A stretch of 64,000 bases of DNA from an uncultured Nitrososphaerota archaeon (GTDB lineage: Archaea; Thermoproteota; Nitrososphaeria; Nitrososphaerales; Nitrosopumilaceae). The position numbers and the translations under genes were made by a program. The stretch is from assembly GCA_963701075.1 (NCBI GenBank), contig OY969559.1, positions 1,280,001 through 1,344,000 of the forward strand, read 5' to 3'. This document shows, piece by piece, positions 1 through 64,000 of this stretch; the first letter of the stretch is position 1; the number at the start of each line of letters is the position of its first letter. Under the pieces are notes generated by a model. The model was not told the DNA's origin and did no database searches. It was given only the letters and a program-made list of their open reading frames with translations.

Positions 1-906
1 AACATCTTTTGCATAGTATGGAAGCACTATCTTGCCAGTGTCAGATGCCAGTTTCATGCTGTCTGGTAGGTTTTGCCAGTTCCCATCAAGATAGAAATGA
101 TCTTGCTGCAAACTGGAAGGAAGCGAATATGTCACTGTATTGTCTGGCTGAAACCCTTCTTGATTTCCAATGAAACTTCGACCCGTTGCAAAATCATACC
201 CAAAATAAAGTTCTGGTGTTTCCTGGTCTGAAAATTCATGCGGTACAAGATTTACTAGTGACATGTTAGCATTGACATTTAATCCAAGGGCTTGTGAGCG
301 TTGTTCTAATAATTGCTGTATTGTTGTCTCTGTTATGTTGTAATCTCCTTCTCCAAAGTGCACATGTCTTATGTGTCCAAGATAGTCTGTCATGTATTCT
401 GCAGGCCAGTATCTATTGCCAAAGGCATCCCATGTATTGTGATCACTGTCTAACACGACAGGATATGTTATGTTATATTTTTGTACAGCCATGTTGACAT
501 TGTTGATATCTTTTTCAAATTCAAACTCCGGCGAATGGATTCCAATTATGAGCAACCCCTTGTCTGCATATTTTTCATTCCATTCTTTTAGATATGGAAG
601 TGTTCGTAGACAGTTAATGCAACTGTATGTCCAAAAATCATAAAGCACAACCTTGTTTTTCATAGATTCTTTTAGTGCATCTGGTGTTGTATTGATGTAG
701 CCTGAAATTCCAACTAGATCAGGAGTTAATGGGTATTGACTTTCATCTATTGGTATTGACGATGCGTTGTTAGAAGTTGGCCCAAGCAGGTTTGAGTTTT
801 CATTTATTTCTGGTTTGTCTAGTGACGTAAAGTATGCAGCAATGCCAGCTATTGCTGCTATGATAACTATTCCTGTAATGATTGCGCTTTTGATCTCTTT
901 TTTCAT
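1..906 (-). CDS. DipZ-like membrane-anchored thioredoxin/redoxin protein (3' end runs off the window)
   Basis: Not in the ORF track. Manual translation from ATG at 906: MKKEIKSAIITGIVIIAAIAGIAAYF...KVVLYDFWTYSCINCLRTLPYL...IGIHSPEFEFEK...NRYWPAEY...TPELYFGY, open to position 1. WTYSCINC and HSPEF are DipZ-type motifs; lies directly downstream of ccdA. Confidence 0.9.
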   Translation of the reverse strand, partial: MKKEIKSAIITGIVIIAAIAGIAAYFTSLDKPEINENSNLLGPTSNNASSIPIDESQYPLTPDLVGISGYINTTPDALKESMKNKVVLYDFWTYSCINCLRTLPYLKEWNEKYADKGLLIIGIHSPEFEFEKDINNVNMAVQKYNITYPVVLDSDHNTWDAFGNRYWPAEYMTDYLGHIRHVHFGEGDYNITETTIQQLLEQRSQALGLNVNANMSLVNLVPHEFSDQETPELYFGYDFATGRSFIGNQEGFQPDNTVTYSLPSSLQQDHFYLDGNWQNLPDSMKLASDTGKIVLPYYAKDV

Positions 907-910
907 CTGA

Positions 911-1645
911 TCATCGTCCTAACAAAATATTGTTTAGCAGAGGAAAGCTTGCAATGTCTGCTAACTGGTTTGTGTACACCAAGACTCCAAGTAATACAAT
1001 AAGAGATCCCATGATGATTGAATAGTATTTCAAATGCTTACTCATTGACTTGATGAATCTTGTAAATCTTGAAAAGAATACCCCCATTAGTATGAATGGA
1101 ATTCCAAGCCCCATGGAATAGCTAAGCAACAAAACAAAAGCATGACCTGGTGAAGTAGCCGCCAATGTCAAAATGCTGCCCAAGATGGGACCTATGCATG
1201 GGGTCCAGCCAGTAGCAAAGGCAAGCCCGAAGACAAAAGAGAGAGGGTAGCTTGTTTTTGCTCTGCTTGGAATTATTTTCCTTTCAAAATTTAGCTTGGA
1301 TATCTTTGAAGACAATAACATGAACACTCCAAATGCGATTATTATGATTCCTCCTATGTGGTTAAAGTCCGCAAATAACTTTCCTGTACTAGTTGATACC
1401 ACACTATTGAGTATAACTCCTAGAACTGAAAAAACAACTGTAAACCCAGCCACAAAAAACACTGTATTTAACAAAATATTCAATCGGCTTGCAACAAGAT
1501 TGACTGTACCGTTATTTCTCTGAAGCTCAGACAATGTAGTTCCAGAAATATACGCAAGAAAGGCAGGAATCATGGGTAAAATACAGGGAGCAAGAAAAGA
1601 GCCCAATCCTGCTACAGCTGCAATCCCTATGCTTAGTTCGACCAT
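911..1645 (-). CDS. ccdA: Cytochrome c biogenesis CcdA/DsbD-type transmembrane thiol-disulfide transporter
   Basis: SFLAPCILPMIP and GWTPCIGPILG motifs, about 6 TM helices. Confidence 0.93.
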   Translation of the reverse strand: MVELSIGIAAVAGLGSFLAPCILPMIPAFLAYISGTTLSELQRNNGTVNLVASRLNILLNTVFFVAGFTVVFSVLGVILNSVVSTSTGKLFADFNHIGGIIIIAFGVFMLLSSKISKLNFERKIIPSRAKTSYPLSFVFGLAFATGWTPCIGPILGSILTLAATSPGHAFVLLLSYSMGLGIPFILMGVFFSRFTRFIKSMSKHLKYYSIIMGSLIVLLGVLVYTNQLADIASFPLLNNILLGR

Positions 1646-1844
1646 GTAACTAGATGGTGTCTTTTTTTATTAATACCTTGTTCCAAATCTAATCCAAATC
1701 CCATCCATGTTTTTTGAGCAAAAACTTCTCACGTAATACCAAGAAATTGTAATGGCAATAGATGATCTGTTGGTATCATAGAGCGCATATGCAAACTAAT
1801 TCTATATGAACAAGATTCTAAATTGATGAAACACTTGATAAGAT

Positions 1845-1964
1845 ATGTCTTCAATAGAATCAGACGAATCAAATCAATCTGCATCTGCTGCCGAAATCCA
1901 AGAAGAGACTCCGGAAATAGATGCAAATGTAGATGAACAAGAGGAAACTCCAGAATTAGAATAG
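1845..1964 (+). CDS. Putative 39-aa highly acidic micro-protein
   Basis: ATG 1845 to TAG 1964: MSSIESDESNQSASAAEIQEETPEIDANVDEQEETPELE. Internal QEETPE repeat with synonymous codon differences; sits in an otherwise empty gap. Confidence 0.45.
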   Translation: MSSIESDESNQSASAAEIQEETPEIDANVDEQEETPELE

Positions 1965-2070
1965 ATGCATTTCTAATTTCTGTTCTTCTTTATTTATGAA
2001 ATTGGAAAAAATAATTTTCTGGTATCTTTGATAGTTTGCCTATTTCTAGTTCTTCAATCTAAACTTCAAG

Positions 2071-3201
2071 TCATGTGATTCCAAACTTTTTTCCTGCCTT
2101 TTCGAACACATCAAGCGATCTTGCGATGGTATTATCTGTCAGCCATGAAGTAACAGAAATTCGAATTCTTGCAGTACCTAGTTCTACGGTGGGATACCTT
2201 ATTGGCTGTACAAAAATGCCATTATTTGATAAATACTGCCCAAACTCTATGGCCTTTTTCTCATCTCCGATTATTATAGGGATGATCTGGCTCTGAGAGC
2301 CTATTTGGTACCCACTTGACCCTAGGCCTTTTCTCATCATGCGGACATTTTTCCACAGTTTGATTCTTTTTTGTTCCCTGTCTGAGGACATTTTGTCTAG
2401 TGATGCCTGTACTAGAAAGTTTGGCAACGCAGAAGTGTAGATAAAAGGCCTTGAGGTGTTTATGGCAAGTTCTATGACTTCTTTTTTTGAGGCAACATAT
2501 CCACCAAATGCGCCAAGGCCCTTGCTAAGACTGCTGATGTATACATCTATTTTTTTAGACACCCCGAGATACTCTGCAGATCCTCGTCCGTCAGTTCCTG
2601 CAACAAAATCCCCGTGTGCGTCATCTAGGATCAAAAATGCACTGTATTTTTTGCACAACTCGGAGATCTCTTTTAACTTTGAAAAATCTCCGTTCATGGA
2701 AAAGATTCCTTCTGTAACTACAAACTTGCGCCGCCTATCTTTTCTTAGTTTTTTTTCCAAGTCTTGCATGTTGTTATGTTTGTAGATTGTCTTTTTTGCA
2801 TGTGATAACCTGCAGGAATCTATTATGCTTGCATGATTGAGCTCATCACTTAATATCAAATCGTCTTTTTGTGGCAAGATTGAAATAATTCCCAAGTTTG
2901 CCATGTATCCCGTTGGAAAAGTAAGCGCAGCCTCTTGGCGTTTATGTCTTGCAAGTTTAGATTCTAGTTTTTTAAATAAATTGTCGTTGCCTGCCACAAG
3001 CCTTGAGCTTGACTGGACCTGCATCGACGTGATCTTGGTGTGCCCTAGTCCAAGATAATCATTAGAGGACAAATTGACAAGTTTTTTTCCTTTTATGAAA
3101 ATATATGGGCCTAAAACTTTGTTGTCAAGCAGACTGCGATATAGATTAGATCTTTTTATCGCAGCCAGTCTTGCATTTATGAAATTAAACTTAGGCTTCA
3201 A
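2071..3201 (-). CDS. bioF: 8-amino-7-oxononanoate synthase
   Basis: SSNDYLGL, DELNHASIID, DDAHG and SLSKGLG (PLP lysine); biotin cluster context. Confidence 0.95.
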   Translation of the reverse strand: MKPKFNFINARLAAIKRSNLYRSLLDNKVLGPYIFIKGKKLVNLSSNDYLGLGHTKITSMQVQSSSRLVAGNDNLFKKLESKLARHKRQEAALTFPTGYMANLGIISILPQKDDLILSDELNHASIIDSCRLSHAKKTIYKHNNMQDLEKKLRKDRRRKFVVTEGIFSMNGDFSKLKEISELCKKYSAFLILDDAHGDFVAGTDGRGSAEYLGVSKKIDVYISSLSKGLGAFGGYVASKKEVIELAINTSRPFIYTSALPNFLVQASLDKMSSDREQKRIKLWKNVRMMRKGLGSSGYQIGSQSQIIPIIIGDEKKAIEFGQYLSNNGIFVQPIRYPTVELGTARIRISVTSWLTDNTIARSLDVFEKAGKKFGIT

Positions 3202-4171
3202 GGCCTATCTTTGATATCATGTTAAAGTCCTCAACTGGAGAGTTTCCACCTATTGTCAGGTATCCTCCAGTGATGATGCCGTTGGCACCTCCAAGAAGAG
3301 CTTTTTCCTGTTCGCTTGAAAGATACACTTCTCTACCACCAGCTATCTTCAAGATGGTTCTTGGCATTAGAAATCTAAAGACAGCTATCGTGCGCAGAAT
3401 CTCTGACAGGGGAAGTCTTGGCTGAATCTCAAGCGGAGTTCCCTTTTGTGGAACAAGTATGTTTATTGGACATTCCTCAGGACTGAGGTTTGCCAAGTCA
3501 AGGCCAAGCTCTAGTCTTTGCATTCTTGTCTCTCCCATTCCAATGATTCCACCGCAGCATAGTTCAAGACCTACTTTCTTTATTGTCACGTTAGTATTCA
3601 TCCTGTCATCATATGTATGCGTCGTGCATATTTTAGAAAAGAAACTTCTTGATGCTTCTAGATTGTGATTGTATCGCTTCACTCCTAATTTTTTGAGTTG
3701 CAATGCCATGCTCTCATCTATGAATCCAAGAGAGCAGTTTACCTCAATTCCGACTTTATCGTTTATCTCTTTTATGATGTCACAAATCTGGGCAAAATCG
3801 TTCTGAGTTGGGCCTCGCCATGCACAAACAAGGCAAAAGCTCTTAACTCCATCTTCTTTTGACATTTTAGCATTTTGAACTATAATGTCAGCTGGCAATA
3901 GCTTGTATGTGTCAATCCCGCTCTTGTAGAATACCGATTGGGAACAAAATGTACAGTCCTCTTGACATTTTCCTTTTTTTGCATTGATTAGAGATTCTAC
4001 ATCTACCAGATTTCCACTTATCTTGCGCGTGATCTCATTTGCAGCATCTGATAAAAATTGTAATGACTCTTCTGAAACGTTGACAAGTTTTTCAGCGTCT
4101 TGAGCTGTAATGCCCTGCCCTGATAATATTTTGTCCCTACATAAAATGATAAATTCATGTTCTGAATTCAT
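3191..4171 (-). CDS. bioB: Biotin synthase (radical SAM)
   Basis: CQEDCTFCSQS (CxxxCxxC), YNHNLE, CCGGIIGMGE, IAGGRE. Confidence 0.97.
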   Translation of the reverse strand: MNSEHEFIILCRDKILSGQGITAQDAEKLVNVSEESLQFLSDAANEITRKISGNLVDVESLINAKKGKCQEDCTFCSQSVFYKSGIDTYKLLPADIIVQNAKMSKEDGVKSFCLVCAWRGPTQNDFAQICDIIKEINDKVGIEVNCSLGFIDESMALQLKKLGVKRYNHNLEASRSFFSKICTTHTYDDRMNTNVTIKKVGLELCCGGIIGMGETRMQRLELGLDLANLSPEECPINILVPQKGTPLEIQPRLPLSEILRTIAVFRFLMPRTILKIAGGREVYLSSEQEKALLGGANGIITGGYLTIGGNSPVEDFNMISKIGLEA

Positions 4172-4266
4172 GGAATGATTTTTTTGGGTTCTATTAATTA
4201 AGATTGTTATGGTAAACTGACTAGATCTTACCGGTTTACTATTTTGAAACGTTGGGTAGGTTCAAA

Positions 4267-5583
4267 TCACAATATTTTTTCTGTGACTTTTTTTATGGTA
4301 TCTATTACACCGTTAACCAAAAAGTCAAGCTCATCTTCTGGTATGGCCAGAGGAGGCACAATCATTACTATGGACCCAAGTGTTCTTAGGTAAATTTTGT
4401 GTTTTTTTGCTTCACTGAAAATTCTCTGGTGTATGTGTTTTTCAGGTGAGATTGGAGACTTTGTTGCCTTGTTACTGACAAGTTCTATTCCCATGATCAT
4501 TCCCTTGTGTCTTACATCGCCAACTAGATCCAGTCCTGAAATCTCGTCAATTCGCCTTTGAAGATACAAAGAACTTTTTTTGATCTTTGAAATGATATTG
4601 TATTTTTTGTAAAGTGCAAGGTTTGTAATTGCAGTTGCACAAGCCAAGGGATTTCCAGTGAAAGTATGCCCATGGAAAAAATGCTTCATTTCTTGATGCT
4701 GTCCTAAAAATGCGTCGTAGACTTTCTTGTTTGCTAGCGTGACTGCAAGTGGCAAATAACCAGCTGTTAGCATTTTGCCAAAGGATACAATGTCAGGGGT
4801 GCTTTCTTGGCTTTGATATTCCATCATGGACCCTAGTCTCCCAAAACCTGTGGCAATCTCATCTAGTATGAATAAAACGCCATGTTTTCTGCACAGGGTG
4901 CCAATCTTTTTCTGAAAACCATCAGGATATATTGTAATGCCGCCAGCTATCTGGGCTCCGCTTTCCATGACAAAAGCCGCAATGTTGTCATTTCGTGAAA
5001 GTGTTTTTTCTATTTTTTCCATGCAATGGTTTTGAAATTCCTCAAAAGTAAAACCATTTGGAATTCTGTAACTATTTGGAGACGGGATGCTAATTACAGG
5101 AAATAAAATAGATTTGTATTTTGAAAAAAACAACGGAACATATCCCAATGACATTGCGCCGGTGGTGTCTCCGTGATACCCATTTTCAAGTGTGACAAAC
5201 TTTGTTTTTTTCTTCTCGCCATTGTTGTGCCAATATTGTAACGCCATCTTTGCAGAAACTTCCATGGCAGTAGAGCCGTCATCTGAATAAAACACCTTGT
5301 ACATGTCAGGTGCCAATCTCACAAGTTTTGACGCAAGCTCTTCTGCCTTGTCATTTGTAAGATTGAAAAGAGACGAGTGCTGCAGTTTCCTTGTCTGCTT
5401 TATCATTGATTTCACTAGTTCGTCTCTGGAATGACCCCATACATTGCACCACATGCTTGCAACTCCATCTAGCAGACGGTTTCCTTTAGAGTCATAAAGC
5501 CACATTCCTTTTCCTCGTACAATGACATCAAAGTTTGGCCACTCATTCATCTGAGTATATGGATGCCAAACGTAGCTGTGCAT
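4267..5583 (-). CDS. bioA: Adenosylmethionine-8-amino-7-oxononanoate aminotransferase
   Basis: VWHPYTQM, GYHGDT, DEIATGFGR, SFGKMLTAGYLP, FFHGHTFTGNP. Confidence 0.96.
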   Translation of the reverse strand: MHSYVWHPYTQMNEWPNFDVIVRGKGMWLYDSKGNRLLDGVASMWCNVWGHSRDELVKSMIKQTRKLQHSSLFNLTNDKAEELASKLVRLAPDMYKVFYSDDGSTAMEVSAKMALQYWHNNGEKKKTKFVTLENGYHGDTTGAMSLGYVPLFFSKYKSILFPVISIPSPNSYRIPNGFTFEEFQNHCMEKIEKTLSRNDNIAAFVMESGAQIAGGITIYPDGFQKKIGTLCRKHGVLFILDEIATGFGRLGSMMEYQSQESTPDIVSFGKMLTAGYLPLAVTLANKKVYDAFLGQHQEMKHFFHGHTFTGNPLACATAITNLALYKKYNIISKIKKSSLYLQRRIDEISGLDLVGDVRHKGMIMGIELVSNKATKSPISPEKHIHQRIFSEAKKHKIYLRTLGSIVMIVPPLAIPEDELDFLVNGVIDTIKKVTEKIL

Positions 5584-5646
5584 GTGGGAGTCTCTAAACT
5601 TGTCGCATTAATAATGATGCGGTGAATTATTAAATAACATCTGCAA

Positions 5647-6348
5647 TTGTTTGCTGTGAAATCATATTTTATCACTGGTACCGATACTGGAGTTGGCAAG
5701 ACTGCAATCACTGCTGCACTTGCAGCGTCTCTTAGAAGGCGTGATATTGATGTAGGTGTAATGAAGCCGATTGCAAGCGGGGCTCCTCAGAAAACTGGAT
5801 TCAAGTCATCTGATGCTGCATTATTGCATGAAGCCGCAAAAGTAAACGATACCGAAGAGATGATAAACCCTATCTTTCTCCCCCTGCCTACTTCTCCATA
5901 TGACGCAACCAAGATCCTAAATCTGAAAATCGATATGAATACAATATTTGAAAGGTTTCAACATCTTCTAAAGGCGCACCAAATGCTGCTTGTAGAGGGA
6001 ATTGGGGGCATCATGACTCCGATTACAAGGAATTTTTTTGTTGCAGACATGATAAAAAAGATGGGGCTAGAAACCATTATTGTGACACGATCAACTTTGG
6101 GAACACTGAACCACACTGTGATGACGTTTATGATGTGCAAAGAGTATGGAATTGCAGTCAAGGGCATGATAATTAATTACTTTGATGAAAAAGGCAGTCT
6201 TGCAGAAAGAAATGCCCCGTCTACTTTACACGAAATCACAGGACTGCCAATTCTTGGCATAATTCCTTTTGTAAAGGACTATCAAAAACTAGACACGATG
6301 ACAAGTGTTGTGGAAAAAAACATCGACTTGAATTTGTTTATATCCTGA
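5647..6348 (+). CDS. bioD: Dethiobiotin synthase
   Basis: FITGTDTGVGKT, MKPIASG, VEGIGG, LGTLNHT. Confidence 0.96.
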   Translation: MFAVKSYFITGTDTGVGKTAITAALAASLRRRDIDVGVMKPIASGAPQKTGFKSSDAALLHEAAKVNDTEEMINPIFLPLPTSPYDATKILNLKIDMNTIFERFQHLLKAHQMLLVEGIGGIMTPITRNFFVADMIKKMGLETIIVTRSTLGTLNHTVMTFMMCKEYGIAVKGMIINYFDEKGSLAERNAPSTLHEITGLPILGIIPFVKDYQKLDTMTSVVEKNIDLNLFIS

Positions 6349-6892
6349 AGATCTTAAGCCTTGATTGTTTCTTGTTTGACAAGAAACTGATTAGGTCATT
6401 GATTATGTTAGCAAAGGTGAACTTGTCGTCATCTATGGAGTAAACCTTGGCGTCTGCTGAAATGGGTTTGTCTGTGACAATCCATATGTTTTCAGATTTT
6501 GGCTGGATCTTCTTTAGTTTATCCACCTGCTCCTTTATTGTTTGCATTTGGTCAGTCTTTGAAAAGCAAATGATGACAACGTCCTCTGGTGAAGAGGAAA
6601 GAGTTCTAGCATCCGGCACTACAACGTCAATATCTGTGGTACCAAGTGTTGTCTTGCGCTGACTTGGAATGAGGGCAACTGTTAACATGTAATGAGTGAG
6701 TCCTTCTGCTAAAGCACCACGAGTTTCTGGCTTGTTGCCTCCTACCTTATCAAGATTGGGCATACAATGGCTAAAAATTGTACTTATGGCATCTGAGCTT
6801 TCACCCTGCGCTATAGCTGAAAGTATTCTTTTCTCTTGATAGTCAGAGATGGCCTGATAAAGTATGTCTTTGATCTCCAATACATGTTTCAA
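6338..6892 (-). CDS. Hypothetical protein
   Basis: 184-aa ORF with globular composition, convergent with bioD; no firm motif. Confidence 0.7.
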   Translation of the reverse strand: MKHVLEIKDILYQAISDYQEKRILSAIAQGESSDAISTIFSHCMPNLDKVGGNKPETRGALAEGLTHYMLTVALIPSQRKTTLGTTDIDVVVPDARTLSSSPEDVVIICFSKTDQMQTIKEQVDKLKKIQPKSENIWIVTDKPISADAKVYSIDDDKFTFANIINDLISFLSNKKQSRLKIFRI

Positions 6893-6994
6893 ATGCCACG
6901 ATGATAATTAAAAGATAATCAATAAACCCAAAACATGAAAATCAAACACTGCTTTAAATTGGTAAATATATTGATCAATCTAGATTAAGAACGA

Positions 6995-7477
6995 ATGATA
7001 CGAATCGAAGCAGAACTTCCAAGAGATGACCTGATGGGAGTTAGTGACGCGCTTAGGATAATTGATGTCTCTGTTAACATAACCAAGGTAAAGGGCAGGG
7101 GAAAAGGTGTAGGTTCTAAGGTTCATGCCGCAAAAGGCACAGAAATGCACAGATCAGAATTTCAGGACAAGTATATCGTACAAGTGACTACACCTGATAG
7201 TATGGAAAATGACGTAATTGAAATAATACAATCAAACTCAAAAACTGGCAAGATAACGATTTTTCCAGTATCTAGGGTAATAGATATTGGCTCTGGTGTG
7301 GAAAATGAGCAGGCACTTGCACTTAATGAATATGATAGTGTGATATTGGCTGCGGCAAAGAACCAAAACACATCGTTTCCATTTGGAGTTGCTGCAGAAA
7401 AGGTCAAGTTCTCCCCGCCTCATACCGAGGGAGAAAGGGATACTATGACGTCATTGAAAAGAAATTTGTTCCTTTGA
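6995..7477 (+). CDS. Divergent P-II family (GlnB/GlnK-like) signalling protein with about 50-aa C-terminal extension
   Basis: PII pattern: IEA...V.DAL, VKGRGK, T-loop, EF..K, GKI.I.PV.RVI.I..G.E.E.AL; the PII-like part ends near aa 108. Confidence 0.8.
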   Translation: MIRIEAELPRDDLMGVSDALRIIDVSVNITKVKGRGKGVGSKVHAAKGTEMHRSEFQDKYIVQVTTPDSMENDVIEIIQSNSKTGKITIFPVSRVIDIGSGVENEQALALNEYDSVILAAAKNQNTSFPFGVAAEKVKFSPPHTEGERDTMTSLKRNLFL

Positions 7478-8250
7478 ACGTGTTAGAGTCTGTAATTTAT
7501 CACGTCAAACCAGTTGAAAGATTCCAAATTCTCTCTGCTGATGATCAGGTGGTAATAGAAAGTATGACTAGGGTGAAAAGAAATTTCTCTTTGTATAAAA
7601 TGAAGATGTCTGATTCATACTCGCAGGCCTTTCTGAAATATGTAGCAAGTAGATTTTTGAGTCTTTGGCCCGAACAAGAGATCAATGCTACGATTCTTTA
7701 TGTGGATATAGTTGGTTCAACCAAACTTGCGACACTGCTAAGCTCAGAAGAACTTTCTGGAGTAATCAAAGTGTTCTCAGAGGAAATGTCAGTCATAGTG
7801 TCAAAGCATGCAGGCTTTGTGCTAAAATATGCAGGTGACGCAGTGATTGCTTTTTTTCCAGAACTTCGAGACTTTGGAAACATGGCAGAAAATGCTGTAA
7901 GGTGTGCAAATTCCATGAATATGCTCATAAAACATTCCATCAATCCAATCTTTACCAGTCTTGGCCTTCCTACCATAAGTGTACGAATAGGGATAGATAC
8001 TGGCAAAAACCGAATCGTCTTTCTTGGCTCTGACCCTGATCTGATTGGACACAGCATTACAATTGTTTCAAAAATATTGCCTCTTGCTCAACCAAACCAA
8101 ATTACGGTGGGAGATACCGCATACAAGATATTGTCTTCTGATATGGCAGAACAATTTACAAAAATCAATCCTGATGATAAAAGGTGGAACTATACTCATC
8201 CTGGAACGGGAGAGATTTATCCAATCTACTTTTCAAGACATTTGTTGTAG
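7474..8250 (+). CDS. Class III adenylate/guanylate cyclase domain protein
   Basis: TILYVDIVGSTKL, LKYAGDAVIAFF, VRIGIDTG, DLIGHSITIVSKI; TTG start overlaps the PII TGA stop (TTGA). Confidence 0.9.
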   Translation: MNVLESVIYHVKPVERFQILSADDQVVIESMTRVKRNFSLYKMKMSDSYSQAFLKYVASRFLSLWPEQEINATILYVDIVGSTKLATLLSSEELSGVIKVFSEEMSVIVSKHAGFVLKYAGDAVIAFFPELRDFGNMAENAVRCANSMNMLIKHSINPIFTSLGLPTISVRIGIDTGKNRIVFLGSDPDLIGHSITIVSKILPLAQPNQITVGDTAYKILSSDMAEQFTKINPDDKRWNYTHPGTGEIYPIYFSRHLL

Positions 8251-8291
8251 GTACCAAACCTCAAGGCATTGATTGAAAAGCAAAATATTTT

Positions 8292-8879
8292 TTATCTCTT
8301 GAATTTTTTGTCAGTAAATCTTGTCAGCCCTAACCTTTTGAGCTCTTCTGATTCTCTTACGACTGACTTGTGTTGGTCCTCTTTGTACTGTTTCAATTTT
8401 TTTTGCAGGTCTGAAAACTCATTTGCTAGTATCTTGACTGCATAAAGGCCTGCATTTGCAGCCTTGTTTACTCCAACTGTTACAACAGGCGAGCCAGTGG
8501 GCATCTCTGATATTGACAGTAACGAATCCAGTCCTCCAAAGGCAGAAAACTTGAAACGGTCTGATTGACCCTTGTCGTTGTAAACCATTATTGGTACCCC
8601 TATTACCGGTATTATGGTATGTGATGCGATCATTCCTGGCAAATGTGCCGAACCTCCGGCTCCTGCAATTATTATTTTGAATCCCTCTTTTTCTGCATGT
8701 TTTGCATAATCTGATAACCTTGTAGGAGTTCTGTGAGCTGATACAATCTGGTCCTCATGCTTGATTCCAAACTCATCTAGAATTGTTGCTGCTGAGTGCA
8801 TTACTTTGCTGTCAGAGCTTGATCCCATGATAATTCCAACAAGAGGCTTTTTTGAATAAGTCATAAGATCCTGGAACAC
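8292..8879 (-). CDS. purE: N5-CAIR mutase
   Basis: IIMGSSSD, SAHRTP, AGAGGSAHLPGM, GGLDSLLSISEMPTG. Confidence 0.97.
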   Translation of the reverse strand: MFQDLMTYSKKPLVGIIMGSSSDSKVMHSAATILDEFGIKHEDQIVSAHRTPTRLSDYAKHAEKEGFKIIIAGAGGSAHLPGMIASHTIIPVIGVPIMVYNDKGQSDRFKFSAFGGLDSLLSISEMPTGSPVVTVGVNKAANAGLYAVKILANEFSDLQKKLKQYKEDQHKSVVRESEELKRLGLTRFTDKKFKR

Positions 8880-8992
8880 TGATTTTTAATAAACTCAGCT
8901 ATTTGTTTTACGATGTGCAAGAACAAAATTTGTTTTAAGAGGCTAGGATTCAAACTTTTAAATTATATGCAAGAAGATTTTCATCATTCTTT

Positions 8993-9556
8993 ATGCAGAA
9001 TTCACCCCTTGAAGTGAGACGAGCGTTTGGGCTCCTGTTTGTAGGAGTTGCGATATCTGTCGGCTCTGCTTCCATTATAAGCGAGATTGCATTTGAACAC
9101 CACGATCCAATTTACTATTATGTCATAATCTGGCTTGGCAGCTTTGCAGTAACATTTGGGGCCATTTTTGGCAAGTTCAGACACGTACTTCCATCTGTGA
9201 GGGGAAGGATGAAAAATAGTGTAAAGTGGCCAGGTCCGGTAAAGGCAATAAACGGACTTTGCTGGGCGACACCATTTGCAATGATAGGTGTTTTTCCACC
9301 GCTGTATCAATATCTCATTTTACTTGGGATAGGACTAGGCAATGCATCAACATATGTGTTCATGAAAAAATTCAGCGGCCTTGCAAACCACGAGCAGATA
9401 ATAGTGGCTGCCATCTCACTTGTAGCAATCCCGATTGCTGTTTTTATAGACACATCATTTGTATCAAACCAAACTGTTGCAGTAATAGTATCTAGACTTA
9501 TGATAGCGGCAGCATATGGCGCAGGAGGAATCTATGCTCTTGTTGCTAAAAAGTAA
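8993..9556 (+). CDS. Hypothetical multi-pass membrane protein (about 6 TM)
   Basis: 187-aa hydrophobic ORF between purE and purK on the opposite strand. Confidence 0.8.
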   Translation: MQNSPLEVRRAFGLLFVGVAISVGSASIISEIAFEHHDPIYYYVIIWLGSFAVTFGAIFGKFRHVLPSVRGRMKNSVKWPGPVKAINGLCWATPFAMIGVFPPLYQYLILLGIGLGNASTYVFMKKFSGLANHEQIIVAAISLVAIPIAVFIDTSFVSNQTVAVIVSRLMIAAAYGAGGIYALVAKK

Positions 9557-9558
9557 AC

Positions 9559-10710
9559 TCAGTCCAATGGCTCAAACTTGATAGAGTTTTTTGCAGCCTC
9601 TGCACTGTTGATGAGTGTGTCTATATTTTTTGTATCATCAATATCTACCACATTGATGTGACCAAGCTTGCGTTGTGGCTTTGCTTCGTCTTTGTTGTAC
9701 ATTTTCAAGTAAATTCCTTTTTTATTCTCTAATGTTATGGGCTTGTATCTGCCTGAAAAATTTTTTGGCCCCAGTATGTTGCGCATCACTGTATAATGCC
9801 TGAGTCTTGTACTTCCTAGTGGAAGACCAAGAATGGCTCTAAGATGCTGTTCAAATTGTGAAGTATCACTTGATTGTAATGTGTGGTGTCCTGAATTGTG
9901 TACTCGTGGTGCTATCTCATTAATTAGGACCTGATTGTCATGTGTTACAAACATCTCTATGCCAAAAACTCCTGCCCCGTGTAACACTTCCATGGTTTTC
10001 TTGGCAATCTCTTCTGCATCTTTTGCTACTTTGGGCTCTACTCTGGCAGGGGCAATTGTCATTTCAAGTATGTTTTCTTTGTGGATGTTTTCTACAACAG
10101 GATATGTGGCAATTTCTCCGTTGGTGTTTCTTGCAGCAATTACGGAGACCTCCATCTTAAAATCCACCCACTTTTCAATCATCATCTGTCTGCCTTCGAA
10201 AGATTTGTACGCAGATTCAGTCTGGCCCTCATTTTCGATTTTAAAATTGCCTCTGCCGTCATAGGCATCACGCCTTGTTTTTAGCAGTACTGGATACCCA
10301 AATGACAAAACTTTTCTCTTAAGATCAGAAATTGATTCTATTGGAAAAAATTCAGGCACTGATATGTTGTTATCCTTAAGAAAGGTTTTCTGTGTAAATT
10401 TGTCTTGTATGATTCTAAGAGTTGTAGGTGACGGGTTTACTGATATTGATGCCTTTAATGATTCCAAAACTTGACTATTCCCAGACTCTATTTCATATGT
10501 GATGATATCCGACTGGAGCGATAGTTCCACTATGGCGCTTTTGTCCTTGAAATCTGCAATGATCTGCCTGGCGCCTGCTCTTGCTGCAGGGCAATTATCT
10601 GTAGGATCTAGTACTATGACATCTGATATGTGCTCTGGCATCTTCTTTGCAGCCTCTGTTAGCATCATGCCAAGCTGACCACCGCCTATTATCCCAAGAA
10701 CTCTTGACAT
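9559..10710 (-). CDS. purK: N5-CAIR synthase (ATP-grasp)
   Basis: GIIGGGQLGMM, YDGRGN, NEIAPRVHNSGH, SQFEQHLRA, RKLGH. Confidence 0.97.
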   Translation of the reverse strand: MSRVLGIIGGGQLGMMLTEAAKKMPEHISDVIVLDPTDNCPAARAGARQIIADFKDKSAIVELSLQSDIITYEIESGNSQVLESLKASISVNPSPTTLRIIQDKFTQKTFLKDNNISVPEFFPIESISDLKRKVLSFGYPVLLKTRRDAYDGRGNFKIENEGQTESAYKSFEGRQMMIEKWVDFKMEVSVIAARNTNGEIATYPVVENIHKENILEMTIAPARVEPKVAKDAEEIAKKTMEVLHGAGVFGIEMFVTHDNQVLINEIAPRVHNSGHHTLQSSDTSQFEQHLRAILGLPLGSTRLRHYTVMRNILGPKNFSGRYKPITLENKKGIYLKMYNKDEAKPQRKLGHINVVDIDDTKNIDTLINSAEAAKNSIKFEPLD

Positions 10711-10886
10711 TATGCAGATTCATCGGTGGTTTTAAAAATAGTTACCTCTTGGATTTGTGGCTGTTTCTCTTCAGGATATAAGATCTGGATGAAACTTGTT
10801 ATTTTGTTTGTTTAAAACTGACAACCTCACTAATATTAGAAATACGCAGAAAATAGGTGTAAACATGTTGGATATAGGTAAGATAG

Positions 10887-11285
10887 CTGAAGAAAGGATG
10901 TACTGCCCTTGTAGTTGACGATGATCAAGATACTGTAAACCTTTTTGCAGAATTTTTAGAAATCTGTGATGTCAAAGTACTAGGTAAAGCTTTTGATGGA
11001 AACCAAGCCGTAGAATTGTATCAGAAAATTTTTCCAGATCTCGTGTTCTCCGATGTCATGATGCCAGGCTATGACGGTTTTTATGTACTAAAAAAAATAC
11101 GCCAAATTAATCCACATGCAATAATGGTGATGATAACAGGTGACGTCAGACCTGAAACAATAGACAAGCTGCAAGAATTAAAATCTGATGCCATAGTATA
11201 CAAACCATTTGACATGAAACAGGTGATAGATACTGTAAATGGACTACTTGCAAGATCAGTTTATCAGACACAAGTCAGTCGCTGA
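10887..11285 (+). CDS. Stand-alone response regulator receiver; probable CTG start
   Basis: The frame of track ORF 11016 extends upstream to CTG 10887, just after an in-frame TAG: LKKGCTALVVDDDQD...DLVFSDVMMP...MITG...YKPF. The DD motif lies upstream of the track start. Confidence 0.85.
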   Translation: MKKGCTALVVDDDQDTVNLFAEFLEICDVKVLGKAFDGNQAVELYQKIFPDLVFSDVMMPGYDGFYVLKKIRQINPHAIMVMITGDVRPETIDKLQELKSDAIVYKPFDMKQVIDTVNGLLARSVYQTQVSR

Positions 11286-11340
11286 TATTTTTTATAATTT
11301 TTAATTTATCTTGTTTTTTATTTGGTCTAAACATTTTGCT

Positions 11341-12846
11341 TTAGAATAATTTCACAAAGAGTATCAAATGTGGAGCAGTGTTTGATATGTTCAGTATGTG
11401 GTTTTCTAGGAATTTTGATAACGCCATGGTTGTTCCATACATTGTTACTCCACCTAGTGCAGTAAGCAAGGCTATGTTGAACCAGACAGTTTTGAAGAGT
11501 CCTCCCTGTGCTACCTTTATTGCCAGTGCATTGATGGCAGAAGTGACAATTATGACAATTGGCATCATCATTGCCATGAAATTAGGATCAATCGGACTTA
11601 GTGTTAAGGCGTTGTTTGAAATCTGAGTGCCTGAAATCATGGTATGAAATATTTCAATTAACTTATTCATCAAACCAAAGATTGCCATAGTTAGAGCATG
11701 AAGTACTAAAACAATGGTCTCAAATGTCCTTGAAGTCTGTCTTCTTTTTGCCCTAAGCTCATTTAGTTTTAATGATATCTCAGAGACTTTGCTTCCTACA
11801 TCATTCATGTTTGCGCCTTTTAGTATGGAGTTTGACATTATCGTATTTCCTGACACTATGATGGCAGTGCCGGCATCTTTTGAGAATAAATCAAATCCTG
11901 TTTCTGGCTTGATTCTGTTCTTTATGCGATTCTTGAAAGCAATTATCTGTGTTTGGAGTGGACCAAAATTACTTCTCAAGACCGCATCAAGTGCCTGTCC
12001 CATTGATCCTACCATCATGTATATCTCACCAAAATGCCTGATAAATGAAGGATACCAATCATCAAGAGCTTTCAACTCTGTTTCCATTTTTTTAGCAAAA
12101 AATCCTGGAATAAATAATGGGGCAGTAGCTATGACAGTCACCAAGGGGAGTGGAACAACATTGGTAATAGCTAGCACCGTGCCAAGAGAAACCCCTATGC
12201 CTATTGCCATGTAAAGAAACATTCTAAATTTCTGGGCCTTTGCATTGTATCCTAGAGATATTCTGTCCTTTGGAAATATGACATACATGATCACGATAAA
12301 TGACCCCATGCTTACAATCACACCGATAAACGAAATCATAAATATGGATGAAGAGTCTGCGCTGCCCATGAGCATGGTCATGATGGAGTTGCCTGATATC
12401 ATAAAGACAGCTGTAGATGAAATGGTGTAAAACATTTCAAGGAAGAGCTTCTGTGATTCTAAATTTCGTTCATATCTTACTGTATAACTGTGCAGAGCTG
12501 CTCCCATCTCTTCTGTAAAAAATATTCGTAATTCATCTCCCAATCGTATAACTTGAGCCAGTTTTACTAGTAGTTGTTTTAGCGGATCTGAATTATCTGA
12601 AAACTTCATTGCAATCATCTCACAAGATCTTGAAAGACCATAGCCCCACCCGACTCCTAATCTGAATATTTCTTTGAATGTGTCAGAATACTTTCCATAG
12701 CCCGAAGATTGTGCAGTTTTTATCAGATCGATTGAACCTACTTCTCCTGTAGAGAGTGCATAAAGAAATGCCATAAAGTAAACAAATTCATCGTCTGCCC
12801 TCTTAAGATCAGCGAGTTTTTCTTTTATGGATAATTTCTGCATCAT
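11341..12846 (-). CDS. flaJ: Archaellum membrane platform protein FlaJ/ArlJ
   Basis: Two T2SSF-like cytoplasmic domains plus multiple TM helices; last gene after flaHI. Confidence 0.9.
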   Translation of the reverse strand: MMQKLSIKEKLADLKRADDEFVYFMAFLYALSTGEVGSIDLIKTAQSSGYGKYSDTFKEIFRLGVGWGYGLSRSCEMIAMKFSDNSDPLKQLLVKLAQVIRLGDELRIFFTEEMGAALHSYTVRYERNLESQKLFLEMFYTISSTAVFMISGNSIMTMLMGSADSSSIFMISFIGVIVSMGSFIVIMYVIFPKDRISLGYNAKAQKFRMFLYMAIGIGVSLGTVLAITNVVPLPLVTVIATAPLFIPGFFAKKMETELKALDDWYPSFIRHFGEIYMMVGSMGQALDAVLRSNFGPLQTQIIAFKNRIKNRIKPETGFDLFSKDAGTAIIVSGNTIMSNSILKGANMNDVGSKVSEISLKLNELRAKRRQTSRTFETIVLVLHALTMAIFGLMNKLIEIFHTMISGTQISNNALTLSPIDPNFMAMMMPIVIIVTSAINALAIKVAQGGLFKTVWFNIALLTALGGVTMYGTTMALSKFLENHILNISNTAPHLILFVKLF

Positions 12847-14529
12847 AGCATGTTAAGCTCCTTCATGAATGCATCTAGACCGATTTCTCTGCAACGTGAT
12901 ATGGAATCATAAACATCATAGAAATTGAAGATCTTTTTTTCTACCATTTTATCCAAGATCTTGGCTCGTAGTGCTAACTCTTCATATAGCAATGCCTCAT
13001 CCTTTCTTGACATGCCTCTTTTTTCCAAAACCTTTGAGATGAATAGTGCACTGCTTCCCTTTCCTCTGAACTTTACCTCATCTGAACCCGGATCCCAGTT
13101 GAATGCGGGTATGAACATTACATTATTTCCTTCTGGATTGTATCCCAAAATTTCATTGATTGATAATACCCTTCTTACTCTCTTTCCGTCGGGGCCTGAG
13201 ACTGCAGCCTGGAATAGTGCAATATTTAGGTTCTCAACGTTTGTCTTGGGTATGTTCATGGGAGGATTGGTAATTCTTTGTATCAATGCAGTCATGTTGG
13301 CTGCGTGAAATGTACTGACAACTGGGTGGCCTGTCTGCATGGCTTGAAACGCAATGTTAACTTCTGCTCCTCTGATTTCTCCTACAAATATGTAATTTGG
13401 TCTCTGTCTTAATGCAGCCTTTAGCAGATCAAACATGGTGACACTTGAGTTTTGATTTCCAGTATCACGTGTTACCTCGCTTATCCAGTTGGAATGAGGC
13501 AAGGTAAGCTCTGGTGTATCTTCGATGCTTACTATCTTCCAGTTTGATGGAATAAAAGTCTGTCAATGCCATCATAGTGGTAGTCTTACCTGATGCTGTC
13601 TCTCCATTGATAAACACACTCATGCCTTCTGCCATCATAATCCACAAATATGCCGCCTCGATTGAGTTGAGAGTTTTACTTGGGAGTATTTGCGTTATTG
13701 ATAGAGGCGTACTTGCAAATCTTCTAATAGTTGCATTAGTTCCCTTTCTGCTTACATCTTTGCCAAATACAATGTTGATTCTAGAGCCTTCTGGAAGTGT
13801 TGCATCTATCACAGGCTTTGCATGAGATACAGTCTTTCCAAATTGCTCTGACATGCTAACTATGAGATCATCTATCTCTTCAACACTGAGAAATACCGGA
13901 CACTTGAGTGCTCCAAACATCTTGTGAATTACATACATGTTTCCAGCCCCTACCACTGAAATGTCTTCAAGATGTGGGTCTGTAAGGAATGGGTCAAACA
14001 ATCCCATGCCTGCTCTTTTTCTTAGAAAATGATATTTTAAATTGGTTACATCTTTCTCATAGACTGACAAATTTTTTAATTTCATTATATTGATTTTGGA
14101 GTAATCTATGGGGCTGTTAGCAATTGATATGGTTTTGTCAAGATACTGGTCTATCATGTTGAACCTCTCTGTTAGTTCTATAGGAGGGTTCATAGTTCCT
14201 GCATGTAATGCAAATAACTTGTCAGCGTTGTCCATCAAGGTCCTGTCGGGCTCATCGGGTTCAATTATGGCATATTCCACATAACCATCGGATGAGTTTG
14301 AGTGTGGATTGATGTGTATGTATGTGGTTTCAGATATAGGATAAATCAAGTTGGGTTCTTTGAGTTTTTTATGTTCTCCTTCCAACTTTTCAGTATAAAT
14401 TGGAATGGGGTTTCCTCTTGCAATGTACGTTTCAAGATAATTAGACAAGTGTGGTGATTTCTTCAAAGCTTCGACAAATTTTTTATCCTTTACTAATGAT
14501 GTATCAAACCCCAAGGCAAATCTCTCCAT
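12843..14529 (-). pseudogene. flaI: Archaellum motor ATPase FlaI/ArlI, split by a +1 frameshift near 13561 (true lesion or sequencing error)
   Basis: N-half ends after Walker A GETASGKTT; removing one base gives ...MMALTTFIPSNWKIVSIEDTPEL..., continuing into ALRQRPNYIFVGEIRG and TGHPVVSTFHA. Span 1687 nt = 3n+1 (561 aa). Confidence 0.9.
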
Positions 14530-14555
14530 TTTTTGTGTTTTGCATTTTGGTACTC

Positions 14556-15257
14556 CTATGCGTTTGCCGTGGATATCGGCACTATCTTTATTCCAAAGTT
14601 AGTATCAACCTCAAATGCAAAAGACGACTCTGCTTGAGAGGAAGACCCTATCAGCTTTATTATCTTCATAACCTTAACGGATTTGCCGCCAATACTTGAA
14701 GTACTAAGGGAAAAGTAGACATCACATGCTGATTTTATTCTCATCGCCACATCTTCTGGAATTGATGTTACATGCATGGTAAGTATGATGGACATTCCAG
14801 TCGAAACAAGATACTTGCATCTTGTAAGGAAATCAAGAATTCGATCTGTATCAGAATACATTGTTAAAAGAGAAATAGAATCAATTACTACTACATCGCA
14901 TTTCTTTGCATTGTTGCTAATGTATCTTCCAATCACAGGTAACAGAAATGAAGACTGACGCTCCGACCACATGGCACCATATACATGCAATGGCAACACT
15001 GAAAGCTTATTTTGCAAAAATGGTTTAGTAAAATTAAATGTAATTGTCTTCATCTTTTCAATGTAATCCTTTACCGTATTTTCAGTAATGCAAAGAACTT
15101 TCATGTCAGACTCTAGTATTCCCTTAATGATCTGGGCTGCAAGCGCGCTCTTTCCTGTTCCATGATCTCCTTCTATTAGCATGAGACATGGAGTTGGTAT
15201 GCCGCCTGCTAACTGCCTGTCCACTTCTTCATTTCCTGTTGGTATGGTCTTTATCAT
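14556..15257 (-). CDS. flaH: Archaellum KaiC/RecA-like ATPase FlaH/ArlH
   Basis: TGNEEVDRQLAGGIP, GDHGTGKS, VVIDSIS, FEVDTNFGIKIVP. Confidence 0.93.
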   Translation of the reverse strand: MIKTIPTGNEEVDRQLAGGIPTPCLMLIEGDHGTGKSALAAQIIKGILESDMKVLCITENTVKDYIEKMKTITFNFTKPFLQNKLSVLPLHVYGAMWSERQSSFLLPVIGRYISNNAKKCDVVVIDSISLLTMYSDTDRILDFLTRCKYLVSTGMSIILTMHVTSIPEDVAMRIKSACDVYFSLSTSSIGGKSVKVMKIIKLIGSSSQAESSFAFEVDTNFGIKIVPISTANA

Positions 15258-15778
15258 GAAATCCTCGCCGAATCTGAAGTTGTAACGCCATTATCTGTCC
15301 CAAACTCAACTGTAAAGTTGCCGCCACTTTCTGTCTGATATGCAGGTTGTGCATTTACGGTAGCTATTTCTCCAGGATCAAGCAGCCCAGGATGGACATA
15401 ATCATTTTGAATATGTGAAATACACCATTGATCTGATGCAAGTCCCGAACAACTATTTGCATATTTTAGAGTCTCAGTTAATATTGGATTATTTGCGGCA
15501 TTTTCTTGATATGTAATAATCACGTCAAAGTTATTATAATTCCATAATAATGTATTTCCTGTATTGGCTACCTGAAAAGTAGCTGGACTATTACCATTTT
15601 GATCCTGCAAGTTTGAAATATTGATGTTTGTTTGCATCCTTGCAAACTGATTGTTTGCCATCTGAGACTCTGATGCACTTATCTTTGTAGTGTCATCTAT
15701 AATTGCAGGAAAAGACATCATTGCATATACTATGGAAAAAGTTACAATACCGCCTGAAATTGCTATGCTTAATCCCAT
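15254..15778 (-). CDS. flaF: Archaellum stator protein FlaF/ArlF
   Basis: MGLSIAISGGIV N-terminal TM, V.NTG, LLDPGE; GGAGGAGG RBS upstream of ATG 15778; position between flaG and flaH. Confidence 0.82.
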   Translation of the reverse strand: MGLSIAISGGIVTFSIVYAMMSFPAIIDDTTKISASESQMANNQFARMQTNINISNLQDQNGNSPATFQVANTGNTLLWNYNNFDVIITYQENAANNPILTETLKYANSCSGLASDQWCISHIQNDYVHPGLLDPGEIATVNAQPAYQTESGGNFTVEFGTDNGVTTSDSARIS

Positions 15779-15794
15779 TTCGCCTCCTCCCCTG

Positions 15795-16268
15795 CTAGCA
15801 GAATCTTGTGAATTGCTGATCACTTACTCCATTTGGTGTAGTTACCTGTAGGTCATATGTAGAACCGCATTGGATTGTAGGAAGGTTGGTCATGTTTATC
15901 TGCAGGGTGTCTGACTGATTCCAGGTGGCTACTGGACTTGAAAATGCCCAAGACAATCCAGATGGCGGATAGGCATATGGTATTTTCTGCATTTGATTAA
16001 TTTGACCAAAATATACGTCTGTATTTTGAGGGTTCAAAATAGGATAGGAGCCAATATTTTTCACCCAGGCATTTATGCTATTTGCTGAGGAGTTTGTAGT
16101 ATAGATTATCTTGATACTTGTCAGAATAGCCTGCTTCTGGCTCTCTGTTTCTTGTGTAAATGTAGATTGAAATGTACCAACTTTAGTCATCACAATTCCT
16201 GCAAGTCCAGCTGCTACTATTACTGAGGCTATTATTAGTATGGCTTCTGTGAAAACCGCTGATGCCAT
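15795..16268 (-). CDS. flaG: Archaellum stator protein FlaG/ArlG
   Basis: MASAVFTEAILIIASVIVA, WVKNIG, DVYFG, VTTPNG. Confidence 0.88.
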   Translation of the reverse strand: MASAVFTEAILIIASVIVAAGLAGIVMTKVGTFQSTFTQETESQKQAILTSIKIIYTTNSSANSINAWVKNIGSYPILNPQNTDVYFGQINQMQKIPYAYPPSGLSWAFSSPVATWNQSDTLQINMTNLPTIQCGSTYDLQVTTPNGVSDQQFTRFC

Positions 16269-17498
16269 TTAACTTGCCTTCTTTTCCACAGTCATTATGT
16301 TATCATGATTTTTGCCTTGATTGACCATTAATTTAGCATAAATCAAATCAGATTCGCTATCATTCATGTTCATAACTTTGCCAAACTTGTATAACATGAT
16401 CAGTGTGTCGTTAACAGACAAACCAGATTTGTCCATCATGTTGACTACATTGTAGATTATTTGTTCATCTTCTTGCCTTAGGCCCATCATTTTGCATTGG
16501 TCTACTAGGACGTCAATAGAATCTCTTCCTATTGTTTGCAGGATCTCTTCCATAAGTGATATGGTTGTCATCAGTCTGCCTAGAGTAATGCCGCTACCAA
16601 GAATTTGTTTGAACGATATTGTTTCATGAACATCATTTTTTAGAATATCATCCATGCCGTGATTTTTTGTTATCTGATTTGGAATGTTTTCTTTATTCTT
16701 CGAATTATTATCATGCGTTTCGTCTTTGATTGATTCAATCTCTGTTTTTTCTGGATTTGAAACAGTCTGTATTGAGTTTGATAGAGGCAGTTGTTCCATG
16801 TGTAAAGGAAGTGAAGGATCAGATAATGACTTGATATCAATCGAATCAAAGTATTTTCGCATAAAGTTCAATGGATTTGCAAGTTCAGCCTGAAATGATT
16901 TGAGGTCAGTCAGCGAGGATTCCACTGTTGACGCCAAGGACTCCATGCTGCTTTTTATTGTATTTATCTCATTTCTTAAATCGCTTATGGTATCTTGAAT
17001 TCTGGTTGAATCCTTCTGCACCGGTTCCATGGCTCTTGAAACCATGCCTTGTATGGCAACTTCATCCACAACCGGGGTCTGAATTATGGCCACATTTGAA
17101 ATTTCATTTGATGACATGGGGGGCTCGCCTGGAATTATGCCAGACATGGATCCTGGTGAATTATTATCAGGCAAGATAATGCCCTGTTCTTTTGTCTGTT
17201 CAATAGAGATGGCTTCAACTTGTTGCTGGGATAATTGATCTGTTGATCCCAAATTAGATTGAGGCGCTCCTTGTGTATTTTTGGAAAATAATTTTGGTAA
17301 TACTACAAGTATGACGACTATGACAATTGCTGGTAATGCAAAATAATATAGTGCGGATTGGGGGTTGAAAAGATATTCTGGAAGTAATTCATACAAGAAC
17401 AAACCGTAGCAAGCTATTACACTTCCCGTTATGAAAACTCGTGTGTTTTTTGATATCTTTGTCAGTAAAAAAAGTGGATTGGTAGTGATCATCCCCAT
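16269..17498 (-). CDS. Archaellum accessory protein, likely a membrane-anchored ArlC/ArlD-E-like fusion
   Basis: Two N-terminal TM helices, coiled coil ending ELANPLNF, low-complexity linker, C-terminal helical domain resembling ArlD/E; occupies the flaCDE/flaX slot between flaB and flaG. Confidence 0.7.
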   Translation of the reverse strand: MGMITTNPLFLLTKISKNTRVFITGSVIACYGLFLYELLPEYLFNPQSALYYFALPAIVIVVILVVLPKLFSKNTQGAPQSNLGSTDQLSQQQVEAISIEQTKEQGIILPDNNSPGSMSGIIPGEPPMSSNEISNVAIIQTPVVDEVAIQGMVSRAMEPVQKDSTRIQDTISDLRNEINTIKSSMESLASTVESSLTDLKSFQAELANPLNFMRKYFDSIDIKSLSDPSLPLHMEQLPLSNSIQTVSNPEKTEIESIKDETHDNNSKNKENIPNQITKNHGMDDILKNDVHETISFKQILGSGITLGRLMTTISLMEEILQTIGRDSIDVLVDQCKMMGLRQEDEQIIYNVVNMMDKSGLSVNDTLIMLYKFGKVMNMNDSESDLIYAKLMVNQGKNHDNIMTVEKKAS

Positions 17499-17509
17499 AT
17501 CACTATTAC

Positions 17510-18205
17510 CTAACCTAGGTCAACGATGTTTGTCGTGACTGGTGGTACTTGTCTTTCGACGGACAATGCTGAACCTGTTGGCACATCAATCTCTGCCTTT
17601 ATGTTGTCAAGTTCTCCTGGTCTGTCTGCAGCATCATATGCGATGACCATCTCTGCATGTTCGCCCTGATCAAGTATGTTATTGATTGGAGTGTTTGAAA
17701 CATCCCAGTAGATGATTGCCTTTGTCTCACTTGGAGCGCCTACCTTAGTTGCACCTGTTATGGGTGCTGCGGTAATGCATCCGGCTGTTACTGCTGCATT
17801 AAGTGCTCCAGTTACGTTATTGTACGTGGCAGATGTCAGAACACAATCGTTTTGATAGATGTTGTCGTATCGTACAGTATTGCTGTAGTACTTGATGCTA
17901 GTCTCATTCGGATTTAGACTGACCGAGTCCCCACCGCTTGCAACCTGCAGTGGTACGATGGTGGCATTGAGCACTCCTGCGCTTACATCTCCAATTCCTG
18001 TGACCTTGCCTGCAATCTCTATTGCACTGCTTGCCTCAGTATAACTGGATATTATCGCAGTCTTTGCTTTCTGTGTGGTCGAAAAACCCATGTTGAGTAC
18101 CACGAATGCTAGAGCTGCTGCTACTATTACAAATGCAATCATAACAATTGCAGCTTCTATACCCATGACTCCACGACGAGTTCTACGTTTTGAAACGGAG
18201 TTCAT
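17510..18205 (-). CDS. flaB: Archaellin FlaB/ArlB, copy 1
   Basis: Class III signal peptide RRTRRG/VMGIEAAIVMIAFVIVAAALAFVVLNMG; LDQGE motif; start at ATG 18205. Confidence 0.95.
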   Translation of the reverse strand: MNSVSKRRTRRGVMGIEAAIVMIAFVIVAAALAFVVLNMGFSTTQKAKTAIISSYTEASSAIEIAGKVTGIGDVSAGVLNATIVPLQVASGGDSVSLNPNETSIKYYSNTVRYDNIYQNDCVLTSATYNNVTGALNAAVTAGCITAAPITGATKVGAPSETKAIIYWDVSNTPINNILDQGEHAEMVIAYDAADRPGELDNIKAEIDVPTGSALSVERQVPPVTTNIVDLG

Positions 18206-18244
18206 TGTTGATATGATAGGATTGTGTAAAGTATTATTCTCGAG

Positions 18245-18265
18245 TGTGTATGATATGATCAAACA
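18245..18265. promoter_or_regulatory. Degenerate TGT-N9-ACA-type site upstream of flaB copy 1
   Basis: TGTGTATGATATGATCAAACA, 40-60 bp upstream of ATG 18205. Confidence 0.4.
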
Positions 18266-18289
18266 TGGGGATTCTTTTTATTGTTATTC

Positions 18290-19282
18290 TCAAGCTTTGA
18301 TGATGCTATGATCCATCAAATATTGCATACTTGAAATAAATTCTCCATCAGATATAGTACCACTAGACCACCAACCGGCATCACTTCTAATCCAGGAAGG
18401 AATCGTATTTGTTTTTGTTAATGTTTGGTTTAAAAGATTTGTCTTCAAATCGCCCGATGTCATAAGAAACTGAATGCTTTTTATGAAATCTTCATCACTA
18501 ATTTGATTTTGCGACCACCATTTTGCATTGTTTTTTACCCAATATGGAATATTAAAAGAATTCAAGCTAGTGTTTATGGTATTTTGACTCTGGTTATTGA
18601 AAAAAAAGTTAACATCTGTAACTGTTGCAGGAAATTCATAAAATGCCTTGATCTTATAGTTTCCTGTAGTTTTAAAAATGGAATTTGAGGCTTTTAATTG
18701 ATAATTAAAACTATGGTCAGATAACAAATTAGTACTATCTGAAAAAACCATGTTCCTTTGGCTATCAAAAATTTGTATCCTCAAAGGCATAATTTGAGAA
18801 GTATCGTTTACTACTCCTGATATTTGTATGGTGTCATTACTCGAATAAGATTGCTTGTCGGCTGTAATGGTAAAGGCAGGTGATTTTCCAAGATATGCTG
18901 TCCCCACATCTATTTTTCCAGTCATCCATGGATGAATTTTACAAAAATAATAATAAGCAGACCAGATGCCAGACGGAATCTTAAAAGAATAACTTTGGCC
19001 AGGATTTAAAACTCCACTACCAAACAATTTACCGGCATAATTGAGATGGTTTGGCATCCCACTTGTGATATCATGAGTGGTGGTATCATTATTTATCCAC
19101 ATTATGGTATCGCCTTGCCTTACCTGTAATTCGGGGGGCCAGAAAATTGTACTGTTTGTATCTGTACCATTTCTCTTAATGGTTATTTTCCACGGTATGT
19201 TAGAGTTGTCGGCAAATACCATATGTGAGGATAATAATAAGATCATACCAATTGAAAAAACTACATAGTAGCGCAGATCCAT
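18290..19282 (-). CDS. Secreted cupredoxin (plastocyanin/azurin-like) with Ig-like domain and thaumarchaeal IPxWxKNNAxWW C-terminal repeats
   Basis: Signal peptide; type-1 Cu ligands HDITSG...YFCKIHPWMTG; IPYWVKNNAKWW and IPSWIRSDAGWW repeats. Confidence 0.9.
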   Translation of the reverse strand: MDLRYYVVFSIGMILLLSSHMVFADNSNIPWKITIKRNGTDTNSTIFWPPELQVRQGDTIMWINNDTTTHDITSGMPNHLNYAGKLFGSGVLNPGQSYSFKIPSGIWSAYYYFCKIHPWMTGKIDVGTAYLGKSPAFTITADKQSYSSNDTIQISGVVNDTSQIMPLRIQIFDSQRNMVFSDSTNLLSDHSFNYQLKASNSIFKTTGNYKIKAFYEFPATVTDVNFFFNNQSQNTINTSLNSFNIPYWVKNNAKWWSQNQISDEDFIKSIQFLMTSGDLKTNLLNQTLTKTNTIPSWIRSDAGWWSSGTISDGEFISSMQYLMDHSIIKA

Positions 19283-19427
19283 GCATTTTTGGCGCTATTA
19301 CCTCAAGATAAAAGCAAGCTTGTTCAAATTAAAATCACAGAATAGTATCTGTGTATCGCATATAGTTACATTGCGTATTATCTATGTCATGCTTCTCAAA
19401 AGATCTCATATACGTATTCGTATTCTG

Positions 19428-19466
19428 ATAAAATAAAAAGAAAGGGGGCTAGAGTATGCCTATTGC
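19428..19466 (-). terminator. Pyrimidine/T-rich terminator after flaB copy 2
   Basis: The minus strand reads GCAATAGGCATACTCTAGCCCCCTTTCTTTTTATTTTAT right after the stop codon. Confidence 0.45.
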
Positions 19467-20162
19467 TTACCCTAGGTCAACGATGTTTGTCGTGACTGGT
19501 GGTACTTGTCTTTCGACGGACAATGCTGAACCTGTTGGCACATCAATCTCTGCCTTTATGTTGTCAAGTTCTCCTGGTCTGTCTGCACTATCATATACGA
19601 TAGCAAGCTCTGCATGTTCGCCCTGATCAAGTATGTTATTGATTGGAGTGTTTGAAACATCCCAGTAGATGATTGCCTTTGTCTCACTTGGAGCGCCTAC
19701 CTTAGTTGCACCTGTTATGGGTGCTGCGGTAATGCATCCGGCTGTTACTGCTGCATTAAGTGCTCCAGTTACGTTATTGTACGTGGCAGATGTCAGAACA
19801 CAATCGTTTTGATAGATGTTGTCGTATCGTACAGTATTGCTGTAGTACTTGATGCTAGTCTCATTCGGATTTAGACTGACCGAGTCCCCACCGCTTGCAA
19901 CCTGCAGTGGTACGATGGTGGCATTGAGCACTCCTGCGCTTACATCTCCAATTCCTGTGACCTTGCCTGCAATCTCTATTGCACTGCTTGCCTCAGTATA
20001 ACTGGATATTATCGCAGTCTTTGCTTTCTGTGTGGTCGAAAAACCCATGTTGAGTACCACGAATGCTAGAGCTGCTGCTACTATTACAAATGCAATCATA
20101 ACAATTGCAGCTTCTATACCCATGACTCCACGACGAGTTCTACGTTTTGAAACGGAGTTCAT
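19467..20162 (-). CDS. flaB: Archaellin FlaB/ArlB, copy 2
   Basis: Same motifs as copy 1; differs only in a 20-nt patch and the last sense/stop codons. Confidence 0.95.
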   Translation of the reverse strand: MNSVSKRRTRRGVMGIEAAIVMIAFVIVAAALAFVVLNMGFSTTQKAKTAIISSYTEASSAIEIAGKVTGIGDVSAGVLNATIVPLQVASGGDSVSLNPNETSIKYYSNTVRYDNIYQNDCVLTSATYNNVTGALNAAVTAGCITAAPITGATKVGAPSETKAIIYWDVSNTPINNILDQGEHAELAIVYDSADRPGELDNIKAEIDVPTGSALSVERQVPPVTTNIVDLG

Positions 20163-20201
20163 TAGGTGTGGATATAGTATGGAGGATATTATACACAAGT
20201 C

Positions 20202-20216
20202 TGTGTGGATTGAACA
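20202..20216. promoter_or_regulatory. Palindromic operator-like site upstream of flaB copy 2
   Basis: TGTGTG-GAT-TGAACA, 40 bp upstream of ATG 20162 and about 8 bp upstream of minus-strand TATAAT. Confidence 0.6.
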
Positions 20217-20408
20217 AACTATGTTTCCTAAAAAGCAGTGAAAAAAGATTATTTGTTTAATACTAAGTCATGAAGTGCGCAAAATGTGAAAATAAACGTA
20301 CTGATGATTTGTATGTAGACGTCATGTTTAAACACATTATATGTAGAAGTGACAAATTTTATTTGTTTGTTATCTAATAACTAATGAAAATGATGGACGT
20401 TTGCTGTG

Positions 20409-20423
20409 TGTTTGATGCAAACA
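20409..20423. promoter_or_regulatory. Perfect palindromic site upstream of MCP-like gene
   Basis: TGTTTG-ATG-CAAACA followed by TACGTCATTCTATAAG. Confidence 0.6.
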
Positions 20424-20526
20424 TACGTCATTCTATAAGGTGCTAACTGTTTAAAAATTGGCAATATGGTTGGAATAGGCAATGGCGAATTATCTGAAAA
20501 CTGTATTTTCATGGGCTTAAATTAAA

Positions 20527-21640
20527 ATGAGCAATACATTATTGAAATCCAATGATTCAATTCTGTCCCAAGACACTCAAACTGCAAAAGGAAAAGGAAG
20601 CAGCTTTACTCTCGAACGAGTTGCAGAGTTGTCTGAAATTCTTGCAAGTGAAGTAGAGTCCGCAATAGGTGAAATAGAAAGGTTGAATGGACAAACGCAC
20701 ATGATAGCAATTAATGCAAGGATTGAAGCAAGCAGGGCGGGCATGGCAGGAAAGGCGTTCTCAGTAGTTGCCGAGCAGATGAATGACCTTTCGGGAAAAA
20801 TTGGCATAGTGAGCAAGAAAATGCGAAACGAAAGTAGAGGCTCTATTGATGAATTGGGAAATTTGATAAAAACACAAGCCACCAATGTTCGAGGAACTAG
20901 ACTTTCTGATCTTGCACTGACTAATATCGATCTGATTGATAGAAACTTGTATGAAAGGTCTTGTGATGTACGTTGGTGGGCAACCGATGATAGTATTGTC
21001 AATGCGTTATCGACAAATACAAAAGAAGCATGTAGTCTTGTGTCAAAACGAATGGGCATCATATTGAATTCTTACACTGTATACTTTGATTTAGTATTGT
21101 GTGATATGGATGGAAACGTGGTGGCAAATGGCAGGCCTGATATCTACAAGTCTGTTGGCATGAATGCAAAAAATACTGGATGGTTTATCAGTGCAATGAA
21201 AACTAGTAGCGGAAAAGAATTTGGATTTCAGACAGTGAGTAAATGTGCCTTAGTAAATAATGAACTCAGTCTTGTATTTTCTTGTACAGTAAGAGAACAT
21301 GGCGATCAAAATGGTGCAGTTTTGGGTGTGCTTGGAGTTGTATTTCGTTGGCAGGACTTGGCACAAAAGATTGTAAAAGGTGTTCCGATATCTGATGAAG
21401 AAAAAGACAGAACGAGAATATGCATAGTTGACGAAAATGGCCTGCTTCTTGCTGACTCCAAAGACATGATGCTTGAAGAAGTGATTGAATTTTTGGGAAA
21501 AAATGAGATTTTCAGCCAAAAAAAGGGCTATACTGTGTCTGAATACAAGGATGAAAAATGTTGTCTCAGCTCATGCGTTTTCTCAAGGATATGAGACATA
21601 TGCATCCAACTGGCATTCTATGATTATTCAAAAACTGTAA
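20527..21640 (+). pseudogene. Soluble MCP-like transducer (N-terminal MCP signalling tip, C-terminal Cache-like sensor); +1 frameshift near 21568 affects the last about 23 aa
   Basis: QTHMIAINARIEASRAGMAGKAFSVVAEQM; RNLYERSCDVRWWATD. Removing one base gives ...KCCLAHAFSQGYETYASNWHSMIIQKL-stop at 21640. Confidence 0.8.
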
Positions 21641-21769
21641 GGTTAACGGTTCCTATGATGCAAATCGTGATAACAGGCCAAAACGGACTCTTAAAATACG
21701 TAATCTCCAAAACGGTCTGACATAAATAAAAAACATTCCTAATAGTTTTAATTCCTGATGTGATAACTG

Positions 21770-22039
21770 GTGATAATGCCTGATGTTTCAAGCAGCTATC
21801 CTTTTGACGGAATATGGAATGTAGTAAAAAGACAAGAATTAGAACCATTAAGCAAAGAAGACGGATACAGGTGGGGGATTTCTCACATACAGTATGTAAA
21901 AAAGGAACTGTTAAAATTAGAAGAAAGTGCGTTGGAAAGACGTGATGTCGAATTACTTCATAACTTAGTTGTTTCAAAATTGCGTGCAGCTGAAGTAGAA
22001 CAAGAACTTGAACAAAAACTTGCCGCAGTGCAAGACTGA
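21770..22039 (+). CDS. Small helical hypothetical protein in the chemotaxis cluster
   Basis: 89-aa Glu/Leu-rich ORF co-oriented between the two MCP genes. Confidence 0.7.
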   Translation: MIMPDVSSSYPFDGIWNVVKRQELEPLSKEDGYRWGISHIQYVKKELLKLEESALERRDVELLHNLVVSKLRAAEVEQELEQKLAAVQD

Positions 22040-22109
22040 AATCCAAGCCTTCATTTAGCGTATTTTAATGTATATGCCATGATAAAAATAGAATAATAAT
22101 TTCTGTGTA

Positions 22110-22124
22110 TGATCAATTCAAACA
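22110..22124. promoter_or_regulatory. Operator-like site upstream of the MCP-che operon
   Basis: TGATCA-ATT-CAAACA followed by TACGT (same flank as the 20409 site), 46 bp upstream of ATG 22170. Confidence 0.5.
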
Positions 22125-22169
22125 TACGTGAACATATTATTGGTCTGGACAATAAACATCACATTACAC

Positions 22170-23517
22170 ATGATAGAGAAGATTTTCAAAATAAGCATTA
22201 AAACAAAAATTAATGCGATGGTAAATGTTGCATCTGCTATCTCAATAGCAACTGTCTCATTTTCTAGCTATTCTGCAGCAGGACATGCAGCCGGGGCAGA
22301 CGATGCAATGCATTATGTCATAACGGGAATCATAATGCAAGCAGTGGTAGGAATACCTGCCTATTTTGTAGCTCAGCTCTATTACAAAACCAATACTCAA
22401 AATGGCTGCAATGGCAGAAAAAATCGGTCACGGTGATCTCACGGGGGACATAATGGAATCAAAATCACATGACGAACTTGGAAAATTAACTCAAGCGTTT
22501 GGTAACATGGTTGTTAACTTGAGACAATTAGTAACACAGGTAAGAGATGGCTCTTCTCTGGTTGCCTCAAATTCTGAACAAGTTGTTTCTTCTACTGAGC
22601 AGATGAATTCATCTGTACAACAAATATCATCAACGATTCAGCAGATATCAAAAGGCTCACAGACGCAAGCTCATGAGTTGGAAGCAACCAGTAGAGTAGT
22701 AACAAAGCTTACAAAAGACATGAAAAACCTTGCATTAAAAGCCAGTGTTACTGCAGATCTTACAAAAGAAGTTGGAGAAATATCAGAAACTGGATCAAAG
22801 TCGGCATCAGAAGCAGATTTTAGAATGTCCAAGATTATTAGCGTAACTAATGAATCTGCGCGAAAGATAAAAGAGCTGGCTGACAGAAGCGGTGAAATCA
22901 CTACAGTTCTAGAAGTCATAAGAAAAATTGCTGATCAAACAAATCTGCTTGCATTGAATGCAGCTATAGAAGCAGCTCGTGCGGGTGAGGCCGGTAGGGG
23001 ATTTGCTGTAGTGGCTGATGAAGTTAAAAGACTTGCAGAGGGTTCTGCTAAATCATCAGAAGAAATAGATGAATTAATAAAACAAATTCAAGATGATGCC
23101 AAGGCTACTGTACAAAGTATAGAGGGCGGTAGTAAGGAGATATCAGAAGGCAGACTTGTGATAGACAAGGCGCTGAAAGCATTGAACGAAATAGCTACAA
23201 AAGTAAAAGAAGTCTCTGCAAATGTAATGGACGTGGCAAATTCAACTCAAACTCAAGTTACTGAGATAGAAAAATTATCAAAAGCAGCGTCTGAAATAGC
23301 GGCAGTTTCTGAACAAAATGCCTCTGCAACTGAAGAGGCATCAGCTGCCACAGAACAACAAACAGCTGGAACGCAAGAGATTGCCGCATCTGTACAAAAA
23401 ATGGCAAGCATGGCAGATGATCTTTCAAAAATTGCATCTGGCTTTAAACTGCCAGACGGTTCAAATCTGATGGACTCAAAAAATAATGCAAAGAAAGAGG
23501 AGGCAATGGCACAGTAA
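22170..23517 (+). pseudogene. Membrane-bound methyl-accepting chemotaxis protein (2 TM, HAMP, MCP signal); +1 frameshift near 22375
   Basis: Removing one base joins TM2 to HAMP: ...IPAYFVARSITKPILKMAAMAEKIGHGDL...DELGKL; IADQTNLLALNAAIEAARAGEAGRGFAVVADEVKRLAE. Span 1348 nt = 3n+1. Confidence 0.88.
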
Positions 23518-23999
23518 TGAGTGAAACTGTCGTTGATGGATATTTGCAGGCAGTGGTGTTCAACTTGATTGATCAGAAAACAAACAAGAAAGAAGATTAC
23601 GGCATATCAATAGAACAGGTAAGAGAAATACGACCACTAGAGTCAATCACAAAGGTACCTAATGCCAAGAGCTACGTTAGGGGTGTAATGAATCTGAGAG
23701 GGATGATAGTTCCAGTAATAGATGTAAAGGAAAAGCTGGGTTTTAGCAGTGGAACAACAAGCCAAAAATCTCGTATTCTTGTTGCTGATGTAGATGGAAA
23801 ACTTACAGGACTTTTAATTGATGAAGTTGATCAAGTCATACGTATTCCAACAAAAGAGATTGAAACAAATCTTTCAGGTGGCCTTGAATCTTTAGAATAC
23901 ATAAAAGGTGTTGCTAAAACTTCTGGAAGGCTAATTGTTCTTTTAGACATGCAAAAACTTTTGCGGTATGATTCATTGATATCTCAATCGGAGGCATAA
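23517..23999 (+). CDS. cheW: Chemotaxis coupling protein CheW
   Basis: YGISIEQVREI, ITKVP, GVMNLRGMIVPVID, GLLIDEV. Confidence 0.95.
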   Translation: MSETVVDGYLQAVVFNLIDQKTNKKEDYGISIEQVREIRPLESITKVPNAKSYVRGVMNLRGMIVPVIDVKEKLGFSSGTTSQKSRILVADVDGKLTGLLIDEVDQVIRIPTKEIETNLSGGLESLEYIKGVAKTSGRLIVLLDMQKLLRYDSLISQSEA

Positions 24000-24000
24000 C

Positions 24001-24381
24001 ATGTCTACAAGCCCAACAAAGATTCTGATTGTAGATGATGCTTCATTTATGAGAGTTGTCTTAAAAGACATTCTTGTATCTCATGGCTTGGTATCACAAA
24101 TCTATGAAGCAGGTGACGGCCTTGCAGCAGTGGAATCCTACAAGCAATTCAAGCCAGATATAGTGACAATGGATGTTAATATGCCCAAAGCAGACGGAAT
24201 TCAGGCCCTGAAATCTATCATACAACTTAACCCAAAAGCCAAAGTGGTAATGGTGACATCTGTTGAACAAAAACACATCGTACAAGATGCCATAAAATCA
24301 GGCGCAAGAGATTATGTGATAAAACCATTTGATAGATCCAATGTAGCTATGGTGATAAGCAAAGTTATCAGGTCGAGATAG
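24001..24381 (+). CDS. cheY: Chemotaxis response regulator CheY, copy 1
   Basis: ILIVDDASFMR, PDIVTMDVNMP, YVIKPF; between cheW and cheB. Confidence 0.93.
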   Translation: MSTSPTKILIVDDASFMRVVLKDILVSHGLVSQIYEAGDGLAAVESYKQFKPDIVTMDVNMPKADGIQALKSIIQLNPKAKVVMVTSVEQKHIVQDAIKSGARDYVIKPFDRSNVAMVISKVIRSR

Positions 24382-24384
24382 CGT

Positions 24385-25446
24385 ATGATGGTAACGTCTG
24401 AGAAGAATCAGATCAAAATCATGATAGTCAATGATTCTTCATACATGACAGAATTATTACGCGATTTGTTATCGTCAGAGGACAACATCAAAATTATTGA
24501 AACCGCCCGAGACGGGCTTGAAGCGTTACGAAAACTCAAACACATGACTCCTGACGTCATATTGTTAGACCTAGAGATGCCTAACATGGACGGGTTATCC
24601 TTTATTGAAAACGTAATGAAAGAAAAAATTGTTAATATCATTATTGTGAGTAATTACAGTAAATCTGGAAGCAAACTGATTTTAGATTCCCTAGAACTTG
24701 GAGCAGTTGATTTTATCGCCGTGCCACAAGACAGCAATGATGTTATCAAGAATCTAAAGAATATATTGATATCCAAAATAGAGGTCGCTTCAAGATCCAA
24801 TCCTCATGTTTTGGCTCCAAAAGCCATTTCAAAATTGCGCCCATCCATTAACAAAGGTGTAGCGTCGGGGGAAATGGCATCAAAAGTGATTGTCATAGGT
24901 GCATCTACTGGCGCACCACGCGTGATAACTGATATTCTTCGAGAAATTCCAAAGGACATTCCTGCTGCATTTCTGATTGTTCAGCACATGTCAAAAGAAT
25001 TCATATCAACTTTTGCAGAAAGACTTGATGAAGTTTCAAAATTGCATGTTAAACAGGCAGCAGAAGGTGATCTGATACAAGAAGGAGTGGTATTACTTGC
25101 TCCAGGCGACATGCATATGGAGATATCATCAGATCATAGAATAAAACTAAATCAAGGTCCTAAGAGATTTGGAGTTAGACCAGCTGTAAATGTTACCATG
25201 GTATCCGCATCAGAAGTATTCGGTGCTAATACTATAGGTGTATTGCTGTCTGGGATGGGTCAGGATGGTGCGTTTGGAATGAAAATGGTAAAGAAAAGAC
25301 ACGGAATGACACTTGCACAGAACGAATCATCATCAGTTGTATTTGGAATGGCAAAGGCAGCAAATGATCTTCACGCTGTTGATAAAATGGTACATGCTGA
25401 TAACTTGGCAGAAGAAATAATCAAGGAGATAAAGCAAAATGTCTGA
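24385..25446 (+). CDS. cheB: Chemotaxis methylesterase CheB
   Basis: Receiver domain plus GASTG, VQHM, SGMGQDG catalytic motifs. Confidence 0.95.
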   Translation: MMVTSEKNQIKIMIVNDSSYMTELLRDLLSSEDNIKIIETARDGLEALRKLKHMTPDVILLDLEMPNMDGLSFIENVMKEKIVNIIIVSNYSKSGSKLILDSLELGAVDFIAVPQDSNDVIKNLKNILISKIEVASRSNPHVLAPKAISKLRPSINKGVASGEMASKVIVIGASTGAPRVITDILREIPKDIPAAFLIVQHMSKEFISTFAERLDEVSKLHVKQAAEGDLIQEGVVLLAPGDMHMEISSDHRIKLNQGPKRFGVRPAVNVTMVSASEVFGANTIGVLLSGMGQDGAFGMKMVKKRHGMTLAQNESSSVVFGMAKAANDLHAVDKMVHADNLAEEIIKEIKQNV

Positions 25447-27001
25447 AAATAGCAAATACCGCGAGATGTTTGTACAAGAAGCCTTGGAACACGTTGAAAA
25501 TCTAAATCAACACCTCTTAAAATATGAAGAAGAACCTAATGTGAAAGAACATGTAGACATTCTATTTAGATCTGCCCATACTTTGAAAGGTATGGCTGCA
25601 ACCATGGGATATGATCAGATTAGGGAGATTTGTAAGACTATCGAAGAAATTTTTGATACATTCAGAAAAGGAGAAACAACAATAACCGCAGAATTAGGAA
25701 ATGTCATATTTCTTGGAATTGATCACCTGAGGAAACTAGTAAGTGACGAAACAAAAAAAATTGATTTAAAAGAGTTTCTAAATTATGTACAAAACCCCAC
25801 TGAACTCAAAGTTAATGATCTAGAAGCCGATCCTGTATCTCCACAACAGGTAAATTCTCCTACAGTCAGGGTGAAAATGCAAGATCTTGACGCACTTGTA
25901 AATTTGGTTGGAGAAATGATGATATCTAAAATGCGACTAGACCAGATAATACAAACATGTAACTCTGATGAAGGCAAAGAGGTCCTAATGAATTTTGGCA
26001 GGCTTATTACTGATATCCAGTATCAAACAATGAAAATTAGGCTAGTTCCTGTAGATCATGTCTTTAATAGGTTTTCAAGGATGGTACGTGATGTTTCAGC
26101 ATCTCTTGGTAAGGAAGTCAAACTAGAGATGGAAGGCTCTAATATTGAGCTGGATCGTACTGTATTGGACGCAATTACCGATCCTCTTCTTCATATGCTT
26201 AGAAATGCAGTTGATCATGGATTAGAAACGCCATCTGAAAGAAAAGAAATGGGAAAATCAGAAACTGGCACAATACATCTGAAAGCCAGTCGCATTGGAG
26301 ATAGGGTGGAAATCCAAGTTGTTGATGATGGAAAGGGTATTGATCTTGACGCAATTAAAGCAAAAATCTTGGAAAAGAAAATCATAACTCAGGAAGAACT
26401 TGATCATATGGCTGAAGAAGAAATTGTAGAGTTGATTGGAACTCCAGGTCTTTCAACCGCAAAGGTGGTTACTGACATATCTGGGCGAGGAGTGGGAATG
26501 GATGTTGTGATGACCAGAGTCAAAAATGTTGGCGGACATGTGAAAATCTTGACTGAAAAAGGAAAAGGAACTAACATCACATTGACAATTCCTATGAGTT
26601 TGGCTATAATAGGAGGACTATTAGTTAACATATCAAATCAGAAATACGTTCTACCGCTTTCAAGCATATCTACTACAATTACAGTTGACTCTAAAGATAT
26701 AAGATGTGTGCATGGAAAAGAGATGATAACTCTAAGAGATAAGATTGTTCCTATAATTCGAGCTTCAGTGGTGCTTGGATTGAATTCATCTGATGTGGCA
26801 GTTAATGCCCCCGTAAATATAGTAGTTGTAGATAAGGATGGCAAGTTTTATGGTTTAGTAGTAGACTCACTTGAAAAAGAACAAGAAGTTGTAATAAAGC
26901 GTCTTGACGGTATGACTAATTCGTTGGCAACATTTTCAGATGCAACTATATTGCCAGATGGGAAAGTGGCGTTAATTCTTGAGCCATCATTACTAGTGTA
27001 G
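25439..27001 (+). CDS. cheA: Chemotaxis histidine kinase CheA (apparently lacking P2)
   Basis: FRSAHTLKGMA (P1), LDALVNLVGEM, HMLRNAVDHG, DDGKGID, SGRGVGMDVV, C-terminal CheW-like P5. Confidence 0.96.
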   Translation: MSENSKYREMFVQEALEHVENLNQHLLKYEEEPNVKEHVDILFRSAHTLKGMAATMGYDQIREICKTIEEIFDTFRKGETTITAELGNVIFLGIDHLRKLVSDETKKIDLKEFLNYVQNPTELKVNDLEADPVSPQQVNSPTVRVKMQDLDALVNLVGEMMISKMRLDQIIQTCNSDEGKEVLMNFGRLITDIQYQTMKIRLVPVDHVFNRFSRMVRDVSASLGKEVKLEMEGSNIELDRTVLDAITDPLLHMLRNAVDHGLETPSERKEMGKSETGTIHLKASRIGDRVEIQVVDDGKGIDLDAIKAKILEKKIITQEELDHMAEEEIVELIGTPGLSTAKVVTDISGRGVGMDVVMTRVKNVGGHVKILTEKGKGTNITLTIPMSLAIIGGLLVNISNQKYVLPLSSISTTITVDSKDIRCVHGKEMITLRDKIVPIIRASVVLGLNSSDVAVNAPVNIVVVDKDGKFYGLVVDSLEKEQEVVIKRLDGMTNSLATFSDATILPDGKVALILEPSLLV

Positions 27002-27011
27002 GTAAATCGAA

Positions 27012-27611
27012 ATGACAACTAAAACATTGAATCCAACAGAATTGTATTCTCTTGAAAATGTGTTAAGCTCATACATTACACAGAAAACGTCCTCTGCCTT
27101 GTCATCTCTTCTTGGAGAATCTACAGTACACACTATAAAGAAAACACATACGGAAACTTCTAAAATTGGAGACTTGAAAGATTTTGTTAACGAAATAGTT
27201 CTCTGTTCTGTATTTCTTCATGGAGGAGGAGATGTACGTGTGGGAATTCTATATTCTATATCTGAAATTGACGCAAAAAAAATTGCGGCGAAATTGTTAT
27301 GCACGGAAAAAGTTGACTCACTTGATGATTTAGGAAAGTCTGCGATATCAGAGGTGGGAAACATTATGTCAGGATCATTTTTCAATGCATTGTCCGATCA
27401 CACTGGGTTAAAAGTAGATCTTTCCACCCCTGATTTTGCAATGACGTCGATTTCATCATTATTAGAGCCACACGCATCAGGATTTCTTTGTGAGATTAAT
27501 GATATTGTAACAGAGATAGAATTGATTGGCGTTGAAAGCAACGTGTGTGTACATATGTTGGTAATTCAAGATCATGACAATGCTAGAAAGCTTTTGAATA
27601 CGAAACGGTGA
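27012..27611 (+). CDS. cheC: CheC/CheX-family phosphatase
   Basis: SAISEVGNIMSGSFFNAL motif. Confidence 0.88.
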   Translation: MTTKTLNPTELYSLENVLSSYITQKTSSALSSLLGESTVHTIKKTHTETSKIGDLKDFVNEIVLCSVFLHGGGDVRVGILYSISEIDAKKIAAKLLCTEKVDSLDDLGKSAISEVGNIMSGSFFNALSDHTGLKVDLSTPDFAMTSISSLLEPHASGFLCEINDIVTEIELIGVESNVCVHMLVIQDHDNARKLLNTKR

Positions 27612-27697
27612 CATTAATTGATAAATATGAAGATCAGTTTACGAAATATTTTGGAATTGAGTGGGTATGATATGAATAGTTTACACGGTGATAGTTT

Positions 27698-28552
27698 TTG
27701 AGTCTTAATGAATTATCAATGAGTGAAGACTCGCTGCATACATTTAGCAAGGTGTTTGAGAGTTATGGATTTGATATTAAGAGATACAAGACTGCCTTCA
27801 TGAAGAGAAGATTAGATAGAAGAATGAGGGTTCTAGAGATTAACGACTATTTTGAATATGCCACAGTTTTAAAAAATGAAAGACGTGAATTTGAAGAACT
27901 ATTTACATCCCTGTCGATCAACGTGACAAACTTTTTCAGAGATTCTGCAGTATATGATAAATTCAGATTGTTCATAATACCTAAAATTTTATCTGGTCTA
28001 GAGCAGCGCTACAAAATCAGAGTATGGAGTGCTGGGTGTGCATCGGGAGAAGAAGCATATTCCCTTGCTATCATGTTCACATATGCGATTGGGAAAACAA
28101 ATAATTTTGATGTAGAGATAATTGCAAATGACATTAATCCAAATGCAATCGAATATGCACAAAGTGGTAGATATTCTGAGAAAAGCATTACCAAATTACC
28201 ACCTGAGGTGGTTGCAAATTATTTTCAAAAGATAGCGGATAGTGAAAACAATGTAGGATATGAAGTTATACCATCTATAAAAAATTTAGTGACATTCAAA
28301 GTGGGCGACATACTGTCTAATGATTCAAAAAATCTTGACGTGATATTCTGCAGAAATGTATTGATTTATTATGAAAAAGAAGCCCAAGAAATAATTATGA
28401 CAAAATTTCATCACTGTTTGAAAGAATCAGGTTATCTTGTGCTAGGTATGGATGAAACCATGCTGGGAAGAAGATGTGAGAAGTTGTTCAACCCATTACT
28501 GGCACGTGAAAGAATCTATCAAAAAATTGCAGTGCCTAGTAATCCAAAATAG
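27698..28552 (+). CDS. cheR: Chemotaxis methyltransferase CheR
   Basis: INVTNFFRD, VWSAGCASGEEAYSLA, DVIFCRNVLIY. Confidence 0.96.
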   Translation: MSLNELSMSEDSLHTFSKVFESYGFDIKRYKTAFMKRRLDRRMRVLEINDYFEYATVLKNERREFEELFTSLSINVTNFFRDSAVYDKFRLFIIPKILSGLEQRYKIRVWSAGCASGEEAYSLAIMFTYAIGKTNNFDVEIIANDINPNAIEYAQSGRYSEKSITKLPPEVVANYFQKIADSENNVGYEVIPSIKNLVTFKVGDILSNDSKNLDVIFCRNVLIYYEKEAQEIIMTKFHHCLKESGYLVLGMDETMLGRRCEKLFNPLLARERIYQKIAVPSNPK

Positions 28553-28754
28553 TCATCATATATTTGGTTTCACACGTGTAATATTCACATGTGTGATCAA
28601 ACTATACAACTGTACTAATATTATGATCTTGCACCAAACAAGTCTTAAATGATACCTATGCTATACCCTCTATTTGTTAAGACTAAAACAAACCAATTAT
28701 TTTGTAATGTTATGCTGGAGAAATTTGTTATGTTATCTCAATCGGAGGCATAAC

Positions 28755-29135
28755 ATGTCTACAAGCCCAACAAAGATTCTGATTGTAGATGATGCTTCAT
28801 TTATGAGAGTTGTCTTAAAAGACATTCTTGTATCTCATGGCTTGGTATCACAAATCTATGAAGCAGGTGACGGCCTTGCAGCAGTGGAATCCTACAAGCA
28901 ATTCAAGCCAGATATAGTGACAATGGATGTTAATATGCCCAAAGCAGACGGAATTCAGGCCCTGAAATCTATCATACAACTTAACCCAAAAGCCAAAGTG
29001 GTAATGGTGACATCTGTTGAACAAAAACACATCGTACAAGATGCCATAAAATCAGGCGCAAGAGATTATGTGATAAAACCATTTGATAGATCCAATGTAA
29101 CTATGGTGATAAGCAAAGTTATCAGGTCGAGATAG
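28755..29135 (+). CDS. cheY: Chemotaxis response regulator CheY, copy 2
   Basis: Identical to 24001-24381 except GCT>ACT (A116T); GGAGG RBS upstream of ATG 28755. Confidence 0.92.
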   Translation: MSTSPTKILIVDDASFMRVVLKDILVSHGLVSQIYEAGDGLAAVESYKQFKPDIVTMDVNMPKADGIQALKSIIQLNPKAKVVMVTSVEQKHIVQDAIKSGARDYVIKPFDRSNVTMVISKVIRSR

Positions 29136-29199
29136 CGTATGATGGTAACGTCTGAATTGTTCATGACTGATCAAGAGATTGCTTCTATTATGGTAAAAT

Positions 29200-29799
29200 A
29201 TGAATATGAAATCTAATCATAATGATTTGCAACAATTAGACTGTGTCTTGAATTCATTTATTGTTTCAAAAACAATTCCTTCTCTTAATGTGATCCTTGA
29301 AGAACCTATACGATATTTTCGTAAAAAAACGCAGGCAATTCAAATTACAAATCTGGATTTGCTTATTTCAAATTTTGAAGAAATGGATGTGATGTCAGCA
29401 GTGTATGTCAAATGTAATGGAGATTTGAGTATTGGAGTATTATGGTACATGTTGGAGGAAGAATCAAAACCATTAGCAGTAAAACTACTTGGAGAATCGC
29501 ATTTGAATGAATTTGATAAACTTGCCATTTCATCTATTTCTGAAATTGGAAATATATTGACTGCATCAATTGTTAACGCCATCTGTGCTGAATCTGGGAG
29601 TAAGATTTACTCATCTGTACCTGGTTTTGCCATTGAATCCCTGCGTACATTACTTGAAGCAATAGCCTCTGATTTTGGAGATCAATCTGATATTATAATT
29701 GCGTCTGCTGTAGAGTTCTATGGTATCAATTCAGGAATCAAACTGAAAATGCTTCTTGTTCAAGATCTGAAAGAGGCAAAGAAACTCATAACATGCTAG
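29200..29799 (+). CDS. cheC: Second CheC-family phosphatase
   Basis: SSISEIGNILTASIVNAI motif; directly upstream of cheD. Confidence 0.85.
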   Translation: MNMKSNHNDLQQLDCVLNSFIVSKTIPSLNVILEEPIRYFRKKTQAIQITNLDLLISNFEEMDVMSAVYVKCNGDLSIGVLWYMLEEESKPLAVKLLGESHLNEFDKLAISSISEIGNILTASIVNAICAESGSKIYSSVPGFAIESLRTLLEAIASDFGDQSDIIIASAVEFYGINSGIKLKMLLVQDLKEAKKLITC

Positions 29800-29806
29800 T
29801 TGATTT

Positions 29807-30307
29807 TTGATGAATAGTATTATTGAAGTGAAAATGGGTGGAGTGGCAATAATACATGAGGAAACGGTTGAATTGAAAACTTTTGTAGGTTCATGCGTTG
29901 CAATGTGTCTTTTTGATATTAACGCCAAAATTGCAGCTATGGCTCATGTCATGCTTCCAAAGAAAATAAATGGCAAGCAGCATGTTGCAGAAAACGAAGT
30001 TGGCAAGTTTGCAGATACGGCATTTGCATATATGATAAATAACATGATCCAGATGGGTGCGGATCCTAAAAGAATTCAAGCAAAGATGGCAGGAGGTGCT
30101 ACAATATTTTCTCACGAGTCTGAAACTAGTTTGTTTAATATTGGGTCAAGAAATATTGTAGCTATCAAACAGATTTTAAAAGAAACTGGTATACCACTTA
30201 TCTCTGAAGATACAGGAGCAAATTTTGGTAGATGGGTAATATTTACTCTAAGTTCTGGCGACATGACTATAGTATCAAATCTTAAAAAAACTAGAAAAAC
30301 AATTTGA
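29807..30307 (+). CDS. cheD: Chemoreceptor glutamine deamidase CheD
   Basis: VGSCVA, AHVMLP, KFADTA, AKMAGGA, IGSRN, EDTGANFGR. Confidence 0.95.
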   Translation: MMNSIIEVKMGGVAIIHEETVELKTFVGSCVAMCLFDINAKIAAMAHVMLPKKINGKQHVAENEVGKFADTAFAYMINNMIQMGADPKRIQAKMAGGATIFSHESETSLFNIGSRNIVAIKQILKETGIPLISEDTGANFGRWVIFTLSSGDMTIVSNLKKTRKTI

Positions 30308-30467
30308 ATTTATTTTAATATCTGACTTGAAATGGATGCCTGATAAAATACCGTCATGTCATTGTAATCTTTTCATGATTACAATGAATAGCAATTGACG
30401 TTAAAAGACAATTTCTTAGATAGATAAATAACCTACTTCAAAGAAGTACTACTGGAATGATAGGCAA

Positions 30468-31082
30468 TTGGGAATCCAGCTACTGGATATTGGAAATAAA
30501 TTAATTGTGTTTGCTGTTGTAACCGGAATCTTTCTTCCTGTTAGAATGGTTTTCTATTCTTATGTTTCATCACATTGGATTGGCAGTTTGGGCTTGACCT
30601 CTTCAATTATGCTTGTTATGACATTTCTTGCTCACAAGAATAAACTTGGCCGTTTTGGCAATATCTTTGTAGAACAAATGACAAAAACAATGAGAGGAAG
30701 ATCTGGCAAAATAGCCATGTGTTTTTCATTACTTTTAATTGTCTATCTTGGAAGCACTCTTGTCTGGATTGAAAGGGGAGATACAACATATTCGGATGAA
30801 AAGCAAATTGTTTCTCAACTTGTATTTTCACACTCTGATCTAAGTCCATCTCAAGTACAAGACATGAATAAAATATTACAAGTGCATGAAAACGACATTT
30901 TTTTTGTTTTCGCGCGTTTTGATCAAATCGTTTCAATGACATATGCAATAATGAATGATGTAATGGGAGGATGGCTCTTCAACCTTGATACCATATTATT
31001 AATTGAGCAATTCGAAGTTTTAGGTCTGGTCTTTTTCTACCGGAAATTATATGTCAGTCCTTTGCAGGTGCATGCAAAATGA
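30468..31082 (+). CDS. Hypothetical membrane protein (about 4 TM)
   Basis: 204-aa ORF with hydrophobic segments, downstream of cheD. Confidence 0.75.
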   Translation: MGIQLLDIGNKLIVFAVVTGIFLPVRMVFYSYVSSHWIGSLGLTSSIMLVMTFLAHKNKLGRFGNIFVEQMTKTMRGRSGKIAMCFSLLLIVYLGSTLVWIERGDTTYSDEKQIVSQLVFSHSDLSPSQVQDMNKILQVHENDIFFVFARFDQIVSMTYAIMNDVMGGWLFNLDTILLIEQFEVLGLVFFYRKLYVSPLQVHAK

Positions 31083-31281
31083 TATGTTATCTACGTGGAT
31101 TGAAACAAGAATTTTAGCTCATTCGTACTCTATGTCATAGATCTAACATATTTCATCTTAAAATTGGGCAGCTTGTTTGTTGTAGAAATACGAAATCTTA
31201 CCCAGTAGAGGGATCTTGTAGAATATGATTCATGTACGCTAATTTTATGGTGTGTAAGGTGTGTTTTTTGAAATTAACTTT

Positions 31282-31315
31282 TGTAAATATGAAACACGTT
31301 CGTTCATTTCATACA
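31282..31315. promoter_or_regulatory. Two tandem operator-like sites upstream of histidine kinase
   Basis: TGTAAA-TAT-GAAACA (31282-31296) and CGTTCA-TTT-CATACA (31301-31315); the second ends 43 bp before ATG 31358. Confidence 0.5.
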
Positions 31316-31357
31316 ACCATAAGAGTTAATGTCCCTTTCTAAGTATAAGAGGGTGGG

Positions 31358-32453
31358 ATGACACAGCAACCTACAGAACCTGAGAAAAAATCACTAGTGG
31401 AGGATCTAAGTACTCTCACTGGTAGAGCATTTAAGGAACTGGATTCTACAAGGACGGAACTTCAGGAAAAAGAAAAACTTCTAAATCATTTGGCAGCTGA
31501 ATCCATGGAGAAAATCAAGGAGTTATCAAACATAAATCATGATTTGCAGGACAAGGTTGGCTTTTTGCTTGACCTTAGTGCGTCGTTGAACAAAAAAAAT
31601 GATGAACTTGTCAAGTCTAATCGTGATCTTGAACAACAAAAGTTTCAATATAATAAAATGACAGTAGAATTAAAAGAAAAACTTGACAGAGTTCTTGCTA
31701 AAGAAAAGGAATTGTCTATGCAACGCGACTTTCTTGCAAGGCAAGTAGATGAGAAAACTCAAGACTTGATAAAGGCCGCAAAATTCACTGTCATAGGAGA
31801 ATTAGCTGCACGTCTGGCTCATGATTTGCGTAATCCTCTATCCATAGTAAAAAACACCATGGACATAATGCGTGTAAAGCCAACTATGAGAATAGATGAA
31901 AGATTGCAACATTTTACACGGTTTGACAGAGCTGTACAGAGAATGACTCACCAAATTGATGATGTCTTAAACTTTGTAAAAAGATCCGATTTGACACTTC
32001 AAGTCATATCGATTCTAGCTGTACTCGATGGTGCTATTGTCGGTGTTATGATTCCGCCTGAGGTAGTGATCTCAAAACCCACTTTTGATATACAGATAAA
32101 TTGTGACTCGAGGAAACTTGAAGTCTGTCTTTTCAAATATAATTATTAATGCAATTCAAGCAATGGAGGACAAAGGGACACTAAAGATTAGCATGATAGA
32201 TTTAGGATCAAGCATCCAGTTGGAATTTGAGGATACGGGACTTGGCATACCTGCCGATATACTTCCAAAAATATTTGATCCTCTGTTTACTACAAAACAA
32301 ACAGGAACAGGTCTTGGACTGTCAATTTGTAAAAGTATTGTAGAGCAACATGGTGGTACAATATCTGTGAGATCTCCGCCTACCGTGTTTACTGTAAGGC
32401 TGCCAAAAAATATCTTACCAAGATATGAAGTACATTCTTCTTACACTACTTGA
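31358..32453 (+). pseudogene. Cytoplasmic coiled-coil histidine kinase (HisKA + HATPase); +1 frameshift near 32126
   Basis: H-box LAHDLRNPL; removing one base restores N-box RKLEVVFSNIIINAIQA, then DTGLGI, FDPLFTTKQTGTGLGL. Span 1096 nt = 3n+1. Confidence 0.9.
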
Positions 32454-32486
32454 TTAAGAAAATATTCTATTTGTTAAAAGAAATAC

Positions 32487-32789
32487 TTAACGCAGTTTAC
32501 TCTGTCGTATGATGTGAATGACTCTTCCATCATTTAATGTGTATTGAACAGAGACTATCTTATCTAAAGGAACATCTTTGAATATCTTATCTGATTGCTC
32601 TTTGATGTATTTGTATTCATTTTTGTATATTTCAGGTTCTGTGCTGGACTGGTCAAAGAGAAATTTTGCAATTGCTAATTTTATAATGGTGTTACTTGAA
32701 CAGTTCTTGCTTCTAGATAAGTTATCTACACACGTTATCATGGACTCTGGCATAGTTATGCTCATTACGCTATCAATGCCATGTATCAT
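32487..32789 (-). CDS. Small protein with ribbon-helix-helix-like N-terminus
   Basis: MSITMPESMITCVDNLSRSKNCSSNTIIKLAIAKFL matches the CopG/RHH pattern by eye. Confidence 0.6.
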   Translation of the reverse strand: MIHGIDSVMSITMPESMITCVDNLSRSKNCSSNTIIKLAIAKFLFDQSSTEPEIYKNEYKYIKEQSDKIFKDVPLDKIVSVQYTLNDGRVIHIIRQSKLR

Positions 32790-32859
32790 CAGTATGTAAG
32801 ATAAAACCTGTGGAATTTTTATTCGGGGTTGGGTTCCAAAGTGGAACTGTCAATAAGAT

Positions 32860-33264
32860 TTAATGTATGTTCTTCAGGGCGCATGAATTTTCTATTTTTT
32901 TGACCAAAAACTCTAATGAAAATGGCTTTTGCAATATCTCGATAGAATCTTTTAGTATGGCAGAAGCATCATCTAGAATTCCATTTCCAAATGCAGACGC
33001 AAATATGATTTTTTGATGTGGCCGTAAATCCAGTATCTCTTTTGCTACTTGTACGCCGTTTTTCTTTGGCATGACAAAATCCAGCAAAACTACATCAAAT
33101 GGATATGAATCGACAGAGCAGTTTTCCAACGCTTTTTTGTATTTTGATATACATTCCTCGCCGTCTCTTGCTACTGTGATAACATGCTGATTTTTTTCAA
33201 ACACTTTTCTGTATTGCAGAGCTGCGAATTCATTATCTTCGCCTGATAATATTCTGAGTCCCAT
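32860..33264 (-). CDS. Stand-alone response regulator receiver
   Basis: ILSGEDN, FDVVLLDFVMPKKNG, IIFASA, LQKPF. Confidence 0.92.
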   Translation of the reverse strand: MGLRILSGEDNEFAALQYRKVFEKNQHVITVARDGEECISKYKKALENCSVDSYPFDVVLLDFVMPKKNGVQVAKEILDLRPHQKIIFASAFGNGILDDASAILKDSIEILQKPFSLEFLVKKIENSCALKNIH

Positions 33265-33305
33265 ACTGTGGCTTTATTTGTATAGTTGATAAATTAATAC
33301 TAGTC

Positions 33306-33320
33306 TGTTCATGGTGCACA
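33306..33320. promoter_or_regulatory. Palindromic operator-like site upstream of receiver gene
   Basis: TGTTCA-TGG-TGCACA, 42 bp upstream of ATG 33264 and 7-8 bp upstream of minus-strand ATTAATTTAT. Confidence 0.6.
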
Positions 33321-33325
33321 AACAT

Positions 33326-34792
33326 CTAGTTGAAAAGAGATTTCTGAATCTTCTCATTATTTCTATGATGCGTCATAGGGATGGAAAAAAGTATGGTGGC
33401 TCCACCGTCTGGATTGTTGTATGCCTGGATATTTCCATCGTGAGCGTCTATGATTCCCTTGCAGATGTATAACCCCAAACCACTGCCATCTAGATTTTCT
33501 CTTTTGTGACTTTTTGTGGCAAATTTGTTGAATATTTTATGGAATATCTCTGGATGTATCCCAATACCAGTATCACTAACTCTGACCTCTACCATGTTGT
33601 TATCATTGAGAGACGATGTTATGAGTATGCTTCCACTACGTGTAAATTTTATCGCGTTATTGAGTATGTTTCTAATAACTTGACCGATACGTACCTTGTC
33701 AGCCTCAACCTCGATATTTCCTGACAATTCTGTTTTTATTGATACGTTCTCATTTACACTTACTCGTGCTGCTTCGGATATGTCAGATATGAGTATATTA
33801 AGATTGAATTTTTCAATTGACATCTGTAGTCTACTGTTATCTATTTTTCCTATGTCCAGCATCTTGTTTGCTACTTCTTCAATTTGACGAGCCTGCTTTG
33901 CGATTCCGGAAAGGGCTTCTTCTTTATCCATATCTCCACATTTTGCAAGTTCCACAAAGCCGTATATTGGATTAAGCGGACTTTTAAGCTCGTGAGATGC
34001 TTCACTAATGAATTCATCTTTTAATATGTTTAATTTTTTGAGTTTTTCATTTGCTTTTTGAAGTGATTTCGTTTTTTTGATTACCTCATCTACTAAATCT
34101 CTATTTATCTGATTTACAAAATAGCCAGATATTAAAGAAATGATGCCAGCTGATATTATCATGATAATTTCCAATGTTAAAGATTTTTGCTTGTTTTCAT
34201 CTACCGCGGTTTCTATATTTTGATATGATGATTCTGTATCTCGTAAAAGATCATTTTGCTTTGCATATAGTGATTCTCCCTTGATCTTTAAATCTGCTGC
34301 AAGGGTATCTAGTTTCGCATTGTCAATCTTGTCATCTGATTGAAAAATATTATTTGCCGACTGTTCATATTCAGTATTGAGTTCTTCTATCTCTGTCATC
34401 TTTGTTAAAGTAAGATTAAACTGTGAACCTACGTACTCTTGAGGTAATATGTCCATCCCTATTTTCATGATGTTTTCTGCTTGCATGATCTGATTGTTCA
34501 TAAGATTGTTGTAATTCTGAAATTCATTCTCTGATGACTGAAATCCCAGCATATCTTTTATTTGTAAAGATCTTATTGCATTATTGGATAAGATTTCCTG
34601 ATTTTTTTGAATGTTACTCATCTGAATTATTGTCTTTTCAAGCGGTGTGTTAAAGTCTGTTACAATCCTCATCTGGTTGCTAAAAGTATAGGTAGTAGAG
34701 ATACTCAGAGATATTGCAATCCCTAGCATTAATATTATGATGCCAACTGATGCGCCAATTCTAAAACCATTACTTGCCTTTTGATATTTCAT
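33326..34792 (-). CDS. Membrane-bound sensor histidine kinase (2 TM, helical extracellular sensor)
   Basis: ASHELKSPL, NILNNAIKFT, DTGIGI, GSGLGL. Confidence 0.95.
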   Translation of the reverse strand: MKYQKASNGFRIGASVGIIILMLGIAISLSISTTYTFSNQMRIVTDFNTPLEKTIIQMSNIQKNQEILSNNAIRSLQIKDMLGFQSSENEFQNYNNLMNNQIMQAENIMKIGMDILPQEYVGSQFNLTLTKMTEIEELNTEYEQSANNIFQSDDKIDNAKLDTLAADLKIKGESLYAKQNDLLRDTESSYQNIETAVDENKQKSLTLEIIMIISAGIISLISGYFVNQINRDLVDEVIKKTKSLQKANEKLKKLNILKDEFISEASHELKSPLNPIYGFVELAKCGDMDKEEALSGIAKQARQIEEVANKMLDIGKIDNSRLQMSIEKFNLNILISDISEAARVSVNENVSIKTELSGNIEVEADKVRIGQVIRNILNNAIKFTRSGSILITSSLNDNNMVEVRVSDTGIGIHPEIFHKIFNKFATKSHKRENLDGSGLGLYICKGIIDAHDGNIQAYNNPDGGATILFSIPMTHHRNNEKIQKSLFN

Positions 34793-34819
34793 GATTATCG
34801 TCTCACATAAACTCTAGAA

Positions 34820-35299
34820 TCATACCGATCTACCAGGGCCTACAGGTATTGAAGTTCCAGAATATCCATCCCAGTCTTTGAACCCGCGTCCCACGATCTC
34901 TCTCCACATGCTAATGGCCCACCCCTCAACTTGGAAAATTAAAGCTTGTAATGTGAATGGTTTATTCATGACTTCTACTGGCTCTTCAAGACTGCGTAAT
35001 TTTTTGACGACTTCTGTTCCATAGCCCGTGATGAAGATTATTCGTTGTTTTGAGTTTACTCTTTGAATTTCTCTTGCTACGTCCATTCCATCCATTCCAG
35101 GCATTTTCTGATCTAGTATTACTACATCAAAAAATGATTCGACTTTTTTATTGGTATTTCTTAGAGAATCTGAATATGTTTGAAGACATTCTATGCCGTC
35201 TCTTGCTGTTGTAACAATATGCCCTCTATTTTCAAGTGCAATCTTGTATGTATCTGCTAAGTCTTGACTATCTTCTGCAACAAGTATCCTTAAGGCCAT
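34820..35299 (-). CDS. Stand-alone response regulator receiver with short C-terminal tail
   Basis: ILVAEDS, FDVVILDQKMPGMDG, IIFITG, NKPF. Confidence 0.92.
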   Translation of the reverse strand: MALRILVAEDSQDLADTYKIALENRGHIVTTARDGIECLQTYSDSLRNTNKKVESFFDVVILDQKMPGMDGMDVAREIQRVNSKQRIIFITGYGTEVVKKLRSLEEPVEVMNKPFTLQALIFQVEGWAISMWREIVGRGFKDWDGYSGTSIPVGPGRSV

Positions 35300-35344
35300 C
35301 TTAACACATCTAATTTATGTGTAAAATATTTCCATATAGTACCT

Positions 35345-35363
35345 TGTTTGTTTGGAACAAACA
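35345..35363. promoter_or_regulatory. Perfect palindromic site upstream of receiver/kinase operon
   Basis: TGTTTGTT-TGG-AACAAACA, containing TGTTTG-GAA-CAAACA; 46-50 bp upstream of ATG 35299. Confidence 0.62.
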
Positions 35364-35400
35364 TATAGTGATGGAATAACGACGCTATATTTTTTAGAAC

Positions 35401-37416
35401 TTAATTCATTAACCTCATGAATCTTTTGTCGATCCTAAATCCTTCAAGATCTTTTTCATCTCTTAAAACCTCTTTATATCTTGAATCCATTGAAATCATA
35501 AATTCCAATAGGTTGAAAGATTCTTCCTTTCTTCCGTCCTTTAACATGGCACATGATTTGTAATAAATTGCGTTCGTATTGATGGGGTTGGATAAGAGTA
35601 TCTTGTCAAAGCACTCTATTGCATCGTTATATCTTCCAATTGATGATAACAATCTTCCTTTCTGGCATAATGTATTTCCATAGTTGTTATCGTATTCTAT
35701 TATTTTATCGTAACATAATAACGCCTCTTCAAACAGATCCAGAGACTCTAGTGCCAATCCTTTGTTGTATAATGCAGGTATGTGGGTTGAATTTACACTC
35801 AATATCTTGTCAAAGCACTCTATTGCCTCTTCCCGCCTTGTCATTTCTGAAAGCAAGATCCCTTTGTGGTATAGAGATGGCATGTGATTTGGGTTGATAT
35901 TCAATACCGAGTCAAAAGATACTATGGCTAAATCTAAAAGACCGACTTTTGTTAGTACAATCCCTTTGTGAAACAACGAAGGCAGATGATTCGCATTGAT
36001 ACGCAACACTGCATCATAACACATTATGGCATCATCGAAATGTTCTAGTGATTCGCACATCGTTCCCTTGTTATATAATGCAGGAATATTACCTTGATTG
36101 ATTCCAATCGCTCTGTTGAAACAATCTATGGCTTTTTGTGGATTGATTTCTGATAATGCCATTCCTTTATTGTGCCAAGATAACTCATGGGTTGAATTTA
36201 CACTCAATATCTTGTCAAAGCACTCTATTGCCTCTTCCCGCCTTGTCATTTCTAGCAATGCCAATCCTTTGTTGTATAATGCAGGTATGTGGGTTGAATT
36301 TACACTCAATATCTTGTCAAAGCACTCTATTGCCTCTTCAAACAGATCCAGAGACTCTAGTGCCAATCCTTTGTTGTATAATGCAGGTATGTGGGTTGAA
36401 TTTACACTCAATATCTTGTCAAAGCACTCTATTGCCTCTTCCCGCCTTGTCATTTCTGAAAGCAAGATCCCTTTGTGGTATAGAGATGGCATGTGATTTG
36501 GGTTGATATTCAATACCGAGTCAAAAGATACTATGGCTAAATCTAAAAGACCGACTTTTGTTAGTACAATCCCTTTGTGAAACAACGAAGGCAGATGATT
36601 CGCATTGATACGCAACACTGCATCATAACACATTATGGCATCATCGAAATGTTCTAGTGATTCGCACATCGTTCCCTTGTTATATAATGCAGGAATATTA
36701 CCTTGATTGATTCCAATCGCTCTGTTGAAACAATCTATGGCTTTTTGTGGATTGATTTCTGATAATGCCATTCCTTTATTGTGCCAAGATAACTCATGGG
36801 TTGAATTTACACTCAATATCTTGTCAAAGCACTCTATTGCCTCTTCCCGCCTTGTCATTTCTAGCAATGCCAATCCTTTGTTGTATAATGCAGGTATGTG
36901 GGTTGAATTTACACTCAATATCTTGTCAAAGCACTCTATTGCCTCTTCCCGCCTTGTCATTTCTGAAAGCAAGACCCCCTTTTTGTATAATATATTGACA
37001 TTGTAACGATCTATGTACAATATACTTTCACAAGATTCTATTGCTTGTTCGAGTTTACCTGATGATTCTTGAATGATTACTTTACAGTAAATTGCTTTCG
37101 TATTGTTGGGCTGTAATTTTATTATGTTTTCTATTTGTTCAAGTGCATCATCATAATTTCTTGTATTGTAGAAAAAATTACATAATCCAAATTCTATTTC
37201 TGTGGATAGTTTAGTAGATTTTATATTGCAATTGCTTTTCTGTGTTAACTTTTTATAAAGTCTTATCAAAGATTCCAATTTCTCTTTTTCTTTATGGGGA
37301 ATTTCTATTTTTATAAGGTCGTAATTAGTAATCAACAGTGTCTTTTTTACAATACATTTGATAATATTAGATATGAGCGATATTTGTAATTGGGATTTTT
37401 CTAGGTCTGAATACAT
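35401..37416 (-). CDS. Tetratricopeptide-repeat protein (about 16 TPRs)
   Basis: Repeated 34-aa units ALYNKGLAL...EEAIECFDKIL. Confidence 0.93.
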   Translation of the reverse strand: MYSDLEKSQLQISLISNIIKCIVKKTLLITNYDLIKIEIPHKEKEKLESLIRLYKKLTQKSNCNIKSTKLSTEIEFGLCNFFYNTRNYDDALEQIENIIKLQPNNTKAIYCKVIIQESSGKLEQAIESCESILYIDRYNVNILYKKGVLLSEMTRREEAIECFDKILSVNSTHIPALYNKGLALLEMTRREEAIECFDKILSVNSTHELSWHNKGMALSEINPQKAIDCFNRAIGINQGNIPALYNKGTMCESLEHFDDAIMCYDAVLRINANHLPSLFHKGIVLTKVGLLDLAIVSFDSVLNINPNHMPSLYHKGILLSEMTRREEAIECFDKILSVNSTHIPALYNKGLALESLDLFEEAIECFDKILSVNSTHIPALYNKGLALLEMTRREEAIECFDKILSVNSTHELSWHNKGMALSEINPQKAIDCFNRAIGINQGNIPALYNKGTMCESLEHFDDAIMCYDAVLRINANHLPSLFHKGIVLTKVGLLDLAIVSFDSVLNINPNHMPSLYHKGILLSEMTRREEAIECFDKILSVNSTHIPALYNKGLALESLDLFEEALLCYDKIIEYDNNYGNTLCQKGRLLSSIGRYNDAIECFDKILLSNPINTNAIYYKSCAMLKDGRKEESFNLLEFMISMDSRYKEVLRDEKDLEGFRIDKRFMRLMN
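35723..36948. repeat. 609-bp tandem duplication (6 TPRs) plus several nucleotide-identical TPR sub-blocks
   Basis: GCCTCTTCAAACAGATCC at 35723 recurs at 36332; the block GGGTTGAATTTACACTCAATATCTTGTCAAAGCACTCTATTGCCTCTTC recurs 6 times. Confidence 0.92.
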
Positions 37417-37574
37417 TTCATCACATCTACTGGCTAAAACAAAAATCTCTTATTCTGTTCAACCGTTGATATCTGACAATGTAAATCATAGGTTAAAAGT
37501 GATTGATTGCGCAAATCGAATGAGCTTGTGAGAGACAGTGTAGTAAAAAGCAATATCATTTAAAAACTTGTAAT

Positions 37575-39188
37575 TTACTCGTTAATTTTGCAATCTGATA
37601 ATGGTATTGAAAAATTCTCAAAAAACTTTCCAACATCCGTCTTTTTAATAGTGCATGTCACATACAAAAGGTTCAGACTGGAATCATTTTCCTGCGTGGC
37701 GTTGTTTGTTTGATTTGCAAACTTGCTCAATGAATCAGTAAGATTTCCCAAATCTGCTCCTGAAAATGATAAATTTGTACTGTTATCGATTGTAGAATTT
37801 CTATATAGTATATTCTGGAGCTCTTGCGGAGTTATGCCAAACGTAGCGTTTTTGCCAATGATCTGTTGTAATTCATCAGGGGTCATATTGAGAGTGGCAT
37901 TCTTACCTACTATTTCTTGTAGCTCTTGAGGAGTCATGCCTAACATATTGTTATTTGAGGAAAGTTCGTCTGATGACATGTTGTTGACAGATTCTCCAAT
38001 GAGTTGTTGGATTTGAGCTTGCGTCATATTGAGAGTGGCATTCTTACCTACTATTTCTTGTAGCTCTTGCGGAGTTATGCCAAACGTAGCGTTTTTGCCA
38101 ATGATCTGTTGTAACTGATCGGATGTAATGTTGAGTTTGGTGTTATTATCTATTGATATTTCGGGATATGAGACATTGGTTTGATTTGTAGATAATACAT
38201 CCGATGAAGAATTTGAATTGGAAAGATCTATTGAAACAACATTGTTTGAGAAAAGACTAGACACATAAAGTTTGTTAGTAAGAGAATTTATGGCAATATT
38301 TCTGGATGATATGCCCGAATTAATCTCATTCAATACCTTATTTGAATTTCCGTCTATCTCAAATATGGTTCCTGTTTGTTCATTAGCTTCGTATATCCTA
38401 TTAGTTATTGGATTAATTGCTATTGCTGATGAACCTGACATTGTTGGTATGGAGGTTATCAAGCTATTTGTAGTGCCATTGATAACTGATATGGAACCGG
38501 AATTCCAGCAAGTCACATATGCCAAATTGCTGATTGGATTTACTGCCACCCCCCACGGGCCTCCGTCTATTGGTACGGTAGAAATTATTTTGTTTATGTT
38601 TCCATCAATTACAGTAAGAGAGTTTGATAAACTATCTGGCACATAGATTCTATTGGTAAAAGGATTTACTGCCACCCCCCACGGGCCGTTTCCTACTGGT
38701 ATATTTGTTAATACTGTATTGTCAGATCCATTAATGACTGATACTGAATTGGATATCAAATTTGTAACATAAATTAGATTGGTGGAAGGATTTACTGCCA
38801 CCCCCCACGGGCTGTTCTGCACATGTATATTTGTTACAATCTTGTTTGTATCGCCATTTATTATTGATACCTCATTTGAGAATCGGTTAGTAACATACGC
38901 CATATTTGTAAGTGGATTGATATCTATATGCGCAGACCCCGCGCCAACTAGAAATCCATTCTGATCAAGCGGTATGTCAGTTATTTTTTTATCTACTGAT
39001 CCATCGATGGCTGTAACAAAACTGAATACATAGCTAGTGACGTATATTCTATTGGTCGTCGGATTTACCGTCATCCCGCTGCTTCCCCATCCAACATTTA
39101 TGTTCGACATTGAACCTGATGCATATTGGATAGCAATGATGCTTACTATGGCCCCAGCTATTGCTAAGGCATACAGGCCTTTTCTCAT
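37575..39188 (-). CDS. Secreted YncE/YVTN beta-propeller protein with C-terminal helical repeats
   Basis: Signal peptide MRKGLYALAIAG; PWGVAVNP.TN.IYV blades; C-terminal (I/M)TPQELQ.I.GKNAT repeats. Confidence 0.9.
   Translation of the reverse strand: MRKGLYALAIAGAIVSIIAIQYASGSMSNINVGWGSSGMTVNPTTNRIYVTSYVFSFVTAIDGSVDKKITDIPLDQNGFLVGAGSAHIDINPLTNMAYVTNRFSNEVSIINGDTNKIVTNIHVQNSPWGVAVNPSTNLIYVTNLISNSVSVINGSDNTVLTNIPVGNGPWGVAVNPFTNRIYVPDSLSNSLTVIDGNINKIISTVPIDGGPWGVAVNPISNLAYVTCWNSGSISVINGTTNSLITSIPTMSGSSAIAINPITNRIYEANEQTGTIFEIDGNSNKVLNEINSGISSRNIAINSLTNKLYVSSLFSNNVVSIDLSNSNSSSDVLSTNQTNVSYPEISIDNNTKLNITSDQLQQIIGKNATFGITPQELQEIVGKNATLNMTQAQIQQLIGESVNNMSSDELSSNNNMLGMTPQELQEIVGKNATLNMTPDELQQIIGKNATFGITPQELQNILYRNSTIDNSTNLSFSGADLGNLTDSLSKFANQTNNATQENDSSLNLLYVTCTIKKTDVGKFFENFSIPLSDCKINE
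37819..38114. repeat. Shuffled perfect repeats encoding 17-aa units (53 bp: 37819-37871 = 38062-38114; 47 bp: 37882-37928 = 38023-38069)
   Basis: Direct visual alignment. Confidence 0.85.
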
Positions 39189-39271
39189 GTAATCTGAACT
39201 GCTATGAAACATAATTAATTGGTGGGTGGATGTTATGAACAAAAAATACGTCAATTTGGCCTTTTTATGTG

Positions 39272-39325
39272 AAAAAATAGGACTGGGAACCGGAACATTG
39301 GGAATGATAGTTAGGTCCCCAGCAC
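39272..39325 (-). ncRNA. Candidate small structured RNA or attenuator (GC-rich stem-loop followed by a T-tract)
   Basis: Minus strand GCTGGGGACC-(22 nt)-GGTTCCCAGT-CCTATTTTTTC; 10-bp stem with two G:U pairs; TTAATTTA about 25 bp upstream. Confidence 0.3.
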
Positions 39326-39402
39326 TTGAGTTCTGAATGCATTGTAACTAAATTAACATGTGTTTGCATGAACCGCACAAACTCAGCAAATAAAATATAA
39401 GG

Positions 39403-39933
39403 TTGAATCTAGTTGGATTAACGTTGGAAATACTCATAGCTGACGACGAACCTGATCTCTTGGACCAATACAAATTTACTCTTGAAGCAAAAGGTCATAA
39501 CGTCATAACTTGCAAAGATGGAAAACAATGTCTTGATGTATACCTAATTGAATCTGAACAACAAATTGCAGGTGATCCCACATCTCCATTCGATGCTGTG
39601 ATCTTGGACTATCAAATGCCTGAAAAAAACGGTATTGAAGTGGCAAAAGGAATCTTGGCGGTTAATCCACACCAAAGAATCATATTCGCTTCTGGTTATA
39701 TCCAAGAAACTTTCCTGGATTCGATAAAACAACTAGGACAAATAACGGAAATAATGAAAAAACCATTTTCATTGCAAGCGTTGGTTGATACTATTGAGGA
39801 TAAGGATATCTATTCGCAACTGGAAAAGCTAAATGTCGATGTATCTGTAATTAAAGAGCTGAATCCATCACATGCACAAATAAAGGCATATTTTGATGTC
39901 TTGTGTAGGCTGCAAAAGGGCAGAACTTTTTAG
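39403..39933 (+). CDS. Response regulator receiver with about 40-aa C-terminal extension (start may be TTG 39424)
   Basis: ILIADDE, FDAVILDYQMPEKNG, IIFASG, KKPF. Confidence 0.92.
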   Translation: MNLVGLTLEILIADDEPDLLDQYKFTLEAKGHNVITCKDGKQCLDVYLIESEQQIAGDPTSPFDAVILDYQMPEKNGIEVAKGILAVNPHQRIIFASGYIQETFLDSIKQLGQITEIMKKPFSLQALVDTIEDKDIYSQLEKLNVDVSVIKELNPSHAQIKAYFDVLCRLQKGRTF

Positions 39934-39986
39934 AAATTCATGCTTGACGATACTGTAGTGTGTATGTTGCAAGTTTTGATGGCGTC

Positions 39987-40985
39987 TTATTGAGTGTCAT
40001 TGCAAAATCCGTTGTCAGTGTTATTATATAATGATTGTATGGCAGCAACATCGCATTCTGATATGTATGGGTAATCTGTTTGAATTGTAGCATGCATGAG
40101 ATCTTGAGGATCGCTTGTATGTGGAAGACCTAATGCATGACCAAATTCATGTCTTACTATTGTTGCAAGTTGATTGTCTGTAAGCTTATCTGCGTCATAG
40201 ATAGTAATAAAAGATTTTAAGATCTGCGAATTGTCAACGATTGATCTGGTATATCCAGAATATCCGTCTGGATCTTCAAGCTGGGATAAAACTATGACAA
40301 TTTGGCCAGGTCCATCATTAGACTCAACAATGTTAAAATCAGTTGGAACGTAGAACTCGGTATCTGGTATCGTACTTAGCGCGCCTTTCCAACCCTTAAA
40401 GTATTCTGATTTTCCATCTGATGGAGACTTGCCTAGTAAAGAATTGTCTATGTATAATGCATTCGTTGAGAGAATAGCGTCTTCTACAGTGTTAATTTTT
40501 TCTTGACTTAGTTGGCCTGGATTTATTATGCTCACTGTTAACGGCATGCCTTTGGCAATGTTCCAGTATTTGTGAGTGACATCTGCCTGCCCTTGAAGAT
40601 TTTCTATCAAATACCGTGTTTTTATATTACTAGAGATATCTGCAGAATTTACTTGATAATGGTTACTGACTACATAGAATAGTAGAACTGCAAGTATTGG
40701 TAATACTATCAATTCTGCTTTTAATATGGTTCTTGCACTAAGCTTTTGAATTTTCCTCTTTACTGTAATAATTTCATGTGAAATTTTATTCTGTTTTTTA
40801 ATTAGATCACTGATTTCTTCTGGTGGTACATCGCTATCCAATGATTGATTATAACTTTCTTCATGAATCTCTAGTAATTGTAGTTGTTCTGTTGTCTTAT
40901 TGAGTTCTTTTGTTAGTACTGATAATTGTAATTTTAGCTGTTTGATGGATCTTGCCTTATCTGATGTTTGTTGATCTATTTGCAT
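39987..40985 (-). CDS. Matrixin (M10)-like zinc metalloprotease with N-terminal coiled coil and TM anchor
   Basis: RHEFGHALGLPH and Met-turn DLMH; TM LIVLPILAVLLFYVV. Confidence 0.9.
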   Translation of the reverse strand: MQIDQQTSDKARSIKQLKLQLSVLTKELNKTTEQLQLLEIHEESYNQSLDSDVPPEEISDLIKKQNKISHEIITVKRKIQKLSARTILKAELIVLPILAVLLFYVVSNHYQVNSADISSNIKTRYLIENLQGQADVTHKYWNIAKGMPLTVSIINPGQLSQEKINTVEDAILSTNALYIDNSLLGKSPSDGKSEYFKGWKGALSTIPDTEFYVPTDFNIVESNDGPGQIVIVLSQLEDPDGYSGYTRSIVDNSQILKSFITIYDADKLTDNQLATIVRHEFGHALGLPHTSDPQDLMHATIQTDYPYISECDVAAIQSLYNNTDNGFCNDTQ

Positions 40986-41025
40986 TTTACAAAGACAACT
41001 CCTTATTTTTAGCCAATCCATCCAC

Positions 41026-41919
41026 CTAACTTAATGCCATGATGAGGTCCCATGGAGTTAGGACATTGTTTAGTGTCATAACAAAAGAATGTTTCATACC
41101 TAACATAATTTTACACATATCTGGTATCCTTGTATTTTCAGAAATTATTCTTCCATTTTTTAGATTAAGTGTTGTTGACTTTAAATCAAAAAAATTGTTA
41201 ATATTTTCAAGATAATTTAACTCTATGATTTTTTCAAATATTATTTGGGGATTGACAAATTGAGGCGTATTTTCTAGTACTAAAACTTCTGTTTCGTTTT
41301 GAATCATCTGTGCTATGATTGTACCAATGGTGTCATCTCGATTAAAAGTAGGAATTAACTTGAGAGGCATATCGGAAACTCTCATACACGTATCACATAG
41401 TACACCTACTTCTAACAAACGTCTTGCCGAAACAGTGGAATAATTCCCGTCTTCATTTTTAACCAAGGCAAAATCCCTTTGTATGTGCTGCATTTTTTTA
41501 AGTAAATCATTAACTTTAGTAGTGGAAGAAGCCACATACAGATTTCTATTCATTACATTCTGAACTGTTAGATCTGAGAAGAAGGAATGATCTGGGTTTT
41601 TTGAAAACTCTTTAATGACTTCTTGTCCTCCGAGCATCCCAACTGGAATATCATTTTCCATTGCAACCAAATTATTTGTAAATGTTTCTAGAAATCTAAC
41701 AAGCATCGAAGTAGCAACCCATATCTTTTCTTTGCTTTCTATCGTAGCCATTGATGAATATACAAGTAAATGCGGCAGAATGTCCTCTATCGTACACTCA
41801 TTTAGGCGCAAATTCTTTTGGTTACTAGTGGATGGAAATAATATGCGTTCTCTATGTGTTTTAACAGTATCATTCAGACGCAATTTACTCTTCAAATTAA
41901 ACATGAAATCCATATTCAT
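41026..41919 (-). CDS. Degenerate CBS-domain protein
   Basis: CBS-like patterns (TVQNVMNRNLYVASSTTKVNDLLKKM, VLTPWDLI). Confidence 0.7.
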   Translation of the reverse strand: MNMDFMFNLKSKLRLNDTVKTHRERILFPSTSNQKNLRLNECTIEDILPHLLVYSSMATIESKEKIWVATSMLVRFLETFTNNLVAMENDIPVGMLGGQEVIKEFSKNPDHSFFSDLTVQNVMNRNLYVASSTTKVNDLLKKMQHIQRDFALVKNEDGNYSTVSARRLLEVGVLCDTCMRVSDMPLKLIPTFNRDDTIGTIIAQMIQNETEVLVLENTPQFVNPQIIFEKIIELNYLENINNFFDLKSTTLNLKNGRIISENTRIPDMCKIMLGMKHSFVMTLNNVLTPWDLIMALS

Positions 41920-42016
41920 TTTAAATCACAACTGAAATACGCTGAAACGCCACCATTTGTAGAGATCATGCGAAACATGTTTTTCTATTGAGGAATTGGA
42001 ATGATATTTTCTAGTA

Positions 42017-42031
42017 TGTTCACATTGAACA
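42017..42031. promoter_or_regulatory. Perfect palindromic site upstream of the CBS/matrixin genes
   Basis: TGTTCA-CAT-TGAACA, flanked by GACTTGTGT as at the flaB copy 2 site. Confidence 0.62.
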
Positions 42032-42119
42032 GACTTGTGTCTGATTTTATTGTACCAACAGAAAAATTACTTCAATATATTTAATGTATAGTGTTTATGT
42101 TATTAGTTAATTTTAAATT

Positions 42120-44633
42120 CTATTTTTTAATGTTAGTTCTATTTGTAGCGTTTCTCTTTAACAAATGGATATTTTTCTTCTTTATTAGAATTCCTCCAGC
42201 TGCTATTGTTCCAATCACCGCGAATGGTAAAGGATCTACTCCATTGATTTTGAATGATTTGAAATTGGATGGTGTAGAAGCAGATGTAGTGTTAGTGCTA
42301 TTTGTTACAATTTGGGTTGAATTTATTTTAATCAAATCTTTGATCTCCGTAGGGCTGAATCCTGAACCTGATACCACAGAATCAAGGTTAATTATTCCCG
42401 TAGAGTTTGACATGAGAGATATGCTGGCAACACCGTTTTGGTTTGTTGTCTTATCCGAACTCTGTATGTTTGCTCCGATTGCTTTCCAATCTACGTTCAT
42501 GTCTGGAAGGGGCTTCCCGTATCTTTGTGCCGTTACGTTGGCAAAGAATGTTTCCTCAGGTAGAACCGTTTTTGGAGACTTGATGGTTACGGTTGGTGAC
42601 ATACTTTCAACATTAACTTTGTATGTTGCAAGTGGTAAGTTGTTTGCTATTACTGAGACTGTGGCACTTCCAGGTAACTTTGGGATTGCATCAAAATTGG
42701 CATAGTAATTTCCTTTGGAGATGGTTATATTTGATGGCGGTAGTATGACTGAATCATTACTTGAAACTAACCTCATGTTGGTATCTTCATCGGTATATCT
42801 TGGATTCGAATTTGAATCAAAAACTTGTATATCCATAAGATTGGTAAAATTGGCAAGCAAAGGATCAGGATAATCCAAATTTGCCATTGCGGGGGATGAA
42901 CTAACAGAACTTAATGCAAGACTGGTTGGATAACCGCCTGTAATTATATTGAGAGTTGTGGATCCATCTTTCAATGATTTGGCATTAAACAGATCTATAG
43001 AATCTCCATTTGATATTTTTTTAGGCTCGACACTAAAATAGTCATTAGGTAATATGGTGGGGGTATAATCACTTGGAAAATATGTTAGTGCGCCAGATGA
43101 ATCCACTAAATATAAAGCCAGAGGGAAATTTGATTGGCTCAACGCTTTTGATACCAGCGAATTTGCAACAAGATTGAGGGAATTCGCTGAAGATGCATTT
43201 ATTGCTGCTTCTACAATTGTATCATTATAAGTAATAACATGTAGTGGTATTACAGACGGTAATCCAGCTGCTCCTGAGACGGCAGATGGCGGCGGAGCGG
43301 TATTTCCTACCTTGCCAAAGACTAATGCAGATCCTTGGCCTCTGGCCATGTCTACGGGGGCCACTGAAAGATAGTTTGAGTCTGAAGAATCAACCTCAAT
43401 TTGTAGATCTCTGCTTGCAATAACGGGATTACCTTGAGGATCTTCTAAATGCATTATTCCTATTAATTCATTATTTCCAGTTGCCAATATGGGCAACATA
43501 TCAAGTTTTGCAGATTTATCATCCAGAAATTGTGATGTGACTGTTGTCAACTGCACTGGAGTAGCCAAAAACGTAGTGGTATCTGGTGCAACACAGCCTG
43601 TAAGCTCTATACAATCTGCAGGCCATGCAGTATGATTTGATACGCTGTATCCCTGTGGAGCAGATAGGCCTATGTTGAATGTTCCGACTAAACCAGCTTT
43701 TATTTCGATTGTGGTATATCCTTCATAATCTCCTTTCTTTATGATCAATGGAATGTTGGAGCTCATAAGTTGGTCTTGTGGACTGGTGTTAACTAAACCT
43801 GTAGCTGTTGCATTTGATATCAATACTGAAATAGGGATGTCTTGATTTGCCACCACTTCATTGTTCGAATTATCTTTTAGTTGTGCCACAACGTATGCAA
43901 TTGACCCTGCAAAATCATTAATCTTTGCTGGATATACATAGGCTTGAATAGTTGGCGTGTCGGCAGAAGTTATGGTAACTGTCGTACTTACGGACTGAAA
44001 TGAAGAGGCAGATGCAAATATCTTGGCTGAACCTGTCTGACCTATTTCAAACCGCCCTATCGTGTAGTAGTGACCGCTTTTTATAATCAGATGAGATGTA
44101 GTTAAACTAAGAGTACTGTTATCAGTTGTTGCAACCGTAATTGGAATGTCTGTTTGTGTAGTTGCTGGAAGACCGTCACTATTGACTAATTCTACTGAAA
44201 AATACCCTGTCTTTGGTCCATTGATTGAAAATGACGAGGGCGTAGCTTTGATAAGCAAGCTAGTTGGAGCAGCTTCGTCACTATACACTGTAATAGGGAA
44301 TTCCTGAGATGAAAAACCTGGTGCGGCAAGTACTATGTTTGCAGTACCTGGGTTATTTGCTCTGATTTCTATATGAGTTATGAAACTTGTATCGTTATCT
44401 TCCACCCCGACAACTTGAACTATGGTGGAGTCTGTAGAGGAAAATACCATGTTTTGAATTTTTGTGGGAGACACATGTCCGTTGTAAAGCGCATATACCT
44501 CCAAAGTCCCATTTGAGTTTTCAATCATCTTATCTGGTATGAGTCTAACTCCAAAGGTAGTTGTATCTTCAGCATACGATTTAATTGTTGCAAGACCAAC
44601 AATGAGAATTACTATTATCAATAACCTTCTCAA
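42120..44633 (-). CDS. Large cell-surface protein with tandem Ig-like domains and C-terminal TM anchor
   Basis: Signal peptide, Ser/Thr-rich beta-type repeats, C-terminal LPFAVIGTIAAGGILI plus basic tail. Confidence 0.85.
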   Translation of the reverse strand: MRRLLIIVILIVGLATIKSYAEDTTTFGVRLIPDKMIENSNGTLEVYALYNGHVSPTKIQNMVFSSTDSTIVQVVGVEDNDTSFITHIEIRANNPGTANIVLAAPGFSSQEFPITVYSDEAAPTSLLIKATPSSFSINGPKTGYFSVELVNSDGLPATTQTDIPITVATTDNSTLSLTTSHLIIKSGHYYTIGRFEIGQTGSAKIFASASSFQSVSTTVTITSADTPTIQAYVYPAKINDFAGSIAYVVAQLKDNSNNEVVANQDIPISVLISNATATGLVNTSPQDQLMSSNIPLIIKKGDYEGYTTIEIKAGLVGTFNIGLSAPQGYSVSNHTAWPADCIELTGCVAPDTTTFLATPVQLTTVTSQFLDDKSAKLDMLPILATGNNELIGIMHLEDPQGNPVIASRDLQIEVDSSDSNYLSVAPVDMARGQGSALVFGKVGNTAPPPSAVSGAAGLPSVIPLHVITYNDTIVEAAINASSANSLNLVANSLVSKALSQSNFPLALYLVDSSGALTYFPSDYTPTILPNDYFSVEPKKISNGDSIDLFNAKSLKDGSTTLNIITGGYPTSLALSSVSSSPAMANLDYPDPLLANFTNLMDIQVFDSNSNPRYTDEDTNMRLVSSNDSVILPPSNITISKGNYYANFDAIPKLPGSATVSVIANNLPLATYKVNVESMSPTVTIKSPKTVLPEETFFANVTAQRYGKPLPDMNVDWKAIGANIQSSDKTTNQNGVASISLMSNSTGIINLDSVVSGSGFSPTEIKDLIKINSTQIVTNSTNTTSASTPSNFKSFKINGVDPLPFAVIGTIAAGGILIKKKNIHLLKRNATNRTNIKK

Positions 44634-44747
44634 TACATGTTTTTATAAAGAAAATTCTCATATAAGATACTGTATGGTTTTTTTGAACGAATTTTAGGTA
44701 TTATCGTACATAATGTGAATAAACTAGATCAATCTACAAAAAAGGTG

Positions 44748-45561
44748 TCAGGTAGATTGGTATACAACTTCTAGAGGTTTTGACTTTTTCCACAAGTGAG
44801 AACATAGGCTGTAGATGTTGTTGACTATTTCTATGGAATTTGTATGAACGATTGAATCTGTATCGTCGTTTAGATCCATAGAACCTTTCATTGATCCTGA
44901 CATGATGATCTGTTTGTCTTTTTCTCCAACAATTCTTCCTTTGGAAGGAAGTTTTCCAAGTCTGGTCTCACTCAGCTCCCAATCTATTAACAAGCTGGAT
45001 GGCTTGTTTGTTTTCAATCTCTGTCACTATTCTTACTTCGCCTCCTTTTTTGATGCATTCTTTTATCTTTTCAGGTATGGCGGTATGATACATTCTCATG
45101 ATGTCTTCAACTGTGGTCACGATATATACGACATCAGTAGACTCTGTTATCATTTTACCTATGCGTGAATAAATGTTTGATCGTCCCTGTATTATGGAAA
45201 AAGAGGATAACTCCGTTGCAGGGGTGGGTCGTTTTAATTCATCCAAGTTTGTAATTAGTTGCTTTGAAAGTTTTTCCATTGTTATGATTTCGTCTTGTTT
45301 TTTCTGAATTATATTTTTTAGTGCTTCTTGTGGATCTATTGCTTTACATATTGTAGGATTGGATAGCGTCGTTGTAATTAGCCCCACATTTCTTAGTTTG
45401 TTCAATGCTCTGTATGCCTTCCCTCTGTCAACATCTAATTTTGCAGACAAACTGCCAACTGTAACCTCTCCTGTTCTTAATAATCCCAGGTAAATTTTTG
45501 CGTCGTCACCCTCCAAACCAAAATACTTGAGTGTGGAAATCAGATCTTCTTCGATACTCAA
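44748..45561 (-). pseudogene. TrmB-family transcriptional regulator; +1 frameshift near 44970-44974
   Basis: LKYFGL...AKIYLGLL...KAYRALNKLRNVGLI wHTH; removing one base gives ...NRLGA(S/E)ETRLGKLPSKGRIV...HLWKKSKPL. Span 814 nt = 3n+1. Confidence 0.85.
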
Positions 45562-45818
45562 ATTTCAATTGCTCCTGCGATTATGACCTGATCTGTATGC
45601 ATCTTATGAGAGAGGTCCTTACACTCATAATGATGAGAATTAGGCGTAAATTTAATAATGCTATGACTAGATGCCGGTTTTGCCATGCAGATCATTGAAG
45701 ATCCGATCTGATCCATATTGATATATAAGAAGATCGGTTCAAGTGAGCCAATAGACAGTCTATCTCTTTTGACTCCAGAGACAGAATCGGCTTTATGGTG
45801 GAATGAGAGTAAATTCAT
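45558..45818 (-). CDS. Possible hypothetical protein translationally coupled to TrmB
   Basis: 86-aa ORF whose TGA overlaps the TrmB TTG start; a palindromic site lies 42 bp upstream. No motif. Confidence 0.35.
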   Translation of the reverse strand: MNLLSFHHKADSVSGVKRDRLSIGSLEPIFLYINMDQIGSSMICMAKPASSHSIIKFTPNSHHYECKDLSHKMHTDQVIIAGAIEI

Positions 45819-45859
45819 CTCATTAGTTTACAACAATATGAGGGATATGAGAAGATGTT

Positions 45860-45874
45860 TGTACAAAATAAACA
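45860..45874. promoter_or_regulatory. Operator-like site upstream of the TrmB unit
   Basis: TGTACA-AAA-TAAACA, overlapping TGTTTG at 45856. Confidence 0.5.
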
Positions 45875-46522
45875 AACGTTAACCCAATATTGTTATAAAA
45901 GACAGCGAAAAAATGCGAACTTGATTGTTATTTTTACACAAAATTTAGAACGATTTTCATTGTAATGTGACGAACAATGTAAACGTAATAATTTACTAAT
46001 TAAAATTGAATATCTACTTGTTGTACCGATAAAACCCCCGAATTAGATGTTAGGCGCATGTTTAGATTTCTGATCAATCCATTATCTGTAAAGTACATGC
46101 AATATCTAATAGGTTCATTTTAACTAATGATGGATTGAATTGATGTGGATCTATCTTTAATGCAGATCTATATCTGTCTGCAACATCAATTCATTATTGA
46201 TGATATATTTCATCATAAATCATAAACGAAGCGTATTTTTGTCTTTCATTACATATGATTACTGCCATGCTAGTTTCAAAGATTTAGTCGTTGACTATGA
46301 AATTGTTGAAAATCAGTCATGCCCATAAAATTAACAATATAGGTGCTTAACTTCTGACTGGTAGAAACTTAACTGCATTTCGCAATAAACTCGAGTTTTT
46401 GAACAACATGTCAGGTTTTCCTATTTTGCATATATTTCATATTGTCATTTTAGCTTCAAATATTTCAGGCGCTCAGTAAATAATTTTGAGATCTCTGGAT
46501 TTATTGAGGATCTGATGATTCA

Positions 46523-47227
46523 TTGCTAATGGTACTAGAAGGTAATGTGGATAGTATACGGGTTGTTTTAGCCTTGTCAATGCTGGGTTATGCTACTTAC
46601 TCTGATCTCAAAAACAGGGAAATCAGTGATTTTTTATGGGTGATATTTGGCTGTATATCGGTTGTTTTAATTTTCTTTTCATCTGACATGGTGCATTTAC
46701 TCACAAATGTAGGCATTTCTCTAATTATTGCTCCAGTGGTAGTTGTAATTTGGAGGTTGGGTTTTTTTGGCGGTGCCGATGCATTTGGACTTGTCGTACT
46801 TGCTGCTTTAGTTCCTGAATTTTCAATTTCAAATGGACTAATCACGCCATTTACTGTACTAACTAACTCTGTAGTACTTTCTATAATACCGATTCTTTTT
46901 AATATTTCGAGAAATTTGATATCTCTAGCAAAACATAAGAATATTTTTGAGGGATTGGAGAATGAAACCAAACGTAACAAGATACTTGCATTATTTTTAG
47001 GTTACAAAGCAAAAAATCCCAAGTTTAGTTTTTCAATTGAAAAACATGATGGTGCTAATCGAAGGCTTGATTTTTCGTTAAAAAATGCTGATAATGCCGA
47101 GTTCTGTTCGTCTCAAGATACTTGGGTAACACCAGGCATACCGTATATGATCTACATTACTTTGGGATTCATCATTCAGCTTGTGTATGGTGATATTATC
47201 TTTAATCTCTTTAGAACTTTACATTAG
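46523..47227 (+). CDS. flaK: Preflagellin/prepilin peptidase FlaK/PibD (A24 family)
   Basis: YSDLKNREISD, FFGGADAF (GxGD-type aspartates), WVTPGIPYMIYI. Confidence 0.9.
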   Translation: MLMVLEGNVDSIRVVLALSMLGYATYSDLKNREISDFLWVIFGCISVVLIFFSSDMVHLLTNVGISLIIAPVVVVIWRLGFFGGADAFGLVVLAALVPEFSISNGLITPFTVLTNSVVLSIIPILFNISRNLISLAKHKNIFEGLENETKRNKILALFLGYKAKNPKFSFSIEKHDGANRRLDFSLKNADNAEFCSSQDTWVTPGIPYMIYITLGFIIQLVYGDIIFNLFRTLH

Positions 47228-47294
47228 ACAAACTGGTATTTTTAACCAGTCAAACGCGTTGAAAGTTTATTACCTCTCCAAAGTTAGTGAGGTT

Positions 47295-47705
47295 ATGGCT
47301 CTAAAAGCTGCTATCTTGATGTCAATAATCTCGATAATAATGTTGGCGATTTACGGTGTTGATGTTATTGTGGCAGGTCCTGAAGCGAGCTCAAATGGAA
47401 TGACCGGCTTTCTTCCAATGGATGATAAATCTAGGGGGGCTATATTTGGGATAATACCATCTGTAATGCTGATAGCATCATTTTTCATTACACGAAAAGA
47501 ACCATCGGGCACACTTGGTATTCTAATAATCATTGGAGGCGCCATGATTATTGTGGGTACAGGCGTGATTTTGGCAATATCTGGAGGTCAATCTCAAAAT
47601 GTTCAAACTATGCGAGATTTTGGACCAGTGTTGGGTATAGGAATTGTGATAATCTTTCTTGGCGGTCTTAAAATTAAAAGATCAAGAAGATCAGTTATGC
47701 CATAA
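47295..47705 (+). CDS. Hypothetical membrane protein (4 TM)
   Basis: Hydrophobic ORF; probable start ATG 47295 after GAGGT. Confidence 0.75.
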   Translation: MALKAAILMSIISIIMLAIYGVDVIVAGPEASSNGMTGFLPMDDKSRGAIFGIIPSVMLIASFFITRKEPSGTLGILIIIGGAMIIVGTGVILAISGGQSQNVQTMRDFGPVLGIGIVIIFLGGLKIKRSRRSVMP

Positions 47706-47764
47706 ATTTCTGCACCTGATCTAATAAACCAAATCTTCAAACGCGAGTAACATTATGATAAAAC

Positions 47765-47911
47765 GTGCATATTTGTGCAAAGTGTGGGCAGGAGGCTAAA
47801 AAGGTGTATGACTGCGAACATACCGATGATCAAGAATACTGCGTTGAATGCTATACTGAGTTGCATTATTATCTAACGGAAAACACAAAAAAAGAAAGAA
47901 ACCCAATCTAG
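47765..47911 (+). CDS. 48-aa putative zinc-finger micro-protein
   Basis: GTG start: MHICAKCGQEAKKVYDCEHTDDQEYCVECYTELHYYLTENTKKERNPI (CxxC, CxH, CxxC, H). Confidence 0.7.
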   Translation: MHICAKCGQEAKKVYDCEHTDDQEYCVECYTELHYYLTENTKKERNPI

Positions 47912-48101
47912 GTGTTTTAAAAGGTTCAACTAATTCTCTACTTGTAACAATATCACCTAATTTGAAATGCAGTTTTTACAAACTTGACTATTCATACTAT
48001 GTAACAATGAAGAAAATCCAATTGTGAGCATGACAAAACGATTGATATTTTTACTTGTGGCTTTCCAAATCTTTTAATTCCAAGTTATGGGCTGTCTGTA
48101 T

Positions 48102-48785
48102 GTGAAGACAGTGATTCTGTCTGGTGGGATGGGAAAGAGATTAAGGCCATTGACCGATTATCTTCCAAAGCCGCTTCTACCTGTGGATGGCACGCCTATA
48201 ATAGAATGGCAAATACAATATTTCAAAAAATTTGGGATCAGTGAATTCGTTATATGTGCAGGTTATCGCGCAGAACAATTGATCAGTTTTTTAGAATCTA
48301 AAAATTTTGATGTAAAAGTGAGCTTTTCTGTGGAAAAAACACCTCTTGGTACTGGAGGCGCTATACGTAAAGCACGTAAGTATATTGGTAATGATGATTT
48401 CTTTGTAATAAATGGGGATGTTATAACTAATTTGGATTTGAGTAGGCTGAAAAAGAAACCTAATTCTATCGCAGTAATGCCATTGAGAACGAGCTTTGGT
48501 ATTGTGAATCTTAATGGGGAAAAAATTGAAAAGTTTGAGGAAAAACCTGAATTGTTCAACTATTGGATGAATGCGGGGGTCTACTATCTTCAAAATAAAG
48601 TCATAAACATGCTCCCGATGTCTGGCAATATTGAAAATACTGCTTTTCCGGCACTTGCCAAAATGGGAAGTTTATACGCAACTAGATACAACAAAGCGTT
48701 TTGGCATTCAATTGATTCACATAAAGATATTGATGAATGTACCGCCAAAATGCAATCAATTCAGTATGCGTCTTTTTTACAATAG
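48102..48785 (+). CDS. Sugar-phosphate nucleotidyltransferase
   Basis: VILSGGMGKRLRPLT..LPKPLL, PLGTGGA, NGDV, FEEKP. Confidence 0.92.
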   Translation: MKTVILSGGMGKRLRPLTDYLPKPLLPVDGTPIIEWQIQYFKKFGISEFVICAGYRAEQLISFLESKNFDVKVSFSVEKTPLGTGGAIRKARKYIGNDDFFVINGDVITNLDLSRLKKKPNSIAVMPLRTSFGIVNLNGEKIEKFEEKPELFNYWMNAGVYYLQNKVINMLPMSGNIENTAFPALAKMGSLYATRYNKAFWHSIDSHKDIDECTAKMQSIQYASFLQ

Positions 48786-48793
48786 GATGATAC

Positions 48794-49768
48794 ATGTTGA
48801 GAATTGGATTTAGTCTTGGATCTTTGTTGTCAGTAAAAGAAACAATAGAATGCTCGCAAATTCTTTCACATTGTAACCCTGATTCAATATGGATCCCAGA
48901 AACATGGGGCATGGAGTGCAGTTCTATGTTATCTGCTATAGCACAGATAGCAAAAAAACCAAAACTTGGCTCATCAATTATCAACATTTATTCGCGTACT
49001 CCTTCACTTGTTGCAATGCATGCCGTAACAATCGATACCCTTTCTAGTGGCAGATTGATTCTGGGATTGGGGACAAGTAGCAAGGCAATTGTTGAAGATT
49101 GGCATGGTTTGGAATTTAAAAAGCCTTTACAAAGGATGCGAGAATACGTTGAAATAGTAAGGCATGTGATATCTGGAAATAAAGTTAGTTATCACGGTGA
49201 ATTTTTTCATCTTAGAAATTTTAATCTATTGACAAAGCCGGTAAGAAGCAAAATTCCAATTTATCTAGCTGCAGTTAATAAAAAAATGGTGGAGTTAACA
49301 TGGGAAATAGGGGATGGAGTCATATTCTATCTGAGACCTCTGGATGAGATGCGTAATATGATTATGATAATGCAAAAAAGGAAAAAAATTGATGTTGCAT
49401 GTCAATTGATAACATGTGTATCAAATGATGCAGAAAAAGCAATAACGAAAGCAAAAAAGACAATAGCATTTTATGTGTCTGTAGGAAAAATCTACAGGGA
49501 ATTCTTGGCAAAGAATGGATATGAAAGAGAAACAAGGGAAATATTTGAAGAATATGGAAAAGTAGGGCTAAGTGAAAGTTACAAATTTGTCCCAGATTCT
49601 ATGGTGGATTCTTTGGCATTATGTGGGACTCCTGATGACATGCAAAAAAAACTAGTCCAGTATGTAAGAGCAGGCGTGGATTTGCCCATACTTCAATTCA
49701 ATCCTGTTGGTGATGTTGCAGGGTCTTTCAAACTACTTGTTTCTGCCTTGGAGGGCGATATGACTTGA
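48794..49768 (+). CDS. LLM-class (luciferase-like, probably F420-dependent) oxidoreductase
   Basis: WIPETWG, LGSSIINIYSRTP, LSSGRLILGLG, IPIYLAA. Confidence 0.9.
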   Translation: MLRIGFSLGSLLSVKETIECSQILSHCNPDSIWIPETWGMECSSMLSAIAQIAKKPKLGSSIINIYSRTPSLVAMHAVTIDTLSSGRLILGLGTSSKAIVEDWHGLEFKKPLQRMREYVEIVRHVISGNKVSYHGEFFHLRNFNLLTKPVRSKIPIYLAAVNKKMVELTWEIGDGVIFYLRPLDEMRNMIMIMQKRKKIDVACQLITCVSNDAEKAITKAKKTIAFYVSVGKIYREFLAKNGYERETREIFEEYGKVGLSESYKFVPDSMVDSLALCGTPDDMQKKLVQYVRAGVDLPILQFNPVGDVAGSFKLLVSALEGDMT

Positions 49769-50874
49769 GAAGAGTAGGTATTGCATCATCTGGCATGACC
49801 AAATTCACAAAAAATGAGTTCCCGCTAGAATCACTCATGGTTTCATCTATAAAACCTATTTTTGATAATGCTAAGAACTTGACTCAGAAAGACATTGATG
49901 TTGTTCTGACATCTACTAATGCTAATGAAAAATATCTGGCAAACATAGTTTCAGAATTATCAGGAATTTCACCGAAAATTTCTCACTCCGTCGAAAGTTT
50001 GTGTAACTCTGGAACGAATTGCATAGTGTCTGCATTTGCATACATTTCATCAGGACTTGCCGATGTTGCACTAGTTGTAGGTGCAGAAAGAAGTAACAGT
50101 CCAGGTCTAGTATTTGAGTGGGATAAATCAAGAGGACAGTATAAACATCCGATATATTGGTCGTCGCTTTTTACAGGTGCCCACATGAGAAAATATGGAA
50201 CTACGCTGGATGATCTTGCGCATGTTTCAGTCAAGAATCATCGTAATGCACTAGATAATCCGTATTCTTATTTTGAGCGTTCTTATTCTTTTGAAGATGT
50301 TATGCAATCAAAGAATCTTACCGATAATGTTCGACTATTGGATTGCTCAATGCCGTGTAGTGGAGCTGCGTCAATTTTACTTGCTTCTGAAAACATCATA
50401 GAAAAATTCACCGAAGATCCGGTATGGATAAAAGGTATTGGGCAAAAATCGATTTCCGCGGGATTTACAAAAAATAATGATCTCTCATCCATGCAAAGCA
50501 CATCGATGGCATCTTCAGATGCATATCTGATGTCTCATAGTTCTCCATCTGACATAGATGTGGCAGAACTACACGACGCTTTTAGCATATGTGAGATAAT
50601 GGCATTAGAGGATTTGAGACTGGTAGAACGTGGACAAGGATCTACTTATGTTAAGAACTTGTATGAAACACATGACAAGAAAATTAATCCCCGGGGAGGA
50701 TTAATTGGTACTGGTCACCCATTAGGAGTTACTGGGATAGCGCAAACAATAGAGATGTATCAACAACTTAAAGGAACATCTGGGAAAAGACAAGTTGAGA
50801 GGGCCAAGACAGCATTAGTTCATAACATGTCGGCAGCTGCAACATCTTCCACCGTACTAATATTGCAATCATGA
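49765..50874 (+). CDS. Acetyl-CoA C-acetyltransferase (archaeal thiolase)
   Basis: ESLCNSG, KNHRNA, LDCS, AELHDAF, GHPLGVTG. Confidence 0.92.
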   Translation: MRRVGIASSGMTKFTKNEFPLESLMVSSIKPIFDNAKNLTQKDIDVVLTSTNANEKYLANIVSELSGISPKISHSVESLCNSGTNCIVSAFAYISSGLADVALVVGAERSNSPGLVFEWDKSRGQYKHPIYWSSLFTGAHMRKYGTTLDDLAHVSVKNHRNALDNPYSYFERSYSFEDVMQSKNLTDNVRLLDCSMPCSGAASILLASENIIEKFTEDPVWIKGIGQKSISAGFTKNNDLSSMQSTSMASSDAYLMSHSSPSDIDVAELHDAFSICEIMALEDLRLVERGQGSTYVKNLYETHDKKINPRGGLIGTGHPLGVTGIAQTIEMYQQLKGTSGKRQVERAKTALVHNMSAAATSSTVLILQS

Positions 50875-51197
50875 ATAGATTTGAACAAGAACTAAAGAAC
50901 AATAATTTCATTTGTAGTGAATGCCCAAAATGTAAAAAACTTGTTTGGCCTCCCAGCGAATATTGTAACAAATGCTTTGGAGAAGTAATCTGGAGACCAA
51001 TCTCGCGTAATGCTACATTGTTAGAATATTCAAGCAGAAATGGGGAGTATTTCTGTATCGCTGAATTGGAAGGACAGATAAGAATCATGGGCACGATTCA
51101 AAATGTTTCGGAATTACATATAGGAGAAAATCTTATTTTGGAAAAATGTGATTATGATGGCAGTGAGAAATTTATATTTAAGTTAAAAAAAGATTGA
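50871..51197 (+). CDS. DUF35 zinc-ribbon/OB-fold thiolase partner
   Basis: CPKC...WPP..YCNKC; ATGA overlap with the thiolase stop. Confidence 0.88.
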   Translation: MNRFEQELKNNNFICSECPKCKKLVWPPSEYCNKCFGEVIWRPISRNATLLEYSSRNGEYFCIAELEGQIRIMGTIQNVSELHIGENLILEKCDYDGSEKFIFKLKKD

Positions 51198-51285
51198 AAA
51201 TTTAAAAATCTCTAAACCATGCGTCTATATGATTTACTCATTTTCATAAATTTGCTACTCGAATTATTGTAACTAGTTTTGAATT

Positions 51286-51646
51286 CTATGGGAATTTGAG
51301 AGTTACCTTTTCTAATTCCAATATTGGGATATAAAGGGACATGCTGTCACTACCAATTTTTTCAACGAAAGCAAAATCTCCCGTAAGACGTTTTAGTTCA
51401 ATGAATTTCTTTTTTGGTTTTTCAGAAATTATGAGATAATGTACTGCTATACCACCAATTGCTCCTGTTTGAATAAAAATCACATCTTGATTATTCTGGT
51501 TAACATGATAAATGAGTGGAACGGCTCCTAACATGGACTGGGATGAATATAAAATGACTTTAAGGAGGTCATCGTAACCCTTGTACTTTAAGTATGTAAT
51601 GGAAGAATCTTGTGATGATATGTTTGTCTCACTCTTGTTGCGACAT
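51286..51646 (-). CDS. Hypothetical protein; 5' end apparently frameshifted (+1 near 51631) or using a non-canonical start
   Basis: The frame of track ORF 51286-51534 is open upstream (ETNISSQDSSITYLKYKGYDDLLKVILYSSQS) without ATG/GTG/TTG; ATG 51646 (MSQQE) is one base out of frame. Confidence 0.6.
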
Positions 51647-51772
51647 ATTAATCCTGAGGTTATTTGTTATTAAGTTTAGTATGATGATGTCTTGCAATCA
51701 TGGACTTGATGAAAATAGCCAGTTGGTGTTATTAGAATTACCAGCTAGTCTATTACTGAAGAGTATTTTATA

Positions 51773-52354
51773 ATGGCATTTATGGCAATAGAACAATTGC
51801 GTATCAAACAGTTGGAAAATGTGCAGAAAGAGACAAAAAAACACAAAAAATCAGTCAATTTATTGAATCAAAAAATCGCTAGAACAAGGAGACAGCGAGG
51901 ATATAATTGGGAAGATACTCTGGTCAAAAGATTCAATTCGGTTGAAGGCTGGAAAGCCTTTCGATTGGGGTCTCCCAGCGTGGGATTGCCGGATGTACTG
52001 GCTGTGAGCACAAAAGAAAACACAATTTACACTATTGAGGCCAAGTCTGGTACGAATACCGCTCTGTATGTTCCTTATGATCAGATCTTGCGTTGTTTGA
52101 AATGGATCCATACATTCGAACTTTATCGCACAAGAAAGATGGTAATAGCATTCAAATTTTTATCAAAGAAAAGGATAGGCACAGGAAAATACGAACACAG
52201 AGAACTACGAGAATATTATAAGATATGGGACGAATCATATCCTGTTACTGATTTTTTATGTACATATGATGGAATAACGCATGCACTCATGGATGGGAAA
52301 AGAAAACGATTGGAACTAGAAGATTGTTTTATGCCATTTCCTGTAAAAAAATAA
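51773..52354 (+). CDS. Hjc-like PD-(D/E)XK resolvase/nuclease
   Basis: RGYNWED, SPSVGLPDVLA, TIEAKS. Confidence 0.85.
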   Translation: MAFMAIEQLRIKQLENVQKETKKHKKSVNLLNQKIARTRRQRGYNWEDTLVKRFNSVEGWKAFRLGSPSVGLPDVLAVSTKENTIYTIEAKSGTNTALYVPYDQILRCLKWIHTFELYRTRKMVIAFKFLSKKRIGTGKYEHRELREYYKIWDESYPVTDFLCTYDGITHALMDGKRKRLELEDCFMPFPVKK

Positions 52355-52440
52355 ATGGTATTTCCTACGATAAAGCCTGATTTTATATCATGTGTTGTAT
52401 CAAGTGATAATAATATGATTAAAAGACAATAACTTATTTA

Positions 52441-52824
52441 ATGACTAGTACGATAATTGAATTGATGAGTTTTGAAGACTTTGTAGACGAAAGAAGCTTA
52501 GTAAGTCACGATGCCTTGGGAACAAAAGAAATCAAGTTGAAGCTTTTAGAGGTACAAGATGATACCTCAGATCATGTATGGCGATTTGGGGTACGTGTAA
52601 AAGTGAAAAAGATTCTAGTTACAATAAAACACATTAGAACGCAACAGGTTGAAGAAGGAGAATTCGACCTACAGGAGATTGAAAAAGAACTGAAGGAAAA
52701 ACGACATTATAGTTCCACAAATAGGTGGGTTCAAACGACTGATATCAAAAATGGCTACATACTCAGTACTAGACATGCTTCATTGCTTGGTGACGCTGTA
52801 GCATTAGATTATATCGTCATTTAA
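52441..52824 (+). CDS. Hypothetical protein
   Basis: 127-aa ORF with globular composition. Confidence 0.75.
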   Translation: MTSTIIELMSFEDFVDERSLVSHDALGTKEIKLKLLEVQDDTSDHVWRFGVRVKVKKILVTIKHIRTQQVEEGEFDLQEIEKELKEKRHYSSTNRWVQTTDIKNGYILSTRHASLLGDAVALDYIVI

Positions 52825-53716
52825 TCAATGATTCTAAAAACGAGTCTGTTTTAATTATCTTCCAAAAATAAAACTCAGATCTATTTTTTATTTTTCCTTC
52901 AAACAATATAAAGTTAATTCTCTGGGTTCTATCTCCGTTTTTCACTATTAATCGTTTTAGTCTTGGTTCTTCTTTCAACATTATGTTTAATTTCATATTT
53001 CGAAGATGATTTTCAAGTGATTTTTTATAGTCTTGATTTTTCTTAGGTTGAATGTATGGTATAATGTTAACCAAATTTTGCCTTGGATTGCCAATAACTA
53101 GCATTTTATTTTTTGATCTTATAATGACACCAGCACATTTTGTGATAAATTTATTTTTATACTGTTTATGAAATAAGTCAAATGTCTTTTTATTGACGAT
53201 AACTTTATCTCGAATTGGTTCTATCATAGACCCAATTCTAAAGTACTTATTACGATGATATACTAGCGGGTTTTTTGTTTCATCGTATCTTATTGAAATG
53301 ACTCTGCCAACAACCATGGTATGATCACCTATTTTTTTGATTGTAAATAATTTACATTTAGCATTTATTAAACAATCCGCAATTAAAGGAATCTCTGTTT
53401 TCTTTAACCCTGGTACTTGAAATGAATTGTGAATATTTAATTTGTCAATTTCTTTTCTAGAATATCCTCCTGCAATACTGACAAGAGTAGATTGTTTCTC
53501 GGATGCTACATTTACACCAAACTGTTTTGTTTTTTTAATATTCTCTAATGTGCTAGATCCCTCGTGAATGAACACGGCGATTAACATTGGTTCATATGAA
53601 ATCTGCATAGTCCATTCTGCTGCCATAACATTTTGCCCATTGGGACCATTAGAGGTGATCAAACTTATGCCTGTCATGAAAAGTTGTTGGGCGCGCTGCA
53701 TGATTTTCTTCTTCAT
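52817..53716 (-). CDS. Flavin reductase-like (DIM6/NTAB) protein with C-terminal extra domain
   Basis: NVMAAEW..ISYEP, FGVNV, GDHTMVVG. Confidence 0.85.
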   Translation of the reverse strand: MKKKIMQRAQQLFMTGISLITSNGPNGQNVMAAEWTMQISYEPMLIAVFIHEGSSTLENIKKTKQFGVNVASEKQSTLVSIAGGYSRKEIDKLNIHNSFQVPGLKKTEIPLIADCLINAKCKLFTIKKIGDHTMVVGRVISIRYDETKNPLVYHRNKYFRIGSMIEPIRDKVIVNKKTFDLFHKQYKNKFITKCAGVIIRSKNKMLVIGNPRQNLVNIIPYIQPKKNQDYKKSLENHLRNMKLNIMLKEEPRLKRLIVKNGDRTQRINFILFEGKIKNRSEFYFWKIIKTDSFLESLIK

Positions 53717-53983
53717 ATTATTACAACTCGTTACAACTGAGTATTAGTTCTTTAGTCGCAATTGTTGATGTCTGTCCAAGATCTAAAGGTTATTTATCTC
53801 ACTTATGAAAAGAAAAATGAAATTTCTAGTAATTCTGACATTTACCTTTTTCGCCAAGGATTTGAGGTGGTACTTGAAATTATTGAATCTGACCGTATTT
53901 AGGCAATAATGTCTTAAATTACGACTTAAAGAAACACAGATTAGGGTAAGATATTAAAAATCAGAAAACTGGGAATATGATCT

Positions 53984-54553
53984 ATGGTCAAAAAAACTAA
54001 GAAAAAAGAGGCACCAATTAATTTTGAAAAGGAACATCGCAAAGACAGGAACACGGTAATTGTAGTGGCAATCATCATTACAGTAGTTGCCACACTTGTA
54101 TTTGCTTTTCATGGACTAGGTAGTACCACAACAGATTCTGGCCAAGCTGCAGTGATAGATGGGATACAATGCAATAATATTACATATGACAGTTTTCACA
54201 TAAACGCACACTTGGATGTATTCGTAGATGGAAAACCATATGCCGTTCCAGCAAAAATTGGAATTATAAATGATACATGTCTATACTGGATTAATACATC
54301 CGATGATACAGGGATTATACATATTGGTGCGCCAAGTGACAACCAATTTACGCTAGGTCAATTGTTCGATATTTGGAAGGCTACTGGAAGTGATCTTCTT
54401 CCTCAAGATATTCCCGCAATTTACCTGAATGGCCAACAAATAACTTCTAGTCTAAATGCAACGGCAATAAAATCCCATGATGAATTTACGGTTGTTTATG
54501 GAATTAAGCCATCGATCATACCGGCATCTTATCAATTTCCGCCTGGTCTTTAA
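53984..54553 (+). CDS. Membrane-anchored exported hypothetical protein
   Basis: N-terminal TM; IDGIQC...FHINAHL...CLYW...GIIHI...FTLGQLFDIW. Confidence 0.8.
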   Translation: MVKKTKKKEAPINFEKEHRKDRNTVIVVAIIITVVATLVFAFHGLGSTTTDSGQAAVIDGIQCNNITYDSFHINAHLDVFVDGKPYAVPAKIGIINDTCLYWINTSDDTGIIHIGAPSDNQFTLGQLFDIWKATGSDLLPQDIPAIYLNGQQITSSLNATAIKSHDEFTVVYGIKPSIIPASYQFPPGL

Positions 54554-54616
54554 GCTCTATTGGTAATAGTCGATTTTTACAGAAAACTTTATGAAAGCAG
54601 AACTGAGAGTCCATGC

Positions 54617-54961
54617 ATGATAATTCAGGAAATAACACTAAATGGTAAAAAATACCGGTTAACGCTTACTGATCAATTGCTTTCGGATGTAAGACGACTT
54701 AAGGCCCTTTATAATGCAGCATATGAGGACCCAGAAAGCTTTGAAGAGGTGAGCTCGGCCATATCTGATACCATAAACCAAATAGCGAGCTCCGTTGAAC
54801 CCGCCGTTTCAGATGGCGATCTAGATGCCTTGATTCAAGCTGTAATGAAGGCTGTAGACGAGAAGAGTAAAGAAACCGAAGAAGCAAAAGCTAAACATGC
54901 AGAAGAGCGAGCAAAAAGCGAAAAAAACAAGATATCAAAGCCTAAAAAATCAAAAAAATAA
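54617..54961 (+). CDS. Hypothetical protein with basic C-terminal tail
   Basis: Track ORF 54560; likely start ATG 54617. Confidence 0.7.
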   Translation: MIIQEITLNGKKYRLTLTDQLLSDVRRLKALYNAAYEDPESFEEVSSAISDTINQIASSVEPAVSDGDLDALIQAVMKAVDEKSKETEEAKAKHAEERAKSEKNKISKPKKSKK

Positions 54962-55031
54962 TACAAGTTGAGTGTCTAATCAGAAAAGAACCCTCATATT
55001 GGTTAAATGTAAATACATACTCAGAAAACAC

Positions 55032-55145
55032 ATGCAAACTCATTGTGAATGTGGCATCTGTGGTCACGTATCTGAACAGGATTGTATTTCAAATGAATGC
55101 AAATGTTGTGTAAACTTTCACATGCGTTCCGGCCCTAAAAAATAA
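55032..55145 (+). CDS. 37-aa Cys/His-rich metallothionein-like micro-protein
   Basis: MQTHCECGICGHVSEQDCISNECKCCVNFHMRSGPKK: 7 Cys, 3 His; TTAAAT about 25-30 bp upstream. Confidence 0.65.
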   Translation: MQTHCECGICGHVSEQDCISNECKCCVNFHMRSGPKK

Positions 55146-55146
55146 T

Positions 55147-55392
55147 TTATTTACTTTTCGGTTTTCGCAATATCCCAAATACTATCACTCCAGCACCAAA
55201 TATTCCAGTAACAATAGATATGGTTTGTATGTTTGATAGAATTTGGCACCCAATGGCATAGTCTTGAGAAGTATATGTGGAAACAATCCCGCTCATAGAA
55301 TTACAATTATCAATTCCAGGTTTTACTAGGTAGTGAATTATTGAAGAGATTATCATTATGGCAATGCCATAAGATACAGTTATTATTTTCAA
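55147..55392 (-). CDS. Small 2-TM membrane protein with a loop Cys pair
   Basis: 81 aa, TM-loop(C...C)-TM-basic tail. Confidence 0.7.
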   Translation of the reverse strand: MKIITVSYGIAIMIISSIIHYLVKPGIDNCNSMSGIVSTYTSQDYAIGCQILSNIQTISIVTGIFGAGVIVFGILRKPKSK

Positions 55393-55549
55393 TATGGGGC
55401 ATTCATTTACATTGCATTTATGTTAATAGTTAACCAAACGGTTTCAGGTTTATTATTTTGGTTCTAAACCGAATTTTATAAATACGCGGTCAATTGGTTG
55501 ATAGTTCGAGTTCTGTAGCTTTAAATAAGTACTATCTAAATTTTTTATA

Positions 55550-56881
55550 ATGAGATCTGAAGCATTTCAGAAATGTATTGATCCATCATGCGGCTTGGAA
55601 TATCCAATTACGGACATCCGTATAGAATGTGATCGTGGACATCTTCTTGATATAAAGTATGAATCAAAACCACCTTCCTCGTTAAAAGATACATTCTACA
55701 AAAGAAGAAATCACTCAAACAACATATTTAACGAAAGTGGAGTTTGGAGATTCAGAGAGTTACTGAATTTTTGTCAGATTGATTCTGAAAATATTGACGA
55801 GTGTTCAAAATACCTTGTATCACTTGATGGTGCAGAGGGAAGATTGTCAAAACCATATCACATGTCGAAGGTTTCTGATTATGTAGGTGTACAAAACCTA
55901 TGGCTTCAACCAGAAGGATATAACCCAAGTGGATCTTTTAAAGACAATGGCATGGCTACTGCTGTAACACATGCAAAGCTTGTTAACATAAAGAAAATAA
56001 TCTGTGCCTCGACAGGAAATACGTCTGCATCAGCTGCGATGTATGCAGCAAATGAAAATATAGAATGTGATGTCTACATACCTGCTGGTGAAGTAGCTCC
56101 TGGAAAACTAAGCCAAGCTTTTCAGTTCGGTTCTCAAGTGATTGAAATTAAAGGAAATTTTGATGATGCCCTTTCAGCTTCACTTAAACGAGCAGGAGAA
56201 GTAGGCGGTTACACTGTTAATTCTGTAAATCCCTTCAGAATAGAGGGACAAAAAACAATTGTTTTCAGAGCTCTCGAATCGCTTGACTGGAATGCTCCGG
56301 ATTGGATCGTATATCCTGGAGGGGCTCTTGGCAATACATCAAGTTGTGGAAAAAGTTTGATGGAATTATATGAGTGGGGATGGATCAAAAAGATTCCTCG
56401 TATTGCAGTAGTTAATTCTGAAGGAGCGAATACTCTTCACACCCTTTACAATGGAAAATTTGAAGAATCCAAATTACGATGGAATAAAGGAAAACCAGAT
56501 ACAAATTTGATAAAAAGATATTACGAGTTTATGGATGAAAAAGAAATAAGACCAAAGACAAAAGCAACTGCGATTCAAATTGCAAAACCAGCTAACATAC
56601 TAAAAGGGATTAGAGCATTAGAATTTACTAATGGAGTGGTCACTCAAGTTTCAGATAGCGAAATGTTAGATGGGATGGCCCTTGTTGGCCTAAATGGATT
56701 TGACTGTGAAATGGCTTCAGGTGCTGTTCCTGCAGGAATCAGAAAACTAATGCATGAAGGAATAATCAAAAAAGATGATACCGTGATAGGCATTCTAACT
56801 GGAAGACAAAAGGATTCTAGCATACCTGTTGACTATCACAAGAATTCACAGAACAAATTTGCCAATCCGCCTAGATCTTAG
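55550..56881 (+). CDS. thrC: Threonine synthase
   Basis: NPSGSFKDNG, CASTGNTSAS, NSVNPFRIEGQKT, PGGALGN. Confidence 0.95.
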   Translation: MRSEAFQKCIDPSCGLEYPITDIRIECDRGHLLDIKYESKPPSSLKDTFYKRRNHSNNIFNESGVWRFRELLNFCQIDSENIDECSKYLVSLDGAEGRLSKPYHMSKVSDYVGVQNLWLQPEGYNPSGSFKDNGMATAVTHAKLVNIKKIICASTGNTSASAAMYAANENIECDVYIPAGEVAPGKLSQAFQFGSQVIEIKGNFDDALSASLKRAGEVGGYTVNSVNPFRIEGQKTIVFRALESLDWNAPDWIVYPGGALGNTSSCGKSLMELYEWGWIKKIPRIAVVNSEGANTLHTLYNGKFEESKLRWNKGKPDTNLIKRYYEFMDEKEIRPKTKATAIQIAKPANILKGIRALEFTNGVVTQVSDSEMLDGMALVGLNGFDCEMASGAVPAGIRKLMHEGIIKKDDTVIGILTGRQKDSSIPVDYHKNSQNKFANPPRS

Positions 56882-57777
56882 TCATGTTCTGGCTCGGGAA
56901 TTATGATAACCCTAGCCAAGGCCATCTCGTTTTTTACCACTGTTGATATTGTTTTGACAATTCTACTTGTTTCGTCAAGTCTTGTTTCATTTGGAAAAAC
57001 TATGTGTATCTCTGCATTAAACTCACTACCAACCGGTCTTAGAAATATCTCCTTTGTCTTGATTTTGAATCTCAAAAATATGAGGTCTCTTATATCGTCG
57101 GTCATCTGTGGATTATTTACGGCATCAACTAAAACAAGAGTTGATTCTCGAATCGCAGTGTATGCCATCAAAAATATATATCCTGCAATTATTATGCCTC
57201 CAATCGCATCCATGAATTTGAAACTAGTATAGGTGCCAACAAGTACGCTGGCAAATCCAACGAAGGACGCAGTACCGTCTTTGATTGAATTTTTAGCATC
57301 AAGCTTGAGTGATATGAGATTGGATTCCATTGCAACTTTTCTTATTAAAAATGCTCTGTGTAATGATAAACCGCCAGCTATAACAAGCGTAACCAGGGTT
57401 ATCTCAGGATAGTGACTAGTGGCATGATTGAATAAGATTCCAACTGCATGATATGTTATCAGAGCCCCCAAGACAACGATTACTATAGCTGCAGTAAAAG
57501 CTGCGAGCACCTCTACCTTACGATACCCAAAAGGAAACAGTTTACTTTTTGGTTTTCTAATCATACTAATGCCGAACCAAACTATGAACGAGATCATAGA
57601 ATCAGCAAGCGAATCTAATCCATCAGCTGTTAAAGTAACACTTCCTGTAAATATCGTTACAACTAGCTCTGCTACACCTATTGCAGCAAGCGTAATTACT
57701 GACTGCTTTGCTGCAAGTTGAGCCTTGTTTAAAACATCATGATGTCTAGATTCTTTGTTTTTTTCTGTAGATCCCAA
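56878..57777 (-). CDS. Cation diffusion facilitator family transporter
   Basis: ADGLDSLAD, FPFGYRKVE, LDAKNSIKD, DAIGGIII. Confidence 0.9.
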   Translation of the reverse strand: MGSTEKNKESRHHDVLNKAQLAAKQSVITLAAIGVAELVVTIFTGSVTLTADGLDSLADSMISFIVWFGISMIRKPKSKLFPFGYRKVEVLAAFTAAIVIVVLGALITYHAVGILFNHATSHYPEITLVTLVIAGGLSLHRAFLIRKVAMESNLISLKLDAKNSIKDGTASFVGFASVLVGTYTSFKFMDAIGGIIIAGYIFLMAYTAIRESTLVLVDAVNNPQMTDDIRDLIFLRFKIKTKEIFLRPVGSEFNAEIHIVFPNETRLDETSRIVKTISTVVKNEMALARVIIIPEPEHD

Positions 57778-57833
57778 TTAGAATTTGATCAACAGTAACA
57801 TGCATTTTGCTCTTTTTAAACCGTATTGTTTAT

Positions 57834-58880
57834 TCATTCTTTGAAATGCTCTTCAAGCATTCTCTTTTTCTCTTCCATGTGAAACAATTCTTCAGTATGC
57901 TTGAATGCATCTTCCTTTTTTCGCTTAAACAACATTGCTTGCATGAGGAGATGATTTTCTGGTACTACTATTCCAGTTTGATCGTCAGAATAGGTCAGTT
58001 TTACCACATCATCCTGAACTTCTGTAAGATCCGCATGTATGTGGATCATGTTGGTATCTTTGAAACTGAATTTGATTGATTCCGCATAATCTCTGATATC
58101 TTTGGTTCCTTTTACACCGTACAACGTTGCCACACCATACTCATTTTTGTAGAGATTGATTATCTCAGATATATTCGGGGCATGGCCATTAAATCGTATA
58201 TCCATTGCATGTACATGCATCTGTCTTGTTGGCACCTTAAAAGCACGAATAAACAAAGGCGTATCTGCACCCATATAGCTTTTCACATCTTCGTCGTGAT
58301 GCGGCTTGTAACTCCATTCAATTGAATCTTCTACCTCCGTCTTCGAATCTTCCAAATCTGCCCACCTTCGAATCAATACGGCATCTAGTCTCTTTATTTT
58401 TTTACCATATTTTTCCTTCAGGGGCTGGATGATTCTCCCCATTCCAGTAACGTTGCAGCTTCCTTGCATTACAAACTGTTTATCAAATGCTTCCTCATAA
58501 TTCACTCGGGAATTGAAGATGAATGGTGCCACTGCTTTTTCTCCGGAGATTTTTTCTCCTCCTTGAAATATAGCACGGGTATTTTTTGGTTCATAAAGTA
58601 TTTTTTTATTTGTGTATCCTACTCCTCCCGGAGACGCGTCTATTACAAGATCACAATCTGAAATTTTATCTTCTATAGTTCCAGAAATATCAAAATTTTT
58701 AAAATAATTCACTCTATTTTTTGGAACATAGATCTTGAAGCCTCGTGATATTGCGTCATTAACTTTTTCATCTGGAGAGTATTTTCCTACTCCTGCTACT
58801 TCGATATCATGATCGTCTGCTATGAATTGTACTATTCTACTTCCTATTGATCCATATCCATTTACAAAAACACGTTTCAT
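57834..58880 (-). CDS. gap: Archaeal (type II) glyceraldehyde-3-phosphate dehydrogenase
   Basis: VNGYGSIGSR, FQGGEK, GSCNVTG, PHH..DV, VPEN. Confidence 0.93.
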   Translation of the reverse strand: MKRVFVNGYGSIGSRIVQFIADDHDIEVAGVGKYSPDEKVNDAISRGFKIYVPKNRVNYFKNFDISGTIEDKISDCDLVIDASPGGVGYTNKKILYEPKNTRAIFQGGEKISGEKAVAPFIFNSRVNYEEAFDKQFVMQGSCNVTGMGRIIQPLKEKYGKKIKRLDAVLIRRWADLEDSKTEVEDSIEWSYKPHHDEDVKSYMGADTPLFIRAFKVPTRQMHVHAMDIRFNGHAPNISEIINLYKNEYGVATLYGVKGTKDIRDYAESIKFSFKDTNMIHIHADLTEVQDDVVKLTYSDDQTGIVVPENHLLMQAMLFKRKKEDAFKHTEELFHMEEKKRMLEEHFKE

Positions 58881-58958
58881 ATTTTCATGATAAATGATTC
58901 CCTCTTATTTACATACCCTTGATAAGAACTAAATAGACTTCAAATTCTGTTAGTGTAG

Positions 58959-59663
58959 TTGAAGATCCATATGCCGTCACTTGGAATTGGTGTTGGTTTA
59001 GTCATAGCTGTGATCATAGTGGTCTTTTTAGTTTATGGGCAGGGCATGATGAAAACCCCCTCTCCCGAAATTTCCTCTCAGAATATGCAGAATACTAGTC
59101 AAACAGTAGGTCTTAATCTTATAACAGGTAACGTATCCCCAGTTCTAGGTTCAGAGAACGCTTCAATCACAATGATAGAGTTCGGAGATTACCAGTGTTT
59201 TTATTGTAACAATTTTTTTCACAATACTGAATCTGGCATAGTAGAGAACTATATCGACACTGGTAAAGTCAAAATGTACTTCAAGGACTTTACAATCATA
59301 GGTCAAGATTCGGTTAATGCAGCTAATGCCGCGCATTGTGCCCAGGATCAAGGAAAATTCTGGGAGTATCACGATACCTTGTATAGTAACTGGGCAGGTG
59401 AGAACACTGGTTGGGCTTCTTCTGCAAACTTGGAACGATTTGCAAATCAGGTAGGTCTAAACCAGACTCAATTTAATCAATGTATGATTCAGGCAAAATA
59501 CATCACAACTATTCGCAATAGTGTCTCAGATGCTAACAATCTGGGTCTTACCGGAACCCCAGATTTCTTCATAATGGGGCCTGATAATTCTATCACGAAG
59601 GTAGTTGGCGCTCAGCCATACCAAGTATTTGATGAAATTTTCAAGTCTAAACTGAAATCCTGA
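58959..59663 (+). CDS. DsbA-family thiol-disulfide oxidoreductase
   Basis: EFGDYQCFYC, DQGKFWEYHD, GTPDF, VGAQP. Confidence 0.92.
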   Translation: MKIHMPSLGIGVGLVIAVIIVVFLVYGQGMMKTPSPEISSQNMQNTSQTVGLNLITGNVSPVLGSENASITMIEFGDYQCFYCNNFFHNTESGIVENYIDTGKVKMYFKDFTIIGQDSVNAANAAHCAQDQGKFWEYHDTLYSNWAGENTGWASSANLERFANQVGLNQTQFNQCMIQAKYITTIRNSVSDANNLGLTGTPDFFIMGPDNSITKVVGAQPYQVFDEIFKSKLKS

Positions 59664-59768
59664 GATATTTTTTGTCTGTTTCATTAAAAAAGCGAATAAA
59701 ACCGTGGTTTTGTGAGATCAAGTTGACTCTCAAAATGCTTATATTTGTTACATCTAAGCTCTCAGCTG

Positions 59769-61163
59769 TTGGCTGCAGGTATAGATGACATAGCCATCTA
59801 CGTTCCAAGATTATTTGTAGACGCCAGAGATTTCGCAAAAGCTCGTGGCATGGATCCGGATAAACTTCAACGTGGATTAGGTGTTTCTCAGATGGCTATC
59901 GTGGATACTAATCAAGATCCTGCATGCATGGCAGCCAATGCATGTCTAAGGTTAATTGAGAGAAACAAACTCGCTCCAAAGGATATTGGGAGACTCTATG
60001 TGGCTACAGAGTCTTCTCTTGACGAATCAAAAGCTATGAATTCTTATGTCATAGGCATGTTGGAACAAATCTACGGTGATGATTCTTTAGAACACTGTGG
60101 CGGAATTGAATGTAAGTTTGCATGCGTTAGCGGTTCATATGCGTTGTATGATAACTCAAACTGGATCAGGGCCGGGGAGGCTGAAGGGAAGTATGCAATT
60201 GTAGTTGTCTCGGACATTGCAAAATATGATCTTGGTTCTAGCGGCGAATATACCCAAGGCGCAGGTGCTGTTGCAATGTTATTAAATGATACTCCAAGAA
60301 TTATGACTTTCGATCCAAAGGTAACATCTACTTCAATAAAAAACGAATATGATTTCTACAGGCCATTTGGGAAGGAAACTCCTATTGTCAACGGGCAATA
60401 TTCTAACCTACTTTATATGATTCAGGTAAAGAAGGCGCTTATGGCATACCGAGAAAAGGCATTATCCACCGGATTGATTAAACTAAAAGAAGGGGAGACC
60501 ATCTTAGACTACATCGATTTCATAAACATGCATCTTCCATACAGTAACATGGGCAAGAAAGCACTTGCCTATCTGTTAAGACATGAGTGGAGGAATATGC
60601 CATATTGGAAGAAAATAATTGAAAAGATGGGAATGGCCGAACCCGCGCCGAAGGACCCACGAGGAACAATTGAATCTGTTCTTGCCGATGAAGAGTTCAT
60701 GGCAAAAGACCATGAATTTACAAAGCGATTTACACAAACCGAAGAATTTCAAGACGCATATGATTCAAAACTTGCGAGCTCTTTGATTGCGTCAAGAATA
60801 GTTGGAAATCTATATACTGCATCTCTCTACATGGGGTTCAGAAGCTGCCTTGAATTTGAATTTCAAAAAGGAACTGAACTGGAAGGAAAAAGATTTGGAT
60901 TTGGTTCCTATGGAAGTGGTAGTAGCGCAATGGTTTTCAGTGGCGTGATAATGCCAACATACAAAGAAATTGTAAAAGACATGAATTTAGAGTCAGAAAT
61001 AGGCAATAGGGTAAAGGTCTCACTTGAAGAATATGAGGAAATCCACGAAAATAAGCGCGGTCTAAATGATAACCTCATAGATAGCAAAAAAGAGTTTGTT
61101 TTAGTAGGTATAGCGAATACTCCTGAGATGCGTGGTCAACGCACGTATGTTTTCAAAGAATAG
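59769..61163 (+). CDS. Hydroxymethylglutaryl-CoA synthase
   Basis: AGIDDIAIYVP, VATES, KFACVSG, TQGAGAVA, DFYRP, HLPY, GNLYTAS, SYGSG; likely TTG start at 59769. Confidence 0.93.
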   Translation: MAAGIDDIAIYVPRLFVDARDFAKARGMDPDKLQRGLGVSQMAIVDTNQDPACMAANACLRLIERNKLAPKDIGRLYVATESSLDESKAMNSYVIGMLEQIYGDDSLEHCGGIECKFACVSGSYALYDNSNWIRAGEAEGKYAIVVVSDIAKYDLGSSGEYTQGAGAVAMLLNDTPRIMTFDPKVTSTSIKNEYDFYRPFGKETPIVNGQYSNLLYMIQVKKALMAYREKALSTGLIKLKEGETILDYIDFINMHLPYSNMGKKALAYLLRHEWRNMPYWKKIIEKMGMAEPAPKDPRGTIESVLADEEFMAKDHEFTKRFTQTEEFQDAYDSKLASSLIASRIVGNLYTASLYMGFRSCLEFEFQKGTELEGKRFGFGSYGSGSSAMVFSGVIMPTYKEIVKDMNLESEIGNRVKVSLEEYEEIHENKRGLNDNLIDSKKEFVLVGIANTPEMRGQRTYVFKE

Positions 61164-61238
61164 AGAGTATATTTTTGATCTAAACGATCACTGAAAATCA
61201 ACAAAAAAGATATAAAATCATAAAATTCTAAATAGAGC

Positions 61239-61364
61239 ATGAAAGATCGTTCAATGCCAATCTGTTTTACCGCAGAACAATATGGCAAAATTGAGCAAAT
61301 TGCAAAGCAGAGAGGAATGCTTAACGCAAACCAGCTTATCGAAAAAGCCATAAACGAACTATAA
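61239..61364 (+). CDS. 41-aa ribbon-helix-helix/CopG-like micro-protein
   Basis: MKDRSMPICFTAEQYGKIEQIAKQRGMLNANQLIEKAINEL; TATAAA about 25 bp upstream. Confidence 0.7.
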   Translation: MKDRSMPICFTAEQYGKIEQIAKQRGMLNANQLIEKAINEL

Positions 61365-61437
61365 AAACATCGATAAGTTCTTCTTTTTCATTCCACGTCT
61401 ATCAATCTTTTTTAATAGATTTGATTTATTTTGGAGT

Positions 61438-61848
61438 GTGAGTCTATTCGGACGAAAATCCGCAGTTTGTGCTATATGTAAAAAGCAGCTAAGTCACAGG
61501 CATAAACCGAAAAGCGAATGGCAGATAGAGGGTCCCCTATGCGGTGATTGCTATGTTACCCAGATGCAAAAGTTTTATGATCTTAGTTTAAGACAAAAAT
61601 GCATTATTTGTGGTATTGAAAAAGACGTTCCAGACATGTGGGAACCAAAATACCAGTGGGATATGAAAGGGTTGCTTTGTAAAGTATGTTTTGATAAAAA
61701 AGATGAAGAATATAAGAACTTGAAGACCTTTTGCAAGATCTGTGGAAAAAAGCTTGGCATGATAAGGTATAATCCTAAAAGTAAATGGAATATTGGCGGG
61801 AATTTGTGTAGAGAATGCTGGGATTCTCAAAAGGCAAAATTAGGATAG
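61438..61848 (+). CDS. Zinc-finger protein with three CxxC...W..G.LCxxC repeats
   Basis: CAIC..PKSEWQIEGPLCGDC; CIIC..PKYQWDMKGLLCKVC; CKIC..PKSKWNIGGNLCREC. Confidence 0.88.
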   Translation: MSLFGRKSAVCAICKKQLSHRHKPKSEWQIEGPLCGDCYVTQMQKFYDLSLRQKCIICGIEKDVPDMWEPKYQWDMKGLLCKVCFDKKDEEYKNLKTFCKICGKKLGMIRYNPKSKWNIGGNLCRECWDSQKAKLG

Positions 61849-61850
61849 AA

Positions 61851-62054
61851 ATGCGTCTTTTTAAGAAATACAAATGTGAGAAATGCGGTAGGAAGTTTGG
61901 TCAGCAGGAAGAACTAATGCATCATGAGCAAATTGCGCATGATGTCTCTATGTATGATTGCAAAGAATGTAATCTCTATTTTCCTAGCATGGAAACTATG
62001 AGGACACACTTGCAAAGAATGCACAGTTATCAAGGAAAAAGAGATTCTCAGTAA
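61851..62054 (+). CDS. Tandem C2H2 zinc-finger protein
   Basis: YKCEKCGRKF..EELMHHEQIAH and YDCKECNLYF..ETMRTHLQRMH. Confidence 0.88.
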   Translation: MRLFKKYKCEKCGRKFGQQEELMHHEQIAHDVSMYDCKECNLYFPSMETMRTHLQRMHSYQGKRDSQ

Positions 62055-62245
62055 GCTTTTACAGTCTTTACCACTGGCGGTCTTACCTTTGTGAATACTC
62101 TGAAACCGCAGATGCATTTTATTTCTGGGAGTCTTGTCAGCTCGGATTGGCTTACGCGAGTACCGCATCTCATGCAAGCATAAAATACACTGAAACTAGA
62201 TGGTTTTTCTTCTTGTACGCTCTGCTCTTGTATTGGTTCAGACAT
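62048..62245 (-). CDS. rpo12: RNA polymerase subunit Rpo12 (RpoP)
   Basis: YACMRCG...IKCICGFRVFTKVRPPVVKTVKA. Confidence 0.93.
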   Translation of the reverse strand: MSEPIQEQSVQEEKPSSFSVFYACMRCGTRVSQSELTRLPEIKCICGFRVFTKVRPPVVKTVKAY

Positions 62246-62286
62246 GATTTATCAAAAAGTTATCTGTAATTTAAGGCTAACACAAA

Positions 62287-62595
62287 TTATTTGAGTGTCA
62301 GTTCGATGTACACATCATTGGGGATCTTGATTCTCATGAGTTGCCTAATTGCTCGGTCATCTGCACTCAAATCTATTACTCTTCTATGTATTCTCATTTC
62401 CCATTTCTCATATGTATGAGTCCCTTGTCCACAGGGTGACTTGCGAGTTACAACGTTAAGTCTTTTCACAGGCAAAGGAGTTGGACCTTTAACTTTAACG
62501 CCAGTCTTCTCTCCTATTCCTTTTATTTCGCTGCATACTCCATCCAGCCTTTGCAAACTTGTGCTTGTTAATTTTATTCTGGCTGTTTGAGTCAT
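62287..62595 (-). CDS. rpsJ: 30S ribosomal protein uS10
   Basis: ARIKL, KGPTPLP, RKSPCGQG, WEMRIHRRVID. Confidence 0.98.
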   Translation of the reverse strand: MTQTARIKLTSTSLQRLDGVCSEIKGIGEKTGVKVKGPTPLPVKRLNVVTRKSPCGQGTHTYEKWEMRIHRRVIDLSADDRAIRQLMRIKIPNDVYIELTLK

Positions 62596-62603
62596 TCAGA
62601 TCA

Positions 62604-63911
62604 CTATTTTGTGAACTTTTCAGTGATCTCTTTTACTATACCTGCAGCAATTGTTGCACCCATGTCCCTGAGAGCAAATCTGCCAAGCTCTGGAAAGTCT
62701 TGGAATGTCTCAATTGGTAATGGTCGTACTGGTTTGATTCTAACAATGGCAGAATCTCCTGCTTTCAAAAATTTTGGATCTTTTTCTTCAATTGCACCTG
62801 ATTGGGGGTTGATCTTGGCCTCAAATGCAACTATAGTAGCCGCAACTTGGGCAGTGTGAGCATGCATTACGGGGGTATAACCTGGTGCAATAGCAGTTGG
62901 GTGGTGAATTACTATGATTTGTGCTCTGAATTCTTTTGCAACATTTGGTGGAGCATCAGGAGTTCCAATTACATCGCCTCTCTTGATATCTTTCTTTTCA
63001 ATGCCTCTGAGATTGAAACCAATGTTGTCTCCCGGCTCTGCGGATTCCATCTGAGTATGATGAGTTTCAATGCTCTTGATTTCTCCTAAAGCGCCAGATG
63101 GCATGACAATTATTTTCATGTTAGGCTTTGCAACTCCAGTCTCTACACGACCTACTGGTACTGTTCCAACACCAGTGATTGTATAGACATCTTGTACTGG
63201 AATTCTAAGTGACTTGTTAGTTGGTTTATCTGGAAGTTTAAAGTCATCAAATGCTTCATACAACGTCTTTCCTGTCCACCAGGGCATGTTTGGTGATTTT
63301 TTTACCAAGTTATCGCCTTTCCAACCAGAAACTGGAATTATTGGAACTTGCTCAAGCTTGTAACCTACTGATTTTAACAGCTTTTCCGCCTTTTCTTTTG
63401 CTACTTTGAAAGCTTGTTCAGAGTAGTTACTGTCATCCATCTTGTTGATGGCTACTGCCAATTGGCCTACTCCTAAGGTTCTAAGCAAGAATGCATGTTC
63501 TCTTGCTTGTCCTCCTGGTGCAGTAGCAGTATCTGTTTCACCTTCCTTTGCAGAAAGTACAAGAACGGCGCAATCTGCTTCTGAAGCTCCCGTGATCATG
63601 TTTTTGATAAAGTCTCTGTGCCCAGGAGCGTCAATTAGTGTAAAGAAGTATTTTGGTGATTCAAACTTTTGAAATGCTAAATCTATTGTAATTCCTCTTT
63701 CTCTTTCGTCTTTGATATTGTCCATTACCCACGCATACTTGAAAGTGTCTCCCTTGCCAGTCTTTTCTGACTCGGCAGCATGTGCAGCTATTGTTCTCTC
63801 GTCTACAAGACCTAATTCCATAAGGAAATGTCCCATTGTTGTAGACTTGCCATTGTCGATGTGACCGACAACGATCATGTTTAAGTGTGGTTTTTTGCTT
63901 GCAGCGCTCAT
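62604..63911 (-). CDS. tuf: Translation elongation factor EF-1 alpha
   Basis: GHIDNGKST, RERGITID, DAPGHRDF, NKMD, GRFALRDMG. Confidence 0.98.
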   Translation of the reverse strand: MSAASKKPHLNMIVVGHIDNGKSTTMGHFLMELGLVDERTIAAHAAESEKTGKGDTFKYAWVMDNIKDERERGITIDLAFQKFESPKYFFTLIDAPGHRDFIKNMITGASEADCAVLVLSAKEGETDTATAPGGQAREHAFLLRTLGVGQLAVAINKMDDSNYSEQAFKVAKEKAEKLLKSVGYKLEQVPIIPVSGWKGDNLVKKSPNMPWWTGKTLYEAFDDFKLPDKPTNKSLRIPVQDVYTITGVGTVPVGRVETGVAKPNMKIIVMPSGALGEIKSIETHHTQMESAEPGDNIGFNLRGIEKKDIKRGDVIGTPDAPPNVAKEFRAQIIVIHHPTAIAPGYTPVMHAHTAQVAATIVAFEAKINPQSGAIEEKDPKFLKAGDSAIVRIKPVRPLPIETFQDFPELGRFALRDMGATIAAGIVKEITEKFTK

Positions 63912-64000
63912 ACCGAACCATTGAAGACTTGGGCTTTATTACCATTTCGATTTTTTGAAATTGTTTTTGGTAAATTTTCAAGAATTTATGGTCTATCCTT

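Follow-up and report, generated by a model that had tools for sequence, protein, structure and literature searches.

A genus-conserved 21-bp palindrome is a candidate operator for a motility and signalling island in a Nitrososphaerota archaeon

Results

Gene content of the island

The window, a 64,000-nucleotide stretch of the genome of an uncultured Nitrososphaerota archaeon, carries an island of archaellum, chemotaxis and two-component genes. The archaellum genes occupy the minus strand (11341..20198) and comprise, by Pfam, two archaellins, ArlG/ArlF-like proteins, a KaiC-like ArlH and a T2SSE-like ArlI in two ORFs; the names ArlF/G/H/I/J are our putative assignments from domains and gene order. 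A cupredoxin gene sits between the two archaellin genes, and the two archaellin promoters are paralogous duplicates. The single RNA run found, a soil metatranscriptome kept as contigs, covers the archaellin genes only.

Pfam matches also identify most of the remaining genes. On the plus strand lie a gene for an MCP-signal/dCache protein (20527..21594), with orthologues in 19 of the 36 genus genomes drawn, and a che operon encoding MCP, CheW, CheY, CheB, CheA, CheC, CheR, CheY2, CheC2 and CheD (22128..30307), in which the MCP gene is split by a 1-nt insertion. The two-component genes (31358..35299) are a split kinase on the plus strand (31358-32453) and, on the minus strand, a receiver (32860-33264), a kinase (33326-34792) and a further receiver (34820-35299). 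Still on the minus strand follow a CBS-domain protein with a matrixin-like peptidase (39987..41919) and a TrmB-family regulator (44748..45561; PF01978, E 1.4e-15), our candidate binding protein. Between the TrmB gene and the motif site upstream of it is an 86-aa ORF (45558..45818, minus strand) with no Pfam match. An ORF is open at this position in 22/22 genomes, encoding 86-88 aa in 19 of them and 79, 90 and 109 aa once each, and its sequence is poorly conserved. Gene calls came from a crude home-made caller, so start codons and distances may be off at some genes.

A 21-bp palindrome concentrated in the island

The initial annotation had described a recurring 15-bp dyad, TGTTYR-N3-YRAACA, as the mark of a motility and signalling regulon. 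Its three perfect copies (20409, 35349 and 42017) are real, against 0.21 expected in the window from shuffled sequence (0/100 shuffles reach 3), and the near-perfect copies at 20202, 22110, 33306 and 45860 are present as written. Genome-wide there are eight perfect 15-mers, and by our crude gene calls the same three are the only intergenic ones. Allowing one mismatch, 9 of 28 intergenic matches fall inside the island, whose share of intergenic bases is 1.48%; among these nine, one overlaps another and one may be coding. The proposed excess over background does not extend to looser matches of the 15-mer, as we observed 55 in the window at ≤2 mismatches and expected 52. Such matches, and ‘half-sites’, therefore carry no weight on their own. 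For the half-sites suggested at 19321 (cupredoxin) and 37456 (TPR), neither genome G014 nor genome G015 shows a match at ≤2 mismatches before the orthologous gene.

The excess stands for a longer motif. The 15-bp dyad forms the centre of a 21-bp palindrome, GTNTGTTYR-N3-YRAACANAC, with a 9-3-9 arrangement. This 21-mer, GTNTGTTYRNNNYRAACANAC, occurs eight times in the window at ≤2 mismatches, compared with 0.38 expected (0/100 shuffles reach 8). At ≤1 mismatch the whole 1.9-Mb genome contains eight copies, one inside a CDS elsewhere and seven intergenic, and all seven intergenic copies (7/7) are in the archaellum/chemotaxis/two-component island. A reversed-pattern control for the 21-mer gave 0 matches.

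We also scanned this genome with a weight matrix derived solely from 22 G014 and G015 sites and symmetrised by construction. Its ranks 1-9 are nine island promoters, and rank 10 falls 30 kb away, 37 bp before a kinase/receiver operon. Sites outside the island are found in this genome, G014, G061 and others. Information in the matrix is greatest at positions 1, 2, 4 and 5 and their mirror positions. When the promoter flanks at different sites are compared, the dyad is the sole shared sequence.

Sites at individual promoters

At the archaellin A promoter (minus strand, ATG 18205), a dyad with two mismatches (18244..18264) ends 38 bp before the ATG, with the TATA-like AATAATAC 5 bp downstream; it takes matrix rank 6 genome-wide. 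The archaellin B site (20199..20219; minus strand, ATG 20162) has one mismatch and ends 36 bp before the start. Among loci reaching that far, 13/19 keep this site at ≤2 mismatches in the interval scored; L011, L012 and L014 carry the same dyad one interval over, two more have it at the edge and L019 has three mismatches, while L003 is too short. The MCP-like/dCache promoter (20406..20426; plus strand, ATG 20527) has no mismatch and is followed 5 bp downstream by TCTATAAG; dyad and TATA box form a block conserved in 19/20 genus loci, with a 4-nt-spacer variant in L002. The che operon site (22107..22127; plus strand, MCP ATG 22170) has one mismatch and ends 42 bp before the ATG. A degenerate site (28591..28611), with four mismatches by hand count and a matrix score of 13.2, lies between cheR and the second cheY. 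The spacing scan had taken an interval three bases to the left (28588), so the distance of 143 bp to the ATG is by subtraction; counterparts in G014 and G015 have 1-2 mismatches at 136-140 bp upstream of the gene.

The two-component genes have several sites of their own. A weaker one with three mismatches (31298..31318) ends 39 bp before the ATG of the histidine kinase gene 31358-32453 (plus strand), ranks eighth genome-wide with the matrix, and has counterparts with one mismatch, 39 bp upstream, in G014 and G015. This is the 31301 copy of the initial annotation, upheld by position and conservation; its companion at 31282 has three mismatches by hand count without other support, and we do not retain it. 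The receiver 32860-33264 (minus strand), followed by a small gene (32487-32789), is preceded by a one-mismatch site (33303..33323) that ends 38 bp before the ATG and is perfect in both G014 and G015. Another one-mismatch site (35346..35366) ends 46 bp before the ATG of the receiver 34820-35299, which is followed by the kinase 33326-34792 (minus strand). A weak site (39362..39382; three mismatches, matrix rank 14) lies 20 bp before the TTG start of a plus-strand receiver (39403-39933); its G014 counterpart has two mismatches and G015 has none at ≤2. The CBS-domain gene (41026-41919) and matrixin-like gene (39987-41021), both on the minus strand, share a site without mismatches (42014..42034) ending 94 bp before the ATG. 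Finally, the small ORF 45558-45818 and the TrmB-like gene (minus strand) share a one-mismatch site (45857..45877) ending 38 bp before the ORF's ATG. No gene among the ‘surface genes’ Big_1, NHL and TPR has its own site. Several sites lie directly 3' of a preceding gene, and those at 20199/20406 and 45857 are at divergent promoters without an upstream gene.

Conservation across the genus

In related genomes the sites hold their positions upstream of orthologues. This is the case at the CBS gene (22/22 promoters, ≤1 mismatch), the TrmB unit (22/22 genomes, 280-301 bp before the TrmB start), the receiver at 35346 (19/21 promoters, ≤2 mismatches at 44-48 bp) and the che operon (19/19 loci reaching that far, ≤2 mismatches). 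By comparison, 0/8 paralogues elsewhere have a match with fewer than four mismatches. Across orthologous promoters the half-sites are constant while spacer and 5'-UTR vary, and what is kept is the arm sequence itself, beyond mere complementarity. Twenty genus loci together hold 58 sites versus one control match; two loci of another family hold none.

Promoter geometry

The claim of a regular spacing to the start codon and to a TATA-like box is borne out. At 7/11 promoters the end of the 21-mer lies 36-46 bp from the start codon; at two it lies 94-100 bp from it, and at two weak ones 143 and 20 bp. A TATA-like AT-rich box follows 3-8 bp after each dyad, which therefore abuts the BRE. All sites are upstream of TATA and none is over or downstream of TATA or the start. 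Genome-wide, TATA-like hexamers peak at -30 from the ATG (850 genes). The genes would then be mostly leaderless, with the dyad covering roughly -37 to -58. At leaderless promoters, 5-7 bp separate dyad and TATA hexamer, about the size of a BRE. A ‘poor BRE’ at island promoters is a soft argument because the genome-wide BRE signal is weak.

A TrmB-like protein encoded in the island

In the 35 island ORFs scanned, Pfam recognises just one DNA-binding protein, the TrmB-like one, which scores 57.3 bits with PF01978 (cut-off 25.6; an intact orthologue scores 54.6). In this genome its frame is not intact: relative to two close orthologues, a 1-nt insertion leaves ORFs of 197 and 89 aa. The insertion may be an assembly error; similar out-of-frame neighbouring pairs number 84 genome-wide. 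Orthologues are 270 aa long (269 in L097) and 81-99% identical, with a nearly invariant recognition helix. A structure model of an orthologue (pLDDT 79.5) predicts a winged helix-turn-helix (1-74), a long dimerisation helix (77-109) and a C-terminal alpha/beta domain (121-270), as in TrmB and TrmBL2 structures. The best Foldseek matches are TrmBL2 (5box, E 2e-14) and TrmB (3qph, E 8e-11), at TM-scores of only 0.35-0.40, and sequence similarity to the solved TrmBL2 is marginal (E 0.0016). Past residue 77 no Pfam match of any kind was found at E ≤1, a sugar-binding effector domain included. TrmBL2 itself is not known to be under sugar control, and in length and predicted fold the 270-aa protein resembles it.

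Among genus genomes, 35/35 with the TrmB-like gene have 3-13 sites, and 25/28 without it have 0-2. This co-occurrence is confounded because the gene belongs to the island. An RHH-like protein, also named in the initial annotation, is a poor candidate: its conservation is low, two genomes have a broken copy, and a genome with no motif carries it.

Discussion

A proposed common operator for the island

We propose, with a probability of about 0.8, that one homodimeric regulator uses the dyad as its operator and coordinates the island, the bound dimer being suggested by the symmetry of the sites. In this model, a single sequence-specific homodimeric factor would co-regulate at least eight promoters here and 13 in G014. 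Its targets would be both archaellins, the MCP-like receptor, the che operon, three to four two-component units, the CBS/peptidase unit and the operon encoding the TrmB-like regulator, while the arl operon is probably reached via the archaellin promoters. Bound at poor-BRE promoters, the dimer may contact or recruit TFB/TBP and so turn the whole island on together. The TrmB-like winged-helix protein, if it is the binder, would autoregulate; otherwise the regulator would be encoded outside the island. The initial annotation had proposed one dimeric activator of archaellins, chemotaxis, two-component and surface genes. A genus-conserved dyad, island-specific within this genome, at the archaellin, MCP-like, che, two-component, CBS/matrixin and TrmB promoters supports that scheme in part, and the siteless Big_1, NHL and TPR genes fall outside it. 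That the regulator activates is the likelier mode of action, judging from site position and by analogy with EarA, CsmR and TrmBL1.

Recurrence without function, through AT-rich chance, duplicated promoter copies or an RNA hairpin or terminator, has next to no probability in our estimate. The duplicated archaellin promoters, the chance-level loose 15-mers and the sites just 3' of a gene would fit such an origin, but the shuffles, the reversed-pattern control and the independent matrix all contradict it, as do unshared flanks, the conserved arm sequence beside a variable spacer, and the sites at divergent promoters without an upstream gene (20199/20406 and 45857). We consider it very unlikely that the dyad serves as an extended promoter element for a specialised TFB/TBP paralogue, analogous to a flagellar sigma factor. 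Ammonia-oxidising archaea have many TFB paralogues, and the element is located where a BRE is expected and limited to one functional gene set. Yet conservation extends to both 9-3-9 arms, even the distal one at 12-21 bp from the BRE, and a symmetric dimer is therefore indicated rather than a monomeric TFB; no TFB gene was found by Pfam among the window ORFs scanned. A dimeric repressor, set against the BRE so as to block TFB/TBP and keep the island silent until a signal arrives, has an appreciable minority chance of being correct. The proximal arm lies 3-8 bp from the TATA-like box and may overlap the BRE, so that TFB exclusion is possible, and motility is costly and often held off. As described in PMC4706686, Pyrococcus TrmB represses by steric hindrance at BRE/TATA. 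Against repression, no site is over or downstream of TATA or the start, the gap of 5-7 bp at leaderless promoters leaves about the size of a BRE, and the known archaellum regulators with upstream sites, as presented in PMC10665913 and PMC13286277, are positive.

The identity of the dimer is a separate matter. We tentatively name the island's TrmB-like protein as the best local candidate, at somewhat under even odds. A site before its own operon in 22/22 genomes and the presence of sites in 35/35 genomes with the gene speak for it. The same operator and regulon could also be served by a regulator encoded elsewhere, with the TrmB-like gene merely one target, and to this we give a nearly even chance. 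It is favored by the sites beyond the island and the frameshifted gene of this genome, and by G029. That assembly (95% complete) has four good sites, two of them perfect, and contains no TrmB orthologue, nor an archaellin, the MCP-like gene or the CBS gene; the closest TrmB-like protein there shares 26-32% identity and has another recognition helix. The G029 sites adjoin a receiver gene, a membrane protein and two copies of a non-coding module. G003 (78% complete) and G031 (70% complete) likewise have sites without the TrmB-like gene. On the other side, the G029 assembly consists of 140 contigs, accessory islands with repeated archaellin genes often go unassembled and many contigs of relatives break there, and no alternative candidate was found besides the poor RHH-like protein. 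G029 thus weakens the initial annotation's choice of TrmB as the best candidate regulator.

Relation to known archaeal regulators

In Methanococcus and Thermococcales, EarA has a site upstream of the weak BRE at the first archaellin promoter and is proposed to help recruit TFB (PMC10665913). The arrangement is alike in placing a regulator site upstream of the BRE at an archaellin promoter. As described there, EarA sites are short TACATA-type units in 1-4 repeats, found solely at the arl promoter and set 9-11 bp from the BRE on its upstream side (PMC10665913). The present 21-bp palindrome abuts the BRE itself and does so at 8-13 promoters, those of che and two-component genes among them. We rejected an EarA-type motif, since the archaellin promoters carry one 21-bp palindrome whose arm, ...ACATAC, is only partly like TACATA. 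CsmR of Haloferax volcanii, an Lrp/AsnC regulator of motility and shape, likewise uses a (semi-)palindromic site beside the TATA box at many motility-related promoters, and its authors inferred positive action from the position upstream of BRE/TATA (PMC13286277). Its motif differs (TATCA-N4-TGATA), a Pfam scan of the island ORFs found no Lrp/AsnC gene, and in that report's account thaumarchaeal csmR homologues do not co-occur with archaellins (PMC13286277). The dimeric winged-helix protein TrmBL1 of Pyrococcus furiosus binds the palindrome TATCAC-N5-GTGATA (TGM), activating from upstream of BRE/TATA and repressing from downstream (PMC4706686). Here too a palindrome lies upstream of TATA, and the candidate has PF01978 and a predicted TrmBL2/TrmB-like fold. 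Half-site and spacer differ, the targets are motility and signalling rather than sugar metabolism, and no sugar-binding domain was detected; the TGM is not matched by GTNTGTTYR-N3-YRAACANAC (PMC4706686). ArnR and ArnR1 of Sulfolobus, also a TACK-group archaeon, are membrane-bound one-component activators of the archaellin promoter (PMC6396743). Positive control of an archaellin promoter is the proposed likeness, but ArnR/ArnR1, as described, serve a single promoter, and Pfam detects nothing comparable in the island.

Implications for motility in Nitrososphaerota

In a full-text search reaching few subscription journals, we found no published report of this motif, nor of any regulator or cis-element acting on the archaellum or chemotaxis genes of thaumarchaea. 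The analysis bears on how ammonia-oxidising archaea decide to swim. It offers a genus-conserved 21-bp candidate operator, a defined target list that ties archaellins, chemotaxis and orphan two-component systems together, and one candidate protein, and the question thereby becomes testable without genetics in slow-growing organisms.

The fullest version is one we regard as rather unlikely. A TrmBL2-like protein without a sugar domain might be the genus-wide master activator of swimming, acting from a BRE-abutting 21-bp palindrome on archaellins, chemotaxis, several receiver-only two-component systems and its own operon, and in relatives also on a conserved pair of structured non-coding RNAs. 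The receiver-only response regulators might then feed back on the TrmB-like protein, because none has a DNA-binding domain. If true, Nitrososphaerota would thereby gain their first motility master regulator as well as a first defined regulon. A common operator would, if confirmed, add to EarA, ArnR and CsmR a fourth and unrelated way of controlling the archaellum, and the motif could mark motility-linked genes in metagenome-assembled genomes of the genus.

Gene content and state of the island

The window covers bases 1,280,001-1,344,000 of a genome that forms a single contig of 1.916 Mb (38.6% G+C). An archaeal AmoA encoded by this genome identifies its owner as an ammonia-oxidising archaeon, in line with the initial annotation, and Pfam likewise bore out the gene map given there. 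Two archaellin genes (17510-18262 and 19467-20198, minus strand) are followed downstream by arl-type genes reaching to about 11341. The island also holds a cupredoxin gene, an MCP-signal/dCache gene (20527-21594), the che operon (22128-30307), two kinases and three receiver-only response regulators, TPR, NHL and Big_1 proteins, a CBS protein with a matrixin-like peptidase, and a gene of the TrmB family that spans two ORFs (44748-45017 and 44968-45561). The window further encodes an A24 prepilin peptidase, and the housekeeping flanks carry biotin and purine synthesis genes, HMG-CoA synthase, S10 and EF-1alpha. Just outside the island, a gene for a P-II-like protein precedes one for an adenylate/guanylate cyclase domain protein (6995-8250, plus strand), and a further receiver gene (10890-11285) adjoins the end of the arl operon.

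Several island genes are repetitive. Along most of their length the two archaellins (17510-18205 and 19467-20162) do not differ, their 5' flanks are identical for ~40 bp, and the two CheY genes (24001-24381 and 28755-29135) differ at 1 of 126 residues; judged by sequence, both pairs are recent duplications. In relatives the archaellins number as many as five, and a break at that point is seen in many of their contigs. The TPR protein (35401-37416, minus strand, 671 aa) has nearly identical internal repeats of ~200 residues, and EEAIECFDKILSVNSTH... recurs in it many times. Four genes are split into two overlapping out-of-frame ORFs: those for an ArlI-like ATPase (12843-14529), the MCP (22128-23517), a histidine kinase (31358-32453) and the TrmB-like protein (44748-45561). 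The TrmB-like gene has a 1-nt insertion and the MCP gene another, and the single-base insertions in two of the four split genes lie outside homopolymers. Because 84 out-of-frame neighbouring pairs occur across this closed genome, which is only 95% complete, assembly error is as likely as decay.

Relatives appear to transcribe the archaellins in soil. One soil metatranscriptome run contained 6% of the sampled words, and its contigs, 88-99% alike, cover both archaellin genes. Word depth is high at 17600-18190 and 19510-20010, within the archaellins, and low or faint on the che genes; the run is kept as contigs without transcript ends and is silent on transcription starts.

A 21-bp palindrome marks motility and signalling promoters

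The initial annotation had described a recurring 15-bp palindrome, TGTTYR-N3-YRAACA, upstream of island genes. Its three perfect copies are where it had placed them (0.21 expected), and they are the only intergenic ones among 8 perfect copies genome-wide, 'intergenic' being defined by a home-made dicodon gene caller (2,285 genes). The looser matches it had added are at chance level: at ≤2 mismatches the window contains 55 matches against 52 expected, a useless scanning pattern, and we therefore turned to a 21-mer. A conserved block is common to 20 same-genus loci upstream of the MCP-like gene: TGTATGTTTR-N3-YRNACATACG followed by TTCTATAAG, with a variable spacer and downstream leader. The element is thus a 9-3-9 palindrome, GTNTGTTYRNNNYRAACANAC. 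This extension comes from orthologues of a single site, yet it fits the flanks of the other island sites. Scanned as GTNTGTTYR-N3-YRAACANAC at ≤1 mismatch, it has 8 matches in the genome, of which 7 are intergenic and 7/7 of these lie in the island: upstream of an archaellin (20199), the MCP-like gene (20406), the che operon (22107), two receiver genes (33303 and 35346), the CBS gene (42014) and the TrmB unit (45857). The eighth is within a coding sequence at genome position 923,028. At ≤2 mismatches, 8 matches fall in the window versus 0.38 expected, a count reached in 0/100 shuffles, and a reversed-pattern control had no match in this genome.

The same promoters were recovered with a symmetric weight matrix built solely from 22 sites (≤2 mismatches) in the syntenic islands of two relatives, G014 and G015, and used to score all positions of this genome. 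Ranks 1-9 are, in order, 42014, 22107, 45857, 20406, 20199, 18244 (the other archaellin), 35346, 31298 (a kinase) and 33303. Rank 10, at genome position 1,250,301, precedes by 37 bp a kinase/receiver operon that is located 30 kb ahead of the window; the divergent receiver gene beside this operon has a weaker match 43 bp upstream. The regulon thus extends a little past the island. In this second cluster of kinase, receiver and divergent receiver (locus L133, genome 1,247,001-1,253,000), the dyad-like sites occupy locus positions 3301-3321 and 3601-3621. The same arrangement recurs in relatives without the island's genes.

Conservation across the genus

The main promoters keep their sites in related genomes. 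Around the MCP-like gene, the 20 same-genus loci contain 58 sites at ≤2 mismatches versus 1 reversed-pattern match, and two loci of another family contain none at that threshold. The che site is kept in 19/19 loci reaching that far and the MCP-like site in 19/20. The twentieth MCP-like locus (L002, G031:C18) has the same arms around a spacer of 4 nt, not 3 (GTATGTTTG-TATA-CAAACATAC), a natural spacer variant. Orthologues of the receiver gene 34820-35299 have a site with ≤2 mismatches in 19/21 promoters, at 44-48 bp, and those of the CBS gene in 22/22 with ≤1 mismatch, at 80-94 bp; upstream of eight CBS paralogues (32-36% identical) the best fit has 4-6 mismatches. The TrmB unit keeps its site in 22/22 genomes. 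The receiver, CBS, TrmB-unit and 58-site counts include three unpublished genomes (G012, G028 and G034); by subtraction, the counts without them are 17/19, 19/19 and 19/19, with 53 of the 58 MCP-locus sites left, in 18 loci.

The syntenic islands of G014 and G015 contain 13 and 9 sites, respectively. In G014 every archaellin copy is preceded by one, and both genomes have sites before the orthologue of kinase 31358 (39 bp) and before the second cheY; between the two, G014 alone has one before the orthologue of receiver 39403. Weaker matches in this genome at 31298, 28591 and 39362 occupy the same places. For the 'half-sites' that the initial annotation placed at 19321 and 37456, neither relative shows a counterpart at ≤2 mismatches.

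A perfect dyad (GTATGTTTGAATTAAACATAC or close to it) also lies within a highly conserved non-coding module outside the island of relatives: L121 1355-1660 (G014:C1 ~139,950-140,260), L122 and L123 (both G029), L124 (G016), L125 (G005) and L126 (G031). On one side is a nearly unchanged element of ~65 nt, for which an outer stem of 13 bp is predicted; its 19 predicted pairs include 0 compensatory changes. A direct repeat, TGTAGAG..AATCTGCA, is present on either side, and G029 and G069 have two module copies each. Rfam gave no match to the module at E ≤0.1, and blastn found it absent from this genome.

Promoter geometry and the operator reading

In gene orientation, an AT-rich box follows every dyad by 3-8 bp (examples are AATAATAC, TATAATAT, TCTATAAG, ATATTAT, TATTAATT, ACTATATGG and AAAATATC). 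At 7/11 promoters, 36-46 bp separate the end of the dyad from the start codon. Most genes of this genome look leaderless, since among the 850 genes surveyed (ATG start, upstream spacer ≥90 bp) TATA-like hexamers have a sharp maximum at -30 to -28 relative to the ATG. The boxes that follow the dyads occupy this canonical TATA position, the dyads span roughly -37 to -58, and the gap of 5-7 bp between dyad and TATA hexamer has about the length of one BRE. Genome-wide, the BRE shows up only as a mild A-enrichment, and a 'weak BRE' at regulon promoters is therefore not convincingly scorable.

We predict that the dyad serves a homodimeric regulator as its operator, because both arms are conserved, the arm sequence and not mere complementarity is kept, the element sits at a fixed place beside the core promoter, and it is confined to one functional gene set. 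These same four features are poorly explained by a chance recurrence, by duplication of promoters, by an RNA hairpin or by an element read by a TFB paralogue.

The sites always lie upstream of TATA. TrmBL1 acts as an activator where its site is upstream and as a repressor where it is downstream (PMC4706686). The sites of EarA and CsmR are likewise located upstream, ahead of the BRE, and the two proteins are read as TFB recruiters (PMC10665913, PMC13286277). By analogy, site position suggests, with a probability of about 60%, that the regulator of the island is an activator. A site touching the BRE can exclude TFB as well, for which reason we leave a repressor roughly one chance in three.

Candidate regulators

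The TrmB-like protein, favoured in the initial annotation, is the only DNA-binding protein that Pfam recognises among the 35 island ORFs scanned. In relatives the protein has 270 aa (269 in one), identity among the orthologues is 81-99%, and the recognition helix hardly varies. The predicted fold consists of a winged helix, a long helix and one alpha/beta domain and is closest to TrmBL2 and TrmB; neither Pfam nor the fold revealed a sugar-binding domain. Its operon, which carries its own conserved site, starts with an 86-aa ORF (45558-45818, minus strand) that overlaps the TrmB start by 4 nt. An ORF at this place is open in 22/22 genomes (86-88 aa in 19), barely conserved and fast-evolving in sequence, and without a Pfam match; it may encode a small protein that evolves fast, or it may be a leader that is translated.

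Among 63 genomes of the genus, all 35 with a TrmB orthologue have 3-13 sites at ≤1 mismatch, and 25/28 without one have 0-2 (32/32 and 23/26 without the unpublished genomes); this co-occurrence is not independent evidence, because the TrmB gene is part of the island. The three exceptions are G003 (78% complete), G031 (70%) and G029 (95%). G029 has four sites, two of them perfect, and its assembly lacks a TrmB orthologue, an archaellin, the MCP-like gene and the CBS gene; either the island is unassembled there or the regulator is encoded elsewhere. With its own site in favour and G029 against, the TrmB-like protein is a tentative candidate for binding the dyad, at somewhat less than even odds.

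Other proteins fared worse. The RHH-like protein (32487-32789), also put forward in the initial annotation, makes a poor main regulator: it is 32-80% identical across the genus, has no Pfam match, is interrupted by stop codons in G032 and G028, did not turn up in G013, G033, G007 or G030, and is present in the motif-free G027. A TrmB paralogue (47-48% identical, recognition helix shared) occurs in G002, G003, G008, G017, G018, G025, G080 and G082. As a substitute regulator it gains no support from paralogue-only genomes, with site counts of 4, 0, 0 and 2, and only in G008 does a dyad (2 mismatches) lie upstream of it. In G029, a TrmB-like gene beside an A24 peptidase is 32% identical over 160 residues, has a different recognition helix and is accompanied by no site at ≤3 mismatches.

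Relation to known archaeal systems

A full-text literature search returned no description of a cis-element or regulator that controls thaumarchaeal motility; according to PMC13286277, thaumarchaeal csmR homologues do not co-occur with archaellins. The regulon works like those of EarA, CsmR and TrmBL1; the motifs are not shared and neither, as far as tested, are the proteins. We predict a system of a known kind, an archaeal regulator with its operator beside BRE/TATA.
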